Shown one piece after another: positions 1 to 64,000 of a stretch of DNA of 64,000 nucleotides; the stretch's first letter is position 1; the number at the start of each line of letters is the position of its first letter. The notes under the pieces are model-generated. The model was not told the origin of the DNA. It saw nothing but the letters and a program-made list of their open reading frames with translations, and searched no databases. The position numbers and the translations under genes are program-made. Source of the stretch: Candidatus Dadabacteria bacterium. GTDB lineage: Bacteria; Desulfobacterota_D; UBA1144; Nemesobacterales; Nemesobacteraceae. Location of the stretch: contig VXNX01000009.1 in NCBI GenBank assembly GCA_009840385.1, positions 101,585-165,584 of the forward strand. The letters run 5' to 3'.

Positions 1-1292
1 GAATACCCAGGGGGGTTCTGCTGGTCGGTCCCCCGGGAACGGGAAAAACCCTTCTGGCAAAAGCCATAGCCGGAGAAGCGGGAGTACCGTTTTTCATAAT
101 AAGCGGAAGCGACTTTGTGGAGATGTTCGTCGGAGTGGGAGCTTCGAGGGTAAGGGACCTGTTCATACAGGCCAAGAAAAACGCCCCCTGCATAATATTC
201 GTTGACGAACTTGACGCCGTGGGAAGACACAGGGGAGCAGGACTCGGAGGAGGCCACGACGAAAGGGAGCAGACCCTTAATCAGCTTCTGGTCGAGATGG
301 ACGGCTTCGAAGGAAACGAGGGAATTATAGTCATGGCCGCCACTAACCGCCCGGACGTGCTCGACCCTGCCCTTCTCAGGCCGGGGAGGTTCGACCGCCA
401 AGTTGTCGTTCCGAGGCCCGACGTCAGGGGAAGAGAAGCTATCCTGGTCGTTCATTCAAAAGACACCCCGATAGCCGAGGACGTAGACCTTTCGGTTATC
501 GCGAGATCCACCCCCGGTTTTTCCGGAGCCGATCTTGAGAACCTGGTTAACGAATCGGTTCTTCACGCGGCCCGCCACGACAAGGAGCAGGTCTCCATAG
601 AGGACTTTGAATACGCAAAAGACAAGGTGACCATGGGAGTTGAGAGAAAAAGCATGCTGATAAGCGAGAAAGAAAGGAAAATTACCGCCTATCACGAAGC
701 CGGGCACGCGCTTGTGGCGAAACTCACTCCCGAGGCCGATCCCATACACAAAGTAACGATCATACCGAGAGGGATGGCCCTCGGGGTAACCCAGCAGCTG
801 CCCCTCGAAGACAAGTACACCCTGTCGAGAAGCTATCTCGTTTCCACCATAAAGGTGCTTCTGGGAGGCAGGGCCGCGGAAGAACTGGTGTTCTCCGAGA
901 GAACCAGCGGTGCGGCCAACGATCTTGAGAGAGTTACCGACATAGCTAGAAAAATGGTATGCGAATGGGGAATGAGTGAAGTCGTGGGCCCAGTAACTTT
1001 CGGCAAGGGAGAGCAACAGCCTTTTCTTGGCAGGGAAATCTCGAGAAAAAACGATTACAGCGAAGATACCGCGGTGCAGATAGACCAGGAAACAAGAAAG
1101 ATCGTAAACGAAAGCTACAACGAGGTGCTGGGGCTCCTCAAAGACAATCTCGATATTCTGCATGAACTCTCTTCCCTGCTTCTTGAAAAAGAGGTAATAG
1201 ACTCGGCGGAACTTGACGAACTGGTGTCAAAGATGCGAGAAGAGTTCAGACCGGAAGTGAAAAAGCCGTTTGATATAACAAGCAGGGTCTGA
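1..1292 (+). CDS. ftsH: ATP-dependent zinc metalloprotease FtsH, 5'-partial (gene begins upstream of the window)
   Basis: The same frame is open to the window start and reads [28 protein letters not shown] (Walker A) before the listed ORF start. HEAGHA zinc-binding motif and a C-terminal M41 protease region are present. Confidence 0.93.
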
Positions 1293-1362
1293 TCCCCGTG
1301 GCTTTTTCCCACAGCGCCGCTGTCTTTCGGCCGCCTTCACCATAACCGGGAGTGAGAACCGT

Positions 1363-2250
1363 TTGCTAAAGCACTCAGTCCACAAAGCAAATCAGAACGC
1401 GTCGGGATCTCATTTTATAAAACTCGGTTCAAAAAAACTGGATCTGAGCAGAAAACCCCTCGTAATGGGAATCGTGAACGTGACGCCGGACTCTTTCTAT
1501 GACGGCGGAAAGTACGACGATACCCGGAGCGCTATCCGCAGAATCGCCTCCCTTGTCAAAGACGGGGCCGATATCATCGATATAGGGGGAGAGTCCACGA
1601 AGCCGGGTTCGCTGGGAGTGAGCACGGAAGAGGAACTCGAGAGAGTCATACCCGTAATAGAAGCGGCTTCGCGGGAATTTGACACCGTGATATCGGTAGA
1701 TACTACAAAGGCGATCGTCGCCGAGGAGGCTCTCAGTCGGGGAGCTTCGATGGTAAACGATATAAGCGGACTTAGATTTGAACCCCAAATCGCGCAGAAA
1801 GTATCGGAGAACGGGGCCGCCATCATACTAAACCACACAAGCTCCCGACCTGCGGACATGCAGAAAAAGACCTCCTACAGTTCACTTATTCCCGATATAG
1901 CAGACTCTCTTTCGAATTCAGCCCAAACGGCCATGGCGGCGGGAGTGCCGCGGGAGAACATAATAATTGACCCCGGAATCGGGTTTGGAAAAACCACCGA
2001 GCAGAACCTCGAGATCATAAGAAGGCTTGAGGATTTCTGCGAACTCGGGTTCCCGGTCTGCATAGGAACCTCGCGAAAATCCTTTATAGGGGAAATTCTG
2101 GGGAGCCCTCTTGCGGATCAAAGATTGATAGGATCCGTTTGTTCAGTAATAATATCAATGCTCAAAGGCATTTCTATCGTAAGAGTTCATGATGTACTTG
2201 AGACAACTCAAGCAATCAGGACGGTAAAAAGCATATATGGGGTCAACTAG
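1363..2250 (+). CDS. folP: dihydropteroate synthase
   Basis: GIVNVTPDSFYDGG and IDIGGESTKPG pterin-binding motifs. Conserved position directly after ftsH. The true start may be one of several in-frame starts before MGIVNV. Confidence 0.85.
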   Translation: MLKHSVHKANQNASGSHFIKLGSKKLDLSRKPLVMGIVNVTPDSFYDGGKYDDTRSAIRRIASLVKDGADIIDIGGESTKPGSLGVSTEEELERVIPVIEAASREFDTVISVDTTKAIVAEEALSRGASMVNDISGLRFEPQIAQKVSENGAAIILNHTSSRPADMQKKTSYSSLIPDIADSLSNSAQTAMAAGVPRENIIIDPGIGFGKTTEQNLEIIRRLEDFCELGFPVCIGTSRKSFIGEILGSPLADQRLIGSVCSVIISMLKGISIVRVHDVLETTQAIRTVKSIYGVN

Positions 2251-2253
2251 CAG

Positions 2254-3051
2254 ATGACAGACTCTACGATACAGAACTTTCGATTCTTCTCAGACAGCCT
2301 GGACATCCTGATCGTCGCCATAATATTCTTCTACATACTGAAGGCTATAGAGGGAACCAGAAGCTCGCAGATTCTGGTCGGACTCGTGGCAATGGTAGTT
2401 CTCTATTTCGCCTCGAGAAAATGGGGATTTTTCACGCTTAACTGGGTGCTCACCCACTTTCTCGGCTTCGTAATACTGATAGTAATCATCCTCTTCCAAG
2501 ACGACATAAGAAGGGGTCTTGCGAACATAGGAAAGAAACCTCTTCTTTTCAGTTTTGCAAAACAGAGTGCGAACGAGACGGTGATAGAAGAAGTTGCGGA
2601 CGCATGTTCTTTTCTCTCTTCAAACAAGATGGGGGCACTCATAGCCATCGAGAGGCAGGAAAGCCTCAGGATGTTCCCGGGAAGACCTATTAACGCCAGC
2701 TTATCAAGCGAGATGATCATAAGCATCTTCAATCCGGCATCCCCCCTTCACGACGGGGGAGTGATAATCAAAGACGACGTTATTGTTTCAGCCGGATCCT
2801 TTTTCCCGATCAGCACGGATCTTGAGCTTGGAACGGAACTCGGAACAAGGCACAGGGCCGCCATAGCGTTGTCCAGCGAGACTGACGCCGTCATAGTAGT
2901 CGTGTCCGAGGAGACGGGAAAAATTTCGCTCGCGGCGGGAGGAGAGCTTAAAAGAATCGCTAACGAGAAACTCCTCAGGCCAGCTCTGGTTTCTGAACTG
3001 AGCGCCGAGAGTCCGAGCATTGTAAAAACAACCCAACCGGGAAAAGCCTGA
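2254..3051 (+). CDS. cdaA: diadenylate cyclase CdaA (c-di-AMP synthase)
   Basis: Hydrophobic N-terminal region followed by a DAC domain with HDGG/DGA and TRHRAAIALSSETDAVIVVVSEETG motifs. Begins the cdaA-cdaR-glmM synteny. Confidence 0.85.
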   Translation: MTDSTIQNFRFFSDSLDILIVAIIFFYILKAIEGTRSSQILVGLVAMVVLYFASRKWGFFTLNWVLTHFLGFVILIVIILFQDDIRRGLANIGKKPLLFSFAKQSANETVIEEVADACSFLSSNKMGALIAIERQESLRMFPGRPINASLSSEMIISIFNPASPLHDGGVIIKDDVIVSAGSFFPISTDLELGTELGTRHRAAIALSSETDAVIVVVSEETGKISLAAGGELKRIANEKLLRPALVSELSAESPSIVKTTQPGKA

Positions 3052-4010
3052 TGGAGAAAAAACCCTTTTTTCAAGGTCTTGCCAAAAAGACAATAGCGGT
3101 GGCGCTGGCGGTAATCCTGTGGGCATTTACCAACTTCGAGCTCGACGTGGAAAGGGATCTCAGGGTTCCGCTGCACCTAAGCGGTCTGCCCGAGAGCCTT
3201 ATTATTACAAACAAGCAACCCGATAGCGTTGACCTCTCCCTCAGGGGACCGAGAAACCTGCTGTCTTCCTTTGACTACTCGAACAAATCAATTCCCGTTG
3301 ACCTGCAGAAAACAGAACAGGGCGTTCTCAAAATAGACTTGAAGCGAGCGGCATCGCAGGTAGTTCCAAGAGGAATCGATATAGTCGCGGCGAGACCTAC
3401 GAAACTTTCCCTCAACATAGACAGGCTAGTAACGAAGAAATTCAAGGTAAAACCCGTGCTGGGAGAACTGGATTCCGGTTACGAGATATCAAAAGACATA
3501 AAGGTCGTCCCGGAATCCGTGGAGGTAAGAGGACCCGCTTCACAGCTTGCAACACTAGAGACCATAGAAACGGCGAAAATAAAGCTTGAAGGCGAAAAAG
3601 CCGAGTTCACGGCGCCGGCGCAGCTCCAGCTGCCCTCGCAATACATGGAAGTTCTCGAAGGCGATCATGTTAACGTAACGGTTCACATAAAAGAGATAAT
3701 ACTGACCAAAGAATTTCGAGATCTTGACATAGTCCCCCGTAATTTCGGGGAGCTCGAATACAGCACGAACTCAGAACTCAAGGCCACTTTGGTGTTCGAC
3801 GGTCCGTACAAGACCATAAATAATCTTACGAGCAATGAGATCAAAGTTTTCATAGACGGTGCAGAGATGGGAGAGAGCAGGCAGAAGAGGCTCAGGGTAA
3901 AAGTGCAATATCCAAGTTCAACGAACCTGCTGAAACTTAAGAGCCTCTCTCCGAGAACTATCAGGGTTAGGGTCAAAGCGCCCCCTGTCGAAGAATCCCC
4001 CAAGACGTAA
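3051..4010 (+). CDS. cdaR: CdaR / YbbR-like regulator of CdaA
   Basis: N-terminal TM segment and repeated beta-rich YbbR-like segments. Lies between cdaA and glmM as in the canonical operon. Start overlaps the cdaA stop. Confidence 0.6.
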   Translation: MEKKPFFQGLAKKTIAVALAVILWAFTNFELDVERDLRVPLHLSGLPESLIITNKQPDSVDLSLRGPRNLLSSFDYSNKSIPVDLQKTEQGVLKIDLKRAASQVVPRGIDIVAARPTKLSLNIDRLVTKKFKVKPVLGELDSGYEISKDIKVVPESVEVRGPASQLATLETIETAKIKLEGEKAEFTAPAQLQLPSQYMEVLEGDHVNVTVHIKEIILTKEFRDLDIVPRNFGELEYSTNSELKATLVFDGPYKTINNLTSNEIKVFIDGAEMGESRQKRLRVKVQYPSSTNLLKLKSLSPRTIRVRVKAPPVEESPKT

Positions 4011-4013
4011 ATC

Positions 4014-5393
4014 ATGAATTCTTTATCCGAATTTCCCGAGAGAAAGATTTTTGGAACCGATGGAATAAGAGGGGTTACCAACACCTATCCGATGACGCCC
4101 GAGATATCGCTTGCCCTCGGAAAGGCGCTCACAAAATATCTGTCCGAGAAAACGGGCGGCAACGTGAAAATACTAGTCGGCAAGGACACCCGCCTTTCAG
4201 GTTACGTATTTGAGCAGGCGATAGCTTCCGGCATAACCTCCATGGGAGCCGACGTGCTGCTCGTGGGCCCCCTGCCCACTCCGGCGATAGCCTTTCTCAC
4301 CTCGAACATGAGAGCCACGGCCGGCGTGGTCATATCCGCGTCCCACAATCCCTATACCGATAACGGAATAAAAATATTTGACTCCACGGGCTTTAAGCTC
4401 CCGGACGAAACGGAGATGGAGATAGAAAACATGGTTCTTGGAGGAGAGCGGATAATCCCCCCTCCCCTAACCGGAAAGGCGAAAAGAATCGAGGACGCGG
4501 TCGGACGTTACATAGTGTTTCTCAAAAACACTTTTCCCAAGGATCTCACGCTTGACGGATTGAGAGTCGTGGTCGACTGCGCCAATGGAGCCGCGTACAA
4601 GGTCGCGCCCATAATTTTTCAGGAACTCGGGGCGCAGGTAATAACAATCGGCACGGAACCGGACGGCACAAACATAAACGTCGACTGCGGAAGCCTCAAA
4701 CCGGAGATACTTTCTCAAGAAGTCGTGCGAAGCGGCTCAGACATAGGGATAGCCCTTGACGGAGACGCCGACAGGGTCGTTTTCTGCGATGAAAACGGAA
4801 ACGAGGTTGACGGAGACCACGTTCTCGCGATCTGCTCATCAGAAATGATGGAAGCAGGAATCCTGTCAACAGACACGGTGGTGGCTACGCAGATGAGCAA
4901 CATGGCCCTTGAGAATTACCTGAACAAAAAGGGACTTAAGCTTGAAAGAACCCGCGTGGGAGACAGATACGTGGTAGAAGCCATGAGAAAGCTGGGGGCA
5001 AATCTGGGGGGTGAGAAATCGGGTCACCTGCTCTTTCTGGACCACTCAACCACGGGAGACGGTCTGCTCGCCTCGCTTCAGATTCTTAGCATAATGAAGA
5101 AAAAGGGGAAACCGCTCTCTGAGCTTGCCGGGATAATAGACATGTTCCCGCAAATACTCAACAGCTTGGAGATCAGGGAGAAAAAACCGTTTGAAGAGAT
5201 CCCCGGACTTGTTGAACTCGTCAGGGAGTCGGAAGACATTCTCGGGGATAAAGGAAGAATCAACCTCAGGTATTCCGGAACTGAACTGCTCGCGCGCGTC
5301 ATGGTGGAGGGAGAGAGCGAAACCCTGATAAACAGAATCGCCTCCCGCGTATCTTCCGTAATAAGTGAAAACATAGGAACGGGGAACCCGTAG
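4014..5393 (+). CDS. glmM: phosphoglucosamine mutase
   Basis: SASHNPYTDNGIK phosphoserine loop, DGDADR motif, length 459 aa. Confidence 0.9.
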   Translation: MNSLSEFPERKIFGTDGIRGVTNTYPMTPEISLALGKALTKYLSEKTGGNVKILVGKDTRLSGYVFEQAIASGITSMGADVLLVGPLPTPAIAFLTSNMRATAGVVISASHNPYTDNGIKIFDSTGFKLPDETEMEIENMVLGGERIIPPPLTGKAKRIEDAVGRYIVFLKNTFPKDLTLDGLRVVVDCANGAAYKVAPIIFQELGAQVITIGTEPDGTNINVDCGSLKPEILSQEVVRSGSDIGIALDGDADRVVFCDENGNEVDGDHVLAICSSEMMEAGILSTDTVVATQMSNMALENYLNKKGLKLERTRVGDRYVVEAMRKLGANLGGEKSGHLLFLDHSTTGDGLLASLQILSIMKKKGKPLSELAGIIDMFPQILNSLEIREKKPFEEIPGLVELVRESEDILGDKGRINLRYSGTELLARVMVEGESETLINRIASRVSSVISENIGTGNP

Positions 5394-6107
5394 ATGAAGA
5401 CCAAACTGAACGTAAACATTGACCACGTAGCCACCCTTAGACAGGCGAGGATGGGAAGTGAGCCGGATCCCGTGGCTGCCGCCATGGCGGCCGAACTTGC
5501 CGGAGCGAGCGGAATAGTGGTTCACCTGCGGGAAGACCGCCGGCACATTCAGGAAAGAGACCTTTCTCTGCTGAGACAAACGGTGCAAACCAAGCTTAAC
5601 ATGGAAATGGCCGTCACGGATGAAATGATCGACATTGCAAAAGAGACAGTCCCTGACGTCGTAACCCTAGTTCCCGAGAAAAGACAGGAAATAACAACTG
5701 AAGGAGGGCTTGACGTGCTCGGGGATACGCAGAGAATTGCCGCCGGTATCGAAAAGCTAAAAGACTCCGGACTGTTCGTAAGCGTATTCATAGATCCCGA
5801 TCCCGACCAGATAGCGGCCTGCGCGCAGACGGACGCCGACATGGTCGAACTTCACACCGGAAGTTACGCAAACGCCCCTAACGAAACCGAAATGATGATG
5901 GAGCTTGATAAGATCAGGAAATCGACGGAGGATGCCCTCTCTCACCGGCTCAGGGTATCAGCCGGTCACGGACTCAACTACGTTAACGTGACGGCGGTTT
6001 CAAGAATCGACGGGGTTGAGGAACTTAACATCGGTCACAGCATAGTTTCACGGGCGGTTTTCTCGGGAATGGAAAAAGCCGTAAGAGATATGATTCAATT
6101 GTTATAG
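5394..6107 (+). CDS. pdxJ: pyridoxine 5'-phosphate synthase
   Basis: [13 protein letters not shown]-terminal signature, about 237 aa. Start abuts the glmM stop. Confidence 0.9.
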
Positions 6108-6141
6108 GATTCTTACTATAACAGAGCACAGGTACGAAAAT

Positions 6142-6519
6142 ATGGTTTCAGGCATAGGAATTGACATGGTTCGCAACAGTCGCATAGAGAACCTTATTGA
6201 TAAATGGGGAGAGAAATTTCTTCGGAAAATCTTCACCGACGACGAACTTGCGCAGGGCGGCAACGGTAAAAACAGAAATATAAGCTACGCCGCCAACTAC
6301 GCGGTTAAGGAGGCTTTTGTCAAGGCGCTTGGAACCGGGTTCAGACGGGGTATAAAGTTCCATAACATAACGGTCAAACGGAACGAACTTGGAAAACCCT
6401 TCATAGACCTTCGGGGAAGCACAAAAGAAATCGCCGAACAAAGGGGCCTAACCAAAATTCACACCACCATATCACACGACGGGGAATACTCCGTTGCCGT
6501 AGTTATACTTGAAGACTGA
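6142..6519 (+). CDS. acpS: holo-[acyl-carrier-protein] synthase
   Basis: GIGIDMV N-terminal motif, 125 aa. Conserved pdxJ-acpS pair. Confidence 0.85.
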   Translation: MVSGIGIDMVRNSRIENLIDKWGEKFLRKIFTDDELAQGGNGKNRNISYAANYAVKEAFVKALGTGFRRGIKFHNITVKRNELGKPFIDLRGSTKEIAEQRGLTKIHTTISHDGEYSVAVVILED

Positions 6520-6563
6520 TTCCTTCAATTCAAGTTTCCGGCCTGCCTGTTGGGGAAGCCAAA

Positions 6564-7838
6564 ATGTTTGAAAATCTGAATAAACTCCGCCTCAAAGGGG
6601 TGGACAGCGTAAAACCGGGACTCAAAAGGATCACCTCGGTTCTGGAAGAACTGGGATCCCCCCACAGAAAAAAAGATTACGTCACCGTTGCCGGAACCAA
6701 TGGCAAGGGCTCCGTGGCGGCCTGTATCGCGGCAATATTAGAAGCAACCGGTTACCGAGTCGGCCTGTTTACCTCCCCTCACCTGATCAACGTCACTGAA
6801 AGGATAGAGGTGAACGGAGAGGAAGTCTCCAAGGAGGAACTTGAAAAGACCCTCGGCACAGTTTTTACCGCTTGCGCGAAACTCCAAGTGCAGCTCAGTT
6901 ACTTCGAGTTGCTCACCGTGGCCGCATTTCTCTATTTCAACCGTAAATCAATAGATATAGGCGTGCTTGAAGTGGGAATGGGCGGGAGATGGGACTCGAC
7001 AAACGTATGCGACCATCTGGCAAGCGTTATAACGAACGTGTCTTTTGACCATACCGAATACCTGGGAAACACATTGAGGGAAATTGCCACGGAGAAAGCC
7101 GGAATAATTAAGAAAAACGGGCTTGTGGTAACCGGATGCACGGGCGAGGCCCTCTCCGTAGTCGAGCAGAGGTCCCGGGAAAACTCGGCGAGATGTCACA
7201 GAATCGGAGCGGAGTTCAATTACAGCGCAAAAGAGGACCTAAGCTTTGATTACATGGGATCGGAATGGAACCTCCCGGGGCTTAAAACCGCCCTTTCAGG
7301 CACGTACCAGATTGAAAACGCGGCAATATCAGTAGCAACGACCGAACTGCTGACAATGCACACCCGCTACAAAACAGATCCGGAAAAAGTAAGGAAGGCC
7401 CTCGCGGAAATCAGCTTAAGGGGGCGAATGGAATATTTGGACAGGGAAGTTCCCGTTATAATCGACGGCGCTCACAACGTCGCCGCGGGTGAGAATCTCG
7501 TCAAGTCACTTGAGGCTTGTCACCCTGGAACAAGATTCAACTTCCTGATAACGATGCTTGAGAACAAAGACATCGGAGGTTTCACCGAAACACTTTCTCG
7601 CATTTCAGGAAAACTGATCATAACGGAACTTGCCGGGGAAAGAAGGTACCTGGGAACGGAAAAGATCCTGGCGCTTACCCAGGGACGGTTCGACTCGGTC
7701 GAAACGGTAAAAGATCCATGGGAAGCATATGAAAAACTTCTCGGTTACGGAGAAGCGGCCTGCGTTTGTGGCTCCTTCTACCTCATAGGTTATCTTAAAG
7801 AGACAATTGAAAATGAAAAAGCTCTCAATAGTAAGTAA
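6564..7838 (+). CDS. folC: folylpolyglutamate synthase / dihydrofolate synthase (Mur ligase family)
   Basis: VAGTNGKGS P-loop, central and C-terminal Mur ligase domains, 424 aa. Confidence 0.8.
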   Translation: MFENLNKLRLKGVDSVKPGLKRITSVLEELGSPHRKKDYVTVAGTNGKGSVAACIAAILEATGYRVGLFTSPHLINVTERIEVNGEEVSKEELEKTLGTVFTACAKLQVQLSYFELLTVAAFLYFNRKSIDIGVLEVGMGGRWDSTNVCDHLASVITNVSFDHTEYLGNTLREIATEKAGIIKKNGLVVTGCTGEALSVVEQRSRENSARCHRIGAEFNYSAKEDLSFDYMGSEWNLPGLKTALSGTYQIENAAISVATTELLTMHTRYKTDPEKVRKALAEISLRGRMEYLDREVPVIIDGAHNVAAGENLVKSLEACHPGTRFNFLITMLENKDIGGFTETLSRISGKLIITELAGERRYLGTEKILALTQGRFDSVETVKDPWEAYEKLLGYGEAACVCGSFYLIGYLKETIENEKALNSK

Positions 7839-8847
7839 CGACCTTTTCCTGGCTCACCAGAACCCTCCCGGACACCCGGAGTGTCCGGAAAGGCTTCTGA
7901 GCATCCTGGGGGCGCTTGAGAGTTCGGGTCTTCTCGCGAAAACGGTCCCCATGGAGACAAGACCCGCAACAGAGGAAGAAATCACCCTCACTCACAGCAA
8001 GCCCTATTTCGACATGGTTAAAGGCACTTCTGGAAAGGAATTCTCGCAACTGGATCCCGACACGTCGACGTGCGAGGTCTCGTTTGACGCGGCGCTCGCC
8101 GGCAGCGGGGGACTTATATGCTCGGTAAACGATATTCTCTCGGAGAAAATCGACACGGCCTTCGTACTTGCCCGACCTCCCGGACATCACGCGGAACACG
8201 ACAGGGCGATGGGGTTCTGCCTGTTTAATCACGTTGCGGTCGCTGCGGCCCACCTGCTGGCCAACTGCGGTCTTGAAAGAGTCCTGATCATAGACTGGGA
8301 CGTGCACCACGGAAACGGAACACAGCACATCTTCTACGAATCGGACAAAGTGCTCTTTTTTTCAGTGCACCAGTTCCCGTTTTACCCCGGCACCGGAAGC
8401 CTTAAGGAACTTGGATATAAGGGCGGGCTCGGATACACGCTTAACGTCCCCTGCCCCGCGATGCTTGGCGATGAAGACTACCTTAGAATATTTACGGAGA
8501 TACTCGCGCCCGTGGCGGAGCAGTACGCCCCGGAATTCATTCTCATCTCTGCGGGCTTTGACGCCTATCAGGTCGACCCGCTGGGAGGAATGCTGCTTAC
8601 CTCCGAGGGGTTCGCCAGACTTACAAGGTTCGTTATGCAACTTGCTGAAGAACACTGCCACGGAAATATCGCCTTTTTGCTCGAAGGTGGCTACAACACG
8701 GCGGAAATGGGACTGATCATGCGGTCTGTCATCGAGGAGATACTCGATCTTAAGGTGTCAGATACGGGTTTTGACCCTAAGCGGACGACCTGTGAACATA
8801 CCGTCTCCGAGATCAGAAGAATTTATTCGAAATACTGGAATTTCTAG
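7807..8847 (+). CDS. histone deacetylase-family protein (AcuC/AphA-like deacetylase)
   Basis: DWDVHHGNGTQ and PPGHHAE motifs of the arginase/deacetylase fold. 5' end overlaps the folC 3' end by about 30 nt. Confidence 0.75.
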   Translation: MKMKKLSIVSNDLFLAHQNPPGHPECPERLLSILGALESSGLLAKTVPMETRPATEEEITLTHSKPYFDMVKGTSGKEFSQLDPDTSTCEVSFDAALAGSGGLICSVNDILSEKIDTAFVLARPPGHHAEHDRAMGFCLFNHVAVAAAHLLANCGLERVLIIDWDVHHGNGTQHIFYESDKVLFFSVHQFPFYPGTGSLKELGYKGGLGYTLNVPCPAMLGDEDYLRIFTEILAPVAEQYAPEFILISAGFDAYQVDPLGGMLLTSEGFARLTRFVMQLAEEHCHGNIAFLLEGGYNTAEMGLIMRSVIEEILDLKVSDTGFDPKRTTCEHTVSEIRRIYSKYWNF

Positions 8848-8885
8848 AAGAATTAGCAGAGCCTGGTGATATTTCAGGCAGAGAT

Positions 8886-9695
8886 TCAGCTTTTTCTGTA
8901 GTCGCTTCCCTCGATGAAAAGCGGGGTGCACATCTCATAAAGCCTGGAAGCTATTCTCTCCCCCACCCTGTCCTCAAGTATTTCCGTTTTATTCCTGGAT
9001 TTTTTGGGCAGAGACTCCCTAGCCACGTAATTGGTTGTAACAAGGGTTTTCTTTGAGGAGTTATAGCGCTTGGAGATGAGCTGATCGAGGATGTTCTGCT
9101 CCCATTCGGAACTTCTGCCTTTTCCCATCTCATCTATCACCAGGATCTCAGCGTCTATAAGCGGTCCTATTATCTCGTTTTCGGGAATTCCCTCGGAATA
9201 GGCCTTCCGCAGATCTCCAAGCAGAAAGAAAAAATCGGTAAACACGCATTCAACGGCCTTCTGAAGCGTAAGCTCCGCTATAACCCCTACGGCAAGGCGC
9301 GTCTTGGCGAGACCGGGTCCCCCCATGAGCAGAAAGCCTTTTTCCTCCGGGTATTTATCGACAAACGACTTCACGTAGGTCATCGCTTCATACTGGCTCG
9401 GGTCGCGAGGGTCTATATCGTCTGACTGCAGGACGCCTGCGTACTTTGATGGAATTTTCGCGTTGTTGTACCTTCTGATCTTAAGCCTTACCATCCCGCA
9501 GAGTCCGCAGCGCTCAAGATATCTGTAACCCCTTTCGTTCTCCAAAAACACCGTTCCCGACCCCCCGCAACTACTACATTCGGAAACGCAGTCACAAATC
9601 TGCGCACGGGCATACTGACCGTTCTCAGAGGAAATCATGTATCCCCTGCCGGAGCATCCTCGGCAACCGGTAGCTATATGTTTTCTGGTGGCCAT
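8886..9695 (-). CDS. DnaC/DnaI/IstB-like AAA+ ATPase with N-terminal Cys-rich zinc finger (putative helicase loader)
   Basis: Cys cluster CRGCSG...CDCVSECSSCGGSG. Deviant Walker A GGPGLAKT, Walker B LVIDEMG, and TTNY sensor region typical of DnaC-like loaders. Confidence 0.4.
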   Translation of the reverse strand: MATRKHIATGCRGCSGRGYMISSENGQYARAQICDCVSECSSCGGSGTVFLENERGYRYLERCGLCGMVRLKIRRYNNAKIPSKYAGVLQSDDIDPRDPSQYEAMTYVKSFVDKYPEEKGFLLMGGPGLAKTRLAVGVIAELTLQKAVECVFTDFFFLLGDLRKAYSEGIPENEIIGPLIDAEILVIDEMGKGRSSEWEQNILDQLISKRYNSSKKTLVTTNYVARESLPKKSRNKTEILEDRVGERIASRLYEMCTPLFIEGSDYRKS

Positions 9696-9696
9696 A

Positions 9697-10371
9697 TCAC
9701 TTCATAGTGAAGACATTATTTATACCAAGGGTTTCACATACAATCTCATCTCTAAAGGCATTGAGGGTTCTTCCCTTCGCATCCTCGTCGTAGAGCTTTG
9801 CCTCGCTGGGAAGTCTGTTTCGTGCGGCGGCCGTTATCTGTTTCTGTCTCTCGACGGAAAGACCTCGGAAAACATCTTCAACGAAGTCCCGCCACAAAGA
9901 GTCGAACTCTTTGTATACGTTGGTGGAATCCAGACTGTCCGTCTCGCGAACTTTTCGTCTGAGTTCCTCGTATTTCCCCCTTATATCCTCTCTTTTTTCC
10001 TCGATTATGATCTTATCGAGCTTCTTCAGGATATTTTCTATTATACTGCTTTTGGCAAAAGCGGCGCTTCGCGGTTCCACTTGCCTTGATTCCGGTTCTG
10101 CCAACTGGATCTTAAGATACTCTTCAATCTCCTGTCTTATATTGAAAAGCCCTCTTGGATCCCGGGCCCCTCTCTGCCTTTTTTTCTCGAAACCGTAGGC
10201 TATGGCCTTAATCACCATCTCCTTTGAAACGGATCTTTCACCAAGCTCCCTTATAAAGCCGTAATCCCTGGCCGAGAGCATAAGGCCCTTTCCAGCAAGC
10301 CCGAGAAAATACCGCTCTATGTCTGCTATGTAGTTTCTCTCTTCGGACTTCATCTTCCCCCGGAAAAACAC
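9697..10371 (-). CDS. hypothetical protein, possibly DnaD-domain-like replication initiation protein
   Basis: Weak resemblance to the DnaD C-terminal domain (DYGFIRELGE...KEMVIKAIAYGFEK). Lies immediately upstream of and on the same strand as the DnaC-like gene. Confidence 0.25.
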   Translation of the reverse strand: MFFRGKMKSEERNYIADIERYFLGLAGKGLMLSARDYGFIRELGERSVSKEMVIKAIAYGFEKKRQRGARDPRGLFNIRQEIEEYLKIQLAEPESRQVEPRSAAFAKSSIIENILKKLDKIIIEEKREDIRGKYEELRRKVRETDSLDSTNVYKEFDSLWRDFVEDVFRGLSVERQKQITAAARNRLPSEAKLYDEDAKGRTLNAFRDEIVCETLGINNVFTMK

Positions 10372-10390
10372 GCAGCCCCAACGTCTCCCA

Positions 10391-11065
10391 CTACCCCATA
10401 ATCTCGCGCATGGCCGACATCGTATCGGCGTAGTTCTCTGTCTTGTATATGCCCGAGCCCGTCACCACTATGTCCGCTCCGGCCTCGACCACTTCCCCTA
10501 TATTCTCGAGATTTATCCCGCCGTCAGCTTCGATAAGCGGTTTCTTTCCATCCATTCCGTCAAGAAGAGACCTGAGATCCCTTATTTTCGACAGCATCTC
10601 GGGAATAAACTTCTGACCCCCGAACCCTGGCTCCACGGTCATTATCACTATCACGTCTATAAGCTCCATCAGCTTCTCCTCTATCACGCCGATGGGAGTC
10701 GCAGGGTTAAGAGCCACCCCCGTCATAACCCCTCTCCACCTGATGGATGAGAGCGCGCTGTAAAGAAGGTTGCAGGCCTCCATCTGGACGGTGACGATCT
10801 TCACGTAAGGAGCCCCGGCATCTATGAATTTCTCCGTGAATTTCTCGGGACTATCAATCATCAGATGTATATCCATCTGGGGCGGTGACTCCATCCGGGC
10901 AATCGCCTCCACTACGGGTATTCCTATGCTTATGTTCGGAACGAAATGCCCGTCCATAACGTCCACGTGTATGAGGTCGGCGCCCGCCTCGCAGACGGCA
11001 TTTACCTCGTCTTCGAGGCGAAGGTAGTCGCACGACAGTATTGAAGGAGCCAAGAGTTTTTTCAT
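10391..11065 (-). CDS. rpe: ribulose-phosphate 3-epimerase
   Basis: SILSCDYLRLEDEV and VDVMDGHFVPN motifs, 224 aa. Confidence 0.9.
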   Translation of the reverse strand: MKKLLAPSILSCDYLRLEDEVNAVCEAGADLIHVDVMDGHFVPNISIGIPVVEAIARMESPPQMDIHLMIDSPEKFTEKFIDAGAPYVKIVTVQMEACNLLYSALSSIRWRGVMTGVALNPATPIGVIEEKLMELIDVIVIMTVEPGFGGQKFIPEMLSKIRDLRSLLDGMDGKKPLIEADGGINLENIGEVVEAGADIVVTGSGIYKTENYADTMSAMREIMG

Positions 11066-11145
11066 TTAATTTTCTCCGCAGAGTTCAAGTGGGATTCCCT
11101 TGTATTTTACCCGATAGTAAACCCGCAGCCACAAGGCGACAGATT

Positions 11146-11174
11146 GTTGACAGAAAAACCAGAATAATTATATT
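11146..11174 (+). promoter_or_regulatory. sigma-70-type promoter for metK (-35 TTGACA, 17-nt spacer, -10 TATATT)
   Basis: TTGACA at 11146-11151 and TATATT at 11169-11174. GAGG ribosome-binding site about 8 nt before the ATG at 11198. Confidence 0.35.
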
Positions 11175-11197
11175 ACTTGGACTTTTGAGGTCACTTA

Positions 11198-12391
11198 ATG
11201 CCCCCTAAAAACTTCATATTCACCTCAGAATCCGTAACGGAAGGCCATCCGGACAAGATTGCGGATCAGATATCAGACGCCATACTCGACGCCATGATCG
11301 AGCAGGACCCTGATAGCAGGGTCGCATGCGAAACACTGATCACAACCGGCCTCGTGGTGATCTCCGCCGAGATAACGACAAAAAGCCAGGTCGACGTACG
11401 GCAGGTTGCAAGAGACACGATAAGGGAGATCGGCTATACCGACAGCACGATGGGATTTGACGCGGACACCTGCTCTGTTGTCCTGACGATCGACAGGCAG
11501 TCCCCTGACATAGCGCGTGGAGTCAACAAAAAAGGGAGCAAGGGCAAGCAAGGGGCTGGTGACCAAGGACTCATGTTCGGCTACGCGTGCGATGAGACCG
11601 AAGAGTTCATGCCCTCCCCCATACTCTATGCCCATAAGCTGGCCAAGCGCCTTTCCGAGGTAAGAAAAAAGGGGGTTCTGCCGTTTTTAAGGCCGGACGG
11701 AAAAAGCCAGGTCACCTTCAGGTATGAAAACGGGGAGCCGGTGGGAGTGGACGCGGTAGTCATATCATCCCAGCACTCAAAGGACGTCTCGTATGCGGAC
11801 CTTAAAAATGGAATCAGGCAAGAAGTAATAAATCACTGCATGAAGGACCTAATTTCGAAAGATACGAAAATTCACATAAACCCCACGGGGAAATTTGTAA
11901 CCGGGGGTCCCGTGGCGGACACCGGCCTCACGGGAAGAAAGATCATAGTCGACACCTACGGCGGATGGTCAAGACACGGCGGCGGGGCGTTTTCTGGAAA
12001 GGATCCCTCCAAGGTCGACAGAAGCGCGGCCTATATGGCAAGGTACGTGGCGAAAAACATAGTCGCGGCCGGCGCGGCCTCGCGCTGCGAAGTGCAGCTC
12101 GCCTACGCCATAGGAGTCGCGGACCCGGTTTCGGTAATGATAGACACCTTTGGAACGGCCGTCGTGGCGGAAGAGAAGATCTCAGGTGCAGTAAAGGAGA
12201 TTTTTGACGATCTTACTCCGGAGGGAATAATCTCGCAACTCAGACTCAAAAGACCTATTTACAAAAAGACCGCTTCTTACGGACATTTCGGGAGAAAGGA
12301 AAAAACTTTCTCGTGGGAGAAGACAGACAGAGCAGCCAAACTTAGAAAGGCACTGGGCCTGAGCAAGAAACATCCGCGCCGCGGACGGTGA
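11198..12391 (+). CDS. metK: S-adenosylmethionine synthetase
   Basis: [17 protein letters not shown] and [19 protein letters not shown] signatures. Confidence 0.95.
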
Positions 12392-12410
12392 AAAAGCAAC
12401 GGAGGAATAA

Positions 12411-13667
<1,257 letters not shown>

Positions 13668-13673
13668 GATTAA

Positions 13674-14567
13674 ATGGATGAGCACCTCGATTCGTTCCTT
13701 GTATACCTCACGATGAACAGGGGCCTTTCGAAAAACACCATTGAATCCTATTCAAGGGACATATCCTCCCTCGCGACTTTCCTCGACAAAAGGGGAATAT
13801 CAGACCCCGTCGCGGTAAGCGAACCTGATATAGCCGCTTTTTTCGACCACCTGAGGAAAAAAAAGCTCTCCCCCAGAAGCGTGGCGAGAAACATAGTTTC
13901 CCTGAAGCAGTTTTTCAGGTTCCTGCTCACAGAAAACGTCATAACCGAGGATCCCCTGAGAAACACGGTCTCTCCCAAGCCAGCGAAGACCCTTCCCCAC
14001 ACTCTCTCCCTTGACGAAGTTGAGAGGCTTCTTCGGGAGCCTGAAAAAGGCAAGTCCAACGAGGCGCTCAGGGACCGCGCGATGCTCGAGGTTCTCTACG
14101 CCACCGGGGTCAGGGTATCAGAGCTGATCTCACTTGAGCTAAACCGCATCAACCTTGACCACGGCTACGTCATCACCCTCGGCAAGGGAAGCAAGGAAAG
14201 AATAGTTCCGATAGGTGATGCAGCCATCAGGAAAGTAAGGGACTATCTCTCAGACTCAAGACCCAAACTTCTTCGCGGCAGGAACTCGGAGTATCTTTTC
14301 GTAACCTCGAGAACCGCCTCCAAGATGAGCCGTCAGCGCTTCTGGCGCATGATAAAAGACTACGCGCTCTCAGCCGGCATCCACTCCCACATAACTCCTC
14401 ACGTGCTCCGCCACTCTTTCGCCACGCATCTGCTCGAGCGGGGAGCCGACCTGCGGGCGATACAGGCCATGCTCGGCCATTCAGACATATCCACGACCCA
14501 GATATACACTTACGTTGAGAAAGAAAGACTGAAACGCATACACGAAAAATCTCACCCAAGAGCGTAA
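13674..14567 (+). CDS. tyrosine site-specific recombinase, XerC/XerD family
   Basis: C-terminal HVLRHSFATHLLERGADLRAIQAMLGHSDISTTQIYT with catalytic Tyr. Housekeeping context upstream of scpAB. Confidence 0.85.
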   Translation: MDEHLDSFLVYLTMNRGLSKNTIESYSRDISSLATFLDKRGISDPVAVSEPDIAAFFDHLRKKKLSPRSVARNIVSLKQFFRFLLTENVITEDPLRNTVSPKPAKTLPHTLSLDEVERLLREPEKGKSNEALRDRAMLEVLYATGVRVSELISLELNRINLDHGYVITLGKGSKERIVPIGDAAIRKVRDYLSDSRPKLLRGRNSEYLFVTSRTASKMSRQRFWRMIKDYALSAGIHSHITPHVLRHSFATHLLERGADLRAIQAMLGHSDISTTQIYTYVEKERLKRIHEKSHPRA

Positions 14568-14577
14568 ACTTATAGAT

Positions 14578-15243
14578 ATGAACTATAGTTTTTTCATAAT
14601 ACTGGTCCCCGTAATTCTCTTTTCCCTTACCATACACGAGTACGCCCACGCGCTTGTGGCCTACAGGCTCGGGGACGACACCGCGAAAAGACAGGGAAGG
14701 CTTTCGCTTAATCCCCTCGTGCACCTTGACCTCCTGGGGACCCTTCTGCTTTTCATAGTGCATTTCGGGTGGGCAAAGCCCGTTCCCGTGGACCCGAGAA
14801 ACTTCAGAAACCCGAAAAAAGACATGCTTCTGGTCGCCCTTGCTGGCCCCGTATCCAACATTCTGACGGCGATTGCTGCGGCCGTGATTCTAAAGGCGGT
14901 ATTTGAGAACTTCGCGACGATACCTCCGGGAAGCGGGGTCGACGTGGCCGTGCGGATGCTCGTGTGGTTCATATACATAGGGATAGTGCTTGCCGTTTTC
15001 AACATGATCCCGGTTCCGCCGCTTGACGGCTCGCGGGTGCTCTACGGACTGCTGCCCGACAGTCTCGCTTACAGGTACGCAAAATTTGAAACCTACGGAA
15101 TATTCATTCTTTTCGCCTTCTTTTTGTTCGGCGGAAAATTTTTGGGTTACTTTATATTCGTTCCCGTGGGTATCTTTATACAAATGTGTAATTTCAGCCC
15201 GAGCGAACTCGAGATCCTTGTCCGGGCTATGAATCCACAGTGA
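14578..15243 (+). CDS. M50-family membrane zinc metalloprotease (site-2 protease-like)
   Basis: HEYAHALVA HExxH motif and NMIPVPPLDG motif. Multiple TM segments. Confidence 0.7.
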   Translation: MNYSFFIILVPVILFSLTIHEYAHALVAYRLGDDTAKRQGRLSLNPLVHLDLLGTLLLFIVHFGWAKPVPVDPRNFRNPKKDMLLVALAGPVSNILTAIAAAVILKAVFENFATIPPGSGVDVAVRMLVWFIYIGIVLAVFNMIPVPPLDGSRVLYGLLPDSLAYRYAKFETYGIFILFAFFLFGGKFLGYFIFVPVGIFIQMCNFSPSELEILVRAMNPQ

Positions 15244-16001
15244 TCACCGAGAAAAACGGAAAAACCGAGGACCAGCAGTCAGCCTACAGCGTACGGCTCG
15301 AGATGTTCAGCGGGCCCCTCGACCTGCTGCTCCACCTCATAAAGAAAAACGAGGTGGACATCTACGACATACCAATCGCCGATATAACCGAGCAGTACCT
15401 TGAATATCTGGACTTTCTGAAAGCGGTAAACCTCGAGGTCGTCGGAGAGTACATGTCCATGGCGGCCGAACTCGGGTACATAAAATCGCGGATGCTTCTT
15501 CCCAGAATAAAAGACGAGGATGAAGAAGAGGAGGAGGATCCCAGGGAGGAGCTTGTAAGGCGGCTGCTTGAGTATGAGAGGTACAGAGACGCGGCGGCGG
15601 AGCTCGGAGGGATGGAAATCCTCGGAAAAGACGTTTTCCTAGCGGGTTATGACCGCAAGGAAATGTTCGGAGAGCCCGCGGAAGAAACGGAATTTGTAAA
15701 ATTCGATCTCTGGACCCTGGTAGATACTTTCTCAAGGATATACAACGACAACAAGAAGTCGCAAACCGAAGATATATTCTTCAGTCTGCAAACCTACACG
15801 GTTGAAGAGAGAAAAAACCAGGTAATTGAGATAATGAGAAGGAAAAAAGAAGTTCTCTTCGAGGATCTTTTCGAAGGGGATAAAAACCGGATGAAACTCG
15901 TGGTAACCTTTATCTCGATACTGGAACTGCTGAAAGACGGTGTTCTGGATGTTTTTCAGCCGACTTTCGAAGAACCCATAAAAATAATTCTGAAACAGTA
16001 A
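15240..16001 (+). CDS. scpA: segregation and condensation protein A
   Basis: LLHLIKKNEVDIYDIPIADIT N-terminal signature. GTG start overlaps the stop of the upstream gene. Confidence 0.85.
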   Translation: MITEKNGKTEDQQSAYSVRLEMFSGPLDLLLHLIKKNEVDIYDIPIADITEQYLEYLDFLKAVNLEVVGEYMSMAAELGYIKSRMLLPRIKDEDEEEEEDPREELVRRLLEYERYRDAAAELGGMEILGKDVFLAGYDRKEMFGEPAEETEFVKFDLWTLVDTFSRIYNDNKKSQTEDIFFSLQTYTVEERKNQVIEIMRRKKEVLFEDLFEGDKNRMKLVVTFISILELLKDGVLDVFQPTFEEPIKIILKQ

Positions 16002-16002
16002 A

Positions 16003-16554
16003 ATGAACGACAGAAGCCCTCTTGTAAACATAATAGAATGCTTGATATTCGTATCTAAAACCCCTCTTACAATTCAAGAAATATCGAATTCGCTAAAGGG
16101 CTTCGAGGAAAAGGAAATAAGCGACGCACTAAGTGAGCTCGAGGAGCAGTGGGATGGGATGGGAAGAAGTTTCATCCTAAGCAACATCGCCGGGGGCTAC
16201 CAGTTCAGAACCCGCCCCGAATATTCTGAATACATAGTCGAATTTAACAAGGAAATAAAAAAGTTCAGGCTCTCAAAGGCCGCCCTCGAAGTGCTGGCGA
16301 TAGTGGCCTACAAGCAGCCCGTTACGAAAATCGAGGTCGAGAAGATAAGAGGAGTGGACTGCTCGAGCAGCGTAAGCGTGCTCCTCGAGAGAAGGTTCAT
16401 TGAGATATCCGGAAGAAAGGATGTTCCGGGAAAACCTTTTCTCTACAGGACAACTGACCTTTTTCTTGAGACATTCGGCCTTAAAAACATAAAGGATCTC
16501 CCCACCGTGAAGGAAATCGAGAAGATTAAGGAAGATCTGGGGGAACCCGGGTGA
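16003..16554 (+). CDS. scpB: segregation and condensation protein B
   Basis: Tandem winged-helix ScpB pattern (LEVLAIVAYKQPVTKIEVEKIRGV), 183 aa, directly after scpA. Confidence 0.8.
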   Translation: MNDRSPLVNIIECLIFVSKTPLTIQEISNSLKGFEEKEISDALSELEEQWDGMGRSFILSNIAGGYQFRTRPEYSEYIVEFNKEIKKFRLSKAALEVLAIVAYKQPVTKIEVEKIRGVDCSSSVSVLLERRFIEISGRKDVPGKPFLYRTTDLFLETFGLKNIKDLPTVKEIEKIKEDLGEPG

Positions 16555-16613
16555 CCGACACGCCCTACGCAACCATCTTAATGGCAAATAGTGAATCTGC
16601 GGACGTATTTCGA

Positions 16614-16931
16614 TTATCTGGTGGCTCGCACGTGAAGCTTAACGCCTTCATGTTTTTTTAAAGATGCAAGCAGAGAGGAAATACTCTTAAGACTCGGATT
16701 TCCTCTCGGACTGAGCATGCGCATCAGACTCTTCGGGTTTTTTTGCGTAAGAATTCCAAGTTCCTGAAAACCGATTGTCGCGTTAACGTAGTCTCGCAGC
16801 AATACTTTCCCCACGTCGATTTCATCATTGAGTACGCACTCAATCGCTTCGGTCAGAAGTCCGACGCGGAACTCGGGGTCTCTCATTGCACGCTCCTTTA
16901 CGATCTCCCTGAAACTACGCGTTAATGCCAT
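16614..16931 (-). CDS. putative addiction-module antidote protein (HTH, HigA/COG3636-like), apparently orphan
   Basis: C-terminal HTH region GFQELGILTQKNPKSLMRMLSPRGNPSLKSISSLLASL resembles the probable addiction-module antidote family. No toxin ORF precedes it. Confidence 0.45.
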   Translation of the reverse strand: MALTRSFREIVKERAMRDPEFRVGLLTEAIECVLNDEIDVGKVLLRDYVNATIGFQELGILTQKNPKSLMRMLSPRGNPSLKSISSLLASLKKHEGVKLHVRATR

Positions 16932-16983
16932 TGTTTTCTCCCTTTTCTTGGATTTTCAGATAAATTCTCGGGATTTCGAACTT

Positions 16984-17466
16984 TTATTTCCGGGTTTTCT
17001 CTTCTCCGTAGAACATGGTACCAAGACAGACCGCCTCAGCTAGGTAGTCAAGTACTTCCTTTTCCTTCTCCCGCATCGCCTCTCTTTCCTTTTTCCTCTT
17101 GTGATCGAATCCGAGCAGGTGCAGAACCGCGTGAACCAAAAGCAGGCGCAGTTCCTCTTCAACGGTGATCTCAAGCTTTCGGGAGTGACGGACGGCCGTT
17201 TCGTAGGATATCACTATATCGCCCAGAAGATAGGGGGTCGCTTCGCTTCTCTGCGGAAAACAGAGGACATCCGTAGTCGCGTCAATCTGTCTGTATTGCC
17301 TGTTAAGCTCCCTCATGTCCCTGTCGCTCACAAGCGAGACGCAAAGCTCGCTTCGGGCGGAAAGATCAAGATATAGGAGTATTTTCTCAATCAGGCGGAT
17401 CAGATTTTCCATGGCGGGACCATCAACAAATTCCTCCCTGTCCACTACGGATATTTCCATCTTCAC
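16984..17466 (-). CDS. ybeY: endoribonuclease YbeY (rRNA maturation factor)
   Basis: HAVLHLLGFDH metal-binding motif, 160 aa. Confidence 0.85.
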   Translation of the reverse strand: MKMEISVVDREEFVDGPAMENLIRLIEKILLYLDLSARSELCVSLVSDRDMRELNRQYRQIDATTDVLCFPQRSEATPYLLGDIVISYETAVRHSRKLEITVEEELRLLLVHAVLHLLGFDHKRKKEREAMREKEKEVLDYLAEAVCLGTMFYGEEKTRK

Positions 17467-17469
17467 CCC

Positions 17470-18351
17470 CTATATGGCAATACCCATCTCACTGAGCCGG
17501 TAGAAAACCAGGGAAGTGTAATATGTGCAGGGGAAAACGAATATCAGACTGTCGAACCTGTCAAGCACTCCGCCGTGTCCCGGGAGCAGAGAACCCGAGT
17601 CTTTTACCCCAGCTCCTCTTTTTATGGTGGATTCGAAAAGGTCGCCCGCAACCGCTGCCACGACTATTATTATGGCGTAAATAACCACCCAGACCGCGGG
17701 AAGAGGATTGCTGAATATCATGTTCACCACAAAGGCGCTTACGACTGAAACAACGAATCCCCCGATGAGCCCCACAACGGTCTTGCCAGAGCTTATGTGA
17801 CGCGCAAGCTTCTTTTTACCGAAGCTTTTTCCGAAGAAATACGCCCCGGCGTCGTTAAGAAAAGTGCATGAAACGGCAAGTACCACAAGGAAAAAGCCGA
17901 CATCCTCGGGACCCCTTTCGAGGAACCCGTAGCTCCCACCACTCGCGTTGCTCGAAATATTTCTAAGCAGCACCCCGTGGGCCAGCATCCAGCCGAAATA
18001 TATAAGCGGCAGAAGGGTCATGCCAAGGTCCTGCAGACAGTCGCTGAAATCCTTTTTGCGAAATTCGAGAATTATGGAGAGAAATATCAGGAAGGTGAAG
18101 AAAAGACTCATGAGCATGAAGTCAAAAAACGCACTTATGATCAGAAGCAGGGAAATGGCCGTGATATAAATCTTTCTCGTCTTCCGTATATCGGGACCCG
18201 CAAGCGCGAAGAACTCAAGAGAGCACAAGGCCCCGATCAGACAGATGAGAGCGAGATAATAAACTCCCCCGTGGTAAAATATAAGGAGAAGTATCGGTAC
18301 GGCCACTACGGACGTCACGATTCTCGTGATCAGGTTTCTGTTTTCCTCCAT
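17470..18351 (-). CDS. cdsA: phosphatidate cytidylyltransferase (CDP-diglyceride synthase)
   Basis: C-terminal CdsA signature [28 protein letters not shown]. Polytopic membrane protein. Confidence 0.8.
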
Positions 18352-18404
18352 GCTGCGTTTACCCTTGCGTTAAACCGCATAAAAATTAAACGATAGGAGA
18401 ATCA

Positions 18405-19163
18405 ATGCAAATAACGCCGCTTTACTCAGGTACCCGCCGCCCGATGAAAATTCTCGTGCTTGCCTCGGGGAGAGGGACGAATTTCGAGAAAATACACTCA
18501 CGGCAGACAGAACTTAAACAAGACGGCGGGAAAAACTACGGAGCCGTAGAGCATGTTTTTTCAAACAGCCCCGGAGCGGCGGTTCTCGCAAAAGCAGAAG
18601 CGCTCGGAATCAGCACCTCCTCCATAAATTCCGAGAGCTTTTTTGGCGACCTGGGAAAACACCCCTCAGATGAGGATGGACGAGTTCTTTACGATTCGTC
18701 CGTAATCTCGCATATCGAAGAGCTTTTTGAGCCCGACCTCGTGGTGCTGGCCGGATACAGGAGAAGGCTTAGCCGTCTGTTCACCGAGAGATTCCCGAAC
18801 AGGATCGTAAACCTCTACCCCGGAGACACGACCAAGGATTACCTCGTAAGAGGCAAAATCGCGTGCGTTCAAGCGTTAGAAAACGGGGAAAAGGATATAA
18901 GATGCACCGTCTATCTTGAAAACGACCCGGAAACGAGGTTCGGAACCGTGATCGCCCAGTCAGCCGACATATCGCTTGAAGGCTTTGGTATGGGGGACGT
19001 GGCGGCGATGGAAGAGAAAATCAGAGAACAGGGCGAATGGAAACTGTTTCCCTTCGTGGTCCATGACCTGATCGCGAACGAAAGGGTCGCTATTGACGAG
19101 GAAAACAATATCTATGTAGACGGTTTGCGGACCGGGGAAGCCGGTTTTTCGCTTTCATCCTAA
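18405..19163 (+). CDS. formyltransferase, PurN-like (phosphoribosylglycinamide formyltransferase family)
   Basis: MKILVLASGRGTNF N-terminus and LVVLAGYRRRLS...NLYPG region resemble the PurN formyl-transfer fold. Longer than canonical PurN. Confidence 0.55.
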   Translation: MQITPLYSGTRRPMKILVLASGRGTNFEKIHSRQTELKQDGGKNYGAVEHVFSNSPGAAVLAKAEALGISTSSINSESFFGDLGKHPSDEDGRVLYDSSVISHIEELFEPDLVVLAGYRRRLSRLFTERFPNRIVNLYPGDTTKDYLVRGKIACVQALENGEKDIRCTVYLENDPETRFGTVIAQSADISLEGFGMGDVAAMEEKIREQGEWKLFPFVVHDLIANERVAIDEENNIYVDGLRTGEAGFSLSS

Positions 19164-19993
19164 CCTGCGTCCCTTAGTCTCTTAAGAAACTCAACGTCTT
19201 TTGCCACTTCGGGAGGAGGCATTTCCACTATCATGTCGAGATTTTCGAAAAACGGATTCTCGATCATGGACCTGAAGCAGTCGATTCCTATCTCTCCTTG
19301 CCCGGGATGTTCGTGGCGATCCTTATGAGAATTGAATCCGGCCTTGGAATCGTTCGCGTGAACAAGCCTTACGGTTCCAGGAGCAAATACTGTGTTGATG
19401 CACTCTACAAGCTCCTTCACGCCCTCAGAGGTCCTTATATCGTATCCGGACGCAAACATGTGGGCCGTGTCTATACAAACCCCGAGACCCCCATGTGCCA
19501 TGCGCTCCAATATCAGGGAAATCTCCTCAAAGCTCACTCCTATCGTATGCCCCTGGCCCGCGGTGTTCTCAAGCAGAAGCTGAGTTTCGCCGCTATAACC
19601 CCGGAGAACCATCGAGAGGGAGTCGACCACATTGCTTATCGCAACATCTCTTTCCATTTCCTTGGCGCTTCCTATATGAGTCATCATGTACTTCACCCCA
19701 AGGGCGCTTGATCTCTCAAGCTCCTCCCTTACCAGATCCACGCTTTTTTTCCTGAGATCCTCCTTCCCTGAAGCCAGGTTTATGAAATAAGGGGTATGAA
19801 CATAGTAATCGCTTATAGCGACCTCACTGCAGTTTCGAAAAAAGGCCTCAAGCAGGCCCTCATCAAGCTCAGGGGGCCTGCCGCCCCTTGGGGAGCGGGT
19901 AAACATCTGAAAGCACTCGCATCCAAGCTCCCTCGCCCTCAGCGGAGCATTCTCAATCCCGCCTGCTATTGAAACATGTGCTCCGAATTTCAT
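19160..19993 (-). CDS. nfo: endonuclease IV (AP endonuclease, Nfo)
   Basis: MKFGAHVSIAGG start and TIM-barrel AP-endonuclease family-2 motifs (HANDSK, HxxxGxG). The listed ORF extends 39 codons further upstream; the internal ATG at 19993 fits family alignments. Confidence 0.8.
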   Translation of the reverse strand: MKFGAHVSIAGGIENAPLRARELGCECFQMFTRSPRGGRPPELDEGLLEAFFRNCSEVAISDYYVHTPYFINLASGKEDLRKKSVDLVREELERSSALGVKYMMTHIGSAKEMERDVAISNVVDSLSMVLRGYSGETQLLLENTAGQGHTIGVSFEEISLILERMAHGGLGVCIDTAHMFASGYDIRTSEGVKELVECINTVFAPGTVRLVHANDSKAGFNSHKDRHEHPGQGEIGIDCFRSMIENPFFENLDMIVEMPPPEVAKDVEFLKRLRDAG

Positions 19994-20065
19994 CCCAGTC
20001 AGTCCTCGTTTGACAAATTCACCCCGTAAATATAACTTGAATGCAGGTTTACAAGGAGTGGTGAG

Positions 20066-20629
20066 TTGACCCCGACAAAGGCTTTTGTCACAAAGGGCGT
20101 GGGCAAGCACAAAGAGAGGCTCTCAAGCTTTGAGCTTGCCTTAAGGAATGCGCGGATCGCAGAGTTCAATCTGGTCAAGGTTTCAAGCATATTTCCCCCG
20201 GGCTGTCAGCTCGTAAGCAGAAAACAGGGACTCACCATGCTCTCCCCCGGGCAAATAGCGTTTGTGGTAATGAGCGAGAATTCCACGAACGAGCCCAGCA
20301 GGCTCATCGCCGCGTCCACCGGCCTTGCGATCCCGAAGGACAAGACACACTACGGATACATCTCCGAGCACCACAGCTACGGGCAGAAAGAAACCCTCGC
20401 GGGGGAATACGCAGAGGATCTTGCCGCCTACATGCTCGCCACCACCCTTAACGCTCCCTTTGACCCCGATAAAAGCTATGACGAACAGAAAGACATATGG
20501 GAGATAAGCGGACACAAGGTAAAAAGCAGAAACATAACGCAGACGGCCGTAGGAGATAAAAACGGACTCTGGACAACGGTTCTCACCGCCGTGGTTTTCT
20601 GTTCTTATCAGGCAAATACGGTCAGCTAG
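20066..20629 (+). CDS. pdaD: pyruvoyl-dependent arginine decarboxylase
   Basis: [37 protein letters not shown] matches the PdaD/AaxB family, including the Ser-Ser self-processing site. Apparent TTG start. Confidence 0.75.
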
Positions 20630-22298
20630 CTCCCTTTATCAGCTCTCGGGCAACTTCAAAAGTTTTTTCGGAAACACTTTTTCCGGCAAGCATCCTGCCT
20701 ATTTCCAAGACCCTCTCCTCTTCGCTGAGGGCATCCACCGAGACATCCGTACCACCCTCGCCAAACTCCTTCGCCACAAGCAGGTGGGTGTTCGCGAACT
20801 TGGCAACCTGAGGCAGATGCGTTATACACACTACCTGGCTTTCATCGGAGAGATTCCTTATTTTCTCCCCTATGCTCTCGGCCACGACTCCCCCTATTCC
20901 GGCATCCACCTCATCGAAGATGAAAATCGAGCCGGCATCGCCCGTGGAAACGAAGCTTTTAAGCAGAAGCATTATTCTTGAGAGCTCCCCTCCAGAGGCA
21001 ACCTTGTTAACGGGTCTTGACGGCTGGTCAGGGTTGGCTGAGAAAAGAAACTGCACGTTGTCTCGGCCGTCTCCCGAGAGGTCTTTTTCGGTAAATCCCA
21101 CCTCAAAGCGAGCGTTTTTAAGCCCCACCGACTCGGCCTGATCGCAGAAAAGGTCCTCAAGCCGCTTAGCTCCCGCCTTTCTCTTAGCCGATATAGAGGA
21201 TGCTACGGCTGAGACCTCTTCTCTCAGAGAATTCCTCTTTCGCTCGATTTCCCCCAGCATCTCAGCCGAGTTCTCAAGACCCTCGAGCTCGGATTCTATC
21301 TGCTGCTGTTTTTTTATTATTTCCTCGATCGAGTCCCCGTGCTTTCTCTTAAGCCTCCCTATCTCCTCAAGCCTCAAGAGCACTTCCTCGAGTCTTTCGG
21401 GATTGTGCTCGATTTTCCCCGCAAACTCGCTGAGGCCATAGAAAACATCCTCGGTTTCTATAAGTACGGCCGCGATTCTCTCGCGAAGCTCCCCGAGAGA
21501 GGAATCAAGGTCGGAAACATCCTCAAGACGCGAGAGGGCCTGCTTCAGAAAACCCACGGCCGAACTCTCTCCTTCATACAAAAGCCCAGTCGCATTGGCG
21601 AGAGAAGATGAGAATCTCTCCGAGTTCTCAAGCCTCACTCTCTGCGCTTCAAGCTCTGAGTCCTCATTCGGCGCGGGAGAGACTTTTTTTATCTCCTCTG
21701 CCTGGAACCTGAGATAATCCTCTTTTTCCGCCCCTTCCCGCTCTTTTTTCCTAAGGGCCTCAAGCTCACTCTCCAGACGCACAAGCCCGGCGTATGCGGC
21801 CTTGTATTCAGAGACTTCATGTTCAAGTTTAGAAAAAGTGTCTAAGTAACTTAGATAATTGCTCTTCTTGAGGAGACCCTGGTGTTCATGCTGACCGAAC
21901 ATGTTAACCAGACCATCGGTCACTTCCGAAAGCGTCCCGAGCGTCACTATCGAACCGTTTATGTATATCCTGTTCTTTCCGCCCGGGTTAAAAACCCTTT
22001 TTATGACAAGTTCCCCTTCTGAGTCTGCGATGCCGAAGTGCTCAAGTTTCTCCCCTATACCAAGATCCCCCGGAACTTCGAAAAGTGCTTCTATCGATGC
22101 CTGTTTCTCGCCTGATTTGACTTGGTCGGCGGTAAACCTGTCGCCCAGAATTATATTTATCGCATCCACGATCAGGGATTTCCCCGTGCCAGTCTCCCCC
22201 GTGATTATGTTAAGGTTGTCCCCGAAACTGATGGAAATATCGTCTATTATGGCGAAATTCTTAAGCCTGAGCTCAACAAGCATCTGTTTTCCAAGCAC
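20622..22298 (-). CDS. recN: DNA repair protein RecN
   Basis: N-terminal Walker A GETGTGKS, long coiled-coil, C-terminal signature and Walker B ([13 protein letters not shown]). 558 aa. Confidence 0.9.
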
Positions 22299-22325
22299 CC
22301 CGCTGCGTCTTTGCGCAATCGGGAT

Positions 22326-23621
22326 TCAGCTTCTTACTTGACCGTCTCCCCTTACCACGAACTTAGAAGTCGTGAGTTCCTCAAGCCCCATGGGACCGAA
22401 CGCGTGCAGTTTGGAGGTGCTTATGCCTATCTCGGCACCAAGACCCAGCTGGAAACCGTCATTGAACCTGGTCGACGTGTTGACCATGACTGCGGAGGAA
22501 TCCACCTCTTTTACGAATTTCTCAGAGTTTTCAGTGTCTTCCGTAACTATGGCATCTGTGTGCATGGAACCGTAAGTCTGTATATGGTCTATCGCCTCAT
22601 CGATCGTCGCAACGATTCTTACGTTGAGGACAAGGTCAAGATACTCCTCATACCAGTCCTCTTCGGCGGCCGAGGCCACCTGGGGAAGAAGTTCCCTTGT
22701 GTTCTCGCATCCCTTTATTGTGACTCCTTCTCCTTCAAGCCTTTTTATGGCGGCGGGTAGGAAGTCGCCCGCTACCGAGGAGTGAACAAGCATGGTCTCC
22801 ATAGAGTTACACACCCCGGGTCTCTGGACCTTCGCGTTTCGGCATATTTCTTCGGCCATTGCGAGGTCGGCGTGCTCATCCACGTAAACGTGGCAGACGC
22901 CCTTGTAGTGCTTGAGAACCGGAATCCTCGAGTTCTCTGCGACAAACCTTATAAGCCCCTCCCCTCCCCTGGGGATAATGAGATCTATTTTGTCTTCAAG
23001 CTTGAGCATCTCGGTCACGACCTCCCTGTCTGCAACCGGGACGACCTGTGCCGTGTAGGGAGAAAGACCGCTTCGGGAAAGGGAATCGGCCATAAGCCGG
23101 GAAATGGCCAGGTTGGATCTTATCGTCTCGGAACCGCCCCGGAGGATTACGGAATTGCCCGACTTGACGCATAGTCCCGCGGCGTCGGCCGTCACCCCGG
23201 GTCTTGACTCGTAGATGATTCCTATGACGCCCAGCGGAATCCTTTTTTTCTCAACCGAAATTCCGTTCGGCCTGTCCCACTTCGCCGATATCTTGCCCAC
23301 GGGATCAGGAAGTTCAGCTATCTCCCGCAGCCCGTCGGCTAGGGCGCTTATCCTCGAGGGGGCAAGCCTCAGGCGGTCGACAAGGGCGGCCGAGAAGCCT
23401 TTTTCCTCGGCGTCGGAAACATCCTTTGCGTTCTCAGAGAGCAGGTTGTCGGTTTCTCCCACCAGAAGTTCCGCGAAACGCAGAAGAAAGTCGTTTTTCT
23501 GGGAAGACGGGGCGGAAGCCAAAACTCTCGAGGCTTTTTTGGAATTCTCGGCAATGCCGCTGATCAGCTCCGCAGGGCTCATCGAGTCAGAAGACCCCGA
23601 TTCATCGTTTGAAAGAGACAT
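22326..23621 (-). CDS. proA: gamma-glutamyl phosphate reductase
   Basis: Aldehyde dehydrogenase fold with ProA-specific motifs (VILRGGSE, catalytic Cys region), 431 aa. Confidence 0.9.
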   Translation of the reverse strand: MSLSNDESGSSDSMSPAELISGIAENSKKASRVLASAPSSQKNDFLLRFAELLVGETDNLLSENAKDVSDAEEKGFSAALVDRLRLAPSRISALADGLREIAELPDPVGKISAKWDRPNGISVEKKRIPLGVIGIIYESRPGVTADAAGLCVKSGNSVILRGGSETIRSNLAISRLMADSLSRSGLSPYTAQVVPVADREVVTEMLKLEDKIDLIIPRGGEGLIRFVAENSRIPVLKHYKGVCHVYVDEHADLAMAEEICRNAKVQRPGVCNSMETMLVHSSVAGDFLPAAIKRLEGEGVTIKGCENTRELLPQVASAAEEDWYEEYLDLVLNVRIVATIDEAIDHIQTYGSMHTDAIVTEDTENSEKFVKEVDSSAVMVNTSTRFNDGFQLGLGAEIGISTSKLHAFGPMGLEELTTSKFVVRGDGQVRS

Positions 23622-23718
23622 CTGTGTTTCTCAGAAAGACTTTAACGCAATTTTACTATTATGATCTATAACCGCAAATAAATGAAGCGGCCGCGGAGAT
23701 ACGGCGCCCAGGTTCCCC

Positions 23719-24321
23719 TTATCCTATATTCACCGCGTCGCGCGCGATCAGGTAATCGAGTATCTGCTGTTTGCACTCCTCGATCGAGTGTTTCTCCGTG
23801 TCAATCACGATTTCGGGGTTCGAAGGTTCCTCGTACGGGTCGTCAATCCCCGTAAATCCCTTTATGACCCCCTCCCTGGCCTTCTTGTAAAGGCCCTTAA
23901 CGTCCCGCTGCTCGCACTGCTCGACCGAGCAGTCGACAAATACCTCGATGAACTCCCCTTCCTCCACAAGCTCCCTTATGGCGTCACGGTCTGCGCGGTA
24001 AGGAGAAACGAAGGCGGAGAGCACCAGAACTCCCGCGTCCATGAAAAGCTTCGATACCTCCCCTATTCTCCTTATATTCTCCTCGCGATCCTCGGCGGAA
24101 AAACCAAGATCCTTGCAGAGACCCATTCTGACATTGTCTCCGTCCAGTATGTAGGTGCGGTGGTTTCGCTGTATAAGTTCCTTTTCGATTTCATTGGCAA
24201 GAGTGGATTTCCCAGAACTCGGAAGTCCTGTGAACCATAGAATCAGGGAACCGTGGCCGTTTAGCCTTCTTCTGTCCTCTTTGGTAATTTCATGCTCGTG
24301 GGGAATAACAAACCTTTCCAT
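23719..24321 (-). CDS. cysC: adenylyl-sulfate kinase
   Basis: [16 protein letters not shown]-loop and the APS kinase family pattern, 200 aa. Confidence 0.85.
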
Positions 24322-24489
24322 TTATGTTGCCTCCAATGATTGTAAGATGCGGATATGATTTAAAAAAGAGAAGGGAAAACGGATTAAGACAGTCAAGCTT
24401 TTCGCGCTAATTCCTCTTTCTTCCCAAAGCTCTTGGGGCAACATTATACAGCACGGAAACAAGGGTTGTCCACACCAGTGGGAATTCGC

Positions 24490-26124
24490 TTAATCAGAGA
24501 GAAAATCCGCCCGGGTGAGGCGGGGTTTTTCTCTTCGCAGGCTTCTGCACAAAATTGCGAAAACAAGGAGCGCGGCGGGCAAAAACCGGGCAAGCATCCC
24601 GCTTCGAGATGTATATCGCACCTGCTCTTCCGCGGCGATTGCGCATCCCGAGCCACCCTGTCCCGTCTCCCTCTCCGGCGGCGGCATGGAATCCGGCAAA
24701 GTGGTATCCGGCTCCGGATCATTATCCCGGTTTGTGACCAAAACGTCAGCAGGATTAAAACCACGATAGAACCTGTCCCGACTCTCAGCCCTCTCAAGCA
24801 GAATGACGTAGCGCTTCGGCCCGTCTTCTTCACCGTCATCATTGACGCCGCTCACCGTAACCGTCTGCGCCATGGTCCAGTTAGCGGGCGTGAATTCAAG
24901 CGCCCGGGTATCGGCTACCCCCTCATCCGGATCGCTGCTGCGCACGGGGATTAGGACGCTGCTTATCGGCTCTGATTCAAGCTTCACCGAAAATGTCGCC
25001 GTCCCGCCGTCTTCCGTGGTAACAAGCCCCGAAGTCGGCGTGACGGTCACTCCAGTCGGCACGCAGGACGGCGGAAAGCCGTCGTCACTGATTTCCCAGC
25101 CCATATCCCTTAGCATGCCGAAGCTAAGATCCATATCTCTTGGAAACGGGTAAAGGTATTCCATAATGTCATCCGTATCCGTGTGAACATGGGTTATGGA
25201 GCTACCCCTGTCAAAACTTGAGGGGGCGTGAAGTTGCGGGCGGCCGTCTGAATCTATGCCGGCGGATTTAAGTTCAGCCATGCGTTGCCCGTAACTGCAA
25301 GAGCTTTCCCTTCTGGGACTGGGCCGCACTGTCCCATCCCACAGGAGACCGGTCTCCGAAGTAGCGGCCCGCCTTCTGCCCGGCGGTTCAAGGTTAACGA
25401 CAAATTCGCTGTCGGCTTCCGAATACATCTGCACATCGTAAATCCTTTGCCATTGCTCTATATCGATCCGAGTTCCGTCCTCCACATCAAGCGTCACTTG
25501 AGGAAAAGAACCGTCCTCCTGCAGAGAAGAATGAAATCCAAGCCCGTGAATAATCTCATGTATGGCGAGAGTGACAAAATCTACGGAAAACGACGGCGCC
25601 TCGTCGGTAAAACCGTAATAAAAGTCTGAACTCCTGGAGAACTCCATGATGAAATGAGGAATCGATTCATCCAAGAGTTCTCTTTGCGCGATCTTTTCCA
25701 CAAGCGCCGGGGGATACCCTATGTGATGCAGTTCCCGAGGACCGTAACTCAGAATCCGCCGCATGCGCGTAGTCGCGACCACGGTTTCATCTTTGAAGGA
25801 TTTGAAAAATGTCTCAACCCGGATGACATTCGCTCCGGGCAGCTTGTCCTCGAGCAAGCTGGCGGCATGCTCAAGGGCGTTTCTTCTCGCTTCTCCGAGC
25901 GTACTCGCGCTGTTGCCGCTGCGGGCGAGCAGATCCTTGTCTTCCTGCGTCAGTTCGGTCGGATCGTTAAACCCGACCCCCGCAGCGTCGGTGTAGAGAA
26001 ACCGGATTGTGACCGCGGTCGAGTGGGGAACCGCGGAGAGGAGGGTCAGGAGAAAGAAAAGGAATCCGGCCGAGAATACATCCGCCTTGAGTGGCTCGAT
26101 AAAAAATAATCTGAACTTACTCAT
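24490..26124 (-). CDS. secreted metzincin-like zinc metalloprotease with C-terminal membrane anchor
   Basis: N-terminal signal peptide (MSKFRLFF...). HEIIHGLGFH matches the metzincin HExxHxxGxxH motif. A beta-rich Calx-beta/cadherin-like repeat region. C-terminal hydrophobic helix followed by basic residues. Start placed at the internal ATG. Confidence 0.5.
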   Translation of the reverse strand: MSKFRLFFIEPLKADVFSAGFLFFLLTLLSAVPHSTAVTIRFLYTDAAGVGFNDPTELTQEDKDLLARSGNSASTLGEARRNALEHAASLLEDKLPGANVIRVETFFKSFKDETVVATTRMRRILSYGPRELHHIGYPPALVEKIAQRELLDESIPHFIMEFSRSSDFYYGFTDEAPSFSVDFVTLAIHEIIHGLGFHSSLQEDGSFPQVTLDVEDGTRIDIEQWQRIYDVQMYSEADSEFVVNLEPPGRRRAATSETGLLWDGTVRPSPRRESSCSYGQRMAELKSAGIDSDGRPQLHAPSSFDRGSSITHVHTDTDDIMEYLYPFPRDMDLSFGMLRDMGWEISDDGFPPSCVPTGVTVTPTSGLVTTEDGGTATFSVKLESEPISSVLIPVRSSDPDEGVADTRALEFTPANWTMAQTVTVSGVNDDGEEDGPKRYVILLERAESRDRFYRGFNPADVLVTNRDNDPEPDTTLPDSMPPPERETGQGGSGCAIAAEEQVRYTSRSGMLARFLPAALLVFAILCRSLRREKPRLTRADFLSD

Positions 26125-26416
26125 AGTACCAAAGCCGCTTCGAGCTTTATCCCCCAAGGAAGTTCAGATCCTCAAAAGCGCTGAAGCGAGGTTTCGTTGT
26201 GGGAAGAGGCGCACAGCTGCTGTTTTCAGCGTAGTTATAAGCCGTCGCAGACGGAGTATGCCTTGGATCACCCTCTTTCAAATCCGCTTCGGACATTATA
26301 TAACAAACCCTTGATTCTTGATACCATAATAATTAGAATCTAGTTCCGAAAGCGGCGCAGGATTTCCCGGCAGCGCTTCCGCATAGTAACCGGAACCTGG
26401 TTCTCAAGAGCAGTTT

Positions 26417-26854
26417 ATGGCTTCTGAACGCAAAGACAAGCTTGTGAGTCTGAGACTTCCCCCAAGTCACTACAATTATCTGCGTTCACGTGCGCGCGCG
26501 AAGAGAATAACCCTAAGCGAATTCATGAGGACGATTATTGAAAAGGACCAGAAGGAATCCGGAGACAATGAGCCTACCCTGACCGAGGTGATCATTTATC
26601 TGAGAAAGCTCACCGATTCGCAAAGAGGCGAGCTTTTAGACAGAATAGAGGGCAGCGAAAAAAGAAAGATCACATCTTTCATAAACGACGTAATCAGCCG
26701 GGAACCCGACATTAAAGGGAAAAAACTGTGCAGGGTGGTAAGCAAGGAGCTCAACCTGCCTGAGACTCTGGACCTCAGGCGCAAGGTCTACTTGAGGCTC
26801 AAAAGCTTCAGAAGAAAGAAAAAACTCGTGGAAGGCCTTGAAAACAAATACTAG
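26417..26854 (+). CDS. hypothetical protein with N-terminal ribbon-helix-helix-like DNA-binding region
   Basis: LVSLRLPPSHYNYLRSRARAKRITLSEFMRTII resembles CopG/Arc RHH. Basic C-terminal tail. Confidence 0.3.
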   Translation: MASERKDKLVSLRLPPSHYNYLRSRARAKRITLSEFMRTIIEKDQKESGDNEPTLTEVIIYLRKLTDSQRGELLDRIEGSEKRKITSFINDVISREPDIKGKKLCRVVSKELNLPETLDLRRKVYLRLKSFRRKKKLVEGLENKY

Positions 26855-26959
26855 ATGCGATACGGAACCCCGGTTGAATCAGCGAAACCCGCTCTGAACA
26901 CAGATCTGAAGTTAAAAATAAAACACTCATTCCCAATCGCATAAGCATGGAGGCAAAAA

Positions 26960-27379
26960 ATGGAAAGAACATTGTCGATAGTAAAGCCTGACGGTGTCGA
27001 GAAGAACCTGATCGGCGAAGTCCTGCGAAGGTTCGAAGAGAAGGAAATAAGCGTTGTCGCCGTAAAAATGATACGTCTTTCAAAAAGGCAGGCCGAAGGA
27101 TTTTACCATGTGCACAGGGAAAGACCTTTTTTCTCAAGCTTAACGGACTTTATGTCCTCCGGACCGTGCGTAGTAATGGTTCTTGAGGGCGAGGATGCCA
27201 TCTCGAGGGTAAGGGCCATCATGGGCGCCACGAACCCGGAGGAAGCGGATCCCGGAACCATAAGGAAGGATTTTGCTTCCGGCATAGAAAAGAACATAGT
27301 TCACGGGTCCGACTCGCCGGAATCGGCCGCCTACGAAATAGGGTATTTCTTCAATCAACTTGAAATAAACGGCCGATAA
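26960..27379 (+). CDS. ndk: nucleoside diphosphate kinase
   Basis: [13 protein letters not shown] start and NIVHGSDS active-site His motif, 139 aa. Confidence 0.9.
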
Positions 27380-27423
27380 GGTTCCAACCGCGGGCCGCTT
27401 CGGCCGAGGAGAAAAAGCAGGTC

Positions 27424-28386
27424 GTGTCTAGAGAGAAAAACACCGGCGCCCACCCGGTCACAGTACTTAAAAGCTCCCAGCCCCTTCTGGCCGAAGAGTT
27501 CATCGAAAAACTTAAAGAAAACCTCTCGGCCGCTTCCCCGAAGCTGCTTTTTGAGAGCAAAAACCTGGACGACGTGTCCCTCCCGGAAATACTTGAGGAC
27601 GCGCGGACCCTGCCCATGTTTCACGAGAAAAAACTCATCGTTGCAAAGGGTTACGACGGGCTGGGGAAAGACGATCTTGATCTCCTAAACGAATATTCCG
27701 CCTCTCCAGCTTCTTTCTCCGTGCTGGTTCTGCTCTCCCAGGGGTCCCGGAAGGGTAAAAGCAAACCCGCAAAGAGCATCAGGCTCGTTGACCTTGACAG
27801 CGGCAGCAATGTTGACCGGGAGATAAGACGCCTCGCTGAGAAACTCGGGGTGGTTCTCGCCCCGGGAGCCGTCGGGTTCATAAAAACCATGCTCGGCGAA
27901 GATATGAACCTCATCAGGAATGAACTTGAGAAAATATCCCTTTACCGTAAAGGGGAAAAAGCCATAGGCGAGGAGGATTTAAGGGAGCTTATGGAAAAAC
28001 AGAGTACTGAGAACGTATTTTCTCTTTCAACAGCACTTTCAAACAGGGATCTAAAAGGATCTCTAAGAATACTCAGGGAACTTGAGAAAAACAGGGAAGA
28101 CCCCCTGTCCATACTCTACATGATAGCCTGGAGATTCCGCCAGATATTCAAGGTCTCGCAGTTTCTTCGGGAAGGAAAATCGGACGAAGGGATCGCCAAA
28201 GCCATCAAGACATCCCGAGGGGCCGTCTTTTACCTTAAAAAAAGCGTGCGCAACTTCAGGGAAAACGATCTTGGCAGGATACTTGGGCTTATAGAGGAAA
28301 CGGACTTCGGAATCAAAAACAGTTCCGGGAACAATTACATACTTCTTGAGAAACTTCTGCTGGGGATCTGCTCGCAGGAAACCTAG
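27424..28386 (+). CDS. holA: DNA polymerase III delta subunit
   Basis: Size and domain pattern of HolA (N-terminal Rossmann-like region, helical C-terminus). Adjacent to rpsT as in many genomes. Confidence 0.6.
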   Translation: MSREKNTGAHPVTVLKSSQPLLAEEFIEKLKENLSAASPKLLFESKNLDDVSLPEILEDARTLPMFHEKKLIVAKGYDGLGKDDLDLLNEYSASPASFSVLVLLSQGSRKGKSKPAKSIRLVDLDSGSNVDREIRRLAEKLGVVLAPGAVGFIKTMLGEDMNLIRNELEKISLYRKGEKAIGEEDLRELMEKQSTENVFSLSTALSNRDLKGSLRILRELEKNREDPLSILYMIAWRFRQIFKVSQFLREGKSDEGIAKAIKTSRGAVFYLKKSVRNFRENDLGRILGLIEETDFGIKNSSGNNYILLEKLLLGICSQET

Positions 28387-28664
28387 GAACCAGCGCTCTG
28401 GCTAAGATCTGAAAGCTTCTTTGAGAACCTCGATACGTATCTTGAGGCTTTTTTCTTGTGAATAACCCCTTTCGTGGCGGCCTTGTCGGTGAGGGAAACC
28501 AGTTCCTTGAGAAGAGTCTGGGATTGTTCGATATCCTCGTTCTCAACAACTTCCGAGTAACGCTTGATCTTGGTTTTAAGAGTGGACGTTACGAACCTGT
28601 TTCTCTCCCGTCTTTTAAGATTCTGGCGATGCTTTTTCTGCGCCGATTTCGTTCTAAGGCCCAT
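28383..28664 (-). CDS. rpsT: 30S ribosomal protein S20
   Basis: MGLRTKSAQKKHRQNLKRRERN, a highly basic 93 aa protein. Confidence 0.9.
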   Translation of the reverse strand: MGLRTKSAQKKHRQNLKRRERNRFVTSTLKTKIKRYSEVVENEDIEQSQTLLKELVSLTDKAATKGVIHKKKASRYVSRFSKKLSDLSQSAGS

Positions 28665-28993
28665 AAAAATCCTCCAGGGTTTAAAAATGAAGGTTGAATT
28701 CTACATCTTCTCCCCGCATTGTCAATAAGAACTAAAGGGGATTATATATTTACCTGCCCGGATGGTATATAATCGCTTTTCGCTATAAGACGACGAGATA
28801 TTGTTGAAACTACTTTTTGCATTGCAACCCTAGCATCATAATTAGACATTCAGATTCAGAGGATGTATACAAAGATATACTCTTTAATAGAGAACAAAGC
28901 ATAAACCTAATCCAGCCATTTCTTTCAGACCCTTTAATCTTTCCGGAGCGCACATATGCCATTCAAGACTGAAAGAACCTCAGATGACCGAAG

Positions 28994-29485
28994 ATGACCG
29001 ATTTCCTCATACGGCTTGAAACGGACAGCGACCGGGAAGGAATTGAAGAACTTCTGCTTGAGGCCTTCCCTTCTCCTTCTGAAGCGGGGCTCGTGCGACA
29101 GTTGCGGGAAGACGGCGATGTGGTGTTCTCCTTAGTCGCCGTAGAAGGTGGGAAAGTCATCGGCCAGGCCCTTTTCTCCAAACTGCTCGCGCCATCCGGC
29201 GCGTTGGCTCTGGGTCCAGTTGCAGTTACGGAAAGCAGACGCCGCCGGGGAATTGCCGCTACCCTAATCGAGAACGGGCTCAAACGGGCAAGGGATGATG
29301 GCTGGACGGCGGTCGTAGTACTTGGCGACCCGCCCTATTACCAGCGTTTTGGATTCAGCCAAAAGACCGTGGAGGGTATGTCATGCCGATATGCCGGACC
29401 TTACCTGATGGGACTGGCTCTTGCGGGAAGAGGATTCGAGGGAACGCGCATCGAATACGCGCCCGCCTTCTCGAAGCTTTCATGA
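28994..29485 (+). CDS. GNAT-family N-acetyltransferase
   Basis: RRRGIAATLIENGLKRARDDGW acetyl-CoA binding motif A, 163 aa. Confidence 0.7.
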   Translation: MTDFLIRLETDSDREGIEELLLEAFPSPSEAGLVRQLREDGDVVFSLVAVEGGKVIGQALFSKLLAPSGALALGPVAVTESRRRRGIAATLIENGLKRARDDGWTAVVVLGDPPYYQRFGFSQKTVEGMSCRYAGPYLMGLALAGRGFEGTRIEYAPAFSKLS

Positions 29486-29588
29486 AAAAGGTCTGTTCAT
29501 ATGCCCCTGGTTCGCACTAGGAGCCCTGCCGCGGCGTCTTTCCTGCATTCCAGGATTGACAATGTCGGGGCGCTTTTCTGTGCCATAC

Positions 29589-31019
29589 CTACCGTGACTT
29601 CTTTCTCGGACGCCTTTTCATAATGTGGGTGCTTGCCCCGTATATGCCTTCTGCCGCCTCCATAATGGTCTCGGTGAGAGTCGGATGAGGATGTATTGAA
29701 AAAGCTATATCCTCAGCAGTCGCGCCCATTTCAATTGCCAGTACGGATTCCGATATTAACTCCCCCGCCTGCGGTCCGACAATTCCGACGCCGATCACCC
29801 TCCCGGTCCCCTTATCGGTTATGAGCTTCGTCAGGCCATCGGTCCTGTTAAGCGTAAGGGCCCTTCCCGATGCCGCCCATGGAAACTTAGACACATTCAC
29901 TTCCATCCCCGACTCCTTGGCCTCGCTTTCGGTAACCCCGCACCAGGCGATTTCGGGGTCGGTAAAAATTACCGCCGGAACGGCTCTTGGGTCGTACTGG
30001 GTCTTGGCTCCGGTTATAACCTCCGCCACGATCTTGGCTTCATACGTCGCCTTGTGGGCAAGCATGGGTTCCCCGGCAACATCCCCAATGGCAAAAATCG
30101 CCGGATCGGCGGTTCTTCTCTGTGAATCCGTTTCTATAAAGCCCTTCCCGTCCACCTCGACCCGGGTGTTATCAAGGCCGAGACCTTCCGTGTTCGGCAC
30201 TCTTCCGACCGAGATCAGGACCTTTTCGTATTTCTCGTGGAAGCTTTTCCCGTCGGCTTCAAATGAAACTTGAACTTCGTTGTCTAACTCATTGATAGAA
30301 ATCAGCTTTGTCTCAAGCATTATGGAGCGGAATTTCCGGTCGAGCCTCTTTTTAAGGACCGCCGCAAGATCCCTGTCAACCCCCTGGACGATCCCGGGAA
30401 GCATCTCGACAACGGTGACCTCGGTGCCGAGAGAAGAGAAAAACGTTCCAAGCTCAAGGCCTATGTAGCCTCCGCCAACCACGAGCAGGCTCTTCGGAAT
30501 CTCTCCCAGGGACAAAGCGCCGTCTGAATCGACCACGTTCGGGGAACTGAAATCCACTCCCGGGATTCTCCTCGAGACAGAACCCGTGGAGATAACGGCG
30601 TTTTCGAACACTACTTCCCGCTCCTCGCCGGAGGCCGTTACGACGCGAAGGGTGCCGGAAGAGGTAAAAGACGCCCTTCCCCGCAGGTAATTTACTTTTC
30701 TCGCCCTAACAAGCGTGCGAAGCCCGCCCGTTAGCTTTGAGACCACCTCGTCTTTCCACGAAAAAAGCTTCTCGGGGTCAATCTCCGGTTCCCCGTAGCT
30801 AAGGCCGAAATCCGCCGCGTCCCTTGCCTCCTCGGCTACTTTTGCCGCGTGAAGAAGTGCCTTTGAAGGTATGCACCCCCTGTAGAGACAGACTCCTCCG
30901 GGGTTTAGCTCAGGATCTATAAGCGTTACTTTCTTTCCCTTGTCGGCAAGCGCAAACGCCGCGGGATAGCCCCCGGGGCCCGCTCCTATTACCACTACTT
31001 CCGTTACCACTCTCTCCAT
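29589..31019 (-). CDS. lpdA: dihydrolipoyl dehydrogenase (E3)
   Basis: GAGPGGYPAA FAD-binding site, redox-active GGVCLYRGCIPSK disulfide motif, C-terminal dimerisation domain with HPHPTLTE. Confidence 0.9.
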   Translation of the reverse strand: MERVVTEVVVIGAGPGGYPAAFALADKGKKVTLIDPELNPGGVCLYRGCIPSKALLHAAKVAEEARDAADFGLSYGEPEIDPEKLFSWKDEVVSKLTGGLRTLVRARKVNYLRGRASFTSSGTLRVVTASGEEREVVFENAVISTGSVSRRIPGVDFSSPNVVDSDGALSLGEIPKSLLVVGGGYIGLELGTFFSSLGTEVTVVEMLPGIVQGVDRDLAAVLKKRLDRKFRSIMLETKLISINELDNEVQVSFEADGKSFHEKYEKVLISVGRVPNTEGLGLDNTRVEVDGKGFIETDSQRRTADPAIFAIGDVAGEPMLAHKATYEAKIVAEVITGAKTQYDPRAVPAVIFTDPEIAWCGVTESEAKESGMEVNVSKFPWAASGRALTLNRTDGLTKLITDKGTGRVIGVGIVGPQAGELISESVLAIEMGATAEDIAFSIHPHPTLTETIMEAAEGIYGASTHIMKRRPRKKSR

Positions 31020-31025
31020 CGCCCG

Positions 31026-32378
31026 CTACACCCCTTCGAATATGCTCTCGGGAGAACGCTCAAGCATCTCGCAGAGCCACCTGAGGAACCTGGCCGCCTC
31101 CGCCCCGTCTATAATCCTGTGATCGTAAGAAAGCGAAAGCGGGAGCATGAACCTCGGCGTAAACTCCCCATCAACATACACAGGCTCAAAGGAGGACCTT
31201 GAGACTCCCAGTATGGCGATTTCGGGCGGATTGAGAATCGGGGTAAAGAAGGTCCCCCCTATTCCCCCGAGGTTGGTTATGGTGAAGCTTCCTCCCTGGA
31301 GCCTGTCGGCAGAGAGCTTTTTCTCCCTCGCCGCAGAAGAGATCTCCGTTAACTCGACCGATATCTGCGTTATGTCTTTTTGGTCGACATCCCTTATCAC
31401 CGGAACAAGAAGTCCTCTTTCCGTATCCACCGCAACCCCGATGTTTATGTATTTTTTGTAAACGATCGTGCGGCTGCCCATATGTATGCTTGAATTAAAT
31501 TTCGGGAACTCAGAAAGTGCCCAGGAAAGGGCCTTTACCAGAATCGCGGTTACGGTAAGGTTCCCCCCGGCTTCCGCCACCTTGTCCCTGTTAAGTTTCC
31601 TGAGAGCCTCAAGCTGGGTGGCGTCCGCCTTGTCAAACTGCGTTACGTGCGGGGCCATCCACGCTTGGGAAAGGCGCTCGGCCGTAAGCTTCCTCACGGT
31701 CGAGAAACTCTCGGTAACCGTTTCTCCCCATCTTGAAAAATCCGGAAGTTCGGGTTCCGGAGGCGCCACCGGCTGGGCGGGGAAAGCAGACCTTATTATG
31801 GCCTTGGCGTGAACCTTTACGTCCTTTTCGAGTATCCTCCCGCGGGGACCAGTTCCCGAAACGGATGAAAGCTCTACGCCGAGCTCCCTCGCAAGACGTC
31901 TCACAGAAGGTGCCGCCGCCACTGCGAGAGGTCCAGGAGGGGCGATATCGTCCGCGGGCGCGCTTTTGGGTGGTGAGGTCTGTTTCTTTTCCTCTTCGGG
32001 TTCTTTTTCGGGAAGGGGCGACTGCGCCGCGACGGGTTTTTCCTCTTCTGCGGCCACGGGGACATCTTCTGGGGGTTCCTTGCCTTCATCGTCCCCGTTC
32101 ATTCTCACGAGCACCTGGCTTATTTCCACCGTATCCCCGGCGCTTACGCACACATCGACAATTGTTCCGTCGGCCGGGGAAGGAATCTCGACGGCGGCCT
32201 TGTCCGTTTCCACCTCAAGCAGGGGCTGCTCGAGCGTGACCCTGTCTCCGGGCGAAACGAAAACCTCTATCACCTGCCCGGATTCTATCCCTTCTCCAAG
32301 TTCGGGAAGCCTGAATTCTATCAACTTATTTTCCTCGTCACGTGACCGCGGGGTTGGGCTTCCCCCGGTCGATTCCAA
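31026..32378 (-). CDS. aceF: dihydrolipoamide acetyltransferase (E2) of the pyruvate dehydrogenase complex
   Basis: Lipoyl domain VETDKAAVEIPSP, Pro/Ala-rich linkers, C-terminal catalytic domain with DHRIIDGA. Confidence 0.85.
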   Translation of the reverse strand: MESTGGSPTPRSRDEENKLIEFRLPELGEGIESGQVIEVFVSPGDRVTLEQPLLEVETDKAAVEIPSPADGTIVDVCVSAGDTVEISQVLVRMNGDDEGKEPPEDVPVAAEEEKPVAAQSPLPEKEPEEEKKQTSPPKSAPADDIAPPGPLAVAAAPSVRRLARELGVELSSVSGTGPRGRILEKDVKVHAKAIIRSAFPAQPVAPPEPELPDFSRWGETVTESFSTVRKLTAERLSQAWMAPHVTQFDKADATQLEALRKLNRDKVAEAGGNLTVTAILVKALSWALSEFPKFNSSIHMGSRTIVYKKYINIGVAVDTERGLLVPVIRDVDQKDITQISVELTEISSAAREKKLSADRLQGGSFTITNLGGIGGTFFTPILNPPEIAILGVSRSSFEPVYVDGEFTPRFMLPLSLSYDHRIIDGAEAARFLRWLCEMLERSPESIFEGV

Positions 32379-35007
32379 ATTCGCTTATGGCCTCGTCGAC
32401 GGCTACCTCATCAATCCTGCCTCCCCTCGCAAGCTCATGGAGCGCCGCAATCGCGATGTGACGGTAGTCGACCTCGAAGAAGTCGCGAAGCGCCTCCCGG
32501 GTGTCGCTTCTCCCGAACCCGTCGGTGCCGAGAGAGACAAGGGGCTTGGGGAAATAGGAAGAAATCGAATCGGGAAGGCTCTTAAGATAGTCGGTCGCGG
32601 CAATGAAAACCCCGTCTTCCCCTTCCATGCTCTCTGAAATGTAGCTTTTTCTTCTCTTCTCTCCGGGATTGAGGCGGTTCCATCTTTCCGCCTCCTTCGC
32701 ATCCTGGTAAAGCTCCTTGTAGCTCGTGATGCTCCAGACGTCGGTCGGGACGCCGTAGCCGCTCTCAAGAACCTCTCTCGCCCAAAGAACCTCGTTCATG
32801 ATGGCACCGCTTCCGAAAAGATGGACCTTTTTCCCCGAGTCCTTGAGCGAAGAAGACGCGAACCTGTACATCCCTTTTATTATACCTTCCTCGACCCCCT
32901 CCGGCATGGCGGGCTGCACGTAGCGCTCGTTCATCACCGTTATGTAGTAGAATATCTCCTCCCCGTCCTGGTACATCCTCTTTATCCCGTCGCGCACTAT
33001 CACGGCGATCTCGTAGGAGAAAGCCGGATCGTAGGCCTTTAGGTTCGGATAGGCGTAGGCGAAATGATGGCTGTTTCCGTCCTGGTGCTGAAGACCTTCG
33101 CCAGCAAGGGTGGTACGCCCCGCCGTGCCTCCCACCATGAAACCCCTGCATTTCATGTCGGCGGCGGCCCAGATAAGGTCCCCTATTCTCTGAAAGCCGA
33201 ACATCGAGTAATAGATGAAAAAGGGAATGGTGTTTATGCCGTGTGTCGAGTAGGCCGTGCCGGCCGCTATGAAGGAGGACATGCTGCCCGCCTCTGTTAT
33301 GCCTTCTTCGAGTATCTGCCCGTCCTTTGCCTCCTTGTAGTAAAGAAGGGTATCCGCGTCAACGGGTTCGTAGAGCTGTCCCACGCTTGAATAGATGCCC
33401 ACCTGGCGGAAAAGCGCCTCCATTCCGAAAGTTCTCGCCTCGTCGGGGACTATGGGGACTATCAGATCTCCTATATCCCTGTCCCGCATTAGCCTTGAGA
33501 GCATGTGGACGATCACCATGGTCGTGGCTACTTTCCTCTTGGAATCTGAGGCCTTTTTAAACTCCTCGAACACTCGCTCCGGGATCTTCTCAAGGGGCTT
33601 TGCCCGTACGGTCCGCTTCGGGATGGTTCCGCCGAGGGCCTCTCTTCTTTCGCGGAGATATTTCATCTCCGGGCTGTCGGGAGCGGGCCTGTAGAAGGGA
33701 GCTCTTCTTATTTCCTGGTCCGTAATCGGTATGTAGAACCGGGACCGGAAGCGCTTGAGTTCCTCTTCGTTAAGTTTTTTCTGCTGGTGGGTTATGTTCT
33801 TTCCCTCCCCCGCTTCTCCGAGACCGTAACCCTTTATGGTCTTTGCGAGAATCACCGTGGGAGAACCGGTGTTCTCAACCGCGGCCTTGTAGGCGGCGTA
33901 GACCTTTTCTGAGTCGTGGCCTCCTCTTGCGAGCTTTTCAAGTTCCTCGTCCGTGTGGTTCTCGACCATCTTCAGGATTTCAGGGCGGGTGCCGAAAAAA
34001 TGCTCCCTTATGTATTTCCCGGGAGAAATGGTGTACCTCTGGTAATCCCCGTCAAGGGCCGCTTCCATCCTCTCGACCAGAAAGCCGTCTTTATCCTGCG
34101 CCAGGATCGGATCCCATGTTCCTCCCCATACAACCTTTATCACGTTCCACCCCGCCCCCCTGAAGATCCTCTCAAGCTCCTGTATTATCTTGCCGTTTCC
34201 CCTCACCGGACCGTCAAGGCGCTGGAGGTTGCAGTTGATCACGAATATCAGGTTGTCGAGCTTTTCCCTAGACGCGAGGGTGATGGCCCCCAGGGTCTCG
34301 GGCTCGTCGGTTTCCCCGTCCCCGATAAAGGCCCACACCTTGGCGTCGGTGCAGGGCTTAAGGTCCCTGTCCTCTAGGTACCTGTTGAAACGGGCCTGGT
34401 AAATCGCCATTAGGGGAGAAAGTCCCATCGAGACCGTCGGGAACTCCCAGAAGTCCGGCATGAGCCAGGGGTGTGGATAGGAGGAGAGGCCGTCTCCGCC
34501 GAGCTCCCTCCTGAAATTGCGCATCTGCTCGATAGAGACCGTGCCTTCGAGAAACGCCCTTGCGTATATGCCCGGCGAGGCATGCCCCTGGAAGTAGATC
34601 ATGTCCCCTTCCCGGCCCTCGTCTCCCGCCCTGAAGAAATGGTGGAAACCTATCTCGTAGAGCGTTGCGGCGGATGCGTATGTAGAGATGTGTCCACCGA
34701 TTCCGTCACTGATCCTGTTTGCGCGCACGACCATGGCCATGGCGTTCCACCTTATTATGCTTCTTATGTTGCGCTCTATTTCGTAGTTGCCGGGGTAAGG
34801 CGGCTGGTCCTCAAGGGCGATGGTGTTCACGTAGGGGGTGTTCGCGGCGTAGGGAAGCTCTACGCCTTTTTTCTGGGAGTATATCCGGAGCTTTTTGAGC
34901 AGTTCGGCTGCCCTCTCGCGACCGGAATTCTCGATCACGTATTCAAGCGACTCGATCCATTCCCGGTCTTCAGCTTCTTCTTCCGAAATTTGAGGATCTT
35001 CTTCCAT
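32338..35007 (-). CDS. aceE: pyruvate dehydrogenase E1 component, homodimeric type
   Basis: About 890 aa AceE-type E1 with ThDP-binding motif. Start placed at the internal ATG (MEEDPQISEEEAEDREWIESLEYV), which aligns with canonical AceE N-termini; the listed ORF extends 30 codons further. Confidence 0.9.
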   Translation of the reverse strand: MEEDPQISEEEAEDREWIESLEYVIENSGRERAAELLKKLRIYSQKKGVELPYAANTPYVNTIALEDQPPYPGNYEIERNIRSIIRWNAMAMVVRANRISDGIGGHISTYASAATLYEIGFHHFFRAGDEGREGDMIYFQGHASPGIYARAFLEGTVSIEQMRNFRRELGGDGLSSYPHPWLMPDFWEFPTVSMGLSPLMAIYQARFNRYLEDRDLKPCTDAKVWAFIGDGETDEPETLGAITLASREKLDNLIFVINCNLQRLDGPVRGNGKIIQELERIFRGAGWNVIKVVWGGTWDPILAQDKDGFLVERMEAALDGDYQRYTISPGKYIREHFFGTRPEILKMVENHTDEELEKLARGGHDSEKVYAAYKAAVENTGSPTVILAKTIKGYGLGEAGEGKNITHQQKKLNEEELKRFRSRFYIPITDQEIRRAPFYRPAPDSPEMKYLRERREALGGTIPKRTVRAKPLEKIPERVFEEFKKASDSKRKVATTMVIVHMLSRLMRDRDIGDLIVPIVPDEARTFGMEALFRQVGIYSSVGQLYEPVDADTLLYYKEAKDGQILEEGITEAGSMSSFIAAGTAYSTHGINTIPFFIYYSMFGFQRIGDLIWAAADMKCRGFMVGGTAGRTTLAGEGLQHQDGNSHHFAYAYPNLKAYDPAFSYEIAVIVRDGIKRMYQDGEEIFYYITVMNERYVQPAMPEGVEEGIIKGMYRFASSSLKDSGKKVHLFGSGAIMNEVLWAREVLESGYGVPTDVWSITSYKELYQDAKEAERWNRLNPGEKRRKSYISESMEGEDGVFIAATDYLKSLPDSISSYFPKPLVSLGTDGFGRSDTREALRDFFEVDYRHIAIAALHELARGGRIDEVAVDEAISEFGIDRGKPNPAVT

Positions 35008-35420
35008 TATCCGTGCAAAACGCGGCGGAGCGGGGCCACGGGGGAATTGCAACGCAGAGCAACCGCGTTGTCCTTGCAGTTGAGAATCGGGCCTCAAATG
35101 CTCAAAGCATTACGCCAGACCCAAAGCGGAAACCCGGATTCGAGGAAGCAGTTTAACCGCAAGGGAAAAAATATCACTACTGGCGCAAGACTATTTTAGT
35201 GCCTCTTTTCTCGAGGATTATCTGGAACAACTCTGATGAAAAACACGCCACTGTCCGCTGATCCATATGATGCGGAGGAATTTATTTAGGCCCTTGGAGT
35301 GGTGCCGCGTAAATTTTTAGCCTGATTCCGGTTTATTTTTATCTGTTCAGATAAACCCCCGTGGGATGGAAAAGACAGTTGCCGTAAATCTGGCGGAAGT
35401 CGGATTTGTCTGGAGGTCAG

Positions 35421-37091
35421 TCACTCTTCGGTAGAATCCCATTCACGAGAAGCCCATTCCAAAATCTTACGCTCTCTAAGTCTAATGGCTTTAATTGACC
35501 AGCGTTTATTTGATGCCACTTCAACTGCGATGAGAAGTCCAGTTTCTCTATATTTTTCAAATTTCTTTTTTGAGGGCATGCCGCCCAACCTAGAATTTAG
35601 ACTTGGTGGCAGGAGCAGAAGGTTTCCCAATCTATGTTTAACATGATCGGGTGCGGTATTTTGTGGATAGATATGCTCAATTGATTTAGAGGGGCTTACT
35701 GACCAAATTTTCTCCCACTGTTCATTTTTAAATTTGTTGCCCTTTTGCTTCGTTAGATACTCTTCATATCTGAACATAAAATATCTCAATTCCTCTTGCC
35801 ATCCCTCATAACAGTTTGCGTTTCGCAAGGCTTTTACCGCATCTTCAATTGGGAAATCATTTCCAATTGACCGAATTTCGTTGAATATTTCATCTACAGT
35901 AAGGTTTTCCCGGACTATTTTCCTTGCAAGCCTAGCATACTCACCCACGCGTGTTCGCGCATCGTGGCGAAGCATACCGTAAATTCTAAACGAAACCTTT
36001 TCCCAGATAGACAATAAGCGGGCTTGATCTTTTTTTGTCACTCTTTCGCAGAGGTGTATTGCAACAGCCAGCAAACGTGCCTGTGAAATTCGGGTAACAG
36101 CATTCAGTCGGTGTTTTGATACAACGGCATCACATGCTTTTGTTACTTGTAGAAGCCACCGGGCAACATCCCTTATCTCCCTTGCATCATGTGCTGCTGA
36201 TCGAAATTCGTCCACGGCAGCTTGCTCACTCATTGGACGATTTTGTGGCGTTGACGCACGAAGTGTTGCAGCAAAGCGCAGTGCCTCCGTACTCAGCCCT
36301 TGAGTTAGACCAACTGTGGAGTAAATATCACTCCAAATAATACGTAAATCTTTTATTAATTGTTCGCTATCTGCATCTTCCAGCGTATATGCAGCACCCA
36401 TAAGGATACTCTTGAGACGATCCAGCCAAGACACCTCCATTCCGCGACTGTTGAGTACTTCAAAAACTGTATAAACAGTTTTCTCATCTGATATTTCGTG
36501 CAAAATAAAAGATAGTCGATTTTTGATGTGTCCAACTAAGAGAGTCAATTCATGGCCATTTTCTACCCAATCTTTAACGAACTTTTTACAGTCTGCTATT
36601 GCTGCGAGAAGTTCTCGGTCCGCTAGCGTTTTGCCTTTTTCAGGATCTTCACTTTTACCGTAACGAATGAAATCTGCAAAATGATGGCTTGTATCATGGT
36701 TTGTTTGAAGTAGAAGGAGATTGTCACCACCGACTTTAACCAATAGCTCTTTAAGTTCTCGAGCGGTTAATTCTTCACCGGCATCCTCGCAATTGAGCGC
36801 CAGTCTTATTGCGTTTAATAAAATGATCAAGGTCGTCAGACGTTGTTGACCATCCACTATATCCAGTTTATGGAACTCATGAGTACCAAGTGTTATCTTC
36901 TTCTTCCGAAGACAAACAATAACTGCCATAAAATGGCTCGCATTCTCACCTTGAAGATTATTTATATCTTCAAACAGGTCTTTTCGTTCACGCGAAGTCC
37001 AACTGTATGCACGCTGATAATCTGGGATATTAAATAAACGCCCGTTGAGTAGATTTGCGAAGGTAAGATGCAGAGGTTGAATGTCGATCAT
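35421..37091 (-). CDS. DUF262 (ParB-like) plus DUF1524 (His-Me finger) protein, GmrSD-like type IV restriction endonuclease family
   Basis: N-terminal IPDYQRAYSW and VDGQQRLTTL DUF262 motifs. C-terminal nuclease-like region. 556 aa. Confidence 0.65.
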   Translation of the reverse strand: MIDIQPLHLTFANLLNGRLFNIPDYQRAYSWTSRERKDLFEDINNLQGENASHFMAVIVCLRKKKITLGTHEFHKLDIVDGQQRLTTLIILLNAIRLALNCEDAGEELTARELKELLVKVGGDNLLLLQTNHDTSHHFADFIRYGKSEDPEKGKTLADRELLAAIADCKKFVKDWVENGHELTLLVGHIKNRLSFILHEISDEKTVYTVFEVLNSRGMEVSWLDRLKSILMGAAYTLEDADSEQLIKDLRIIWSDIYSTVGLTQGLSTEALRFAATLRASTPQNRPMSEQAAVDEFRSAAHDAREIRDVARWLLQVTKACDAVVSKHRLNAVTRISQARLLAVAIHLCERVTKKDQARLLSIWEKVSFRIYGMLRHDARTRVGEYARLARKIVRENLTVDEIFNEIRSIGNDFPIEDAVKALRNANCYEGWQEELRYFMFRYEEYLTKQKGNKFKNEQWEKIWSVSPSKSIEHIYPQNTAPDHVKHRLGNLLLLPPSLNSRLGGMPSKKKFEKYRETGLLIAVEVASNKRWSIKAIRLRERKILEWASREWDSTEE

Positions 37092-37162
37092 TGGGAATTC
37101 TTGGAACTGTCTTTTTTGACGTTAAAGTTAGAAAAGTACTGGATTTATATACTCAACTCAAT

Positions 37163-38074
37163 TTAATATGAAAATTCAGAACAGATAGCTTCCCAGATGT
37201 ATTCTGCTGTCTCTTGCGGAGACATGAAATCTACATTATTTGTAAAAGCTAGCATTCCCATGGAATTTAATTTAAGCTCTCCTTCGTGTTCTTCCACAGA
37301 AATTATTTCGTTTGTTGATTTATCTTCACTCACATCTATATGGGTCCCATGTAGCATCCAAATTTCATCTCCCCACATTTGACCGTTTATCCATATTTTC
37401 AGGCTAGTCAATATATTTCCTTCATTGTAAAGAGTGAACAGCACTTTCCTTGTTGTTATCTTTTCGACTTCAAATTCAAAGGTCGGGTATTCATTTTTAG
37501 TTTCACGCACAAATTCACCAATGGCGAAGACTATATGCTCAAAAGATTCCCTAAGAAACTTTTTCTTTTCTTGATCGGAAAACGATCTCCTAAGCTTGGG
37601 TATATAGGACTTTGAGAAATTTGATTTGTTCAGCTTTCGCCCCTCATCTTGTTTCTTTCTTCCGATCTTCTGGAGGAAAAGGTCCACAATCTTTTCAGGT
37701 TCCGTACTTTCTGCAGAAACATATACGATAGTGTTAGGAAGTCCTGGAACATCGCCGGAAAAACCATCAAGACGAACTGGAAGTATATATGCTTCTCCTT
37801 TTTCTTGAATGCTTTTCTCCATAGCGTTTCTAAGCTCCCATACAGTCCACACTTTCTCTAGATAATAATCTGAAAGAATTATTATGCAGTACCGACTATC
37901 AGTGAAATATATTTCTCTCAATTTAACCGATAGATCTTCTCCCCATAGATTAGCGGGATTGAATTCATCATAAAAAACTTCGACTTTTTCCGCTTGTAAT
38001 GCGGTGGCTATAGCTTCAGCGAAATTTCTATTTTCACCCGCAAATGATAAGGCGACATCATATTTATATGTCAT
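37163..38074 (-). CDS. TIR-domain protein (ThsB-like)
   Basis: YDVALSFAGENRNFAEAIATALQAEKVEVFYD...IIILSDYYLEKVWTVWELRN matches the bacterial TIR_2 pattern, including the putative catalytic Glu. About 170 aa C-terminal extension of unknown function. Confidence 0.7.
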   Translation of the reverse strand: MTYKYDVALSFAGENRNFAEAIATALQAEKVEVFYDEFNPANLWGEDLSVKLREIYFTDSRYCIIILSDYYLEKVWTVWELRNAMEKSIQEKGEAYILPVRLDGFSGDVPGLPNTIVYVSAESTEPEKIVDLFLQKIGRKKQDEGRKLNKSNFSKSYIPKLRRSFSDQEKKKFLRESFEHIVFAIGEFVRETKNEYPTFEFEVEKITTRKVLFTLYNEGNILTSLKIWINGQMWGDEIWMLHGTHIDVSEDKSTNEIISVEEHEGELKLNSMGMLAFTNNVDFMSPQETAEYIWEAICSEFSY

Positions 38075-38179
38075 ACATAGTAATCCTTAATCATCTAGAG
38101 TAAGAAGACAAAATATAGGGAACGAAATTGGTAGGGTCGCATTCTTTAGCACATCCATATAATCCTCTTACAAACCTTA

Positions 38180-39031
38180 TTATGTTGTCGATTGTCTCAC
38201 AGCTCCAAGAGTGTGATTGACCGCGAGACGTAGATTGTCTTCTACACGAACTATAGTATCCATGCCATTATCTTCACCCAAACGACGAACAGTAATTGTG
38301 ATGTTAACAGACTCCCCATGAAATTCATCTACAAAAACTTGCTCTCTCCGTAAAAGTTGAGATGAGGTGATTAAGAATGAAATTTCAGGTTCGTCATCTA
38401 AAAAGAGATTCATGGAATTGGATGCAAAAACAAACCGGTCTATATCGGTTGGCAATTCCGAGAAAAGCGTCTGCATGTTTCCAGTTGGCCAATAAATCAC
38501 TTGAATCAGTACTACATACCGAAAACTTTTTCCATGATTGACAAAAGTCCATTCAATTCCCAGTTCATCACCATAACTAGCGACTTCAATGGCCCAATCA
38601 GTGTAAAAATTGGAGATTTCAGCTCTTGCTTGCGCTGGATTCGAGATTCGCGACAAAGACCGTAGCAGAAAGTTGAAACTTCCATCTATATCCTCACGAA
38701 AATCAATACAAGATTTTTCCTTGAGAAGTAAAGGAATTTCACAATCATCAAGTATGATGGGGATTAGTAAAACCGACTTTTCTTCTAATTCTCGTATCAA
38801 TCCGGCACGCAACTCCTTTTTGCACCATTCAGATTCAACAGAGTCCTTAGATAGCAAAACTAGTATCGCGTTCGCATCTCCCAAAGCTTCTTCGATCTTG
38901 GAGATCAAAGAGTCACCCGCATTGAGTTCCCATTTATCGATCCAAACATTCTGCTTTGCTTGAACTAGATTAAGTGCCAAATTCTCAGCGAAATCTCTGT
39001 CGGCCTTGTTGTAACTAATGAATACTGGCAA
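38180..39031 (-). CDS. TIR-domain protein (ThsB-like), second copy
   Basis: MPVFISYNKADRDFAENLALNL...AILVLLSKDSVESEWCKKEL TIR pattern. About 150 aa C-terminal region of unknown function. Confidence 0.7.
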   Translation of the reverse strand: MPVFISYNKADRDFAENLALNLVQAKQNVWIDKWELNAGDSLISKIEEALGDANAILVLLSKDSVESEWCKKELRAGLIRELEEKSVLLIPIILDDCEIPLLLKEKSCIDFREDIDGSFNFLLRSLSRISNPAQARAEISNFYTDWAIEVASYGDELGIEWTFVNHGKSFRYVVLIQVIYWPTGNMQTLFSELPTDIDRFVFASNSMNLFLDDEPEISFLITSSQLLRREQVFVDEFHGESVNITITVRRLGEDNGMDTIVRVEDNLRLAVNHTLGAVRQSTT

Positions 39032-39458
39032 TGTATCTCCTCCAATTTCTAAGTTGGCCCCACACTACTTCACTGAGGGGTAGAAAAATTAGTGTATCTT
39101 TCAAGATACTGTATAATATAAGTATTCTCTATAGTACAATACTACGGTAAGAAGAATTCACCAATGGGTGAAAACATTGAATACTTCTTAAAAAACATCT
39201 CTCGAAGGCCTAGTTGGATAATGGTGGAATTGGTGAACTTACTTGCCATGGGTCAGGTTTACAACGGGCTTCCAGTCGCACAGTAAAAGTAGATTGGAGA
39301 TGGTTAAGAAGAACTTAGGGACCAAAGATCCAAATCTCGGCTTTCTGAATCACCCAGCATATCGGTCCTTACAAAAAACTTCATTGAGATGGTTGAAGTG
39401 AAATTGTCTAATAACTGAATTATAGTCCTATTAACATTCCTCAATTAAAACCACGAAA

Positions 39459-39893
39459 ATGACGCCGGAAGAATATCTCAAGGATCGAGTTGAACAGCAA
39501 ATCAATTGGTACGACTGCAAAAGTACCCTTAACAAAAGATACTTTTACCTTTTACAAATCATTGTTTTGGTAATGTCCGCGGCTGTGCCAGTGGTTTCAA
39601 TACTATCCATAGTTTTTGAAAGCATATGGATACGGCTTGCCATAGGAATATTGGGTGCACTCGCAACTATAGCAACAGGGATTATTTCAATTTGCCAGTT
39701 TCGTAAGAATTGGATTGAATACAGGACAACGGCAGAATCGCTGAAGTGTGAAAAATACATGTTTAGAACTAAAACTGGTTTCTATGCAAAAAGTGGAACT
39801 TTTCCAGTGTTCGTAGAACGAATTGAAGCATTGATCAGCAAAGAGCACAAAAACTGGGAACAACATCTGAGAATCCAGAAACAAGCCGACTAG
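39459..39893 (+). CDS. SLATT-like two-TM protein (DUF4231-like predicted membrane effector)
   Basis: 144 aa. N-terminal WYDCKSTLNKRYFYLLQ followed by two hydrophobic helices and a short C-terminal tail, the SLATT/DUF4231 layout. First gene of the plus-strand operon. Confidence 0.5.
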   Translation: MTPEEYLKDRVEQQINWYDCKSTLNKRYFYLLQIIVLVMSAAVPVVSILSIVFESIWIRLAIGILGALATIATGIISICQFRKNWIEYRTTAESLKCEKYMFRTKTGFYAKSGTFPVFVERIEALISKEHKNWEQHLRIQKQAD

Positions 39894-39928
39894 AAAACAT
39901 TATCTCGCTGGCAAACAAGAGAATAACA

Positions 39929-40900
39929 ATGCCAGAAAATCGAAAAACTGAACTACGCGTTGCAGAAACGGTGCTGCCGTTGCCGTGCTTCTTCCCGTCA
40001 GTTTCAAGTGTAGTAAAAACCGACATGACACCAACTGATCATATAGAGCTTCTCGGTTTTTCCGCACACTCGCTCTTTCTTATTTCGGCATATGATGTTG
40101 CGAACTGCACTTACCAAGACCGAAAGCGCATAAAAACCGCACTTGATAAGAGCAAAAAACACGGGGCAGTAATACTGATGGATAGCGGTAATTACGAGGG
40201 GTTTTGGAAAGTAGACAAAACTTGGAAGGCAGATAATTTCCATGAAGTCGTAAAATCCTGTAAAAATGATCTTTGTTTTTGTTACGACAATCACAATCCC
40301 CCTGATTCCATAGAGACAATTGCGGAGGATGTGATTGCAAGAGTTATTCAAGATCAAAATCACACCAATGGGATCGTGTGTCCGATAATACACGGGGAAA
40401 CCACACTTCTGCCTGGTTCAGCCAAAAGGGTGGCAGAACAACTTTCTCCATTGCTTTTGGCGATTCCTGAACGAGAATTAGGAAAAGGAATAATTGGACG
40501 GATTCGGACTATAAAAAAAATACGAAAATCCCTAAACGATCTGGAAACTTATTGCCCCCTGCATTTGCTAGGTACGGGAGACCCCGTCTCAATCATTGCT
40601 TATTCAATGGTCGGGGCAGACAGTTTTGACGGATTGGAGTGGTGCAAAAGCGTTATAGATCACGAAACAGGTAATCAGCACGATTTTCAACATTGGGACT
40701 TTTTCCGGCATCAAACAAATCGAGAACTGCCGGAGAATTTTCCCCACAAGCAATCAGTCTTGATGCACAACTTGAATTTCTACAGACAGTTCATGAAGGA
40801 ACTACATGACGCTGTAAAGAATGAAGATACAGAAACGTTTCTGCGACGGTATACAACCGAAAACCAGGCTTCTTTATTGGTTGATGCAATCAAACAATAA
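39929..40900 (+). CDS. tRNA-guanine transglycosylase-fold protein, DpdA-like (predicted 7-deazaguanine DNA transglycosylase)
   Basis: ILMDSGNYEGFW (equivalent of the DSGGFQ substrate pocket) and PLHLLGTGDPVSIIAYSMVGADSFDG (equivalent of the LxGxGxP...D.FD segment carrying the catalytic Asp). No CxCxxC zinc site. Confidence 0.65.
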   Translation: MPENRKTELRVAETVLPLPCFFPSVSSVVKTDMTPTDHIELLGFSAHSLFLISAYDVANCTYQDRKRIKTALDKSKKHGAVILMDSGNYEGFWKVDKTWKADNFHEVVKSCKNDLCFCYDNHNPPDSIETIAEDVIARVIQDQNHTNGIVCPIIHGETTLLPGSAKRVAEQLSPLLLAIPERELGKGIIGRIRTIKKIRKSLNDLETYCPLHLLGTGDPVSIIAYSMVGADSFDGLEWCKSVIDHETGNQHDFQHWDFFRHQTNRELPENFPHKQSVLMHNLNFYRQFMKELHDAVKNEDTETFLRRYTTENQASLLVDAIKQ

Positions 40901-41604
40901 TGGGTAAAACGTTCGCAAACCAACTTCCGCTTTCGGTTATTAAAAACGCGATTCTAGATATTTGTATCGTCCTAGAAGAGCAAGAACTAATATTCACCTC
41001 TTCACCAACTTGCAGTGAAGACAATCTTTGGAGAGAACTTGTGTCCTGCATTCTGGGGAGCCGGGTCAGGTTTGAAACCGCTTGTGCTGCGGTAGAGCGG
41101 CTAGACGACATGTGTTTGTTATGCCACTCACGCCGCACATCAAACTTCGACCAATATGAAACTGACATACTGTCAACTCTTTCGGGAAAGTATCCGTTTT
41201 ATAAGCTTCGAGCAAATCAGATACGGCAGGCGGCGGAATCACTTTATGGTTCCGGGGGTTCAATTAAGAGTCTCTTGGATAATACAGTCGATTTCCGTGA
41301 GATGCGGCAATACCTGATATCTGAAATCCCAGGATTGGGACCAAAGCAGTCCAGCTTGTTTCTTCGCAATATAGGATACGCCGACAGCGTTGCTGTTTTG
41401 GATGTTCATGTTCTGACCTATATGAATTGGGTTGGTTTGACAACGGTTCTTGAGAAGTCAATTCCGACTATACGCAAATACGAAACGCTTGAGAACTCTT
41501 TCGTTGAACATTCCCTATCTTTAGGATATTCTCCAGAGCAGTTTGATCTTGCCGTGTGGTTAGTTATGAAGGTAGCAAGGAAGGAATATAAAACATGGGG
41601 ATAG
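40900..41604 (+). CDS. HhH-GPD superfamily DNA glycosylase, Ogg2/AGOG-like
   Basis: ISEIPGLGPKQSSLFLRNIGYADSVAVLDVHVL helix-hairpin-helix Gly/Pro loop plus a downstream Asp, typical of archaeal-type 8-oxoguanine glycosylases. Start overlaps the upstream stop. Confidence 0.55.
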   Translation: MGKTFANQLPLSVIKNAILDICIVLEEQELIFTSSPTCSEDNLWRELVSCILGSRVRFETACAAVERLDDMCLLCHSRRTSNFDQYETDILSTLSGKYPFYKLRANQIRQAAESLYGSGGSIKSLLDNTVDFREMRQYLISEIPGLGPKQSSLFLRNIGYADSVAVLDVHVLTYMNWVGLTTVLEKSIPTIRKYETLENSFVEHSLSLGYSPEQFDLAVWLVMKVARKEYKTWG

Positions 41605-42179
41605 TGACTCTTGTATCCGGAGGTGTCGACTCCATGCTCATGAGCCTTTTTGCTCACGAAGAGGGTGTCGAGTTATTTCCCCTTTTCGTTGATTATGGGC
41701 AGCTTGGAGTATCCAAAGAATGGGAGGCATGCAGGCGACTACACGAACAGTTTGGTCTGCCAGAGGTCACTTATATGGACCTCTCAGGTTTCGGAGAAAT
41801 TATTCCGAGCGGTATTACAGACTCCAGATTGAGAATAAACGAAGATGCTTTCCTACCTGGCCGCAACCTTCTTTTTGTGCTGGCCGGAGCAGCCTATGCC
41901 TTAAAGGTCCAAGCCGATAGCGTGGCAATAGGTCTGCTTTATCAATCGGACCATATTTTCCCAGATCAAGACGAAAAATTCATTGAAAGGTGTGAAGAAG
42001 TGATTGAAACAGCCATGGGAAAACATATTAATGTCATCGCTCCGTTAATAGAGTTTTCAAAAACAGACGTGCTGACTATGGCCCGTGCACGCGGACTAGA
42101 AAACACATATTCCTGTCACGCAGGAGGCGATAGACCCTGCGGGGTATGTATAGCGTGTGTTGAGATTGACAATGCCTAG
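41595..42179 (+). CDS. queC: 7-cyano-7-deazaguanine (preQ0) synthase
   Basis: VTLVSGGVDSM PP-loop and C-terminal zinc ligands CHAGGDRPCGVCIAC, 194 aa. Confidence 0.8.
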   Translation: MGIVTLVSGGVDSMLMSLFAHEEGVELFPLFVDYGQLGVSKEWEACRRLHEQFGLPEVTYMDLSGFGEIIPSGITDSRLRINEDAFLPGRNLLFVLAGAAYALKVQADSVAIGLLYQSDHIFPDQDEKFIERCEEVIETAMGKHINVIAPLIEFSKTDVLTMARARGLENTYSCHAGGDRPCGVCIACVEIDNA

Positions 42180-42193
42180 ACAAAGGAGGAATC

Positions 42194-42697
42194 ATGGGTG
42201 GTAAATACTCAGGTGGTGGCAGTCTAAGCCCAGAACACCTAGAAGAACTTGAGCAGAGTGCCAAGAAATCCATAGAAAAAGGGGTATCTGGAAAGGTAAA
42301 TGCGTTCATAAGCTTTGATTCTGAAGACCTCAATGAAGTTAACTTGCTGCGCGGTCAAGCCAAAAACGAGAATACCGATATCGAATTCAATGATTGGTCG
42401 GTTAAAGTACCCTTTAACAGCGAAAGAGCTGAGTACATTCGACGTCGTATCCGGGAACGTATCAGGCAGTGTTCAGTCACAATTGTTTATGTTTCCGAAA
42501 AGACAGCCAGCAGCAAGTGGGTTGATTGGGAAATAAGAGAGAGCCTTGCTATGGGTAAAGGAGTTGTTGCCATGCACAAAGGTTCTACACCACCCAGACA
42601 ACTTCCAAAAGCGATTAAGGAAAATAATATTCCCGTTGTGCCTTGGAACCAACGGGAATTGGCAAAAGCTATCAAAAAACAGTCGGAAAACCGATGA
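42194..42697 (+). CDS. TIR-like domain protein (DUF1863/ThsB-like)
   Basis: KVNAFISFDSEDLNEVNLLRGQ...CSVTIVYVSEKTASSKWVDWEIRESL fits the DUF1863 TIR-like pattern. Confidence 0.5.
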   Translation: MGGKYSGGGSLSPEHLEELEQSAKKSIEKGVSGKVNAFISFDSEDLNEVNLLRGQAKNENTDIEFNDWSVKVPFNSERAEYIRRRIRERIRQCSVTIVYVSEKTASSKWVDWEIRESLAMGKGVVAMHKGSTPPRQLPKAIKENNIPVVPWNQRELAKAIKKQSENR

Positions 42698-42716
42698 GTG
42701 AAACCCAAAGGTAAAT

Positions 42717-43460
42717 ATGAATATCGATCTTAATAACATAAACCATTTGCCGGAGGCTGAGCAGCATAAGCTTGAATCAATTAGAGACTTGTGCCATCAA
42801 GAAGAATACTCCCAAGAATTAGTCAGACATAGTCGGGTACAGCCATTAGTTCGGGAACTAAATGATTTTTGCATGTCTAATCGAGTTATTGGAATTCACT
42901 ATACTCGTGCAAACAAGACAAGCATAGTTAAGTACGGGTTATTGTGCCGTTCTGGTGATGAGATCAGGGAAACTTTTCTTGAAGAACACGGGAAGCTCTT
43001 TACAGATGAGGAGATATCCAAACTAAAAAGCACTTGGGATAGCACCTATTGTAAAGAAGAGGCTAGTAACCGAGATTTCATGATTTTTTTTAATTTTATT
43101 ATTACCGAAAATCCTTTACATAATGCGGCTACAGAGGATCTCCTGAACCACTATGGAGGTGAACAAATTCCAATATGCTTTTGTCAACCTCCTTTGTTCA
43201 TACAGGGCGGCACCAATAAAAAATGCTCAATCTGCAAGAAACTAAACCAAATAGGTGAACCATTATTAGTTAGATGCTCATTAGACCCCAAAACAGTTAA
43301 TACTTTTACCGAGAATCCATGGGGGAAGATTTTAGTTTCCTCATTTCATGTTGAAGTTAATCCCGAAGCTTGTCGCATAGACCAAGATGGTTATATTAAG
43401 AAGCCAGTTTCCCCTCAGAACATTCTTGAAGTTAAATTACTAACAGATAGTTTCAACTAA
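42717..43460 (+). CDS. hypothetical protein with paired-Cys (possible zinc-ribbon) motifs
   Basis: ICFCQPP...KKCSICKK Cys pairs and no recognisable family. In operon with queC and TIR-like genes (19-nt gap). Confidence 0.3.
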   Translation: MNIDLNNINHLPEAEQHKLESIRDLCHQEEYSQELVRHSRVQPLVRELNDFCMSNRVIGIHYTRANKTSIVKYGLLCRSGDEIRETFLEEHGKLFTDEEISKLKSTWDSTYCKEEASNRDFMIFFNFIITENPLHNAATEDLLNHYGGEQIPICFCQPPLFIQGGTNKKCSICKKLNQIGEPLLVRCSLDPKTVNTFTENPWGKILVSSFHVEVNPEACRIDQDGYIKKPVSPQNILEVKLLTDSFN

Positions 43461-43497
43461 CTTTGGTATATCGCTCTTAACGGATAGCAGTATTTTT

Positions 43498-43902
43498 ATG
43501 GTTACCTTACAGGAGCAAAGCCTAGATTGGGCTCTTGCGCATGTGGAAACATTCGGAGACACGGATGTTTTTCCAATACCCTTTGAGTACGAAGCAATTC
43601 GTCATGATTGGGAGGCATTAAAATTTCAACTTGCCGGACAGGACCTCTTAAAATGGACAGTGCGGCCACTTCGAATCTTGCCGGCACCGAAAGCTCGATA
43701 CGGGTTTCGAATAATAACCCAACTTGACCCTTTAGATTTCCTATTGTTTGCTGCAACTATACGAGAACTCTGTACCTCGATAGAGTCCAAGCGTATCTCT
43801 CCATCCGTAGTGTGTTCGTACAGAGTGGCACCAACGGAGAATGGCCAACTTTTTGACCAAAACTACTGGCAAATTCTCATTTGGGAAGATGATCAAATAT
43901 AG
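43498..43902 (+). CDS. hypothetical protein resembling the N-terminal (motif 0-2) region of a reverse transcriptase, possibly truncated
   Basis: RPLRILPAPKARYGFRIITQLDPLDFLLFAATI resembles the RT IPKxxGxxRPI...D(R)..Q segment. Only 134 aa. Ends about 15 nt from the 3' end of the convergent PHP-ATPase gene. Confidence 0.25.
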   Translation: MVTLQEQSLDWALAHVETFGDTDVFPIPFEYEAIRHDWEALKFQLAGQDLLKWTVRPLRILPAPKARYGFRIITQLDPLDFLLFAATIRELCTSIESKRISPSVVCSYRVAPTENGQLFDQNYWQILIWEDDQI

Positions 43903-43916
43903 AGGGCATAATTTTT

Positions 43917-46900
43917 TTAGGATATTTGATATTTTAAACGCCTTTTAAGAAATGCTGGCTGTGAACCTTCCAAAATATCTACTATTTTTTGATTGATACT
44001 AGGGTTTTCAATCGCGCCTGTTTCATAACTGAATTTGTAATTTTCCGCCTTTTCTAATTTGACGCATATAATCTGTTCAGCATCAGCTCCGACGGCCAGA
44101 TTAGGATTGTGGGTTACTAAAACAACTTGCCTGCTCCTCTTAGCTTTTCTTATACACTGTGACAGAACTCTAAAAATACTCTCATTATCCAAATTATCCT
44201 CAGGCTGATCAATTATGAGAGGAATGGTTTCCTTATCAAGTTGGAGATAAAAAACGAGTAATAACAATCCCTTTTCTCCTGGTGATAGTTCATTAAGATT
44301 TTTGCCGCCTAATTGGAGCTCATATTTTGCCGTCACGTATTCCAACGAAAACATAAAATCGTAAAACTTTTTGCTATCCATAACCTGATCACGTATTAGA
44401 ACAGGTTCCTCGTTATATAACGACATTTCCTGAATCACTCTATCAAAAAATGCGTAAACTGATTCAAAATCGTTCCAATCAACTCCAGCAACTAAGTCCC
44501 TTAAAAGGTTCTGAGGTTCGTTTGTCCCATGGAAGTAACCACGTTTCTTTTTGTTAATAAGTTTCAAGAAATCATCAGCAAACGAGTTATCAGTTACAAA
44601 AGACGCTTTAATTTCAACTGCAAATTCGTCAGTCTTAACAGAGTCAAGTTTGGATTCAACGCTATGTTTAAGCTCGGAATAAAAATTCAGAATTTGTTTT
44701 TTACTTTCAAAAATGTCTTTAACAATCTTTTTTCGTCTCTCACGTGCTTGGGAAATTTCTTCACTTAATTCACGATCAATATATGTAATTTTTCCTCTCA
44801 AATATCTTGTGGTTCCTGATTTTGGATCATCCGCACCACCAAGTATTTCGTCCTTTTGGGCATTCCACACAGCTAATTTCTCTAAATAGCTTTGATATTT
44901 TCTTTGAGGAGTTCCTAATTTGTCCTTTAATTCATTTATTTCCTCGACTAGGTGTGTGATCCCGGATTTTAAATCAGGTAGAGTCTCAAAAAACTCTGGT
45001 TGGGCATCTTTCACAAAATCCAGATTGCTGTCACTTTCAAGTTTCTGGATTTTAGCTTCTACCATAATAATCTGATCCTCAATAGGTTTTGTATTAATCT
45101 TACTTGTAATTATTTTTTCAATATCAAGACCCAGTTCATCACAGATAATCTTTAGTTCAGATCTTTGCCTTTGGATGTGCGTTTCTAATGATGATACATT
45201 CTGCAAAAGTGCTTTTAGTTTTTGCAACAGGTCCTTCTTCTGGGTTAATTCATCAATAAATTTTCTTTCCTCAGATGCTAATTTCTTTCTGCGCAATTCA
45301 AGTTGCTCTATCCGTTCAGTCAACTCTTTTTGCTCTTCAGATTCTTCATCGGGTTTGCTTATCTCAGCAGGCTTGGCTTCCTCCAGCGAACTCAATTCAT
45401 CTTCTCTAGCTCTCAGCTCCCCCTCTAGCCTCTTCCTAAATAGAGGATCAGATTGTTCTTCTAAATCAACTATTCCAATGTTGAGTTCACGAAGTTTAGT
45501 TTTCAGCAGACTGGTTTCCTGCTTGCTTTGCTGAGTTTTAAACTCCTGCAAATCCTTAAATGTTGCCTTCCCCATACGATCAGTTTCTTCAACATGTGAA
45601 AAAACAACATTCTCTATTTCCCTGCGAAACTGTTGAATCTCTATTTCGTTTGTTAGTTGCTCAAAGTAGTTTTGTGGCAGGTAGCGAACGGCTTCAGGCT
45701 GGCTTTCATCAATATCCTCGTCCAGTTGCTTAGAAATAGTTGAACCGCTCTGCCACTTTAACTTCGCCGTAAAATTCTCTGAATATCCGCGTTGCCGAAA
45801 TTTTTTATTATCTTTCTTGTTTATAAGGAAAGAAAAATTGTTTTCCTGTCTGCTATTGCTCAAAAGGCCGATAATATCAACCAAAGCGCTCTTTCCATTC
45901 CCCTTGTTACCAATGATAACAACTAGTTCCGGGTTTAACTGGATATTCACTTTTTTAAACCAATAGCCATTAACTCCGTCGTATCCCTCTTTCTGGTCAA
46001 TTTCTAGCTCCTTCAGAAACTTTGTGGCTTGGTTAGATTTCCTTATCTCAACCTCTGGTTCAGAACCAATATGAACTCTCGCTTCAGGTTCAAAGCAAAT
46101 TTGTTCTAGGCCTCGAAACGTCAGATCCGCTTTAATCCATGTCGGCTCATATCCAGAGACATCTCCTCCTAAACGCTCCAAGTCGTCAAAAGAGTGAGCA
46201 TCGCTTGCAGAGACAACTGGTTTAGGCCGTGATTTACCGTCTTTATAGCGATCAGGTTGTAGAAACCAACCCCTGCTTTTAGAATCACCGAAAAATAAAT
46301 GACTTCCCTTGTCTATCTTGTCAGAAATCAAAACTTTTCGAGGTGCTCTGCTATCAGTACTCCTTATACCATCGTTTTTAGCTGGAAACGCAATAAGGTA
46401 AGGCCTTGTTTCTCCAAAAGTCTCTTCCAAAGCCTCTCTGAGTTCTTCGAAAGAGACGGTCGCTGCCTTATATTGTGATTGGGTTCTAAGTTCAGCACAC
46501 GAAATTCTTGCTCCAGTCTCCTTGTTAGCTGAAGTTTTAAGCGTTAACAAGAAACGATTTATCGAATCTTTCGAGCAAACCTCTGTGTCATTGTCAAAGA
46601 TCACATGAATGTTCGGGTTGCTATTTTCCGGGCTAATTGCTTCAACCAATCTAAACTCAATATTCGGGAAGAAAACTTTATCAGTTTCAGGATATTTCTT
46701 TTTATATTTTTCCAACAAAGAGAAATAGCCATCGGCACTAAAATAATCCGTAATGCCAAATGCTTGAACTAGGGATTTCTCTAAACAATCAATGTATTCA
46801 TCCCACACATTCTCTTCGTTCCCATAAGAGTCAGCTAACTTTGTTCCCGGCGTATGTATATGCAAATCCCAGCGTCGCCACTGAGAACCTTTTTTTGAAT

Positions 46901-46925
46901 TCAAGCTGCTCTTTTTCTTTGTCAT
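43917..46925 (-). CDS. PHP-domain phosphoesterase fused to a Rad50/SbcC-like SMC-type ABC ATPase
   Basis: N-terminal WDLHIHTPGT PHP metal-binding motif. Walker A IIGNKGNGKSALVDIIGL near aa 340. About 200 aa coiled-coil rich in E/K/L/Q. LSPGEKGLLLLVF signature. Walker B/D-loop PLIIDQPEDNLD and H-loop VVLVTHNP. 1002 aa. Confidence 0.65.
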   Translation of the reverse strand: MTKKKSSLNSKKGSQWRRWDLHIHTPGTKLADSYGNEENVWDEYIDCLEKSLVQAFGITDYFSADGYFSLLEKYKKKYPETDKVFFPNIEFRLVEAISPENSNPNIHVIFDNDTEVCSKDSINRFLLTLKTSANKETGARISCAELRTQSQYKAATVSFEELREALEETFGETRPYLIAFPAKNDGIRSTDSRAPRKVLISDKIDKGSHLFFGDSKSRGWFLQPDRYKDGKSRPKPVVSASDAHSFDDLERLGGDVSGYEPTWIKADLTFRGLEQICFEPEARVHIGSEPEVEIRKSNQATKFLKELEIDQKEGYDGVNGYWFKKVNIQLNPELVVIIGNKGNGKSALVDIIGLLSNSRQENNFSFLINKKDNKKFRQRGYSENFTAKLKWQSGSTISKQLDEDIDESQPEAVRYLPQNYFEQLTNEIEIQQFRREIENVVFSHVEETDRMGKATFKDLQEFKTQQSKQETSLLKTKLRELNIGIVDLEEQSDPLFRKRLEGELRAREDELSSLEEAKPAEISKPDEESEEQKELTERIEQLELRRKKLASEERKFIDELTQKKDLLQKLKALLQNVSSLETHIQRQRSELKIICDELGLDIEKIITSKINTKPIEDQIIMVEAKIQKLESDSNLDFVKDAQPEFFETLPDLKSGITHLVEEINELKDKLGTPQRKYQSYLEKLAVWNAQKDEILGGADDPKSGTTRYLRGKITYIDRELSEEISQARERRKKIVKDIFESKKQILNFYSELKHSVESKLDSVKTDEFAVEIKASFVTDNSFADDFLKLINKKKRGYFHGTNEPQNLLRDLVAGVDWNDFESVYAFFDRVIQEMSLYNEEPVLIRDQVMDSKKFYDFMFSLEYVTAKYELQLGGKNLNELSPGEKGLLLLVFYLQLDKETIPLIIDQPEDNLDNESIFRVLSQCIRKAKRSRQVVLVTHNPNLAVGADAEQIICVKLEKAENYKFSYETGAIENPSINQKIVDILEGSQPAFLKRRLKYQIS

Positions 46926-47096
46926 CTGTTGTTCTTACTCATTGCGACAGAAAACCAGCATTATATGGGGGTATATAGACCTAGCTCTTCGTTCTTTTCC
47001 ACTCGCTTCGATTGATTTTCAACACTTACCCACATGCGGCAACTCAGATTCAAAACTACGTACTAAAGTTTAACGATGGGCTTTGCAGAAAAGATT

Positions 47097-48410
47097 TTAA
47101 TCATCTCTCCAGCCTTTTACCTCAAAAGTAAACTCCCCGGTGTCAATATCCTTACCAAGAGAATTCCAGAAATCGCGGTAAAACAATCCAATGAGTTCCG
47201 AAATCTCTTCAGGATTGCCCAACGAATATCTGGGAAATTCTATCAAACTTGGCTGCAATATTGTTGGATACATAGTGTCTATATGCCTGTTATTAGATGT
47301 TATGTATGCAGAGTTTCCTATTGCTCGAATCTCTGCATCGAGAACATATTCGGCAGTAGGAACAAGTGCTTGGTTCCTGACTCGGTCAGCCCAAGCCACT
47401 AGATTAGCAAAGACAACAACTGGAAAACTCCGTGGAAGGTCAAGTTTGCCTCCCGAACCAGCAGCTCTAAGACATGAAACAAAACCTATCTCTATCAAGC
47501 CGTCACAGTGAAGTTCTCTATAGCTATTGTATAAGCGATTCGTGTTTCCAGGACCCCAATCAGATTCCTCTCTCGCCGCGCGCAACATAGGTCGACATTG
47601 AACACTTGCGGAAGAAATTCCCATATCACTCAGAACATAAGGTTCTTGGTTGTCTTGCTTAATATATATCTTTCGCCATGGTTCATTGAACTCACTTACG
47701 ATTGCACTTCGGTGAAAAACCCGGTCAATACGGATTTCATCTCCTATTGGCATGGCGGTAAATCGGATTCCATACGCATCCGTAGGAGTTTCAAGACATT
47801 CAAATTCCTCTTGAAAACGGTTGCGGCGCACTGAAAGCCGTTCATCTAAACGCTCAAGCCCCCGCGCCATGTTGAGTGTCATGTCCTGAATTTCCCGCAT
47901 AGTCATTTTTTCACATCGGTCAAACCGCCGCACGGGACAGACAAGGATTTTTGTAACCCGATGGGGTGCCAGCCGCGAGCGTCCGACACGTATTATAACA
48001 ACACCGCTCTTACCTTGAGTAGGCACAGCGAATATCTCAAGCCTTGGAAGTTGTGGTTCCACGCGGTCACGAAACACAAGTTTGAGACGTTCTGCTAATT
48101 CTTCGCATCGCGGAACCGGCGATATATCATCCGTGACGGCCGGTTTCTTATCAAGATCACATTCTTTGATTCCTAGAAATAAAGCTCCTCCATGCGCATT
48201 TGCAAAGGCGGTAACCTCTTCAAGTATTACATTCTTCGCCCGATCCCCGATTTCATTTCCACCGGACATCCATGGATCGAGAGCACCTTCCTTGGCTGGC
48301 AGGCTCTCCTTAAATTCTATATGTTCGCCTTCTGGAACCCTCGAATCAACAAACGATTTAATGTGAGAACTGTCGATTTGCTCTGAGGGCATGGAAAGCA
48401 ACTCAGTCAT
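47097..48410 (-). CDS. Schlafen/AlbA_2-domain protein (putative nucleic-acid binding, defense-associated)
   Basis: N-terminal EGEHIEFKESL...ILEEVTAFANAHGGALFLGI matches the AlbA_2 (Schlafen-like) domain. C-terminal about 280 aa uncharacterised. Confidence 0.5.
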   Translation of the reverse strand: MTELLSMPSEQIDSSHIKSFVDSRVPEGEHIEFKESLPAKEGALDPWMSGGNEIGDRAKNVILEEVTAFANAHGGALFLGIKECDLDKKPAVTDDISPVPRCEELAERLKLVFRDRVEPQLPRLEIFAVPTQGKSGVVIIRVGRSRLAPHRVTKILVCPVRRFDRCEKMTMREIQDMTLNMARGLERLDERLSVRRNRFQEEFECLETPTDAYGIRFTAMPIGDEIRIDRVFHRSAIVSEFNEPWRKIYIKQDNQEPYVLSDMGISSASVQCRPMLRAAREESDWGPGNTNRLYNSYRELHCDGLIEIGFVSCLRAAGSGGKLDLPRSFPVVVFANLVAWADRVRNQALVPTAEYVLDAEIRAIGNSAYITSNNRHIDTMYPTILQPSLIEFPRYSLGNPEEISELIGLFYRDFWNSLGKDIDTGEFTFEVKGWRDD

Positions 48411-48499
48411 TAAATTGGTACCTCAACCCGTATCAAAATGGCAGGTATGCACGCTTAAGTCAATCAAGATTTAATATTGTTAAGTCTAACGCCAAGCGA

Positions 48500-50419
48500 T
48501 TACTTCTGTTCGGTAAATTCGGCGTCTATAACATCGTCGCCCGAGGTGGAATTCCCCTGACCGGATGCAGAACTTTCCTGTCCACCATCCTCGGCGTCCT
48601 GCGCAGCTTCTTCCTGCTGCTTTTTGTACATCAGTTCCGCAAGCTTGTGAGAGACAGCGGTTATTTTCTCCGTTGCGAGATCGATTTTGCTTAGATCATC
48701 CGACTTAAGGGCTTCCCTTCCCTCTTCAAGAGCCTGCTCAAGTTCCTTTTTCTCATCCTCAGATAGGCCGTCGCCAAGCTCCTGGAAACTCTTGTCGGTC
48801 CTGTAGACGAGCTCGTCAAGCTGGTTTCTTTTCTGAACTTGCTCGCTTTTCTCCTTGTCCTTCTCGGACATCTTCTCGGCTTCCTCGACCATGGAGTCGA
48901 TCTCGTCACTGCTTAGCCCGCTTGAAGCCTCGACCTTCACTTTCTGCTCCTTCTGGGTCGCGTTGTCCTTGGCGGATACGTGGAGTATTCCGTCGGCATC
49001 TGTATCGAAGGTGACCTCTATCTGCGGAATGCCCCTTGCCGCCGCAGGAATTCCCGACAGAATGAACCTCGCAAGCGTCCTGTTGTCGGCAGCCATCTGT
49101 CGCTCTCCCTGCAGCACGTGAATCTCAACCGAGTTCTGGTTGTCCTCTGCCGTGGTGAATATCTGGCTTTTCTTGGTGGGAATGGTTGTGTTTCTCTCGA
49201 TAATGGTGGTCATGACCCCTCCGAGAGTCTCGATGCCAAGGGAGAGGGGAACAACATCTAAAAGAAGCATGTCGGTCACGTCTCCGCCGAGCACGCCCGC
49301 CTGTATGGCCGCCCCCATGGCAACTACTTCGTCAGGGTTTATTCCCCTGCTCGGATCCTTTGCGAAAAAGTCAGTCACGACTTTCTGGACAAGCGGGATT
49401 CTGGTCGATCCGCCGACCAGTATTACTTCGGCTATCTCGCCCGGGCGAAGCCCCGCGTCCTTAAGGGCCTGCTCGCAGGGTTTGAGGGTGCCCTTTATGA
49501 GATCCTCGATCAGCTGCTCGAACTTTGAGCGCGTTATCTTCATCACAAGGTGCTTTGGACCGCTTGCGTCAGCTGTTATAAACGGCAGGTTGATTTCCGT
49601 CTCAACGGTGTTTGAAAGCTCGATCTTGGCCTTCTCGGCGGCTTCCCTAAGCCTCTGCACGGCCATCTTGTCCACCCCGAGGTCTATTCCGGAATCCTTT
49701 TTGAACTCTGAGACGATGTAATCAATGACCCTCTTGTCAAAATCGTCTCCGCCGAGATGCGTATCGCCGTTTGTGGACTTTACCTCTATAACGTTGTTTC
49801 CTACCTCGAGCACGGATACGTCAAAAGTTCCACCCCCAAGGTCGTAGACGACTATCATCCCTTCCTTTTTCTTGTCAAACCCGTAGGCAAGCGCCGCGGC
49901 AGTCGGCTCGTTTATTATGCGTTTTACGTCAAGGCCGGCTATCTTTCCGGCGTCCTTAGTGGCTTGGCGCTGGCTGTCGTTAAAATAAGCGGGAACCGTG
50001 ATAACGGCTTCAGTGACTTCGGAACCCAGGTAATCCTCGGCAGCTTTCTTAAGCTTCATGAGCACGTGCGCTGAGACCTGCGGGGGGGAATACTGTTTTC
50101 CTTCTACCTCGACCCAGGCGTCTGACTTGCCCGACTTTACGACGCTGTAGGCAAGGCCATCCGCTTCGCTCGATATCTCCTCAAACCTTCTGCCCATAAG
50201 CCTTTTGGTAGAGTAGACGGTGTTCTCGGGGTTGGCCACGGCCTGGCGCTTCGCCGGTCCGCCGACCAGAACTTCTTCTCCGTCTTTTAGAAACGCAACT
50301 ACCGACGGGGTGGTTCTCGTGCCCTCCTCGTTGATTATCACTTTCGGCTCGCCGCCCTCAACGATTGCTACGCATGAATTAGTTGTTCCAAGGTCTATTC
50401 CTATTATCTTAGAAGCCAT
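48500..50419 (-). CDS. dnaK: molecular chaperone DnaK (Hsp70)
   Basis: [21 protein letters not shown] and [11 protein letters not shown] signatures, 639 aa. Confidence 0.95.
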
Positions 50420-50445
50420 TTAATTCCTCCTGATTTTTCTTCTTA

Positions 50446-51306
50446 TTAGGGGTAAATTTCAAGTTTTTCGGCCATGTATCCCTTGAGCTTCCCTATGGAT
50501 TCGGCCTGGATCTGCCTTACCCTCTCCTGAGAAATCCCGAGGTCCTGGGCTATTTCATGGAGTTTTCTTGGAGGTTCAGCGAAATACCTCTCGTTTACTA
50601 CCTTCTTCTGCCTCTCTGAGAGCATTTTAAGAGCTTCGCGCAGATTCTCTCTGGCAAGGCTGTCAAACCCGAGTTCGCCGAGCACCTGCTCCTGGTTATC
50701 CGACGGGTCAGGGAGCAACTCCCCGTAAGTAGCTGAGGAGTCGTCCCCGGCGGGACGTTCCGAGAGGGAAAGGTCTCTTTTGGAAGCGCGGACCTGCATC
50801 TCGGAGATTTCCTCTTCCTTAACGCCGAAATGGTCCGCGAGACGGCTTATGTCGTCGTCTTCCATGCGGGCGGCAGTTATCCCGAGCTTGCGCTTTGCCC
50901 CTTCTATTCTCTGGAAAAGCTTTCTCTGAGACTGCGTTGTTCCGATCTTCACGTTGCTCCAGAACTTCATTATATGGTTCTGAATCCTTACCCTGATCCA
51001 CCACACCGCATAGGATATGAGCCTATACCCCTTGTAGGGGTTGAATTTCTGAACGGCACGCATCAGTCCTATCGAGCCTTCCTGAACAAGGTCCATCATC
51101 GGAAAACCGTAAGATTTGTACTCAGAAGCGATTCTTACCACGAACCTTAGGTTCGACACTACAAGCTTGTTGGCCGCTTCAATATCTTCGTTTTCGTAAT
51201 ACCTGACTGCAAGCGCGTACTCTTCCTCTCTTGAGAGAAGTGGATGTTTTTCCATCTCTCGCATGAAAACTGAAAGAGAATCGCACGTTGCAACTGCCGT
51301 TTGCAT
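50446..51306 (-). CDS. rpoH: RNA polymerase sigma-32 factor (heat-shock sigma, RpoH-like)
   Basis: Sigma-70 regions 2 and 4 plus the RpoH box QRKLFQRI. 286 aa. Lies 26 nt upstream of dnaK. Confidence 0.75.
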   Translation of the reverse strand: MQTAVATCDSLSVFMREMEKHPLLSREEEYALAVRYYENEDIEAANKLVVSNLRFVVRIASEYKSYGFPMMDLVQEGSIGLMRAVQKFNPYKGYRLISYAVWWIRVRIQNHIMKFWSNVKIGTTQSQRKLFQRIEGAKRKLGITAARMEDDDISRLADHFGVKEEEISEMQVRASKRDLSLSERPAGDDSSATYGELLPDPSDNQEQVLGELGFDSLARENLREALKMLSERQKKVVNERYFAEPPRKLHEIAQDLGISQERVRQIQAESIGKLKGYMAEKLEIYP

Positions 51307-51652
51307 CTACCATGTACCTCCACTTCTCAAACTAATCATCAAAAGGTGTATGTCAAGGTTTTGGGACAAAACAAAAAACAGAGAAGAATTGATAGAAACC
51401 AAGTTAAGTATTTACCGTAATTTCCTGAAATAAAGTGGTTTTTTTGATTGCCCGGGGGGTAGTGTTCACAAAGCACCTACTTTAAAAAACACAATCCAGC
51501 CGATTCAACGTCAATAAAAGCAAAGGCCTCTTTTTACGCAATTGTCATCTTACCGCCTCCCTAAGCACCAAACAGAATTTTGGTGCCTTCGATAGAAGTG
51601 GACCTCAATCTTAGGACAGTTTTTCATTTTTATAGGTGTGTTCTCAGCATCT

Positions 51653-54600
51653 TTAAGGCACCAGTTTAATTTCTTCCGCCAGTTCCAGATAGCGACAGAA
51701 AGCATTGGCGAGTTGTATCTGTCGAGGCGTCCGGCACTCCGCCTCGAAGACCTGTGGAGAACTGACCATAATTGACAGGCACTTGGCACGCGAGGTGGCA
51801 ACGTTAAGTCGGTTCAGACTGTACAAAAACTCCATCCCCCGCGGTGCATCTTTATGGCTTGATGTTGCTGTTGAATAAATTGCAATTGGTGCTTCTTGGC
51901 CTTGGAATTTATCTACCGTGCCCACCCTAGCTCCCGCTAGGAGTCGCTGAATCTCAAAGACTTGCGCGTTGTAGGGCGTAATGATCAAGATATTGTCAAG
52001 GGTGACAGGTCTTTTGCTACCATCACGGTCCACCCAAGTTGCGTCACTATTCAACAATCTTTTTACAAGTGCTTCTATCGCCAGTGCTTCTTCAGGTGAG
52101 CAATTCTGATTGCCCTCGTGTTCGACGGGCAGATAGTACAAACCTGCGCCGTTGATTGGTCCAGATGCATGGACCACCTGCTGCTTTAGGTCTTTCTTCG
52201 CTTTGAGCTTGCCCTCATAGAAAAGTTCTGATGTATAATTGCAGATGTCGGGGTGCAACCGCCAAGTTTCTTCAAGAAATAGACCCTGTTCAGGTCTTAT
52301 TGTTTGCTTACCAGCTAAAACATGGTCAAGTGCGGAAACGTTAGTGCCATCTGGATGACTACCTTGCATTGGTTGGTCAAGTTGCTGCGGGTCACCGATC
52401 AGCACAACGGTATTGGCAGCCTGCGAGACCGCCAGCACATTGGCTAACGACATTTGTGCCGCTTCGTCGACAAACAGCACATCGATTATCTCAGAAGCCT
52501 CCGGTCGTGCCCACAGCCAAGCTGTACCGCCACCAACATTGACACTACTTCCAAGCATGTCGAACAGCTCTTCATTTTTCCTGGTAAAGCAGAGGCGAGG
52601 TTGCTCATCTTCGATCTCCGCAGCCTTATGACAGCAACGTAAATCCACTCCGCTTTCTTCTGCCGCCGCGATGGCTGCGTCAATCAGATTGCGGATTACC
52701 TTATGGCTATTCGCGGTGATACCGACCGTCTTGCCTTGGTGCACAAGTTCACAAATCATTTGCGCACCGGTAAATGTTTTGCCTGTGCCTGGTGGTCCCT
52801 GAATTGCTAGAATCCCCCCTTCTAGATGACCGCATAGCCGCACGGCTGCGTCAACAGTCGCTTCGCCTTCACGGTGCAACTTTTGTCCACCGATGCGAGG
52901 GGTTTCTTTCAGTAAGAGATCTCGTGCAGCCCGATATTTGCCTTCACCACGCAAGCCGTCACTGACGACATGTTCCGCAAGGCGCACTAGCGAGTCAGCG
53001 AGCACCTGTGTAGAGACATGGTCGTGTGCGAACACAGCGTGAGGGTGGGTCGCCTTGCTATCTTGCCGTTTCTTGATATCAATGGTGTAGTCTTCAAAAG
53101 AAATCGCAGCAACCTTCGCCACTATTTTGTTATCTTCACAATTGCAAAGATTCTCACCGCCGCGGAATTCGTTTTCCTGCGGCGGGAATTTATAGCGATG
53201 AATTGGTGCTCTTTCCGTACCTCCCACCTCATTGACAAAGGTGAGACCTGACAACCCGGTACGTTCATCCATCAGTTCCTCTGCCGAAAGGTCGCACAGC
53301 CGGAAATATTCCCACCATACGGCTTTGTCTTCCCGGCGGTGCCAGTCAATTATGTTGGCCAATACCCATAGTCCCTGTTGTTCTTTATCCCGTTTTTCTG
53401 GATCAGTCGGAATGCCAGCAGTCAGTTGTTCAATCAGCGGATTAATTTTCATAAGCCAGTCAGTGATTCTTTCTGTTGGCGAACCGTCACCCGGTTCTGG
53501 ACGCGGTATATCCGCCCCATCTGCTAGTAACTGACCGCGTTGCGTTTCAAGCCAGTCTCGCAGCCCTGCCACGGAGGCACAGTCATCCTTGTTGTAGACT
53601 AACACCGTGGCTTTGGTCTCCTCCGTAATTGAAGGAATATCATCCAGTTCCAGATTGGCTTGAAGATTTGCAAGTGCTGCATTTGCATCCGGGAGTTGCG
53701 TATTGCGCTTGAAGCCGTAGAACGGTTCCAGGTCTTTGATTGAATAGCTTTCAACGCTGGCACGAATACTGTGGCGCACGACCTGATATAGATCAATAAA
53801 TACGCCGGCGCGCAACAACTGGTCGATTTCTTCTTCTCTCGAGGCATATCTCCCCATCAGCCGTTTTAAGGCTGAGGTCTCGTAAGGTGCATAATGGTAA
53901 ATGTGAAGGTCGGGATATTGCTCCCAACGTTCCATAACGAAATCGACGAAATTCTCGAAGGTCTGCCGTTCTTCAGCGCGTGAGAAAGCCCAGATGTTTT
54001 TGTAAACAGTGTCAGCACTCTCATCATTGAATACATAACCGAACAGATATTCAAGTCCATGTTCTCCAACAAAAGGATCGCCTTCGAGATCGAAGAAAAT
54101 ATCGCCAGGCGAAGGTTCAGGAAGGCAAGAGAGGCCAAAGCCATGCTTAACAGGCAGCAATTCAAATTTACATTTGCCACTTTCTCTCGCCTCGACCTGA
54201 ATGCGGGCCTGTTCGCGTACTCGGTCATAGAAGTTTGCCGAGCCGCGTTCTGGTTCCCATGGCGGTGGCAACGGCAATAGAGCCAAGTCCTGTACCGTCG
54301 TGATGTTGTGCTGTGATAGTTCCTTAATCTGGAGTTTGGATATTCCAGCCACGAGACAAAGGTGATCATCGTCGCGGCGGTGCTTGTCACAGTTTTCCCG
54401 CCAGCGGCAGATATCACAATACTCTTTGGGGTCGGGATAGGTCTTTTCGGCTTCCTGACTTATTAGGAATTCCCGAAGTGCCCGCTGTACCTTGCGAAAA
54501 TACGCGGCATAGTCGGCAAAACGATATTTCCGCGGTTCGAAATCAGACCAAGGGACAACTACGTACATATAATCGGGCGTGACACCTTGTGCCTTCGTTA

Positions 54601-55063
54601 GCAAGTCGGAATAAAGGCATAGTTGCAGAATAGTTCCCGCTCTAGTTTCGCGTGCAAGCTTGGTATCAATTGCCTCATATGACCAATCGCCGATGATACC
54701 CGGCTTTTCGACACGACGAAGAATGTCGGCACGACCACCCCAACCATCACATGAAAGTGCACCTTGCACGATCACAGCGACACCTTGTCTCATCGCCAAA
54801 AGCGTTTCTTCCACCGCTTCTTCGGTAACATACGAACCGTCAATGCGCACGATTCCTAGGCCAGATTGCTCCAGATGGGCGACATAATTTTGTTCATGAA
54901 TGGAACCACGCTTCAACAGGACCTGGAGTAGTGGGTCCCAGACAGTTGGTTTGGCGAGTACCCCTTCGGCCACAGCACGGTCGAGGGTGGATAGATAACG
55001 ACAATTCAAATAACCTACGAGGTCGCTGGCGGTTAGGTCAAATTTGCTGCCAGTTTTTTTCAT
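51653..55063 (-). CDS. RecB-family (TM0106-like) nuclease fused to a superfamily-1 DNA helicase (AAA_11/AAA_12, Dna2/Upf1-like)
   Basis: N-terminal half has a Cys cluster CDICRWRENC...C and IFFDLEGDP, as in TM0106-type RecB-like nucleases. C-terminal half has Walker [20 protein letters not shown] and IGDPQQLDQP SF1 motifs. 1136 aa. Confidence 0.65.
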   Translation of the reverse strand: MKKTGSKFDLTASDLVGYLNCRYLSTLDRAVAEGVLAKPTVWDPLLQVLLKRGSIHEQNYVAHLEQSGLGIVRIDGSYVTEEAVEETLLAMRQGVAVIVQGALSCDGWGGRADILRRVEKPGIIGDWSYEAIDTKLARETRAGTILQLCLYSDLLTKAQGVTPDYMYVVVPWSDFEPRKYRFADYAAYFRKVQRALREFLISQEAEKTYPDPKEYCDICRWRENCDKHRRDDDHLCLVAGISKLQIKELSQHNITTVQDLALLPLPPPWEPERGSANFYDRVREQARIQVEARESGKCKFELLPVKHGFGLSCLPEPSPGDIFFDLEGDPFVGEHGLEYLFGYVFNDESADTVYKNIWAFSRAEERQTFENFVDFVMERWEQYPDLHIYHYAPYETSALKRLMGRYASREEEIDQLLRAGVFIDLYQVVRHSIRASVESYSIKDLEPFYGFKRNTQLPDANAALANLQANLELDDIPSITEETKATVLVYNKDDCASVAGLRDWLETQRGQLLADGADIPRPEPGDGSPTERITDWLMKINPLIEQLTAGIPTDPEKRDKEQQGLWVLANIIDWHRREDKAVWWEYFRLCDLSAEELMDERTGLSGLTFVNEVGGTERAPIHRYKFPPQENEFRGGENLCNCEDNKIVAKVAAISFEDYTIDIKKRQDSKATHPHAVFAHDHVSTQVLADSLVRLAEHVVSDGLRGEGKYRAARDLLLKETPRIGGQKLHREGEATVDAAVRLCGHLEGGILAIQGPPGTGKTFTGAQMICELVHQGKTVGITANSHKVIRNLIDAAIAAAEESGVDLRCCHKAAEIEDEQPRLCFTRKNEELFDMLGSSVNVGGGTAWLWARPEASEIIDVLFVDEAAQMSLANVLAVSQAANTVVLIGDPQQLDQPMQGSHPDGTNVSALDHVLAGKQTIRPEQGLFLEETWRLHPDICNYTSELFYEGKLKAKKDLKQQVVHASGPINGAGLYYLPVEHEGNQNCSPEEALAIEALVKRLLNSDATWVDRDGSKRPVTLDNILIITPYNAQVFEIQRLLAGARVGTVDKFQGQEAPIAIYSTATSSHKDAPRGMEFLYSLNRLNVATSRAKCLSIMVSSPQVFEAECRTPRQIQLANAFCRYLELAEEIKLVP

Positions 55064-55117
55064 AGCTGAAGCACACTGTCTCTATACAATAGCTAAAGAT
55101 ATAACTAGGACGCCACA

Positions 55118-55951
55118 CTAGGTATCTACTAAGATTGTAGCATTGAACCACTCACCCTTCCCGTTATCTGAGGGGATGTGAGGAGCAATGTCGGCAACAC
55201 TGCGAGTATGCAGCTTAGGCGGATCTTTCGCCATATCCCAAAGATGAAATAGATATGCTGTATCCGCCTTTTCAGCCTGCTTCCATTCATTGCGGGTTAC
55301 CCAAAACCTGAGGGGAGAATTAATCGTAGATTTGACTTCAATCATACGACTATCAATGGTACCGTGGTCAGACTTTTCATACGAGAGGACATCATAACCC
55401 GCGAAATTGTCATCGAGTCCTGGCCATTCAACTTCTCTCTCAATCCCCTCACTTTTTAGCCTTATCCGCTCATATTCAATTGTGAGTAACTCAGCAACTC
55501 TAGCTTGCTTCATTTTTTCAAGGTCTGAAATTAGCTTCGCGTGTCCTGTAATGTCGTCCCACCAAGTCACAACATCAGCGGATGGAGGGTCTGCCATCAA
55601 ACCAGCGGCTACAAAAACATCCTGATCATTTGTATCAAGTCCACGCACAAAGCGTTTACGTCCAACTCGCATAGTTTTGGACCAGATTGGTTGGTGCTTG
55701 ATAAGAATCGCTTTAATGCATTCTTGATAAAAGGCTTTTCCATCTGTAGGGCATTCGTCATCAACAAGTGTGTTAAGATAAGAGGATGCCTCTAAATCAA
55801 AGCTGGCACCATCCACCTCAAGACTTTCGATTAGAGGTATGATATCCAAAGTCTTAAGTTCGGGCTGGCGAGCAGAATACTTCCTGATTAACCGTAGTCC
55901 TTCTAATGCAGAAAGAGAAAACATTCGCTCGATCGGAATGAGCGCTGTCAT
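55118..55951 (-). CDS. DUF3883-like (restriction-endonuclease-fold) domain protein
   Basis: C-terminal GYDVLSYEKSDHGTIDSRMIEVKST resembles the DUF3883 / PD-(D/E)xK-like GYD..S...IEVK motif. Start overlaps the SNF2 gene stop by 4 nt. Confidence 0.4.
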   Translation of the reverse strand: MTALIPIERMFSLSALEGLRLIRKYSARQPELKTLDIIPLIESLEVDGASFDLEASSYLNTLVDDECPTDGKAFYQECIKAILIKHQPIWSKTMRVGRKRFVRGLDTNDQDVFVAAGLMADPPSADVVTWWDDITGHAKLISDLEKMKQARVAELLTIEYERIRLKSEGIEREVEWPGLDDNFAGYDVLSYEKSDHGTIDSRMIEVKSTINSPLRFWVTRNEWKQAEKADTAYLFHLWDMAKDPPKLHTRSVADIAPHIPSDNGKGEWFNATILVDT

Positions 55952-57858
55952 GCTTCCTCCATTGGAACATCTCCTGCTCTGTTTTCCATTTCGGCAATTA
56001 AGTCTATGATGTCTTGGAGTTCAACGTCATAATCTATAGGATCATCGGCACTTTCTTCATCCAACGCAATTTCGTGTAGATCTGGATCATCCAAGAGTTG
56101 TTGCATATTGCGGATCTTTTCCACCAACCTACGGCTAACCGAATAATCAATGCTTCCAACTCTTGGAGGTGCTATTGATCTATATACAAAGATATTAGTT
56201 TCCTGATTCGGGGGAAGTCCTAGTCGATGAATCCTGTCAATTGATTGAAGATAGTGTGTGGAAACATAGCTTCGGTCAGCGTATAAAGCATTATGGCAGA
56301 CGGTGTGTAGACTTATTCCTTCACCGGCGGCTGCTGGATTGGCCACAAGAACGTAACAATTATCATCTTCGTGAAATCGCTTGATTCGCCCTTCTCTGGT
56401 TTCGATTTCGTTTGTTGAACCAGATGGAACGCCTCCATGGATAAAAACCGGGTTCAAATCGGCAAGAGAGGAAACGAAATTGTAAATTGTATTGGTAAAT
56501 ATAGTCCAAATGACACATTTTTCACCCGCATTTGCTAATACACGCGCGTCATCCATCACAGCCTTCATCTTGTTTGAATAACCTTCATCCATAACTTGTT
56601 CTATTACTGCAGAATTAATTGATATATAGTCATTTGCCATAGCGGTCAGCGCAAGCACTGGGTTCACCGAGAGTTGTAGTAACCGCATAACGGAGCGTCG
56701 AGCTTTTAGAAACTCCCCCTTAGCCATTCTTCGGCTCAAATTATTGTAGTAGCTTCGAACAAACTCATTGCGAACAATGGAATAGAGTGCAAGTTGTCCT
56801 TCACTCATCGAAACATCGACAAATTTGCGGTTTGCTTTTGGTAGACCCAGCTCTTTTTTTGTCGTTCTGACGTAGAGGTTGCCTAAAACAGTTTTTGGAG
56901 ACTTACCGTGTACGACCTCTAAACCGAGACCGTGTCCAGGCCATAAAAAATCAAGTTGCGACTCTATGTCCGAGGCACTCTGAGGCATAGGCGTACCTGT
57001 CAAAATATCCCGCCTTACTGGCAAAGCTGAAATACTCAAAAGGAATGCTCCTCTTTGGGATTCCCAACCGGCCTTCATTCGATGTGACTCATCCAGAACC
57101 AGATGGGTAGGGGTGGAAGCAATGTGACAAGTTATTATATCTTGCTGTCTAATCAAAAGATCATATGAAATAATAAATCGTGTCGCACCCGATAATAATT
57201 TTTGGCGGTTATCTAGCTCGGACCCATCTAGAAGTGTGAATTGTTCACTTCCATTGTCTGAAGCATCCTCAGTCATACACTCGGAGACAATATCGAGCCA
57301 TACTTGAGTTGCAGACTTTGGTGCAACAACTATCAAATGTTGCCCTGTATGACGCGCCAATAGGTGAAGCGCAAAGGTTACTGTGGTCTTTCCTGCACCA
57401 GGAACTGAAAAGTTTGCACCATTTGCGAGTGAAAGCAGGTGTTGGAGATCACGAAGTTGAAAAGGCTTAAGTCTACGCTTTGTAAAACCTGCTTGAACAA
57501 GTAGGTTTTCAATTTCTTGCTCAGTGATGGTTGAAGACAGACTTTTCCTTTGCTCTTGTGTTGCCTTCACCTGGTTGGCAAACCTCTTCAACTCTTCGGC
57601 AGCCTTACCCTCAGGCCGAAATCGGAAATTTAACGAACGTTGTGTTGCTCGGCTTCCGAATTCGCGAACTAGACTGAGTGTATTAGGCCAAGAAAGTTTA
57701 ATCCGGTTACCAGTATCGATACAATCCACCCCCTTGGAGCGGATTGAGAGTTTAATACGAGACCAGACAGGTGTTTGGGTATCTTCTTCGGAAATAGCAA
57801 GCGTTCCTGTGTAATCATCATTTAGGAGTATCCGGATAGCCGTTGATATATCATTCAT
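55948..57858 (-). CDS. SNF2-family (SF2) helicase/ATPase
   Basis: Walker A PGAGKTTVT, DEAH-like VLDESHRMK, ILTGTPMPQS (SNF2 motif III), and motif VI QSIDRIHRLGL. 636 aa. Confidence 0.7.
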   Translation of the reverse strand: MNDISTAIRILLNDDYTGTLAISEEDTQTPVWSRIKLSIRSKGVDCIDTGNRIKLSWPNTLSLVREFGSRATQRSLNFRFRPEGKAAEELKRFANQVKATQEQRKSLSSTITEQEIENLLVQAGFTKRRLKPFQLRDLQHLLSLANGANFSVPGAGKTTVTFALHLLARHTGQHLIVVAPKSATQVWLDIVSECMTEDASDNGSEQFTLLDGSELDNRQKLLSGATRFIISYDLLIRQQDIITCHIASTPTHLVLDESHRMKAGWESQRGAFLLSISALPVRRDILTGTPMPQSASDIESQLDFLWPGHGLGLEVVHGKSPKTVLGNLYVRTTKKELGLPKANRKFVDVSMSEGQLALYSIVRNEFVRSYYNNLSRRMAKGEFLKARRSVMRLLQLSVNPVLALTAMANDYISINSAVIEQVMDEGYSNKMKAVMDDARVLANAGEKCVIWTIFTNTIYNFVSSLADLNPVFIHGGVPSGSTNEIETREGRIKRFHEDDNCYVLVANPAAAGEGISLHTVCHNALYADRSYVSTHYLQSIDRIHRLGLPPNQETNIFVYRSIAPPRVGSIDYSVSRRLVEKIRNMQQLLDDPDLHEIALDEESADDPIDYDVELQDIIDLIAEMENRAGDVPMEEA

Positions 57859-57907
57859 ATTATTCCCTTACCCTTTTTAATCTTGGCCAATTCCTCGTTT
57901 CTATCGT

Positions 57908-59209
57908 TTACTGCCGTTTTTTTATACTTTCCTCCACTCTCTCTAAAATAGTTCTGATTGACTCAATCTGCTTCAACATTGCCCTTAATGTGTCATCACC
58001 GGCAAGAGTAATATCAATCCCGGCCAGTTTTGTGTGTGCCTGAGACAGTGCTTTCAGAGCTGCTTTCTCTGATTGCTGGTCTTTGTCAAGTTCAATGGCA
58101 GTTTCACAGGATTCTATTAAGGCAGATACAGCTTCTTCCTTTGTAGATTCGTTACGAAGTGCTTCTATTATTGAACTGTAGTTCAAATTGTCTTCTTCAT
58201 TTTCAATATCAATCGCAAAATCATCTTCAACATCCTCGTCTAAATCTGCGGAATTATTGTCAATGGCTAGCTGCGCTTGCAACAATTCAAGCACTTTCGG
58301 CGCCAACTTGCCAAAGGAAGGATTCAAGTTGTAGACACGCCCTGATACTCGATCTCTGTTTTCAAAAAGTGAGAAAGCAATAGCGCGGCTTGCATTTTGA
58401 AGGCTTGGGTCCTTTTTAGCAATACTTTTTGGAATATCTCCGAAAATCTGCTGCCCTTCCGCCGCAACAAGATCATACTGACCGGGTTTCTTGACCCATT
58501 CATTTAGATATAGATCCGCCTCTTCCAGCGCCTGCAGGACCTTTTCGACATCTGCCTTGCTACGCCTCAGGCGATCAGCAACTTCCTTTGTTGTCCGTCC
58601 TTTGTTGACTTGTCTCCGGACCAATCTCGCATCGCCAATCCAGTCATAATCGAGTTTAGTTTCCTGCTTAGCTTGAAGATCGGCTTCAATATCATCTACT
58701 TCATCTCTTGTAGTATCCGGGGGAAGAACCGCACATCGAACATGACTGAAGCGTTCGTTAACTGAACCATCATTATTACGATAGAGTTCACGCATTGCAC
58801 TCAGACGACGATTCCCGTTAACCACTATGCCAGTATAGGTAATCAAAATTGTATCCCGTTGTTCTTCTTGCCTTAGTACATCGATAATCGGCACAACGGA
58901 GGATGTACCTTGTTTTGCAAGTTTCAGAAGAATTTGGTGCTGTCTCTGTTGAGCCGTTGAAGATTCTTGACCTTTCTCAAAGAAGTTTTTGGGTAGATCC
59001 CCAGTAGCAATTTCGCTTTGCTGTGCACTGAAGGTTCGACAGTTCTCCATCCGATAAACCAGCACATCGATTGGTAATGAGATCACCTTCAAAGAGAAGG
59101 GGCCACCCCGAAAGTCGTATATTTTCTCCTGCTCATTCGAGTTCTCCCAGCGTTGTTTAATAAGGACTTCTCGTTCTGACCTAGGTCGTACTCTCACTTG
59201 ATAGCTCAA
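57908..59209 (-). CDS. ParB/sulfiredoxin N-terminal-domain protein (DpdB/DndB-like) with acidic coiled C-terminus
   Basis: ISLPIDVLVYRMENCR and IVVNGNRRLSAMREL match ParB N-terminal box motifs. 433 aa. Confidence 0.5.
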   Translation of the reverse strand: MSYQVRVRPRSEREVLIKQRWENSNEQEKIYDFRGGPFSLKVISLPIDVLVYRMENCRTFSAQQSEIATGDLPKNFFEKGQESSTAQQRQHQILLKLAKQGTSSVVPIIDVLRQEEQRDTILITYTGIVVNGNRRLSAMRELYRNNDGSVNERFSHVRCAVLPPDTTRDEVDDIEADLQAKQETKLDYDWIGDARLVRRQVNKGRTTKEVADRLRRSKADVEKVLQALEEADLYLNEWVKKPGQYDLVAAEGQQIFGDIPKSIAKKDPSLQNASRAIAFSLFENRDRVSGRVYNLNPSFGKLAPKVLELLQAQLAIDNNSADLDEDVEDDFAIDIENEEDNLNYSSIIEALRNESTKEEAVSALIESCETAIELDKDQQSEKAALKALSQAHTKLAGIDITLAGDDTLRAMLKQIESIRTILERVEESIKKRQ

Positions 59210-59221
59210 TAGGTTCCTCCT

Positions 59222-59686
59222 TTACTCAAAAGCAATAATAAAAATAGGAACAGTTATGACACGATCAAACAGTTCTAATTCGCGAATAACTCTCTCAGCG
59301 TTAGCAATGTTATCGCCGATTTCACGCGCGGCTTCTTTAGTAGGAAGAGCTAAAGCAGCTGCCTGTATGCGCCCGTTTTGGAAAAGAAACTGTAATTTTA
59401 ATAAGTCATATGGTGCACGGCTCATGTTTCCTGTCTGAAGCTGAAAAGCAAGACCTTCTTTCTCAGCCGTAACCTCGAGACCATAATCCTGATTAAGTTT
59501 CACTCCCAATGCCCAACCTTCATTGAGAAACTCGGTTTCAACGTGTTCACGAATATGCGGTGTGCACCCTCTGGTAATATTGATTGTAGAAGCTTCAAAT
59601 ATACCAGTCAGCCACTTTCTAAGCCCACGCTGTTCCCACTCCACACTCGCATTATAATGTTTGCCATAGGTAAATGCTAGTTTCAT
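59222..59686 (-). CDS. hypothetical small protein (154 aa) between methyltransferase and ParB-like genes; candidate nuclease/specificity component
   Basis: No confident family assignment. Overlaps the MTase stop by 4 nt and lies 13 nt from the ParB-like gene, so it is operonic. Confidence 0.3.
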   Translation of the reverse strand: MKLAFTYGKHYNASVEWEQRGLRKWLTGIFEASTINITRGCTPHIREHVETEFLNEGWALGVKLNQDYGLEVTAEKEGLAFQLQTGNMSRAPYDLLKLQFLFQNGRIQAAALALPTKEAAREIGDNIANAERVIRELELFDRVITVPIFIIAFE

Positions 59687-60618
59687 GAGTTTCTTTTTGA
59701 ATTTGGATCGTAAACTGGCTCATTCATTGGTCGGGTACGGAGCTTCCCTTTACGTAGATCACGCACGCGACGGCGTGCAATATTGATATAGTTTTTGTCA
59801 AGGTCACAGCCGTATGCACAGCGACCATGCTTCAGTGCTGCAATCGCACTCGATCCAACTCCAAGATAAGGATCAAGGACATTTTGACCCTCATTGGTCA
59901 AGGCCAAAACCAACCGCTCAACCAAGCCAACGGGAAACTGACAAGGGTGTTCAGTTTTTTCTACATGGTTGGACTTCACATTAGGAATGTCCCAAACATC
60001 GGATGGGTTTTTTCCTAAAGGATTACTCGATACACTGCCTTTTTTTGGACCTTTAAAATATTTTTTGTTGGGATACTTGGATGGAACACGAATATCGTCA
60101 AGATTGAATATGTAATCATCAGATTTTGTGAACCAAAGTATAGTCTCATGACGCCCAGAGAATCTCTTCTGGCAGTGTAGACCGTGCCCGAAGGTCCATA
60201 CAATCCTGTTTCTTAGCTTCAAGCCGTGATTTCGGAAAATTGGATAGAGAAGAATGTCGAGGGGGAATATCTCACCACCATCGACATAGTTGCCAACTTG
60301 CCAACAGATTGATCCGTTGGGAGCTAGAACACGTGTGGCTTCCGCAATACAAGCGGCCTGTTCCTTGATGTAAACATCCTGAGATTTTCGAACCTCGTAC
60401 TCTTTCCCGATATTGTAAGGGGGAGAGGTTACAATAAGGGTCATTGATTCGTCATCCAAACGACGCATAAATTTGAGATTATCTTCGCATGAAATTTGGA
60501 CTTTTATATCTCGCTTTAGTCGCCGAGTTTTAGGGTCCTTCGTATCATTAGATGCCGCTCGTCTGGATCGTACTGATTCCAATTCCTTCTCCCGACACGT
60601 ACTACTAAATCTTCCCAA
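59683..60618 (-). CDS. DNA methyltransferase, beta-class amino-MTase (SPPY motif; N4-cytosine or N6-adenine)
   Basis: Motif IV TSPPYN near the N-terminus (preceded by CEDNLKFMRRLDDESMTLIV) and motif I LDPYLGVGSSAIAA near the C-terminus, the circularly permuted beta-class order. The listed start is a TTG, so the true start is uncertain. Confidence 0.75.
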   Translation of the reverse strand: MGRFSSTCREKELESVRSRRAASNDTKDPKTRRLKRDIKVQISCEDNLKFMRRLDDESMTLIVTSPPYNIGKEYEVRKSQDVYIKEQAACIAEATRVLAPNGSICWQVGNYVDGGEIFPLDILLYPIFRNHGLKLRNRIVWTFGHGLHCQKRFSGRHETILWFTKSDDYIFNLDDIRVPSKYPNKKYFKGPKKGSVSSNPLGKNPSDVWDIPNVKSNHVEKTEHPCQFPVGLVERLVLALTNEGQNVLDPYLGVGSSAIAALKHGRCAYGCDLDKNYINIARRRVRDLRKGKLRTRPMNEPVYDPNSKRNS

Positions 60619-60628
60619 GATTAATAAG

Positions 60629-60656
60629 ATTCTACCAGCTTTACACAGCGTATGAA
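60629..60656 (-). promoter_or_regulatory. candidate sigma-70-type promoter for the island-2 operon (minus strand: TTCATA, 16-nt spacer, TAGAAT)
   Basis: Reverse complement of 60651-60656 is TTCATA and of 60629-60634 is TAGAAT, with a 16-nt spacer. This sits immediately 5' of the MTase ORF, which would imply a very short or leaderless 5' UTR if the TTG start is real. Confidence 0.2.
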
Positions 60657-60968
60657 ATTAAAGCTGAGTTCTAAGAAAGAACACGTGTTACCACAAATAC
60701 TCTGCTTAGATATCCTCGCATATACGCTGATAACGTCTTAAATCTTTCGCAAATTAAAAAGGAAGGTGGCATTTCTTCATATATCCGGTGAGAGTCTAAA
60801 ACTCCGGCAACCTCCAAATAGTTTTCTACCTGAATAAATTGTCCGGCATCCCAAGGAAGCTCGTTGAGATCATTTTTCATCAGATTCTTGTTTTCTTTTA
60901 CGACGATAACTTTTATACACTGCTCTGATGAAAAAAGCCCTAGCTTTTACAGCAGCAACTTACTGAAA

Positions 60969-62135
60969 TCAGCCAGCTCTGGCAGCTTCAACCACTTTGG
61001 ACGCGGCTTCCTTCATGTCGGCCCCGGTCTCGATGTCAAGACCCGAATTCGAAAGAATCTCCCTTCCGGCTTCAACGTTGGTTCCTTCAAGCCTGACCAC
61101 TAAGGGAACGTTTATTCCGACCTCAGCCGCGGCCTCAAGGATGCCATCGGCAATGGTGTCGCATTTCATGATGCCGCCGAAAATATTAACGAAGATGGCT
61201 TTTACGTTCTCGTCGCTCAGGATCATCTTAAATGCTTTCGTTACCTGCTCCGTAGTGGCCCCTCCTCCGACGTCAAGGAAGTTTGCGGGTTCTCCGCCGT
61301 GGTGCTTGATAATGTCCATGGTCGCCATGGCAAGCCCCGCGCCGTTAACAAGACACCCTATGTCTCCGTCAAGCTTAATGAAACTTATCCCCGCATCGCT
61401 TGCTTCAAGTTCAAGCGGATCTTCCTCGTCCCTGTCCCTTAACCCCGCGATGTCGCGGTGGCGGAAAAGCGCGTTATCATCAAAGTTAATCTTCGCGTCA
61501 AGAGCAACTATGTTTCCATCGGAGGTAAGAACAAGCGGGTTTATCTCCGCAAGGGAGCAGTCCTTTTCGATAAAAACCCGGTAAAGGGATGAAATAAACG
61601 ATACCGCCTGCCTCACAGCACCGCCCTCAAGGCCCATGAAATAAGCGATTTTCCGGCACTGGTAAGGCTGAATGCCGAGAGAGATATCGACGTGTTCCTT
61701 GATTATCTTCTCGGGAGATTTGGCCGCCACTTCCTCGATCTCAACCCCGCCTTCAGGGCTTCCCATAACGACCACTTTTTCCCGGGAGCGGTCAATCACC
61801 ATGCCGAGATAAAACTCTTTTTCTATACTGGAAGCTTCCTCGATCAGCACGCTGCCCACCGTCTTGCCCTCGGGGCCCGTCTGGTGAGTGACCAGGTTCA
61901 TGCCGATTATCTCATCCGCGGCCTCCATAGCGTCGTGGGAATTGTCAACTACCTTTATTCCCCCTCCCTTGCCCCGGCCGCCGGCGTGAATCTGGGCTTT
62001 TACCACGTATTTTGCAGAGTTAAGGGTATCGAGCACCTCCGAAACCTCATCGGCGCTGAAAACCACCTGTCCGCCCGGAACCCTGACTCCGAAATCAGAA
62101 AGAAGCTTTTTGGCCTGGTATTCGTGTACGTTCAA
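60969..62135 (-). CDS. sucC: succinyl-CoA ligase (ADP-forming) beta subunit
   Basis: [13 protein letters not shown]-terminus, ATP-grasp fold, 388 aa. Confidence 0.9.
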
Positions 62136-62149
62136 TCTGGTGCCCTCTC

Positions 62150-62884
62150 CTATTTCCCCTTGATCTTCCTTAAAAGCCAGGAAAGCGGATCATAATACTT
62201 GTCAACCACTCTCTCCTTGAGCGGAATGATTCCGTTGTCGGTTATGTGTATGTCCTCGGGGCACACTTCAGTGCAGCATTTCGTGATGTTGCAGAATCCG
62301 ACTCCCGCCTCCTCGCGCGCGAACTCCCTCCTGTCAAGGACATCCAGGGGATGCATCTCCCGTTCGGCAATCTTTATCATGAACCTAGGCCCGGCAAACG
62401 CATCTTTTCGGTTGTGGTCGCGAAGTATGTGACAAACGTTCTGGCAGAGAAAGCACTCTATGCATTTTCGGAATTCCTGCCCCCTCTCCACATCCTCCTG
62501 GTACATGACCCACTCGGTATCTTCGGCGGGGGTAAACGGAGGAATCTTTTTGCTTACTTCGTAGTTCCACGACACGTCGGTCACGAGATCCTTTATCACG
62601 GGAAACGCCTTTATCGGGTAGACGGTAATTGTTTCGCCCTCGGCGAAACTGTCCATGCGGGTCTTACAGGCAAGCTTCGGTTTTCCGTTTATCTCGGTGC
62701 TGCAGGAGCCGCACTTGGCCGCCTTGCAGTTCCATCTTATCGCCAGGTCGCCGTCGTAGTTAGCCTGTATGTAGAAAAGCGCGTCGAGGACCACCATCCC
62801 CTCATCTACCGGGACCTCGTACTCCTTTTCCTCTCCACCCTGCGCGTCACCGCGAAAAACTCTTAGCTTGGCTACCGACATCAC
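62150..62884 (-). CDS. sdhB: succinate dehydrogenase / fumarate reductase iron-sulfur subunit
   Basis: 2Fe-2S motif [21 protein letters not shown], plus 4Fe-4S and 3Fe-4S Cys clusters ([20 protein letters not shown]). Confidence 0.85.
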
Positions 62885-64000
62885 TTATCCTCCGTAAACA
62901 GTTTCGAAAGCTCCTCGGGCATCTCCACAATCGGCCTCGTCCCGACATCCATCGCCCCCTCCTTGAAGGAGACAATGAAATTAAGCTTGCCCCATTTCTC
63001 ATCGTCGCTCTCAGGGAAATCAACCCGGCTGTGAGCTCCCCTGCTCTCCTTCCTAGCAAGCGCGCATCTCGCAAGCGCCTCCGAAACGATCAGCATCGAC
63101 TTAAGGTCCCTGCAGAGATGCCATCCCGGGTTAAACATCACCGAGCCCTCTATCTTGAGTACTTTCGACTTCTCCTTCAGTCCCTCTATCTCGTCTATGC
63201 CCTTCTGTATGTTCTCTTCCGTGCGGAACACCCCTATGTAGAGCTGCATCACGTCCTGGAGATCCTGATGGATAGTGTAGGGGTTCTCCCCTTGCGTGTT
63301 GTTAAAAGGCTCCCTGAGCTCGTTTGCGTATCCCTCAACGAGTTCGGCGGGTATCTGTGCGTGGGATTTCCCGCTCGCGTAAGCCGCTGCTCCTTCTCCC
63401 GCCCTTTTTCCGAAAACAAGAAGATCAGAGAGGGAATTTCCGCCGAGACGGTTTGCCCCGTGCATTCCTCCTGCGACCTCGCCCGCGGCAAATAACCCCG
63501 GAACCGTGCTCGAGCAGGTATCTCCTTCAACCTTTACTCCCCCCATGACGTAATGGGTGGTCGGAAACACTTCCATCGGACCTTTCGTTATGTCTATATC
63601 GGCAAATTCCATGAACTGGTGGTACATGCTTGGAAGCTTTCGCTTTACGTAATCGGCTCCCCTGTGGGAGACGTCTAGGAACGCTCCGCCGTGGGGAGAA
63701 CCGCGGCCCTGCTCAACCTCCGTGTATATGGATCTTGCTACCACGTCGCGGGTTGAAAGCTCCATGCGCTCTGGGTCGTATCTCTCCATGAATCGCTCGC
63801 CCTCGCTGTTTGTGAGAATGCCTCCCTCTCCGCGCACCGCCTCCGTAACCAGTATTCCCCTCACGCTCGGGGGCCAGACCATCCCGGTGGGATGGAACTG
63901 TATGAATTCCATGTCTATAAGCTCCGCTCCGGCCTCATACGCCATCGCGTGGCCGTCTCCGGTGTATTCCCAGGAGTTCGAGGTGTACTTGTAGGCCTTT
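62881..64000 (-). CDS. sdhA: succinate dehydrogenase / fumarate reductase flavoprotein subunit, 5'-partial (N-terminus beyond the window end)
   Basis: MEFIQFHPTG and EAVRGEGGIL catalytic region and C-terminal helical domain. The ORF is open to the window edge. Confidence 0.9.
   Translation of the reverse strand, partial: KAYKYTSNSWEYTGDGHAMAYEAGAELIDMEFIQFHPTGMVWPPSVRGILVTEAVRGEGGILTNSEGERFMERYDPERMELSTRDVVARSIYTEVEQGRGSPHGGAFLDVSHRGADYVKRKLPSMYHQFMEFADIDITKGPMEVFPTTHYVMGGVKVEGDTCSSTVPGLFAAGEVAGGMHGANRLGGNSLSDLLVFGKRAGEGAAAYASGKSHAQIPAELVEGYANELREPFNNTQGENPYTIHQDLQDVMQLYIGVFRTEENIQKGIDEIEGLKEKSKVLKIEGSVMFNPGWHLCRDLKSMLIVSEALARCALARKESRGAHSRVDFPESDDEKWGKLNFIVSFKEGAMDVGTRPIVEMPEELSKLFTEDK

Follow-up and report, generated by a model that had tools for sequence, protein, structure and literature searches.

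A probable two-sided defence-gene turnover hotspot around rpoH-dnaK in Candidatus Dadabacteria, with a predicted Thoeris-type operon carrying Cap9/10/11 accessories

Two islands beside rpoH-dnaK

The analysed window, a 64,000-nucleotide stretch of a Candidatus Dadabacteria chromosome, contains on its minus strand aceE (32338-35097), dnaK (48500-50419; HSP70, 1.8e-257), a sigma-32-like rpoH gene (50446-51306; sigma-70 regions 1.2, 2 and 4) and sucC (60969-62135). The sigma-32-like gene encodes the motif QRKLFQRI, which is close to the RpoH box, and it adjoins dnaK in approximately 50 Dadabacteria-type loci, the pair forming a conserved core (48500-51306, -). The initial annotation had placed a defence island on either side of this core, and its genes and coordinates are upheld here. 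Island 1 extends from the aceE promoter region to the dnaK stop codon (approximately 35253-48499) and island 2 from the sucC stop codon to the rpoH promoter region (approximately 51445-60966), with homology to related genomes ending exactly at the stop codons of dnaK and sucC and, for rpoH and aceE, approximately 140-155 bp upstream of the gene start. Computed GC content was 0.36-0.46 in island 1 (35-48 kb) and 0.41-0.51 in island 2 (51-61 kb), compared to 0.53-0.57 in the flanking core genes. The earlier description of junctions without integrase, transposase or tRNA also held, as no integrase or transposase domain was found in any island ORF of at least 100 aa, no tRNA or Rfam family was found, and no boundary repeat was found at the island edges.

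At the aceE side of island 1 lie a GmrSD-family type IV restriction enzyme with DUF262 and DUF1524 (35421-37091, -; Pfam GmrSD_N 2.4e-30, GmrSD_C 4.2e-17; PADLOC HEC-06 9e-54) and two genes for TIR-domain proteins. The 303-aa protein (37163-38074, -; TIR_2 1.4e-16) is ThsB-like, with an N-terminal TIR and a C-terminal domain that matches PADLOC ThsB PDLC00420, and a homologue 87% identical to it adjoins dnaK in the relative L007, beside an 8xMP membrane protein. The 283-aa protein (38180-39031, -; TIR_2 1.9e-29, ThsB_TIR 1.5e-6) is encoded divergently from the SLATT operon described below, and its gene occupies an equivalent position in the related contig L174.

A predicted Thoeris-type operon in island 1

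Five plus-strand genes follow in the order SLATT, Cap10, Cap11, Cap9, TIR. These encode a SLATT (DUF4231) protein with two TM helices, the predicted effector (39459-39893; NCBIfam SLATT_1 7.6e-38, Pfam DUF4231 2.9e-23); a Cap10-like protein of TGT fold (39929-40900), formerly called a DpdA-like transglycosylase; a Cap11-like OGG/HhH-GPD glycosylase (40900-41604; Pfam Ogg-HhH 3.5e-25); a Cap9-like ATP-dependent ligase of the QueC family (41595-42179; PADLOC CBASS QueC 1.1e-28); and a 167-aa ThsB-type TIR protein, the predicted signal synthase and deazaguanylation substrate (42194-42697; ThsB_TIR 3.9e-24). Cap10, Cap11, Cap9 and TIR genes keep this order in 51/51 related loci whose sequence extends far enough, with Cap10 identity as low as 38%, and wherever a related locus is sufficiently long the Cap11-like gene sits between the Cap10 and Cap9 genes. 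In addition, a SLATT-like membrane protein lies upstream of the Cap genes, mostly adjacent to them, in 54 of the 64 related loci with upstream sequence.

The initial annotation was correct that TGT-like and QueC-like genes are present in island 1, along with an SNF2 helicase and a methyltransferase in island 2, and had proposed that Dpd-like functions are split across the islands, with the SNF2 and ParB-like proteins as a DpdJ/DpdB restriction arm. PADLOC did return DpdJ (6e-9) and DpdE (4.4e-9) models for the two island 2 helicases. These matches cover only generic helicase motifs and are surpassed by MkoA (2.7e-43) for the C-terminal helicase of the 1136-aa protein and by ZorD (2.8e-16) for the SNF2 ATPase, the latter also matching HmaA (3.3e-7). 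The TGT-like, QueC-like and ParB-like proteins matched no Dpd model in PADLOC at E <= 10 and none in NCBIfam at E <= 0.01. The TGT-like protein instead matches only the CBASS 'TGT' (Cap10) model, over its full length (E 3e-28), and the QueC-like protein only the CBASS 'QueC' (Cap9) model, and at all related loci examined their two genes stand in a fixed operon with those for a TIR protein and a SLATT effector. The two genes do not form a DNA-modification arm, and the split Dpd reading is rejected.

Structural and residue-level comparisons agree with the Cap assignments. The only convincing PDB sequence match of the Cap10-like protein is Cap10 itself (9ntn), which also takes Foldseek ranks 1 and 2 (9ntn_A/B, E 1e-13) for the AlphaFold model (pLDDT 84.6). 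Its residues D85, S86, H212 and D234 are the equivalents of Cap10 D73, S74, H226 and D248, the nucleobase-binding and catalytic set, and are invariant among 22 homologues. The Cap9-like protein has Cap9 9nto_B as its best PDB match (1.9e-14) and, read against a published motif list (PMC13329287), contains LVSGGVDS (6-13), YGQx5E (34-42), RN and CxxCxxC, with FPDQ where canonical QueC has YPDC. The Cap11-like sequence shows a GLGPKQ hairpin followed by an Asp (VLDVHV).

In type IV CBASS, which shares the Cap10/Cap11/Cap9 accessory set, NDG is attached to the cyclase at a deazaguanylation motif, M(G/S)G(G/S)GG. The operon in the window instead has a TIR protein of Thoeris ThsB type and a SLATT protein, and neither the two islands nor the annotated related contexts yielded a CD-NTase (cyclase) domain. 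The Met-Gly-Gly start of the window TIR corresponds to the cyclase motif: all 47 distinct homologues of the TIR downstream of Cap9 start with M-G-G, positions 4-7 being mostly Gly, and E113 is 100% conserved among distinct homologues. The window protein carries a 37-aa N-terminal extension beginning MGGKYSGGGS, which departs from the consensus after Gly3, and the additional TIR genes of the same loci have no glycine tail. A 2025 preprint describes, from genome analysis, Thoeris operons with cap9/10/11 as well as SLATT effectors in type VII Thoeris (10.64898/2025.12.03.692087). On this sequence evidence, the operon is assigned as a Thoeris-type system with Cap9/10/11 accessories, in which a TIR-based alarm system, by analogy, probably attaches a modified base to its own sensor protein.

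All steps of the proposed mechanism are drawn by analogy, and so are TIR deazaguanylation, the nature of the signal and anti-phage activity. Once Met1 is cleaved off, Cap9 and ATP would ligate 7-carboxy-7-deazaguanine to the alpha-amine of TIR Gly2, and Cap10 would bind the modified N-terminus, either keeping the TIR protein inactive or, on infection, transferring it to a target; Cap11 may reverse this Cap10 step. The activated TIR domain would then convert NAD+ to an ADP-ribose-derived signal, upon which the SLATT protein would permeabilise the membrane and infection would be aborted, and the two extra neighbouring TIR genes may feed the SLATT effector as well. Outside the islands, the 10 largest ORFs of the window were sampled and included neither queD nor queE (7-carboxy-7-deazaguanine biosynthesis).

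The five-gene cassette of island 2

The fallback offered with the Dpd reading, that island 2 holds an independent methyltransferase-based system, fits the data: the methyltransferase, ParB-like and SNF2 proteins belong to a separate five-gene cassette, encoded on the minus strand, which was intact and constant in order in 10/10 loci examined. The N6_N4 DNA methyltransferase (59683-60618; N6_N4_Mtase 5.2e-51, PADLOC MTase_II 1.4e-80) has an SPPY motif (IVTSPPYNIG), and translation probably begins downstream of 60618: the called gene encodes 261 aa, and homologues have 276-297 aa. The second gene (59222-59686) encodes a 154-aa protein of BglII/BamHI fold (Pfam Endonuc-BglII 3.3e-5), which scores 24.1 bits against a cut-off of 26 and whose homologues have precomputed BglII and BamHI matches. 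In profile alignment its invariant AFQLQTGN falls on BamHI E111-F-E113 and BstYI E128-V-Q130, with no conserved Asp upstream, and the protein has no canonical catalytic residues. It is possibly a DNA-recognition subunit; that it is an inactive reader of the methylation site is a tentative idea, because similarity to BglII/BamHI-type structures in the PDB is weak (E 0.16-0.26).

The third gene (57908-59209) encodes a 433-aa ParB-like protein with an HTH. Signs of ParB are present, including a VVNGNRRL motif, a homologue named ParB/Sulfiredoxin by UniRef and Pfam ddrB-ParB matches in 12 of 18 homologues (best E 0.0078), but the assignment is sub-threshold, with E 0.058 for the window protein, which has no PADLOC or NCBIfam match. 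It has 686 homologues, the best 120 of which are mostly 60-70% identical, and its AlphaFold model (pLDDT 56.7) is too low in confidence to use. The remaining genes encode a 636-aa SNF2-family ATPase (55948-57858; SNF2-rel_dom 7.5e-12, Helicase_C 5.6e-5) and, with a 4-bp overlap, a 277-aa NOV_C (DUF3883) PD-(D/E)XK nuclease containing GYDV...IEVK (55118-55951; NOV_C 1.5e-15).

The loci carrying the cassette include Rhodovulum, a Brucella-like genome, Gemmatimonadetes and four IMG/VR viral contigs, and the cassette moves between phyla as a unit. In the sources consulted it matched no named system, and it is probably an ATP-dependent restriction-modification-like system, in which the degenerate endonuclease fold would recognise the methylation site and cutting would fall to the SNF2 motor together with the NOV_C nuclease. 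Between the cassette and rpoH lies a 1136-aa TM0106-type RecB-like nuclease with an RNase H-like domain and an SF1 helicase (51653-55063, -; TIGR03491 1.5e-78), a candidate stand-alone defence gene, of which a 91% identical copy adjoins rpoH in the relative L010 without the cassette.

Gene turnover at the two junctions

The aceE-dnaK-rpoH-sucC interval was compared across 27 Dadabacteria genomes whose DnaK proteins are 85-98% identical, and its content proved variable, not the same genes. The sucC/rpoH junction was empty (132-205 bp) in 5/27 relatives (L022, L024, L025, L029, L030), as was the dnaK/aceE junction (160-274 bp; L022, L025, L028, L029, L030), and in the four relatives with both junctions empty (L022, L025, L029, L030) the core order is contiguous, an arrangement also found in more distant Dadabacteria. 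Each junction was filled in 22 of the 27, with inserts of 0.7 kb to more than 10 kb that differ in content and whose ORFs match ZacC (E 0), ZorD (3.5e-137), CBASS cyclases (5.9e-120), PtuA and DrmD, with Azaca, Zorya, CBASS and Septu-type defence among the matches.

L174, whose DNA is 86-90% identical to the window, shares only part of island 1. The two share a TIR-SLATT-Cap-TIR-unknown block, the last gene of which (42717-43460, +) encodes a 247-aa protein with no family match in Pfam, PADLOC or NCBIfam. In L174 this gene is followed by an intact 523-aa reverse transcriptase, and in the window by a 5' pseudogene remnant of a DRT8-like reverse-transcriptase gene (43498-43902, +; PADLOC Drt8 8e-38) that covers positions 2-119 of the 493-position Drt8 model. 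The 247-aa gene is absent beside the Cap/TIR module in L084-L087, and a Yersinia homologue sits among phage genes; the protein is likely a partner of the neighbouring reverse-transcriptase system, outside the Cap/TIR module. Homology ends at 43861, and the block 43862-48488, absent from L174, places in the window a 4.6-kb TrlF/TrlG block at the position of the L174 reverse transcriptase. It encodes a 1002-aa TrlF-family PHP and ABC/SMC-like ATPase related to Ppl (43917-46925, -; NCBIfam TrlF_fam_ATP 1.9e-196, 656 bits against a cut-off of 350) and a 437-aa AlbA_2/Schlafen-domain protein, a TrlG-like partner (47097-48410, -; Pfam SLFN_AlbA_2 5e-12), as in the Photorhabdus TRL operon, where TrlF is paired with the AlbA_2 protein TrlG. 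Island 2 is wholly different between the two genomes.

The initial view of a defence hotspot built around chaperone and sigma-factor genes is supported by these variable and empty junctions, and the 25-kb stretch as a whole is, with good confidence, best explained as a two-sided gene-turnover hotspot in the Candidatus Dadabacteria chromosome. In this explanation the ancestral order is sucD-sucC-rpoH-dnaK-aceE-aceF, with both spacers beside rpoH-dnaK since filled by unrelated, independently acquired defence modules. The GmrSD enzyme, the TrlF/TrlG-like pair, the RecB-like nuclease-helicase and the decayed reverse-transcriptase system are stand-alone modules. Finally, the spacer between the methyltransferase gene and sucC holds a 3'-end remnant of a DUF3326 gene (60701-60925, -; tblastn, 64% identity), corresponding to residues 372-443 of 457-aa proteins in L009 and L015 that match DUF3326 at 4.4e-95.

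The dnaK-rpoH hotspot

The two islands lie on either side of a pair of core genes. Based on an ORF listing combined with Pfam, PADLOC and NCBIfam scans, aceE (32338-35097), dnaK (48500-50419), a gene for an rpoH-like sigma factor carrying the motif QRKLFQRI (50446-51306) and sucC (60969-62135) are all encoded on the minus strand, with island 1 (about 35253-48499) between aceE and dnaK and island 2 (about 51445-60966) between the rpoH-like gene and sucC. Both islands are lower in GC (0.36-0.46 for island 1, 0.41-0.51 for island 2) than the core, at 0.53-0.57. Island 1 encodes a GmrSD-family type IV restriction enzyme in which both the N-terminal DUF262 domain (GmrSD_N, 2.4e-30) and the C-terminal DUF1524 nuclease domain (GmrSD_C, 4.2e-17) were detected, two minus-strand TIR proteins of 303 and 283 aa, and a tightly packed plus-strand series of genes for, in this order, a SLATT protein, a TGT-like protein, an OGG-like protein, a QueC-like protein and a 167-aa ThsB-type TIR protein. 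The plus strand continues 3' of the last gene with a 247-aa protein without a family and a 134-aa DRT8-matching ORF, and the minus strand encodes a TrlF-family PHP/ATPase (1002 aa) and an AlbA_2 protein (437 aa). Island 2, all on the minus strand, contains genes for a RecB-like nuclease/SF1 helicase (1136 aa), a NOV_C protein, a SNF2 ATPase, a 433-aa protein, a 154-aa BglII-like protein and an N6_N4 methyltransferase.

The window sequence is identical to a metagenome scaffold, and its proteins carry Candidatus Dadabacteria annotations. A DnaK scan of one genome per species provided about 80 loci for comparison with the window proteins. The order orf-sucD-sucC-rpoH-dnaK-aceE-aceF-lpd is uninterrupted in four of them (L022, L025, L029 and L030), where the spacers measure 132-274 bp, and sucC-rpoH-dnaK is also common to more distant Dadabacteria. 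In genomes whose DnaK is 93-98% identical, both spacers are usually expanded, to between 0.7 kb and more than 10 kb, at a lower GC content. The 111 insert ORFs from relatives match many PADLOC families, including PtuA, DrmD, ZacC (four ORFs, E 0), ZorD (four, 3.5e-137) and CBASS cyclases (four, 5.9e-120). Similarity to the window stops precisely at the stop codons of dnaK and sucC; on the rpoH and aceE sides it breaks off about 140-155 bp upstream of the gene. The two defense islands that the initial annotation placed around dnaK-rpoH are therefore confirmed by comparative genomics of the aceE-dnaK-rpoH-sucC interval, with junctions that are empty in some relatives and hold differing inserts in others, and with breakpoints mapped at both junctions. 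The two-island hotspot is real. It is a chromosomal defense hotspot that lacks an integrase and has dnaK-rpoH as its anchor, and it belongs to an uncultured lineage of which little is known and for which a literature search on defense systems returned nothing specific.

Near relatives display gene-by-gene replacement at this hotspot. Contig L174, with 86-90% DNA identity to the window, carries in order the 283-aa TIR, SLATT, TGT, OGG, QueC and 167-aa TIR genes, a 245-aa homologue of the 247-aa protein, an intact 523-aa reverse transcriptase (RT), dnaK and rpoH. In the alignment, the 4.6-kb block with the TrlF and AlbA_2 genes (43862-48488) stands where L174 has the 3' 1.28 kb of its RT gene, and the window's 134-aa ORF (43498-43902) matches the DRT8 model solely at positions 2-119 of 493. 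Because the block replaces the 3' part of the RT gene, this ORF is read as the 5' remnant of a DRT8-like RT; the window has no full-length DRT8 RT. A second remnant lies in the spacer between the methyltransferase gene and sucC (60701-60925, minus strand); it derives from the C-terminal end of a DUF3326 protein, and two relatives (L009 and L015) have this protein intact in their islands. Past rpoH, L174 encodes UDG, MazG_C and Nmad2 (12452-14738) and is entirely unlike island 2 of the window.

Two further observations were made in these relatives. The UDG, MazG_C and Nmad2 genes of L174, the closest relative sharing island 1, form a nucleotide-modification-type module. In L021, the real rpoH is preceded, at a distance of about 2 kb, by a second, partial copy (7045-7560) that comprises the upstream region and first ~106 codons of the gene at 84% identity and may be a scar of integration or recombination at the hotspot.

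A TIR-SLATT operon with Cap9, Cap10 and Cap11

In PADLOC searches at E <= 10, the TGT-like protein matched the CBASS TGT model over the full length (3e-28), with only a weak further match to PDC-M62A (0.0047), and the QueC-like protein matched a single model, CBASS QueC (PDLC00911, 1.1e-28); neither protein matched any Dpd model. NCBIfam returned just weak tRNA-TGT fragments for the TGT-like protein. In sequence searches of the PDB, Cap10 (9ntn) was the only convincing match for the TGT-like protein and Cap9 (9nto, 1.9e-14) the best match for the QueC-like protein. When the TGT-like protein was modelled with AlphaFold (pLDDT 84.6), a Foldseek search put Cap10 chains in the first two places, with tRNA transglycosylases below them. 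The nucleobase-reading D73/S74 and catalytic H226/D248 of Cap10 correspond to D85/S86 and H212/D234 in the window protein, all invariant in 22 homologues, and the C-terminal half has a single Cys and lacks the CxCxxC zinc motif, as reported for Cap10. The QueC-like protein has all of the Cap9 motifs, LxSGGxDS (as LVSGGVDS), YxQx5E, RN and CxxCxxC. Neither queD nor queE is among the 10 largest ORFs outside the islands, which encode FtsH, GlmM, MetK, AhcY, a RecN-like protein and other housekeeping functions. In type IV CBASS, Cap9 ligates 7-amido-7-deazaguanine to Gly2 of a CD-NTase whose N-terminus reads M(G/S)G(G/S)GG, and this terminus, once modified, is bound by Cap10 (Wassarman et al. 2025, 10.1101/2025.04.06.647259).

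For the TGT-like protein, 1909 homologues were found; four annotated contexts show one order, SLATT, an optional extra TIR of 132 aa, TGT, OGG, QueC and TIR, with no cyclase. A metagenome scan added 80 loci, and in all 51 with enough downstream sequence, the order Cap10-Cap11-Cap9-TIR is preserved, with Cap10 identity down to 38%; a SLATT-like membrane protein lies upstream of the Cap module in 54 of the 64 loci with upstream sequence. All of the 47 distinct TIR proteins encoded downstream of Cap9 have M1, G2 and G3, and Gly predominates at positions 4-7; extra TIRs in the same loci are without the N-terminal Gly tail. The 167-aa TIR of the window is of the ThsB type (PF08937, 3.9e-24) and has a 37-aa N-terminal extension starting MGGKYSGGGS, so that the Gly-rich acceptor found on the signal synthase of CBASS is here carried by a TIR. 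Its E113, in a W-x-x-W-E motif, is 100% conserved and is probably the TIR catalytic glutamate. The SLATT protein of the operon (SLATT_1, 7.6e-38) is the predicted responder to the TIR product, as in a Thoeris effector. A promoter and terminator scan of the operon found sites no more numerous than in shuffled sequence.

No ORF of either island matched a cyclase or SMODS model, and the gene after Cap9 is a TIR in 51/51 loci. With the cyclase absent and a TIR domain in the place of the CD-NTase, the window operon is not CBASS. It shares with type IV CBASS (CD-NTase, effector and Cap9/Cap10, with or without Cap11; PDB 9ntn, 9nto) the three Cap proteins, whose catalytic and binding residues are conserved, a Gly-rich acceptor motif at the N-terminus of the signal synthase and a membrane-protein effector, but lacks the defining CD-NTase. 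The operon would thus work like type IV CBASS in regulation and accessory chemistry, yet it is no CBASS. Thoeris operons with cap9, cap10 and cap11 were noted from genomes and modelled with AF3, and no more, in a 2025 preprint (Yirmiya et al., Fig. 6G, 10.64898/2025.12.03.692087), which also describes type VII Thoeris as a TIR with the SLATT effector ThsH and the signal cADPR. Given its conserved order and these published operons, the window operon is a member of that configuration, described from genome analysis alone. The ThsB-type TIR, the SLATT effector and the QueC-, TGT- and OGG-like genes in one operon without a cyclase are common to the window and these systems, as is, for the cap9/10/11 operons, a TIR N-terminal tail suited to Cap9 and Cap10. 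The window differs in its short single SLATT effector (144 aa versus ~295-320 aa in most relatives), in a degenerate Gly tail (MGGKYSGGGS) and in two further TIR genes that are divergently transcribed. Protein deazaguanylation has so far been demonstrated only for CBASS cyclases and QatB; the comparative data, with the Gly-rich acceptor motif on all 47 TIRs encoded downstream of Cap9 and an operon order kept across phyla, provide sequence-level support for its regulating TIR immune enzymes as well.

Several variants of this arrangement were observed. In L085 (504-13215) and L086/L087 (2313-13366), from an Armatimonadetes genome and others, the entire SLATT-TIR-Cap10-Cap11-Cap9-TIR module is flanked by type I restriction genes, hsdM/hsdS on one side and hsdR on the other. 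At a few loci, L127 (2642-5968), L132 (14-2686) and L166 (879-2210), Cap10-Cap11-Cap9-TIR has no upstream SLATT and is preceded by a 1108-aa WD40 protein, a DUF499 ATPase or a TPR-S/MAP3K_TRAF_bd protein, which could be alternative effectors, sensors or unrelated neighbors. An 87% identical homologue of the 303-aa TIR lies directly after dnaK in L007 (12455-14153), beside an 8xMP octameric membrane protein (PF24838), which suggests that the membrane effector partnered with this TIR varies between genomes. NCBI lists proteins identical to the TGT-like and 247-aa proteins (F4Z98_12340 and F4Z98_12320), encoded on a 4.3-kb contig, as 'Candidatus Poribacteria bacterium'. The ParB-like protein of island 2 is on a 215-kb contig labelled Dadabacteria and the window's dnaK neighborhood matches Dadabacteria genomes; the 4.3-kb contig is probably mis-binned.

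Two roles considered for the 247-aa protein, that of an unrecognized cyclase and that of a Cap-module component, were rejected; the protein has no family match, is not beside the module in L084-L087 and accompanies the RT in L174. A homologue from Yersinia enterocolitica (L173, 3244-5717) follows a 585-aa protein without a Pfam match, and genes for phage terminase, portal and replication proteins lie in the same region; the arrangement resembles the same two-gene system carried by a phage. The neighboring TrlF-family protein (NF045780, 656 bits against a cut-off of 350) adjoins the AlbA_2 protein (PF04326, 5e-12), an arrangement resembling the Photorhabdus 'temperature restriction locus' trlR-trlF-trlG (10.1101/2020.06.02.129163), but the window has no detected trlR-like small regulator or TrlG HATPase_c_4 domain.

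The five-gene cassette of island 2

Genes for the methyltransferase, the 154-aa protein, the 433-aa protein, the SNF2 ATPase and the NOV_C protein occur in the same order and with near-identical sizes in 10/10 loci, namely the window and nine others from Rhodovulum, a Brucella-like genome, Gemmatimonadetes, two other bacteria and four IMG/VR viral contigs, and the surroundings differ among all of them. This agrees with the suggestion in the initial annotation that island 2, with its own methyltransferase, holds an independent methylation-based system. The RecB-like helicase was rejected as a member, being missing from 9/9 other cassette loci and found without the cassette in L010.

The methyltransferase (N6_N4_Mtase, 5.2e-51; PADLOC MTase_II, 1.4e-80) has an SPPY motif, which is typical of N4-cytosine methyltransferases. 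In the 154-aa protein, an invariant AFQLQTGN segment aligns weakly (E 0.16-0.26) with E111-F-E113 of BamHI and E128-V-Q130 of BstYI, giving Gln at both positions aligned with BamHI E111 and E113, and the upstream conserved Asp is absent. On this weak alignment, the catalytic Asp and E-x-(E/Q) of a type II endonuclease are not found, and the canonical catalytic residues seem lost. The 433-aa protein, with 686 homologues, has a VVNGNRRL motif followed by an HTH-like segment and a sub-threshold similarity to ddrB-ParB (E 0.058) that 12 of 18 homologues share, and it had no Dpd or other match in PADLOC or NCBIfam. An AlphaFold model built with 18 homologues (pLDDT 56.7) was too poor for searching, and profile searches against the PDB gave weak HTH matches alone, so the ParB assignment stays sub-threshold.

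The SNF2 and NOV_C domains are on two overlapping genes, with a PADLOC match of only 3.3e-7 to HmaA, the protein of the Hma system in which a SNF2 helicase is fused to a NOV_C/DUF3883 nuclease (PMC11232893). The pair resembles a split HmaA, and both systems include a methyltransferase. Unlike Hma, however, the window has separate SNF2 and NOV_C genes, whose partners are an SPPY-type methyltransferase, a ParB-like protein and a protein with a degenerate BglII/BamHI fold. Scans with Pfam, PADLOC and NCBIfam found neither the DUF1156 methyltransferase of HmaB nor the DUF499 ATPase of HmaC in island 2. A literature search for a system of a methyltransferase, ParB, SNF2 and DUF3883 returned just Hma/HmaA and BREX-related systems, which differ, and no description of the cassette was found; it is unnamed in current defense catalogues.

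As a joint reading of both islands, which we consider possible and put forward tentatively, the cassette would be an unnamed mobile defense system in which the 154-aa protein, as an inactivated type II endonuclease, acts as a methylation-sensitive reader for a split HmaA-like motor-nuclease (SNF2 and NOV_C), and, separately, in island 1 the three TIR proteins may all act through a single SLATT effector, N-terminal deazaguanylation gating just one of the three. All mechanisms proposed here derive from homology and genomic context.

Alternative readings

The initial annotation had proposed that the functions of Dpd, the dpdA-dpdK system for 7-deazaguanine in DNA, might be split across both islands, with a modification arm (DpdA, QueC) in island 1 and a restriction arm, a DpdB-like ParB protein and DpdE/J-like helicases, in island 2. 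Dpd uses a TGT paralogue and QueC-pathway chemistry and includes ParB-like and helicase proteins, and the window does encode TGT and QueC paralogues, a weakly ParB-like protein and two helicases, with weak PADLOC matches to DpdJ (6e-9) and DpdE (4e-9). These matches, however, are generic helicase similarity, with far better matches to MkoA (3e-43) and ZorD (3e-16) and an NCBIfam DpdE score of 15 bits against a cut-off of 500, and so identify no DpdD-K restriction gene. No PADLOC model of DpdA, DpdB or DpdC was matched at a threshold as loose as E <= 10. Sequence, structure and genomic context alike identify the TGT paralogue as Cap10 and the QueC paralogue as Cap9, with a protein N-terminus rather than DNA as their predicted substrate. 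Nor is the arrangement that of Dpd, which keeps dpdB and dpdC beside dpdA: no DpdC-like gene was found, and the ParB-like gene is 17 kb from the TGT-like gene, in a cassette that includes SNF2 and its own methyltransferase and has no TGT or QueC nearby at its other loci. In L174, in addition, the Cap/TIR operon is present and island 2 is completely different. This already contradicted proposal is highly improbable, and we reject it in favor of two independent, separately mobile systems together with several stand-alone modules. A tempting mis-annotation is thereby corrected, as TGT and QueC paralogues in defense islands are not necessarily Dpd DNA-modification genes. It is also unlikely that the TGT/OGG/QueC trio modifies nucleic acid, through DNA or tRNA base exchange, and merely adjoins a TIR-SLATT Thoeris pair. 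TGT-fold enzymes and OGG ordinarily act on nucleic acids, Cap10 retains the transglycosylase catalytic Asp/His pair, its final target is not established even in CBASS, and some loci already have an upstream SLATT and TIR pair whose TIR has no Gly tail. Against this stand the 51/51 linkage to a TIR with the exact Gly-rich acceptor motif at its N-terminus, the single Cys and missing CxCxxC, the protein-binding Cap10 as the closest solved structure, and AF3 models that put a ThsB on Cap9 and Cap10 (10.64898/2025.12.03.692087).

For island 2, the simpler view that the methyltransferase and the 154-aa protein are an ordinary type II restriction-modification pair, with the ParB-like, SNF2 and NOV_C genes as unrelated neighbors, draws on the PADLOC type II methyltransferase match, a REase_II match (9.8e-5) and a 4-bp overlap between the two genes. 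It is improbable in view of the five genes keeping together in order and size at every cassette locus despite differing flanks, the Gln residues and missing Asp, and the length of the 154-aa protein, which is ~50-70 residues shorter than BamHI, BstYI or BglII; a single five-gene system is the preferred reading. Both islands could also be decayed integrated mobile elements, a prophage or an integrase-less integrative element, rather than a hotspot acquiring genes by recombination through conserved flanks. The cassette does occur on IMG/VR viral contigs and elsewhere beside recombinases or IS elements, and the duplicated rpoH 5' fragment of L021 is what the target-site duplication of an integrating element could give. 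In the window islands, however, no integrase, transposase or tRNA was detected, as the initial annotation had noted for the junctions. The whole window has no tRNA and no Rfam family, and the island edges have just short, chance-level direct or inverted repeats. Close relatives, moreover, differ module by module, with breakpoints within genes, as in the RT and DUF3326 remnants. Decayed elements are therefore a rather doubtful explanation, and the gene-turnover hotspot is preferred.

Outside the islands, a 555-aa ORF without a Pfam family (24490-26157, minus strand) lies amid housekeeping genes, and a 1-kb patch with a GC content of 0.43 (28001-29000) lies directly upstream of the pyruvate dehydrogenase genes.

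What the first reader, a model, noticed from the sequence alone, without database searches (positions are those of the whole stretch)
35421..39031. Tandem TIR genes followed by a GmrSD-like DUF262/DUF1524 nuclease on one strand
Two TIR-domain genes (each with an unassigned C-terminal domain of 150-170 aa) and a DUF262/DUF1524 protein lie on the minus strand with 105- and 71-nt gaps, divergent from the SLATT operon. Canonical Thoeris needs ThsA (SIR2/Macro-SLOG), which is absent here. The only effector candidates are the neighbouring GmrSD-like nuclease and the divergent SLATT protein. GmrSD-like enzymes are classically modification-dependent (type IV), which is curious next to genes predicted to modify host DNA with 7-deazaguanine.
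Basis: partly seen in the sequence, partly recalled or inferred. Interest (0 to 1): 0.6.

Follow-up and report, generated by a model that had tools for sequence, protein, structure and literature searches.

The report
Three unlinked neighbouring phage-defence genes
Two TIR-domain genes and a GmrSD-type nuclease gene do lie in a row here, but related genomes show they are three separately mobile anti-phage genes in a defence island, not one new TIR-nuclease system, and the neighbouring "deazaguanine" genes most likely modify a protein, not DNA.

Summary
On the minus strand lie a 556-aa DUF262/DUF1524 (GmrSD-family) gene, a 303-aa TIR gene (TIR-A) and a 283-aa TIR gene (TIR-B). The gaps are 71 and 105 nt, and the three genes are divergent from a SLATT operon. 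Both TIR proteins keep the catalytic Glu.

The idea that they form one system is not supported.
- DNA homology to related Ca. Dadabacteria genomes with the same aceE-dnaK hotspot breaks at the gene borders. GmrSD (35367-37133) and TIR-A (37157-38096) are single-gene cassettes.
- TIR-B travels as one block with the SLATT operon in 4 of 7 loci.
- No GmrSD relative lies beside a TIR-A relative (one distant DUF262 gene 6 kb away among 22 loci) or within 10 kb of a TIR-B relative (0/80).
- Neither TIR family has a conserved partner.
- GmrSD relatives occur without either TIR family.

The "7-deazaguanine" genes are best matched by Cap9 and Cap10 of type IV CBASS, which carry out protein deazaguanylation. 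They sit in a Thoeris-type operon (SLATT effector, TIR with an MGG... tail). This configuration was already noted in a 2025 preprint.

Verdict: an ordinary defence island of independent modules. The only open link is TIR-B to the SLATT effector.

The parts
35421..37091 (-). GmrSD-family (HEC-06-like) DUF262/DUF1524 nuclease gene, 556 aa; DGQQR at residues 80-84, EHIYP at 472-476
   Evidence: Pfam GmrSD_N and GmrSD_C. PADLOC HEC-06, 9.1e-54, full length. Motif positions. At least 2553 homologs of about 555-560 aa.
35367..37133 (.). Extent of the GmrSD cassette: DNA homology (92%) to L166/L167, where its neighbours are different
   Evidence: blastn blocks; gene context of L166.
37092..37162 (-). 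71-nt gap between TIR-A and GmrSD. It contains the cassette junction (37134-37156), which is AT-rich. No consensus promoter or terminator was scored.
37163..38074 (-). TIR-A, 303 aa: N-terminal TIR_2 domain (residues about 1-125, catalytic E80), a linker, and a C-terminal Y4lF-type (PF27176) domain (about 158-303) predicted as a helix / 6-stranded sheet / helix sandwich
37157..38096 (.). Extent of the TIR-A cassette: 81-91% DNA identity to L038, L083, L084 and L085, with no homology on either side
   Evidence: blastn blocks.
38075..38179 (-). 105-nt gap between TIR-B and TIR-A. It contains the junction (38097-38118) between the TIR-A cassette and the TIR-B block. The TIR-A ribosome-binding site AAGGA lies inside the cassette.
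38180..39031 (-). TIR-B, 283 aa: N-terminal TIR_2 domain (about 1-120, catalytic E73) plus a family-specific C-terminal domain (122-283) with invariant D145, R249, G252, D254, G256 and D258 (RRxGxDxGxD)
39032..39458 (.). 427-nt divergent intergenic region between TIR-B and the SLATT gene. It is conserved together with the operon (76-87% in L085, L172, L173, L175, L176 and L177).
   Evidence: No Rfam match and no credible small ORF.
39459..42697 (+). Neighbouring system (context): SLATT_1 effector, Cap10 (TGT-like), Cap11 (OGG-like), Cap9 (QueC-like) and a ThsB-type TIR with the N-terminal MGGKYSGGGS tail
   Evidence: literature.

Best explanation
The stretch holds three self-sufficient anti-phage genes that happen to be neighbours in a variable defence island. 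The island lies between aceE (pyruvate dehydrogenase E1) and dnaK in a Candidatus Dadabacteria genome.

(1) The 556-aa protein is a single-polypeptide GmrSD-family nuclease of the HEC-06 kind. An N-terminal DUF262 NTPase (DGQQR) drives a C-terminal DUF1524 His-Me/HNH nuclease (EHIYP) that cuts invading DNA, probably modified DNA. The motifs are shown; the activity is inferred.

(2) and (3) TIR-A and TIR-B belong to two unrelated, widespread families. Each consists of a catalytically intact AbTIR-like TIR domain fused to its own fixed C-terminal domain. Neither family has a conserved neighbour, so each most likely works alone. In this model the C-terminal domain senses an infection cue, the TIR domains assemble, and NAD+ is cleaved. 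That would either starve the cell (abortive infection, as in SpbK) or release a cyclic ADP-ribose-type signal. This mechanism is inferred.

The three genes were assembled here by cassette-like exchange. They may be co-transcribed, but they do not depend on one another. TIR-B is the exception in one respect: in this lineage it is usually inherited as one block with the adjacent Thoeris-type SLATT/Cap9-10-11 operon, so a functional link to that operon stays open.
For: Cassette borders. blastn of the window against sister loci with the same aceE and dnaK flanks gives homology only at 37157-38096 (TIR-A; L038, L083, L084, L085) and 35367-37133 (GmrSD; L166/L167). Everything between differs.

Co-occurrence. 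tblastn of all island proteins against 22 loci with full-length TIR-A relatives and 80 loci with TIR-B relatives finds no TIR-A/TIR-B pairing, no SLATT or Cap genes except in L085, and no GmrSD except a 23%-identical gene 6 kb away in L006.

Neighbour clustering gives no family shared by more than 3 loci.

Pfam on 115 TIR-A neighbours: restriction-modification, SMC, SIR2, STAND and Druantia genes, with no fixed partner. Pfam on 142 TIR-B neighbours: the commonest hit is another TIR gene (6), SLATT_3 appears once, and neither GmrSD nor QueC/TGT is among the 25 commonest families listed.

GmrSD relatives at 90%, 69% and 64% identity stand without either TIR family.

The PADLOC HEC-06 profile matches full length at 9.1e-54. 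HEC-06 defends as a single gene and needs its DGQQR and EH motifs. Here these motifs are at 80-84 and 472-476.

The catalytic Glu is invariant in both TIR families. The closest solved TIR domains are the NAD+-cleaving AbTIR and BtTir group.

The TIR-B C-terminal domain occurs only behind a TIR-sized N-terminus or in shorter fragments among 308 representative clusters out of 1.84 billion proteins.

A single-gene TIR NADase defence has a precedent in SpbK.
Against: The three genes are co-oriented with short gaps, and no terminator-like site lies in the gaps, so co-transcription cannot be excluded.

The conserved part of the TIR-A cassette extends only 22 nt upstream of its start, so its expression may depend on whatever lies upstream.

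TIR-B is contiguous with the SLATT operon in L172 and L175, and in L173 with an IS element inserted between them. Six of the seven operon loci (the window and six relatives) carry some extra TIR gene on the divergent side. This fits a multi-sensor Thoeris system as well as it fits island synteny.

No activity of any of these proteins has been measured. 'Works alone' rests on the absence of a conserved neighbour, and an effector encoded elsewhere in the genome would escape this test.
Confidence: 0.6

Rival explanations
1. TIR-B, and perhaps TIR-A, are additional ThsB-type sensors of the neighbouring Thoeris system. On infection they would make a cyclic ADP-ribose signal that opens the same SLATT (ThsH-like) membrane effector used by the Cap9/10/11-controlled TIR. 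GmrSD would remain separate.
For: TIR-B, the 427-nt intergenic region and the SLATT operon form one homology block in L172 (87%) and L175 (TIR-B 92% aa identity). In L173 they are interrupted only by an IS3-type insertion. That gives 4 of 7 operon loci, counting the window. Two further operon loci carry other TIR genes on the divergent side: L085 has ThsB plus TIR-A, and L174 has a TIR 74% identical to the TIR-A domain but fused to a DnaA_C domain. Islands with several ThsB genes per effector, and TIR+SLATT type VII Thoeris signalling through cADPR, are documented.
Against: L177 has the operon with no extra TIR within 7.5 kb upstream. TIR-A persists at the hotspot without any SLATT gene in L038, L083 and L084. 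In the wider families, a SLATT neighbour is seen in 1 of 60 TIR-B loci and in none of the 19 TIR-A loci found by the genome scan. The operon already has its own TIR. TIR-A and TIR-B lack the N-terminal Gly-rich tail that Cap9 would need.
Confidence: 0.25
2. One reading: the two TIR proteins and the GmrSD-like nuclease form one Thoeris-like system in which a TIR signal switches on the nuclease.
For: Same strand, with gaps of 71 and 105 nt. No ThsA is present in the island. DNases are among the effector types predicted for putative Thoeris configurations. In L170/L171 a ThsB_TIR + 8xMP gene pair lies about 400 nt upstream of a GmrSD relative.
Against: No co-occurrence: among 22 TIR-A loci only L006 has a GmrSD relative, a distant one 6 kb away, and none of 80 TIR-B loci has one. 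The 90%-identical GmrSD in L166 occupies the same hotspot with no TIR gene nearby. The three genes are separate homology cassettes. The GmrSD protein has the ordinary two-domain length with no extra sensor domain, and it matches a validated single-gene system over its full length. In L170 the TIR gene already has its own partner, 8xMP.
Confidence: 0.04
3. The genes are functionally independent but were kept adjacent by selection because they complement each other. The GmrSD nuclease would act against phages with modified DNA, and the TIR proteins would serve as an abortive back-up, co-regulated as one transcript.
For: Defence genes embedded in other systems share orientation in 96.7% of cases and can act complementarily. 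No terminator-like site lies between the genes.
Against: Among the related loci fetched, the particular trio is seen only in this window and its identical copies L001/L002, so nothing suggests it has been kept by selection.
Confidence: 0.1

Closest known systems
HEC-06 / GmrSD-like type IV restriction enzymes (Payne et al., bioRxiv 10.1101/2024.01.29.577857); relatives BrxU and SspE
   Same: A single polypeptide of about 556 aa with DUF262 (DGQQR) and DUF1524 (EHIxP) domains. The PADLOC HEC-06 profile matches full length at 9.1e-54. The motif positions (80-84, 472-476) almost coincide with the essential HEC-06 residues Q79/R80 and E471/H472.
   Different: It is not embedded in an Hma, BREX or type I R-M system here. 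Its substrate and any dependence on DNA modification are unknown. SspE and type IV profiles match only the N-terminal about 100 residues. The best solved relative is an uncharacterised DUF262 protein, 9JFL, at 1.8e-17 over residues 3-233.
ThsB proteins of Thoeris systems (types I-XI; Yirmiya et al., bioRxiv 10.64898/2025.12.03.692087), in particular the PADLOC ThsB1 profile PDLC00420
   Same: A TIR domain with the catalytic Glu. PDLC00420 (319 positions) matches the TIR-B TIR domain (profile positions 4-102) and the TIR-A C-terminal domain (profile positions 157-312), so the TIR + Y4lF-type architecture seems already filed as ThsB. Both genes lie in defence islands, and islands with several ThsB genes are known.
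   Different: Neither family has a conserved adjacent effector. The Thoeris survey deliberately set such standalone TIR proteins aside.
SpbK of ICEBs1 (Loyo and Grossman 2025, PMC11984713)
   Same: A single-gene abortive-infection protein with one TIR NADase domain and one non-TIR domain that binds a phage protein. It is carried on mobile DNA.
   Different: In SpbK the TIR domain is C-terminal, whereas here it is N-terminal. Similarity of the non-TIR domains was not tested. The trigger for TIR-A and TIR-B is unknown.
AbTIR / BtTir / PdTIR / TcpB group of bacterial TIR NAD+ hydrolases and cADPR-isomer synthases
   Same: They are the closest solved TIR domains by profile search (E 1e-12 to 1e-15). 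The W-x-x-x-E catalytic segment aligns.
   Different: Those proteins have other, or no, partner domains. The product specificity of TIR-A and TIR-B cannot be read from sequence.
Type IV CBASS ancillary module Cap9/Cap10/Cap11 (Wassarman et al. [quoted passage not shown] 2025, Fig. 6G). This concerns the neighbouring operon, not the three genes.
   Same: The QueC-like protein's best solved match is Cap9 (9NTO, 1.9e-14, ahead of true QueC). The only solved match of the TGT-like protein is Cap10 (9NTN), with H212 and D234 aligned to the catalytic H226 and D248, and D85/S86 to D73/S74 in a low-scoring stretch. An OGG-like gene is present. The partner TIR starts M-G-G and is Gly-rich.
   Different: The signal generator is a TIR protein rather than a CD-NTase. 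The tail MGGKYSGGGS fits the M(G/S)G(G/S)GG motif only in part. TIR-A and TIR-B have no such tail.

Membership tests
Thoeris (a TIR signal generator plus a cognate effector) formed by TIR-A, TIR-B and GmrSD | TIR protein with an intact catalytic Glu | tested here: met
   E80 (TIR-A) and E73 (TIR-B) are invariant in 26 and 30 aligned homologs. E73 aligns to the Glu of the DWTNYE segment of AbTIR.
Thoeris (a TIR signal generator plus a cognate effector) formed by TIR-A, TIR-B and GmrSD | An effector gene that accompanies the TIR gene across genomes | tested here: not met
   Among 22 TIR-A loci only L006 has a GmrSD relative, a 23%-identical gene 6 kb away, and none of 80 TIR-B loci has one. No neighbour family is shared by more than 3 loci.
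Thoeris (a TIR signal generator plus a cognate effector) formed by TIR-A, TIR-B and GmrSD | An effector that carries a signal-binding domain (SLOG, Macro, SLATT pocket and the like) | tested here: not met
   The GmrSD protein consists of GmrSD_N (residues 13-230) and GmrSD_C (420-546) with the usual linker. The single-gene HEC-06 profile matches it over its full length.
Type VII Thoeris (TIR + SLATT effector ThsH), with TIR-B as the ThsB component | A SLATT-domain effector adjacent to the TIR gene | tested here: inconclusive
   This holds in this lineage: 4 of 7 operon loci, as one homology block. It does not hold in the wider family, where 1 of 60 loci has a SLATT_3 neighbour.
Type VII Thoeris (TIR + SLATT effector ThsH), with TIR-B as the ThsB component | Phage-dependent production of canonical cADPR that activates the effector | not testable with these tools
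   This needs LC-MS of infected-cell lysates and toxicity assays, as in Yirmiya et al..
GmrSD-family / HEC-06-like single-protein restriction nuclease | DUF262 domain with the DGQQR NTPase motif | tested here: met
   Pfam GmrSD_N at 2.4e-30; DGQQR at residues 80-84.
GmrSD-family / HEC-06-like single-protein restriction nuclease | DUF1524 domain with the (D/E)H-I-x-P His-Me nuclease motif | tested here: met
   Pfam GmrSD_C at 4.2e-17; EHIYP at residues 472-476. The corresponding HEC-06 motif is EHICP.
GmrSD-family / HEC-06-like single-protein restriction nuclease | Functions and moves as a single gene | tested here: met
   The homology block 35367-37133 recurs in L166/L167 with different neighbours. 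Relatives at 69% and 64% identity sit in unrelated contexts.
GmrSD-family / HEC-06-like single-protein restriction nuclease | Cleavage that depends on DNA modification | not testable with these tools
   This requires nuclease assays on hmC, glucosyl-hmC, deazaguanine and unmodified DNA.
   The island holds only QueC-like, TGT-like and OGG-like genes. The best solved matches are Cap9 and Cap10 rather than QueC or a tRNA/DNA transglycosylase. The PADLOC hits carry the component names 'QueC' and 'TGT'; I read these as the type IV CBASS accessory components, which is my interpretation and not a tool result.
Cap9/Cap10-dependent deazaguanylation (type IV CBASS-like control) | A target protein with an N-terminal M(G/S)G(G/S)GG extension | tested here: inconclusive
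   The operon's own TIR (42194-42697) starts MGGKYSGGGS and has a 37-residue extension before its TIR domain, which is a partial fit. TIR-A (MTYKYDV) and TIR-B (MPVFISY) start directly with the TIR domain, so they do not fit.
SpbK-like single-gene TIR abortive-infection proteins | One polypeptide with a TIR NADase domain and a sensor domain, and no obligate partner gene | tested here: met
   The architecture and the lack of conserved neighbours are shown. NADase activity and the trigger were not tested.

The most novel reading that the evidence does not exclude
The hotspot could encode a hot-swappable, multi-sensor Thoeris system. Free-standing TIR cassettes with exchangeable C-terminal sensor domains would all feed a cADPR-type signal into one shared SLATT pore. 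These cassettes are TIR-B, TIR-A, and the TIR-A-like TIR fused to a DnaA_C domain in L174. A fourth TIR in the same circuit would be licensed separately by Cap9/Cap10 deazaguanylation. That would mean two differently controlled inputs to one effector.
Probability: 0.2. Interest if true: 0.55.

Novelty: new member of a known kind. Interest (0 to 1): 0.25.

Why it matters
The finding does not reveal a new TIR-nuclease immune pathway. Its value lies in three clarifications.
- Adjacency and shared orientation in a defence island are not evidence of a system. Here the cassette borders can be read to within about 20 nt from sister genomes.
- QueC/TGT/OGG genes next to a signalling enzyme should be read as protein-deazaguanylation (Cap9/10/11) genes, not as DNA modification genes. 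This removes the apparent conflict with a type IV nuclease.
- The analysis delimits two widespread, uncharacterised families of standalone TIR proteins with fixed C-terminal domains: TIR + Y4lF-type, and TIR + an 'RRxGxDxGxD' domain. Both are reasonable candidates for single-gene defence assays.

If TIR-B proves to signal to the neighbouring SLATT effector, this locus would be a compact model for a Thoeris system with two kinds of input control.

Tried and rejected
- Promoter and terminator consensus scan of 35000-39600: 7 promoter-like and 3 terminator-like sites, against 10.5 and 3.5 expected. None lies in the two gaps, so operon structure cannot be decided.
- Island borders: no tRNA genes in the window, and no direct or inverted repeats beyond chance-level 16-24-mers. 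It is not a classical integrated element.
- Rfam on 35-44 kb: only one sub-threshold hit. Small ORFs in the 427-nt divergent region are not credible.
- The AlphaFold-database fold library was unavailable.
- NCBIfam gives no family for GmrSD, TIR-A or TIR-B beyond generic TIR similarity.
- Considered and rejected: TIR-A and TIR-B as tandem duplicates.
- Considered and rejected: a link between TIR-A and the TrlF-type ATPase. ABC/SMC-type ATPases lie directly upstream of TIR-A relatives in L012 and L018, but they did not cluster together at E 1e-6.
- Left open: TIR-A with a SIR2 (PDC-S65) partner. This is seen in only 3 of the 19 loci from the genome scan, and two of those genes are fragments.

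Full report
**What is there.** The window has a low-GC stretch (0.36-0.46) from about 35.2 to 48.5 kb, set in sequence of 0.52-0.57 GC. At its left end, on the minus strand, lie three ORFs exactly as reported: 35421-37091 (556 aa), 37163-38074 (303 aa, here TIR-A) and 38180-39031 (283 aa, here TIR-B). The gaps are 71 and 105 nt. Pfam assigns GmrSD_N plus GmrSD_C to the first ORF and TIR_2 to the N-terminal about 120 residues of the other two. The exact proteins occur on a 215-kb metagenomic scaffold labelled Candidatus Dadabacteria. The island is flanked by the pyruvate dehydrogenase genes (aceE side) and by dnaK.

**The TIR proteins.**
- TIR-A belongs to a family of at least 430 clusters of about 303 aa. 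Its C-terminal part is covered by the recent Pfam model PF27176 'Y4lF'.
- TIR-B belongs to a different family of about 400 clusters of about 282 aa, with no Pfam model for the C-terminal 160 residues.
- In alignments of 26 and 30 diverse members, the Glu of the W-x-x-x-E segment is invariant: E80 in TIR-A and E73 in TIR-B. E73 aligns with the Glu of the DWTNYE segment of AbTIR.
- The nearest solved TIR domains are the NAD+-cleaving AbTIR, BtTir, PdTIR and TcpB group.
- The two proteins share only 30% identity over 99 TIR residues, and their C-terminal domains are unrelated. They are not tandem duplicates.
- A profile of the TIR-B C-terminal domain finds 308 representative clusters among 1.84 billion proteins. 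In the 150 best that are listed, the domain sits at about residues 122-285 of proteins of about 285-300 aa, or in shorter fragments, never behind a different N-terminal domain.

**The nuclease.** The 556-aa protein matches the PADLOC HEC-06 profiles over their full length (9.1e-54). HEC-06 is a GmrSD-like gene shown to defend on its own, and its DGQQR and EH motifs are essential. Here DGQQR is at 80-84 and EHIYP at 472-476. The family is very large, with at least 2553 clusters of about 555-560 aa.

**Are the three genes one system? Three independent lines of evidence say no.**

1. *Homology blocks.* Several related genomes share the same aceE and dnaK flanks at 86-92% DNA identity.
   - Between those flanks, homology to the window is confined to 37157-38096, which is TIR-A plus 6 nt downstream and 22 nt upstream. 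This holds in L038, L083, L084 and L085.
   - In L166/L167, homology is confined to 35367-37133, which is the GmrSD gene plus about 50 nt on each side.
   - Everything else in those islands differs.
   - TIR-B homology starts at 38119 or 38184.
   - The two gaps between the genes therefore each contain a cassette junction of about 22 nt.

2. *Co-occurrence.*
   - I examined 19 further loci with full-length TIR-A relatives from a scan of species-representative genomes, plus three close relatives (22 loci in all). None has TIR-B. None has a GmrSD relative, apart from a 23%-identical gene 6 kb away on the other strand in L006. Only L085 has the SLATT operon.
   - In 80 metagenomic loci with TIR-B relatives, none has TIR-A, GmrSD, or a relative of the window's SLATT or Cap genes.
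   - All-against-all clustering of neighbours finds no family shared by more than three loci.
   - Pfam scans of 115 TIR-A neighbours and 142 TIR-B neighbours show defence-island company but no fixed partner. That company includes restriction-modification, SMC-type ATPases, SIR2, STAND, Druantia and other TIR genes.

**The neighbouring operon and the 'deazaguanine' puzzle.** The divergent operon (39459-42697) encodes, in order, a 144-aa SLATT_1/DUF4231 protein, a TGT-like protein, an OGG-like protein, a QueC-like protein and a 167-aa ThsB-type TIR.
- The best solved match of the QueC-like protein is Cap9 (9NTO), ahead of genuine QueC. The only solved match of the TGT-like protein is Cap10 (9NTN).
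- In the Cap10 alignment, H212 and D234 align with the catalytic H226 and D248, and D85/S86 align with the base-reading D73/S74. The D85/S86 pairing comes from a low-scoring stretch.
- In type IV CBASS, Cap9 attaches 7-amido-7-deazaguanine to Gly2 of the signalling enzyme, whose N-terminus reads M(G/S)G(G/S)GG. Cap10 binds that modified tail.
- The operon's TIR starts MGGKYSGGGS and has a 37-residue extension before its TIR domain.
- TIR + SLATT is type VII Thoeris, which signals through canonical cADPR. [quoted passage not shown]

These genes are therefore best read as protein-modifying regulators, not as a DNA-modification pathway. The supposed tension with a modification-dependent nuclease disappears. 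None of the island ORFs scanned matched a DpdB, DpdC, QueD, QueE or FolE family.

**The one link that remains open.** Including the window, seven loci carry the SLATT/Cap operon with usable upstream flank.
- TIR-B is the divergent neighbour in four of them: the window, L172, L175, and L173 (where an IS element is inserted exactly at the TIR-B start). In L172 and L175 the homology runs without a break from TIR-B through the intergenic region into the operon.
- Two more have other TIR genes on that side (L085, L174).
- One has none (L177).

This can be inherited synteny within a small lineage, or it can mean that TIR-B acts as an extra sensor for the SLATT effector. Against the second reading:
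- the wider TIR-B family almost never has a SLATT neighbour (1 of 60 loci);
- the operon has its own TIR;
- TIR-B lacks the Gly-rich tail.

I give this reading about one chance in four.

**Mechanism, with its status.**
- Shown: the domain architectures, intact catalytic motifs, cassette borders, lack of conserved partners and defence-island context.
- Inferred: the GmrSD-like protein acts as an NTP-dependent His-Me nuclease on foreign, probably modified, DNA.
- Inferred: TIR-A and TIR-B are self-contained proteins in which the C-terminal domain senses infection and the TIR domain cleaves NAD+. The result would be either depletion of NAD+ (as shown for the single-gene TIR protein SpbK) or a cADPR-type signal.
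- Undecided: whether the three genes share a transcript. The consensus scan found no promoter-like or terminator-like site in either gap and no excess over chance across the region. The conserved part of the TIR-A cassette contains its ribosome-binding site but only 22 nt upstream of the start.

**Verdict.** The arrangement is real, but among the related loci fetched the trio occurs only in this window and its identical copies. It is best explained as three independent defence modules juxtaposed in a recombination hotspot. This is an ordinary feature of defence islands. The genes are new members of known kinds: a HEC-06-like nuclease and two standalone TIR proteins of uncharacterised families.

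Noticed in passing
window 39459-42697 (+): An operon of SLATT_1, Cap10-like, Cap11-like, Cap9-like and a ThsB-type TIR starting MGGKYSGGGS. It is a Thoeris-type system with type IV CBASS ancillary genes. Relatives L085, L173, L176 and L177 carry an extra 240-269-aa gene of unknown function between the SLATT gene and Cap10 that is absent here.
   Followed up: partly
window 42717-43902 (+) and 43862-48488: The 134-aa ORF at 43498-43902 is the N-terminal stump of a 523-aa reverse transcriptase (RVT_1). The intact gene follows the 247-aa gene in L175 and L177. In the window, homology stops at 43861 and resumes at dnaK (about 48490). The segment with the TrlF-type ATPase and the Schlafen-like gene therefore replaces the 3' part of the reverse transcriptase gene.
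   Followed up: partly
window 43917-46925 (-) and 47097-48410 (-): A 1002-aa TrlF-family AAA-like ATPase (NCBIfam NF045780, 656 bits against a cutoff of 350; weak Ppl and LmuB similarity), followed by a 437-aa SLFN_AlbA_2 protein. These are probably further defence genes.
   Followed up: no
L174 3050-4760: A 246-aa protein whose TIR domain is 74% identical to that of TIR-A but which carries a DnaA_C-type C-terminal domain instead of the Y4lF type. It lies next to a pP_pnuc_1 gene and is divergent from the same SLATT/Cap operon. This is evidence for swapping of C-terminal domains on one TIR scaffold.
   Followed up: partly
L085 6838-7696; L170 5688-6596; L171 496-1404; L172 1725-2574: ThsB_TIR + 8xMP (octameric membrane protein) gene pairs recur in related islands, three of them at this hotspot (L085, L172) or next to a GmrSD relative (L170/L171). 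They look like a separate two-gene TIR system.
   Followed up: no
L051 10939-12753; L008 6348-7022; L017 11396-12292: Relatives of the PADLOC candidate PDC-S65 (a SIR2_2-domain protein) lie directly beside TIR-A relatives in 3 of the 19 loci from the genome scan. Two of the three are fragments. This is a possible TIR-SIR2 pairing in part of the family.
   Followed up: partly
window 51653-60618 (-): A second low-GC island. It encodes a 1136-aa RNase_H_2 + AAA_11/12 helicase, a 277-aa NOV_C protein, a 636-aa SNF2 helicase, a 433-aa unknown protein, and a BglII-like endonuclease (154 aa) with an N6/N4 DNA methyltransferase (311 aa). The methyltransferase would be a host DNA modification that the GmrSD-like enzyme must tolerate.
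   Followed up: no
window 39459-42697 (proteins): Sequence-identical SLATT, Cap11, Cap9 and ThsB proteins are also deposited under a 'Candidatus Poribacteria' MAG (MXV84141-MXV84145; the Cap10-like protein of that MAG, MXV84144, is in the same 90% cluster). Both groups are, to my knowledge, sponge symbionts. This is either recent horizontal transfer or a binning error.
   Followed up: no
window 38180-39046: Public gene models for TIR-B disagree (288 aa at NCBI, 242 aa at ENA). The homolog alignment and a GGAGGAG site 6 nt upstream support the TTG at 39031 (283 aa).
   Followed up: yes
window 37134-37156 and 38097-38118: The two junctions between the cassettes are each about 22 nt long, AT-rich, and contain a TATAT(T/A) motif. 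They could be -10-like promoter elements or preferred recombination points.
   Followed up: no

What the first reader, a model, noticed from the sequence alone, without database searches (positions are those of the whole stretch)
39929..42697. Three N-glycosidic-bond enzymes (TGT-fold, HhH-GPD glycosylase, TIR) beside a preQ0 synthase suggest a deazapurine-nucleotide signal
TGT enzymes perform base exchange on guanine. HhH-GPD enzymes cleave base-sugar bonds in DNA. TIR domains cleave NAD+ and can base-exchange the nicotinamide moiety (as in His-ADPR formation by type II Thoeris). QueC supplies preQ0. One speculative reading is that the module produces a preQ0-containing ADP-ribose-like or nucleotide second messenger that gates the SLATT membrane protein, rather than or in addition to modifying DNA. 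Alternatively the glycosylase removes unmodified or damaged guanine as the restriction arm of a deazaguanine system.
Basis: inference. Interest (0 to 1): 0.6.

Follow-up and report, generated by a model that had tools for sequence, protein, structure and literature searches.

The report
Thoeris-like TIR system with deazaguanylation genes
This is an anti-phage operon in which a TIR signalling enzyme and a small membrane-killing protein sit with three genes borrowed from queuosine/DNA-repair chemistry. In a related, solved system those genes attach a 7-deazaguanine base to the signalling enzyme's own N-terminus and do not make a new messenger, so this is a new example of a recently described kind.

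Summary
Window 39929-42697 carries four intact, tightly packed genes: TGT-like, Ogg/HhH glycosylase-like, QueC-like and a ThsB-type TIR. A 144-aa SLATT 2-TM gene lies directly upstream.

The cassette is not a chance neighbourhood. In 76 genome loci from many phyla, 68 carry the three accessory genes in the same order next to this TIR.

The closest solved structures are Cap10 and Cap9 of type IV CBASS. There, Cap9 ligates 7-carboxy-7-deazaguanine to Gly2 of the signal synthase and Cap10 holds the modified tail. The Cap9 and Cap10 catalytic residues that could be aligned are kept here.

The TIR carries a roughly 37-residue N-terminal extension that starts MGG (family consensus MGGGGGGG). This matches the M(G/S)G(G/S)GG acceptor motif of type IV CBASS cyclases. 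The one relative without the cassette lacks the tail.

The TIR core is 32-34% identical to TIRs of validated type VII Thoeris (TIR + SLATT, cADPR signal).

Best reading: a Thoeris-type system whose TIR is primed by N-terminal deazaguanylation.

A December 2025 preprint already noted Thoeris operons with cap9/10/11, from bioinformatics only. Verdict: new member of a known kind, moderate interest.

The parts
39459..39893 (+). SLATT_1/DUF4231 two-transmembrane protein (144 aa): predicted membrane-disrupting effector, ThsH-like
   Evidence: Pfam DUF4231 2.9e-23 and SLATT_1 1.1e-14. NCBIfam SLATT_1 7.6e-38, above its cut-off. Two hydrophobic helices are visible in the sequence. Close homologues in L008, L037 and L054 (4e-47 to 4e-49) sit beside a TIR that is 56% identical to a type VII Thoeris ThsB.
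39929..40900 (+). Cap10-like remodelled TGT-fold protein (323 aa)
   Evidence: Best PDB sequence hit is Cap10 9ntn_A: 4.9e-7 as a single sequence, 8e-15 as a profile against 7e-7 for archaeosine TGT. The AF2 model (pLDDT 79) has 9ntn as top Foldseek hit, E 1.6e-11, TM 0.60. D85/S86, D120, H212 and D234 align to Cap10 D73/S74, D122, H226 and D248 and are invariant or nearly invariant in the family. No CxCxxC Zn motif is present. It falls below all NCBIfam TGT cut-offs.
40900..41604 (+). Cap11-like Ogg2-type HhH glycosylase/lyase (234 aa)
   Evidence: Ogg-HhH 3.5e-25. Best PDB hits are archaeal Ogg 3fhg and 3fhf. The catalytic Lys (K149 in GLGPKQSS) and Asp (D168 in LDVH) are invariant across 11 family members. 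It scores 96 bits against the NCBIfam Ogg cut-off of 183.
41595..42179 (+). Cap9-like minimal QueC-family ATP-dependent ligase (194 aa)
   Evidence: Best PDB hit is Cap9 9nto_B at 1.9e-14, just ahead of QueC 3bl5 at 3.5e-13. It has SGGVDS (S8-S13), YGQx5E, RN, FPDQ (Cap9 Y115 becomes F; D117 is kept), PLx4K and the four-Cys Zn cluster, which are the Cap9-cluster motifs listed in PMC13082051. It scores 117 bits against the QueC equivalog cut-off of 150.
42194..42697 (+). ThsB-type TIR (167 aa) with N-terminal acceptor tail: predicted NAD+-consuming signal synthase and substrate of Cap9/Cap10
   Evidence: ThsB_TIR 3.9e-24 over residues 38-129. The catalytic Glu E113 in WVDWE is invariant. The core is 32-34% identical to TIR domains of type VII Thoeris systems. 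More than 1,382 homologue clusters were found, most of them 167-168 aa.
42194..42304 (+). N-terminal extension of the TIR (residues 1-37): MGGKYSGGGS tail plus a predicted helix (LSPEHLEELEQSAKKSIEKG)
   Evidence: Among the top 120 homologues, 65 start MGGGGGGGRGLT and the window's clade starts MGGKYSGGGS. The tail co-occurs with the full cassette in 66 of 69 scorable genome loci, and the one cassette-less locus (L038) has no tail. It matches the M(G/S)G(G/S)GG acceptor motif of type IV CBASS CD-NTases at positions 1-3. BcTir and type VII ThsBs lack this extension.
38180..39031 (-). Possible additional ThsB (TIR_2 plus a C-terminal domain, 283 aa), divergently transcribed from the SLATT operon; membership uncertain
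   Evidence: TIR_2 1.9e-29. An SEWCKKEL catalytic-Glu motif is visible in the sequence. The gene is conserved at 92% identity in the same divergent position in the Poribacteria relative L085, but is absent from L001.

Best explanation
The locus is a Thoeris-type abortive-infection system with a SLATT effector, closest to type VII Thoeris. Its TIR enzyme is controlled by the Cap9/Cap10/Cap11 'deazaguanylation' module known from type IV CBASS.

Proposed steps:
1. Met1 of the TIR is removed, exposing Gly2 (inferred).
2. The QueC-like Cap9 homologue adenylates host-made 7-carboxy-7-deazaguanine. It ligates this to the Gly2 amine, giving an N-terminal 7-amido-7-deazaguanine (NDG) tag. This is inferred by homology and motif conservation.
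3. The TGT-like Cap10 homologue binds the tagged tail in its base pocket and holds the TIR inactive. On infection it may use its conserved Asp nucleophile (D234) to transfer the tethered base through N9 onto a ribose-containing target that is still unknown. This step is inferred, and the target is unknown even in CBASS.
4. The Ogg-like Cap11 homologue keeps its catalytic Lys and Asp. It reverses or proofreads that attachment and so limits autoimmunity (inferred).
5. The activated TIR cleaves NAD+ through E113 to make a cyclic ADP-ribose-type signal. Canonical cADPR is the best guess, by analogy with type VII Thoeris.
6. That signal drives the 144-aa SLATT protein to breach the membrane (inferred).

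Shown here: gene identities, the conserved catalytic residues, conserved synteny, and the link between tail and cassette. All biochemical steps are inferred.
For: - **Closest solved structures.** By sequence, profile and predicted fold they are Cap10 and Cap9.
- **Cap10 residues.** The readout and nucleophile residues D73/S74, D122, H226 and D248 map to D85/S86, D120, H212 and D234, which are invariant or (S86) nearly invariant.
- **Cap9 motifs.** SGGxDS, the aromatic-x-Asp pair and the Zn cluster are present.
- **Housekeeping thresholds.** All three accessory proteins fail the NCBIfam thresholds for the housekeeping enzymes.
- **Acceptor tail.** The TIR has a Gly-rich N-terminal extension like the type IV CBASS acceptor motif.
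- **Tail and cassette co-occur.** They occur together in 66 of 69 scorable loci. The single cassette-less relative has a different N-terminus.
- **Synteny.** The order TGT-Ogg-QueC-TIR is conserved in 68 of 76 genomes across many phyla.
- **Variable effectors, as expected of a signalling system.** These are SLATT, TPR-S proteins, and a hydrolase plus TPR-S protease.
- **Link to type VII Thoeris.** The TIR core is 32-34% identical to type VII Thoeris TIRs, for which the preprint reports canonical cADPR. Relatives carry a complete type VII-like SLATT plus ThsB pair beside the cassette.
- **Literature.** Wassarman et al. give the Cap9/Cap10 mechanism. A preprint reports Thoeris operons with cap9/10/11 and AF3-predicted ThsB-Cap10 and ThsB-Cap9 complexes.
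Against: - No experiment exists for any TIR-linked cassette.
- The window's tail (MGGKYS...) departs from the CBASS motif at positions 4-6.
- The equivalent of Cap10 K154 could not be aligned.
- Sequence discriminates Cap9 from QueC only weakly (1.9e-14 against 3.5e-13).
- The closest solved TIR, BcTir, was reported to lack NADase activity in vitro.
- Many relatives carry a second, untailed type VII ThsB next to SLATT. The tailed TIR may therefore not be the primary signal source there.
- The 144-aa SLATT has no recognisable ligand-binding domain.
- The window was not surveyed for CDG-supply genes (queD/queE/folE); none is among the island ORFs scanned.
Confidence: 0.72

Rival explanations
1. 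The tailed TIR is a regulator or adaptor and not the signal synthase. Another ThsB makes the signal for SLATT: TIRm2 at 38180-39031 here, or the small untailed type VII ThsB in relatives. The Cap9/10/11-tagged TIR would tune or license that response.
For: - Of the 76 genome loci, 25 carry a second, catalytically intact TIR; in many it is a ~132-aa TIR that sits next to SLATT and is 56% identical to a type VII ThsB.
- TIRm2 is conserved divergently from SLATT in L085.
- BcTir, the closest solved TIR, was reported as a non-catalytic regulator.
Against: - The catalytic Glu E113 and the surrounding motif are invariant in the tailed TIR family.
- Many loci, including L006 and L001, have no other TIR near the cassette.
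- In type IV CBASS the tagged protein is the signal synthase itself, and its catalytic Asp residues are essential.
Confidence: 0.13
2. The enzymes build a diffusible deazapurine nucleotide, for example preQ0-ADPR made by TIR or TGT base exchange, and it gates SLATT.
For: - TIR domains can base-exchange nicotinamide (established for His-ADPR in type II Thoeris).
- N9 of the deazaguanine stays free in the Cap9 product.
- A PfkB-type kinase-like gene joins the cassette in proteobacterial relatives, hinting at ribose or nucleoside chemistry.
Against: - Homologous Cap9 and Cap10 act on a protein N-terminus and release no free base.
- The same cassette serves CD-NTases, which have no NAD chemistry.
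- The conserved Gly tail that co-occurs with the cassette has no role in a small-molecule model.
- The QueC-like protein falls below the QueC equivalog threshold.
- Type VII TIR-SLATT pairs are reported to signal with plain cADPR and have no such genes.
Confidence: 0.06
3. This is a 7-deazaguanine DNA or RNA modification-restriction system. The TGT-like enzyme inserts preQ0 into nucleic acid, and the Ogg-like glycosylase attacks unmodified or modified guanine.
For: - Dpd systems use a TGT-like DpdA with QueC.
- The Ogg-like protein keeps an intact HhH motif and its catalytic Lys and Asp.
Against: - No DpdB, DpdC or Dpd restriction genes lie in the island.
- The TGT-like protein lacks the Zn subdomain, and its closest structure is Cap10, whose nucleic-acid surface is remodelled.
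- The obligate link to a tailed TIR and variable signalling effectors is unexplained by this model.
Confidence: 0.03
4. The genes are unrelated neighbours that happen to lie together in a defence island.
For: The region is a mosaic, low-GC defence island with several unrelated systems.
Against: - The order is identical in 68 of 76 loci from many phyla.
- The reading frames overlap or are 14-35 nt apart.
Confidence: 0.02

Closest known systems
Type IV CBASS ancillary module Cap9 (QueC-like), Cap10 (TGT-like), Cap11 (OGG-like); Wassarman et al. 2025, PDB 9ntn and 9nto
   Same: - The same three accessory families are present, and Cap10 and Cap9 are the best solved matches.
- The aligned catalytic and base-readout residues are conserved.
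- The partner enzyme has a Gly-rich N-terminal extension starting M-G-G.
- A membrane effector accompanies the system.
   Different: - The partner is a ThsB-type TIR, not a CD-NTase, so this is not a CBASS.
- Sequences are distant: about 21% identity to Cap10 in the structural alignment.
- The QueC-like clade has FPDQ where Cap9 has YxDC.
- The Ogg-like gene is present in 69 of 76 TIR-linked loci, against about one third of type IV CBASS operons.
- The window's tail is MGGKYSGGGS, not M(G/S)G(G/S)GG.
Type VII Thoeris (ThsB TIR + ThsH SLATT effector; canonical cADPR signal), preprint 10.64898/2025.12.03.692087
   Same: - A TIR and a SLATT gene lie in one operon.
- The TIR core is 32-34% identical to type VII TIR domains.
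- Close SLATT homologues pair with a TIR 56% identical to a type VII ThsB.
   Different: - Three extra accessory genes are present.
- The TIR has a ~37-residue N-terminal tail that type VII ThsBs lack.
- The signal has not been determined here.
[quoted passage not shown] 6G/S10B of the same preprint)
   Same: This is the same architecture in kind: a TIR and an effector together with cap9, cap10 and cap11. AF3 models there predict ThsB-Cap10 and ThsB-Cap9 complexes like those of CdnD.
   Different: The preprint describes it only in a short bioinformatic passage and tested nothing. This Poribacteria example, its tail variant and its SLATT_1-only effector are additional members. I could not check whether identical operons are in their figure.
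QatABCD (QatC QueC-family ligase modifying the QatB N-terminus)
   Same: A QueC-family enzyme is repurposed for N-terminal protein deazaguanylation in phage defence.
   Different: There is no QatA ATPase, QatB or QatD TatD nuclease here. QatC has a remodelled active site, whereas this protein keeps the canonical QueC/Cap9 motifs.

Membership tests
Cap9/Cap10/Cap11 deazaguanylation module (type IV CBASS-type) | Minimal (~185-200 aa) QueC-family protein with SGGxDS pyrophosphate loop, aromatic/Asp base-binding pair and four-Cys Zn site | tested here: met
   The protein is 194 aa. It has SGGVDS, F/D at Cap9 Y115/D117, RN and CHx6CxxCxxC. Cap9 9nto_B is the best PDB hit.
Cap9/Cap10/Cap11 deazaguanylation module (type IV CBASS-type) | TGT-fold protein with Cap10 base-readout residues (D73, S74, D122) and the catalytic pair H226/D248, lacking the TGT Zn site | tested here: met
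   D85, D120, H212 and D234 are invariant and S86 nearly invariant. There is no CxCxxC motif. Cap10 is the best match by sequence profile (8e-15) and by predicted fold.
Cap9/Cap10/Cap11 deazaguanylation module (type IV CBASS-type) | Cap10 K154 base-contact residue | tested here: inconclusive
   This region of the profile-to-9ntn alignment is gapped and unreliable. An invariant H155 lies nearby, but equivalence is not shown.
Cap9/Cap10/Cap11 deazaguanylation module (type IV CBASS-type) | Partner signal synthase has an N-terminal extension beginning M(G/S)G(G/S)GG, with Gly2 as acceptor | tested here: inconclusive
   The family consensus MGGGGGGG meets it fully. The window's own tail, MGGKYSGGGS, keeps M1-G2-G3 but has K-Y-S at positions 4-6.
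Cap9/Cap10/Cap11 deazaguanylation module (type IV CBASS-type) | OGG-like Cap11 with glycosylase catalytic residues (an optional component in CBASS) | tested here: met
   K149 and D168 are invariant. The best PDB hits are archaeal Ogg enzymes.
Cap9/Cap10/Cap11 deazaguanylation module (type IV CBASS-type) | Covalent 7-amido-7-deazaguanine (+176 Da) on Gly2 of the partner | not testable with these tools
   This requires mass spectrometry or a structure.
CBASS (any type) | A CD-NTase (SMODS) cyclase in the operon | tested here: not met
   No ORF from 35.4 to 48.4 kb gave a CD-NTase/SMODS hit in Pfam or PADLOC. The partner is a TIR, so the locus should not be filed as CBASS.
Thoeris (type VII-like) | ThsB-type TIR with the catalytic Glu | tested here: met
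   ThsB_TIR 3.9e-24. E113 in WVDWE is invariant.
Thoeris (type VII-like) | Homology of the TIR to type VII ThsB proteins | tested here: met
   The core is 32% identical (E 3e-14) and 34% identical (E 1e-16) to two type VII TIR-domain sequences from the preprint's Table S1. The first is from a system that defended in E. coli; the second (Bacillus sp. P003) showed no defence when tested.
Thoeris (type VII-like) | SLATT-domain effector (ThsH) in the operon | tested here: met
   SLATT_1/DUF4231 lies 35 nt upstream of the cassette.
Thoeris (type VII-like) | Phage-triggered production of canonical cADPR that activates the effector | not testable with these tools
   This requires LC-MS of infected lysates.
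Canonical queuosine/preQ0 pathway enzymes (QueC, Tgt) and housekeeping Ogg | Score above NCBIfam equivalog or superfamily cut-offs | tested here: not met
   QueC scores 117.2 against a cut-off of 150.3. tgt_general scores 21.9 against 47.6. Ogg scores 96.2 against 183.
Dpd 7-deazaguanine DNA modification/restriction | DpdA with DpdB/DpdC, plus DpdD-K restriction genes | tested here: not met
   No such genes are among the island ORFs scanned with Pfam and PADLOC.

The most novel reading that the evidence does not exclude
The deazaguanine tag on the TIR may be a reactive handle and not only a regulatory clamp. N9 of the tethered base would be ribosylated, either by Cap10-type transglycosylation or by the TIR's own base-exchange on NAD+. 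This would give a protein-anchored deazaguanine-ADP-ribose (or nucleic-acid) adduct that nucleates TIR clustering or primes a new class of signal. The nearly universal Ogg-like enzyme would act as its eraser, and the PfkB-like kinase of proteobacterial relatives as a further tailoring step.
Probability: 0.08. Interest if true: 0.85.

Novelty: new member of a known kind. Interest (0 to 1): 0.4.

Why it matters
The acceptor onto which Cap10 transfers the tagged enzyme is the main open question for deazaguanylation-based immunity. The TIR-linked form offers a second, chemically unrelated signal synthase under the same control. That argues the module is a portable priming device and not part of nucleotide synthesis.

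The TIR-linked form also looks common. It occurs in 76 of about 186,000 species genomes, with more than 1,300 TIR protein clusters in metagenomes. It almost always keeps the Ogg-like gene. Several cultured hosts carry it (Agrobacterium, Ensifer, Ralstonia, Ruegeria), which could make the question experimentally tractable.

For this window itself, the result is mainly a correct annotation of a Poribacteria defence island.

Tried and rejected
- **Downstream 247-aa ORF (42717-43460).** I tested whether it is a diverged CD-NTase or a core component. It has no family hits. Its AF2 model has an ADP-ribosyltransferase fold. Its homologues sit in unrelated contexts, and only the two close Poribacteria relatives L001 and L085 carry it beside the cassette. 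It was rejected as a core part.
- **Remnant of the small type VII ThsB.** I looked between SLATT and the TGT-like gene in the window, L001 and L006 and found none.
- **Promoter and terminator scan of 38.9-44.1 kb.** Matches were at or below shuffle expectation, so it was uninformative.
- **Structure prediction with locus-derived sequences.** I rebuilt the alignment from database hits instead.
- **Burroughs et al. 2015.** This paper described the SLATT/SMODS/QueC/TGT/OGG associations, as I recall, but it is not held in the library, so it is not cited as evidence.
- **Phage carriage.** A scan of viral contigs gave only one locus, so the system is not notably phage-borne.
- **BcTir preprint's K37 claim.** It states that the catalytic Glu of BcTir is replaced by K37. 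By the HMMER alignment, K37 aligns to W68 here. The canonical W-x-x-x-E Glu (BcTir E82, E113 here) is present. I therefore did not take that paper as evidence that this TIR is inactive.


Full report
**Setting.** The finding lies in a low-GC island (GC about 0.37-0.44 against 0.50-0.56 in the flanks) from roughly 35.2 to 48.4 kb. The island sits between a pyruvate dehydrogenase E1 gene and dnaK. Two of its proteins are 100% identical to proteins that NCBI names from 'Candidatus Poribacteria bacterium', so the window is from a sponge-associated Poribacteria genome.

The island is a mosaic of defence genes:
- GmrSD (35421-37091, minus strand)
- two TIR proteins (37163-38074 and 38180-39031, minus strand)
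- the operon under study
- an unknown 247-aa gene
- the first 134 codons of a DRT8-like reverse transcriptase
- a Ppl-like PHP/ATPase (43917-46925, minus strand)
- a Schlafen/AlbA_2 protein (47097-48410, minus strand)

| ORF | Length | Family | Key scores |
|---|---|---|---|
| 39929-40900 | 323 aa | TGT-like | Pfam TGT 4.5e-9; PADLOC 'TGT' 3e-28 |
| 40900-41604 | 234 aa | Ogg/HhH-like | Ogg-HhH 3.5e-25 |
| 41595-42179 | 194 aa | QueC-like | QueC 3.4e-36 |
| 42194-42697 | 167 aa | ThsB-type TIR | ThsB_TIR 3.9e-24 |

A 144-aa SLATT_1/DUF4231 two-TM gene (39459-39893) lies 35 nt upstream. Neighbouring genes overlap by 1-10 nt or are 14-35 nt apart.

**Is the association real?** The TIR has more than 1,382 homologue clusters. 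The best 120 are 69-93% identical and almost all are 167-168 aa. A scan of one genome per species returned 76 loci. They include Poribacteria, Latescibacterota, Nitrospirota, Acidobacteriota, Planctomycetota and Chloroflexota. They also include Bdellovibrionota and many cultured Alpha-, Beta- and Gammaproteobacteria.

I searched the six-frame ORFs of these loci with the window's proteins. The QueC-like gene is present in 72, the TGT-like gene in 70, the Ogg-like gene in 69 and all three in 68. The order is always TGT-Ogg-QueC-TIR. Most exceptions are truncated contigs.

The effector next to the cassette varies:
- a SLATT_1-only protein like the window's
- ~300-aa SLATT_3+SLATT_1 proteins
- TPR-S / MAP3K_TRAF_bd proteins
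- an alpha/beta hydrolase plus a TPR-S-trypsin protein

A conserved enzyme core with swappable effectors is the usual signature of a signalling defence system.

**What the accessory proteins are.** The best solved relative of the TGT-like protein is Cap10 of type IV CBASS (9ntn). The single-sequence E-value is 4.9e-7. With a family profile it is 8e-15, against 7e-7 for archaeosine TGT. Its AF2 model (pLDDT 79) also hits 9ntn first, at E 1.6e-11, TM 0.60 and 21% identity. Bacterial TGTs follow at about 16% identity.

Cap10's base-readout residues D73/S74 and D122, and its catalytic pair H226/D248, align to D85/S86, D120, H212 and D234. All but S86 (nearly invariant) are invariant in the family. 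The TGT Zn motif is absent. K154 could not be placed.

The QueC-like protein's best solved relative is Cap9 (9nto, 1.9e-14), narrowly ahead of QueC. It has the Cap9-cluster motifs listed in PMC13082051:
- SGGxDS
- Y-x-Q-x5-E
- RN
- an aromatic-x-Asp pair (FPD here)
- P-L-x4-K
- the four-Cys Zn site

The Ogg-like protein resembles archaeal Ogg2 enzymes and keeps an invariant catalytic Lys (K149) and Asp (D168).

All three fall below NCBIfam's thresholds for the housekeeping enzymes. The scores are 117 against 150 for QueC, 22 against 48 for the TGT superfamily and 96 against 183 for Ogg. 'QueC supplies preQ0' is therefore an assumption, not an observation.

**What those homologues are known to do.** Wassarman et al. 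(bioRxiv 10.1101/2025.04.06.647259, cited in the Thoeris preprint as Science 389:1347) established the following:
- Cap9 uses the QueC adenylation mechanism to ligate 7-carboxy-7-deazaguanine to the free amine of Gly2 of the CD-NTase, giving an N-terminal 7-amido-7-deazaguanine (NDG).
- Cap10 binds the tagged tail in its base pocket, holds the cyclase inactive and appears poised to transfer the base through N9 to an unknown target.
- Cap9 and Cap10 are essential for defence. Cap11 is dispensable, but its loss raises toxicity.
- Every type IV CD-NTase has an N-terminal extension beginning M(G/S)G(G/S)GG.

**The TIR carries that tail.** The TIR domain proper starts at residue 38. Before it lies an extension, MGGKYSGGGSLSPEHLEELEQSAKKSIEKGVSGKV. 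Among the top 120 homologues, 65 begin MGGGGGGGRGLT and nearly all the rest are close variants. The window's Poribacteria clade has MGGKYSGGGS.

In the genome loci with enough upstream sequence, 66 have both a tail and the full three-gene cassette. Two Ogg-less loci (L019, L024) have degenerate tails that still keep Gly2. The one relative with no cassette (L038) has an unrelated N-terminus (MEFMTRQ...) and sits in a different island. The closest solved TIR (BcTir, 8fz9) and type VII ThsBs begin directly at the TIR fold.

This co-variation is the strongest evidence from the sequences themselves that the TIR is the substrate of the QueC-like and TGT-like proteins.

**Link to Thoeris.** A December 2025 preprint (10.64898/2025.12.03.692087) defines type VII Thoeris as a TIR plus a SLATT effector (ThsH) and reports that three of its TIRs produce canonical cADPR on infection. 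In a short passage it also notes Thoeris operons with cap9, cap10 and cap11. AF3 models there predict ThsB-Cap10 and ThsB-Cap9 complexes. Nothing was tested on those operons.

Its Table S1 gives TIR-domain sequences. The window's TIR core is 32% identical (E 3e-14) to the TIR of a type VII system that defended in E. coli, and 34% identical (E 1e-16) to a Bacillus sp. P003 type VII TIR that showed no defence when tested. The catalytic Glu (E113, WVDWE) is invariant.

In many relatives a second, untailed ~132-aa TIR sits between SLATT and the TGT-like gene. It is 56% identical to a type VII ThsB. Those loci therefore look like a complete type VII pair plus the cassette with its own tailed TIR.

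The window and its Poribacteria relatives lack that small ThsB, and no remnant is detectable. The window and L085 do have a divergently transcribed 283-aa TIR protein, 92% identical between the two.

**Mechanism proposed.** The steps are those given under the best explanation. Gly2 is exposed, the Cap9-like ligase installs NDG, and the Cap10-like protein clamps the tag and may transfer it. The Ogg-like enzyme reverses mis-transfer, the TIR makes a cADPR-type signal, and SLATT permeabilises the membrane.

What is shown here: gene identities, the conserved catalytic residues, synteny, and the link between tail and cassette. What is inferred: every chemical step, the nature of the signal, and which TIR is the main signal source.

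A free preQ0-ADPR messenger has three problems. The same cassette works with a CD-NTase, which has no NAD chemistry. It also leaves the conserved Gly tail without a role. And type VII TIR-SLATT pairs are reported to signal with plain cADPR and have no such genes. The restriction-arm alternative lacks all Dpd partners. A protein-tethered version, with ADP-ribose or nucleic acid joined at N9 of the tag, cannot be excluded, because the Cap10 acceptor is unknown.

Comparison with relatives L001 and L085 shows that window 43862-48488 (the Ppl-like and Schlafen genes) replaced the 3' 1.3 kb of an RT gene that is intact (523 aa) in the relatives.

**Verdict.** The locus is a new, untested member of a kind described in 2025. 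It is of moderate interest, mainly as a route to the unknown Cap10 target.

Noticed in passing
[not shown]
   Followed up: partly
window 43498-43902 (+) and 43862-48488: The 134-aa ORF is the N-terminal fragment of a DRT8-like reverse transcriptase (PADLOC Drt8 8e-38). Relatives L001 and L085 have the intact 523-aa RT followed directly by dnaK. In the window the RT's 3' part is replaced by 4.6 kb carrying a Ppl-like PHP/ABC-ATPase (1002 aa) and a Schlafen/AlbA_2 protein (437 aa) on the minus strand.
   Followed up: partly
window 37163-38074 (-) and 38180-39031 (-): Two further TIR proteins have C-terminal domains and apparent catalytic Glu motifs (KVWTVWEL, SEWCKKEL) and are divergent from the SLATT operon. 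The 283-aa one is 92% identical in relative L085 at the same position. They may be extra ThsB sensors feeding the same SLATT effector, or separate systems.
   Followed up: partly
L046:5831-7168, L064:6051-7244, L075:6100-7227 (and most of L041-L081): In the proteobacterial clade of the cassette, a ~380-aa gene with a PfkB-family (ribokinase-like) kinase domain sits directly upstream of the Cap10-like gene. It has no PADLOC hit. It could be an undescribed accessory gene pointing to ribose or nucleoside chemistry. It is absent from the window.
   Followed up: partly
L002:5281-5679, L008:7280-7675, L037, L054 and others: Of the 76 genome loci, 25 carry a second TIR; in many it is an untailed ~132-aa TIR (MAKxKIFISYDYDND..., WVAWE) between SLATT and the Cap10-like gene, and the L008 copy is 56% identical to a type VII Thoeris ThsB. 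Those systems therefore hold two catalytically intact TIRs. The Poribacteria clade lacks it, and L001 has an unrelated 263-aa gene at that spot.
   Followed up: yes
L019 and L024: The only two full-length loci lacking the Ogg-like gene also have degenerate tails (MGGYRRGSE, MGNKSNDYS) that keep Gly2. This may hint at co-evolution between Cap11 and the poly-Gly part of the tail. With only two cases it could be chance.
   Followed up: no
genome loci L006-L081 overall: The Ogg-like (Cap11) gene is present in 69 of 76 TIR-linked cassettes, whereas Wassarman et al. report it in about one third of type IV CBASS operons. The TIR-linked form was found in 76 species genomes, against the 49 type IV CBASS operons they list. 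The databases differ, so the comparison is rough.
   Followed up: partly
window 35421-37091 (-): A GmrSD-family type IV restriction enzyme (GmrSD_N 2.4e-30, GmrSD_C 4.2e-17) lies at the left edge of the low-GC island, next to the pyruvate dehydrogenase E1 gene.
   Followed up: no
literature: bioRxiv 10.1101/2023.05.26.542521 (BcTir, PDB 8fz9): That preprint says BcTir lacks the catalytic Glu (K37 in its place). By sequence alignment, BcTir keeps the canonical W-x-x-x-E Glu (E82, aligned to E113 here), while K37 aligns to an invariant Trp. A near-identical TIR serves in a type VII Thoeris system that defended in E. coli, and the Thoeris preprint reports cADPR production for three type VII TIRs.
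   Followed up: partly
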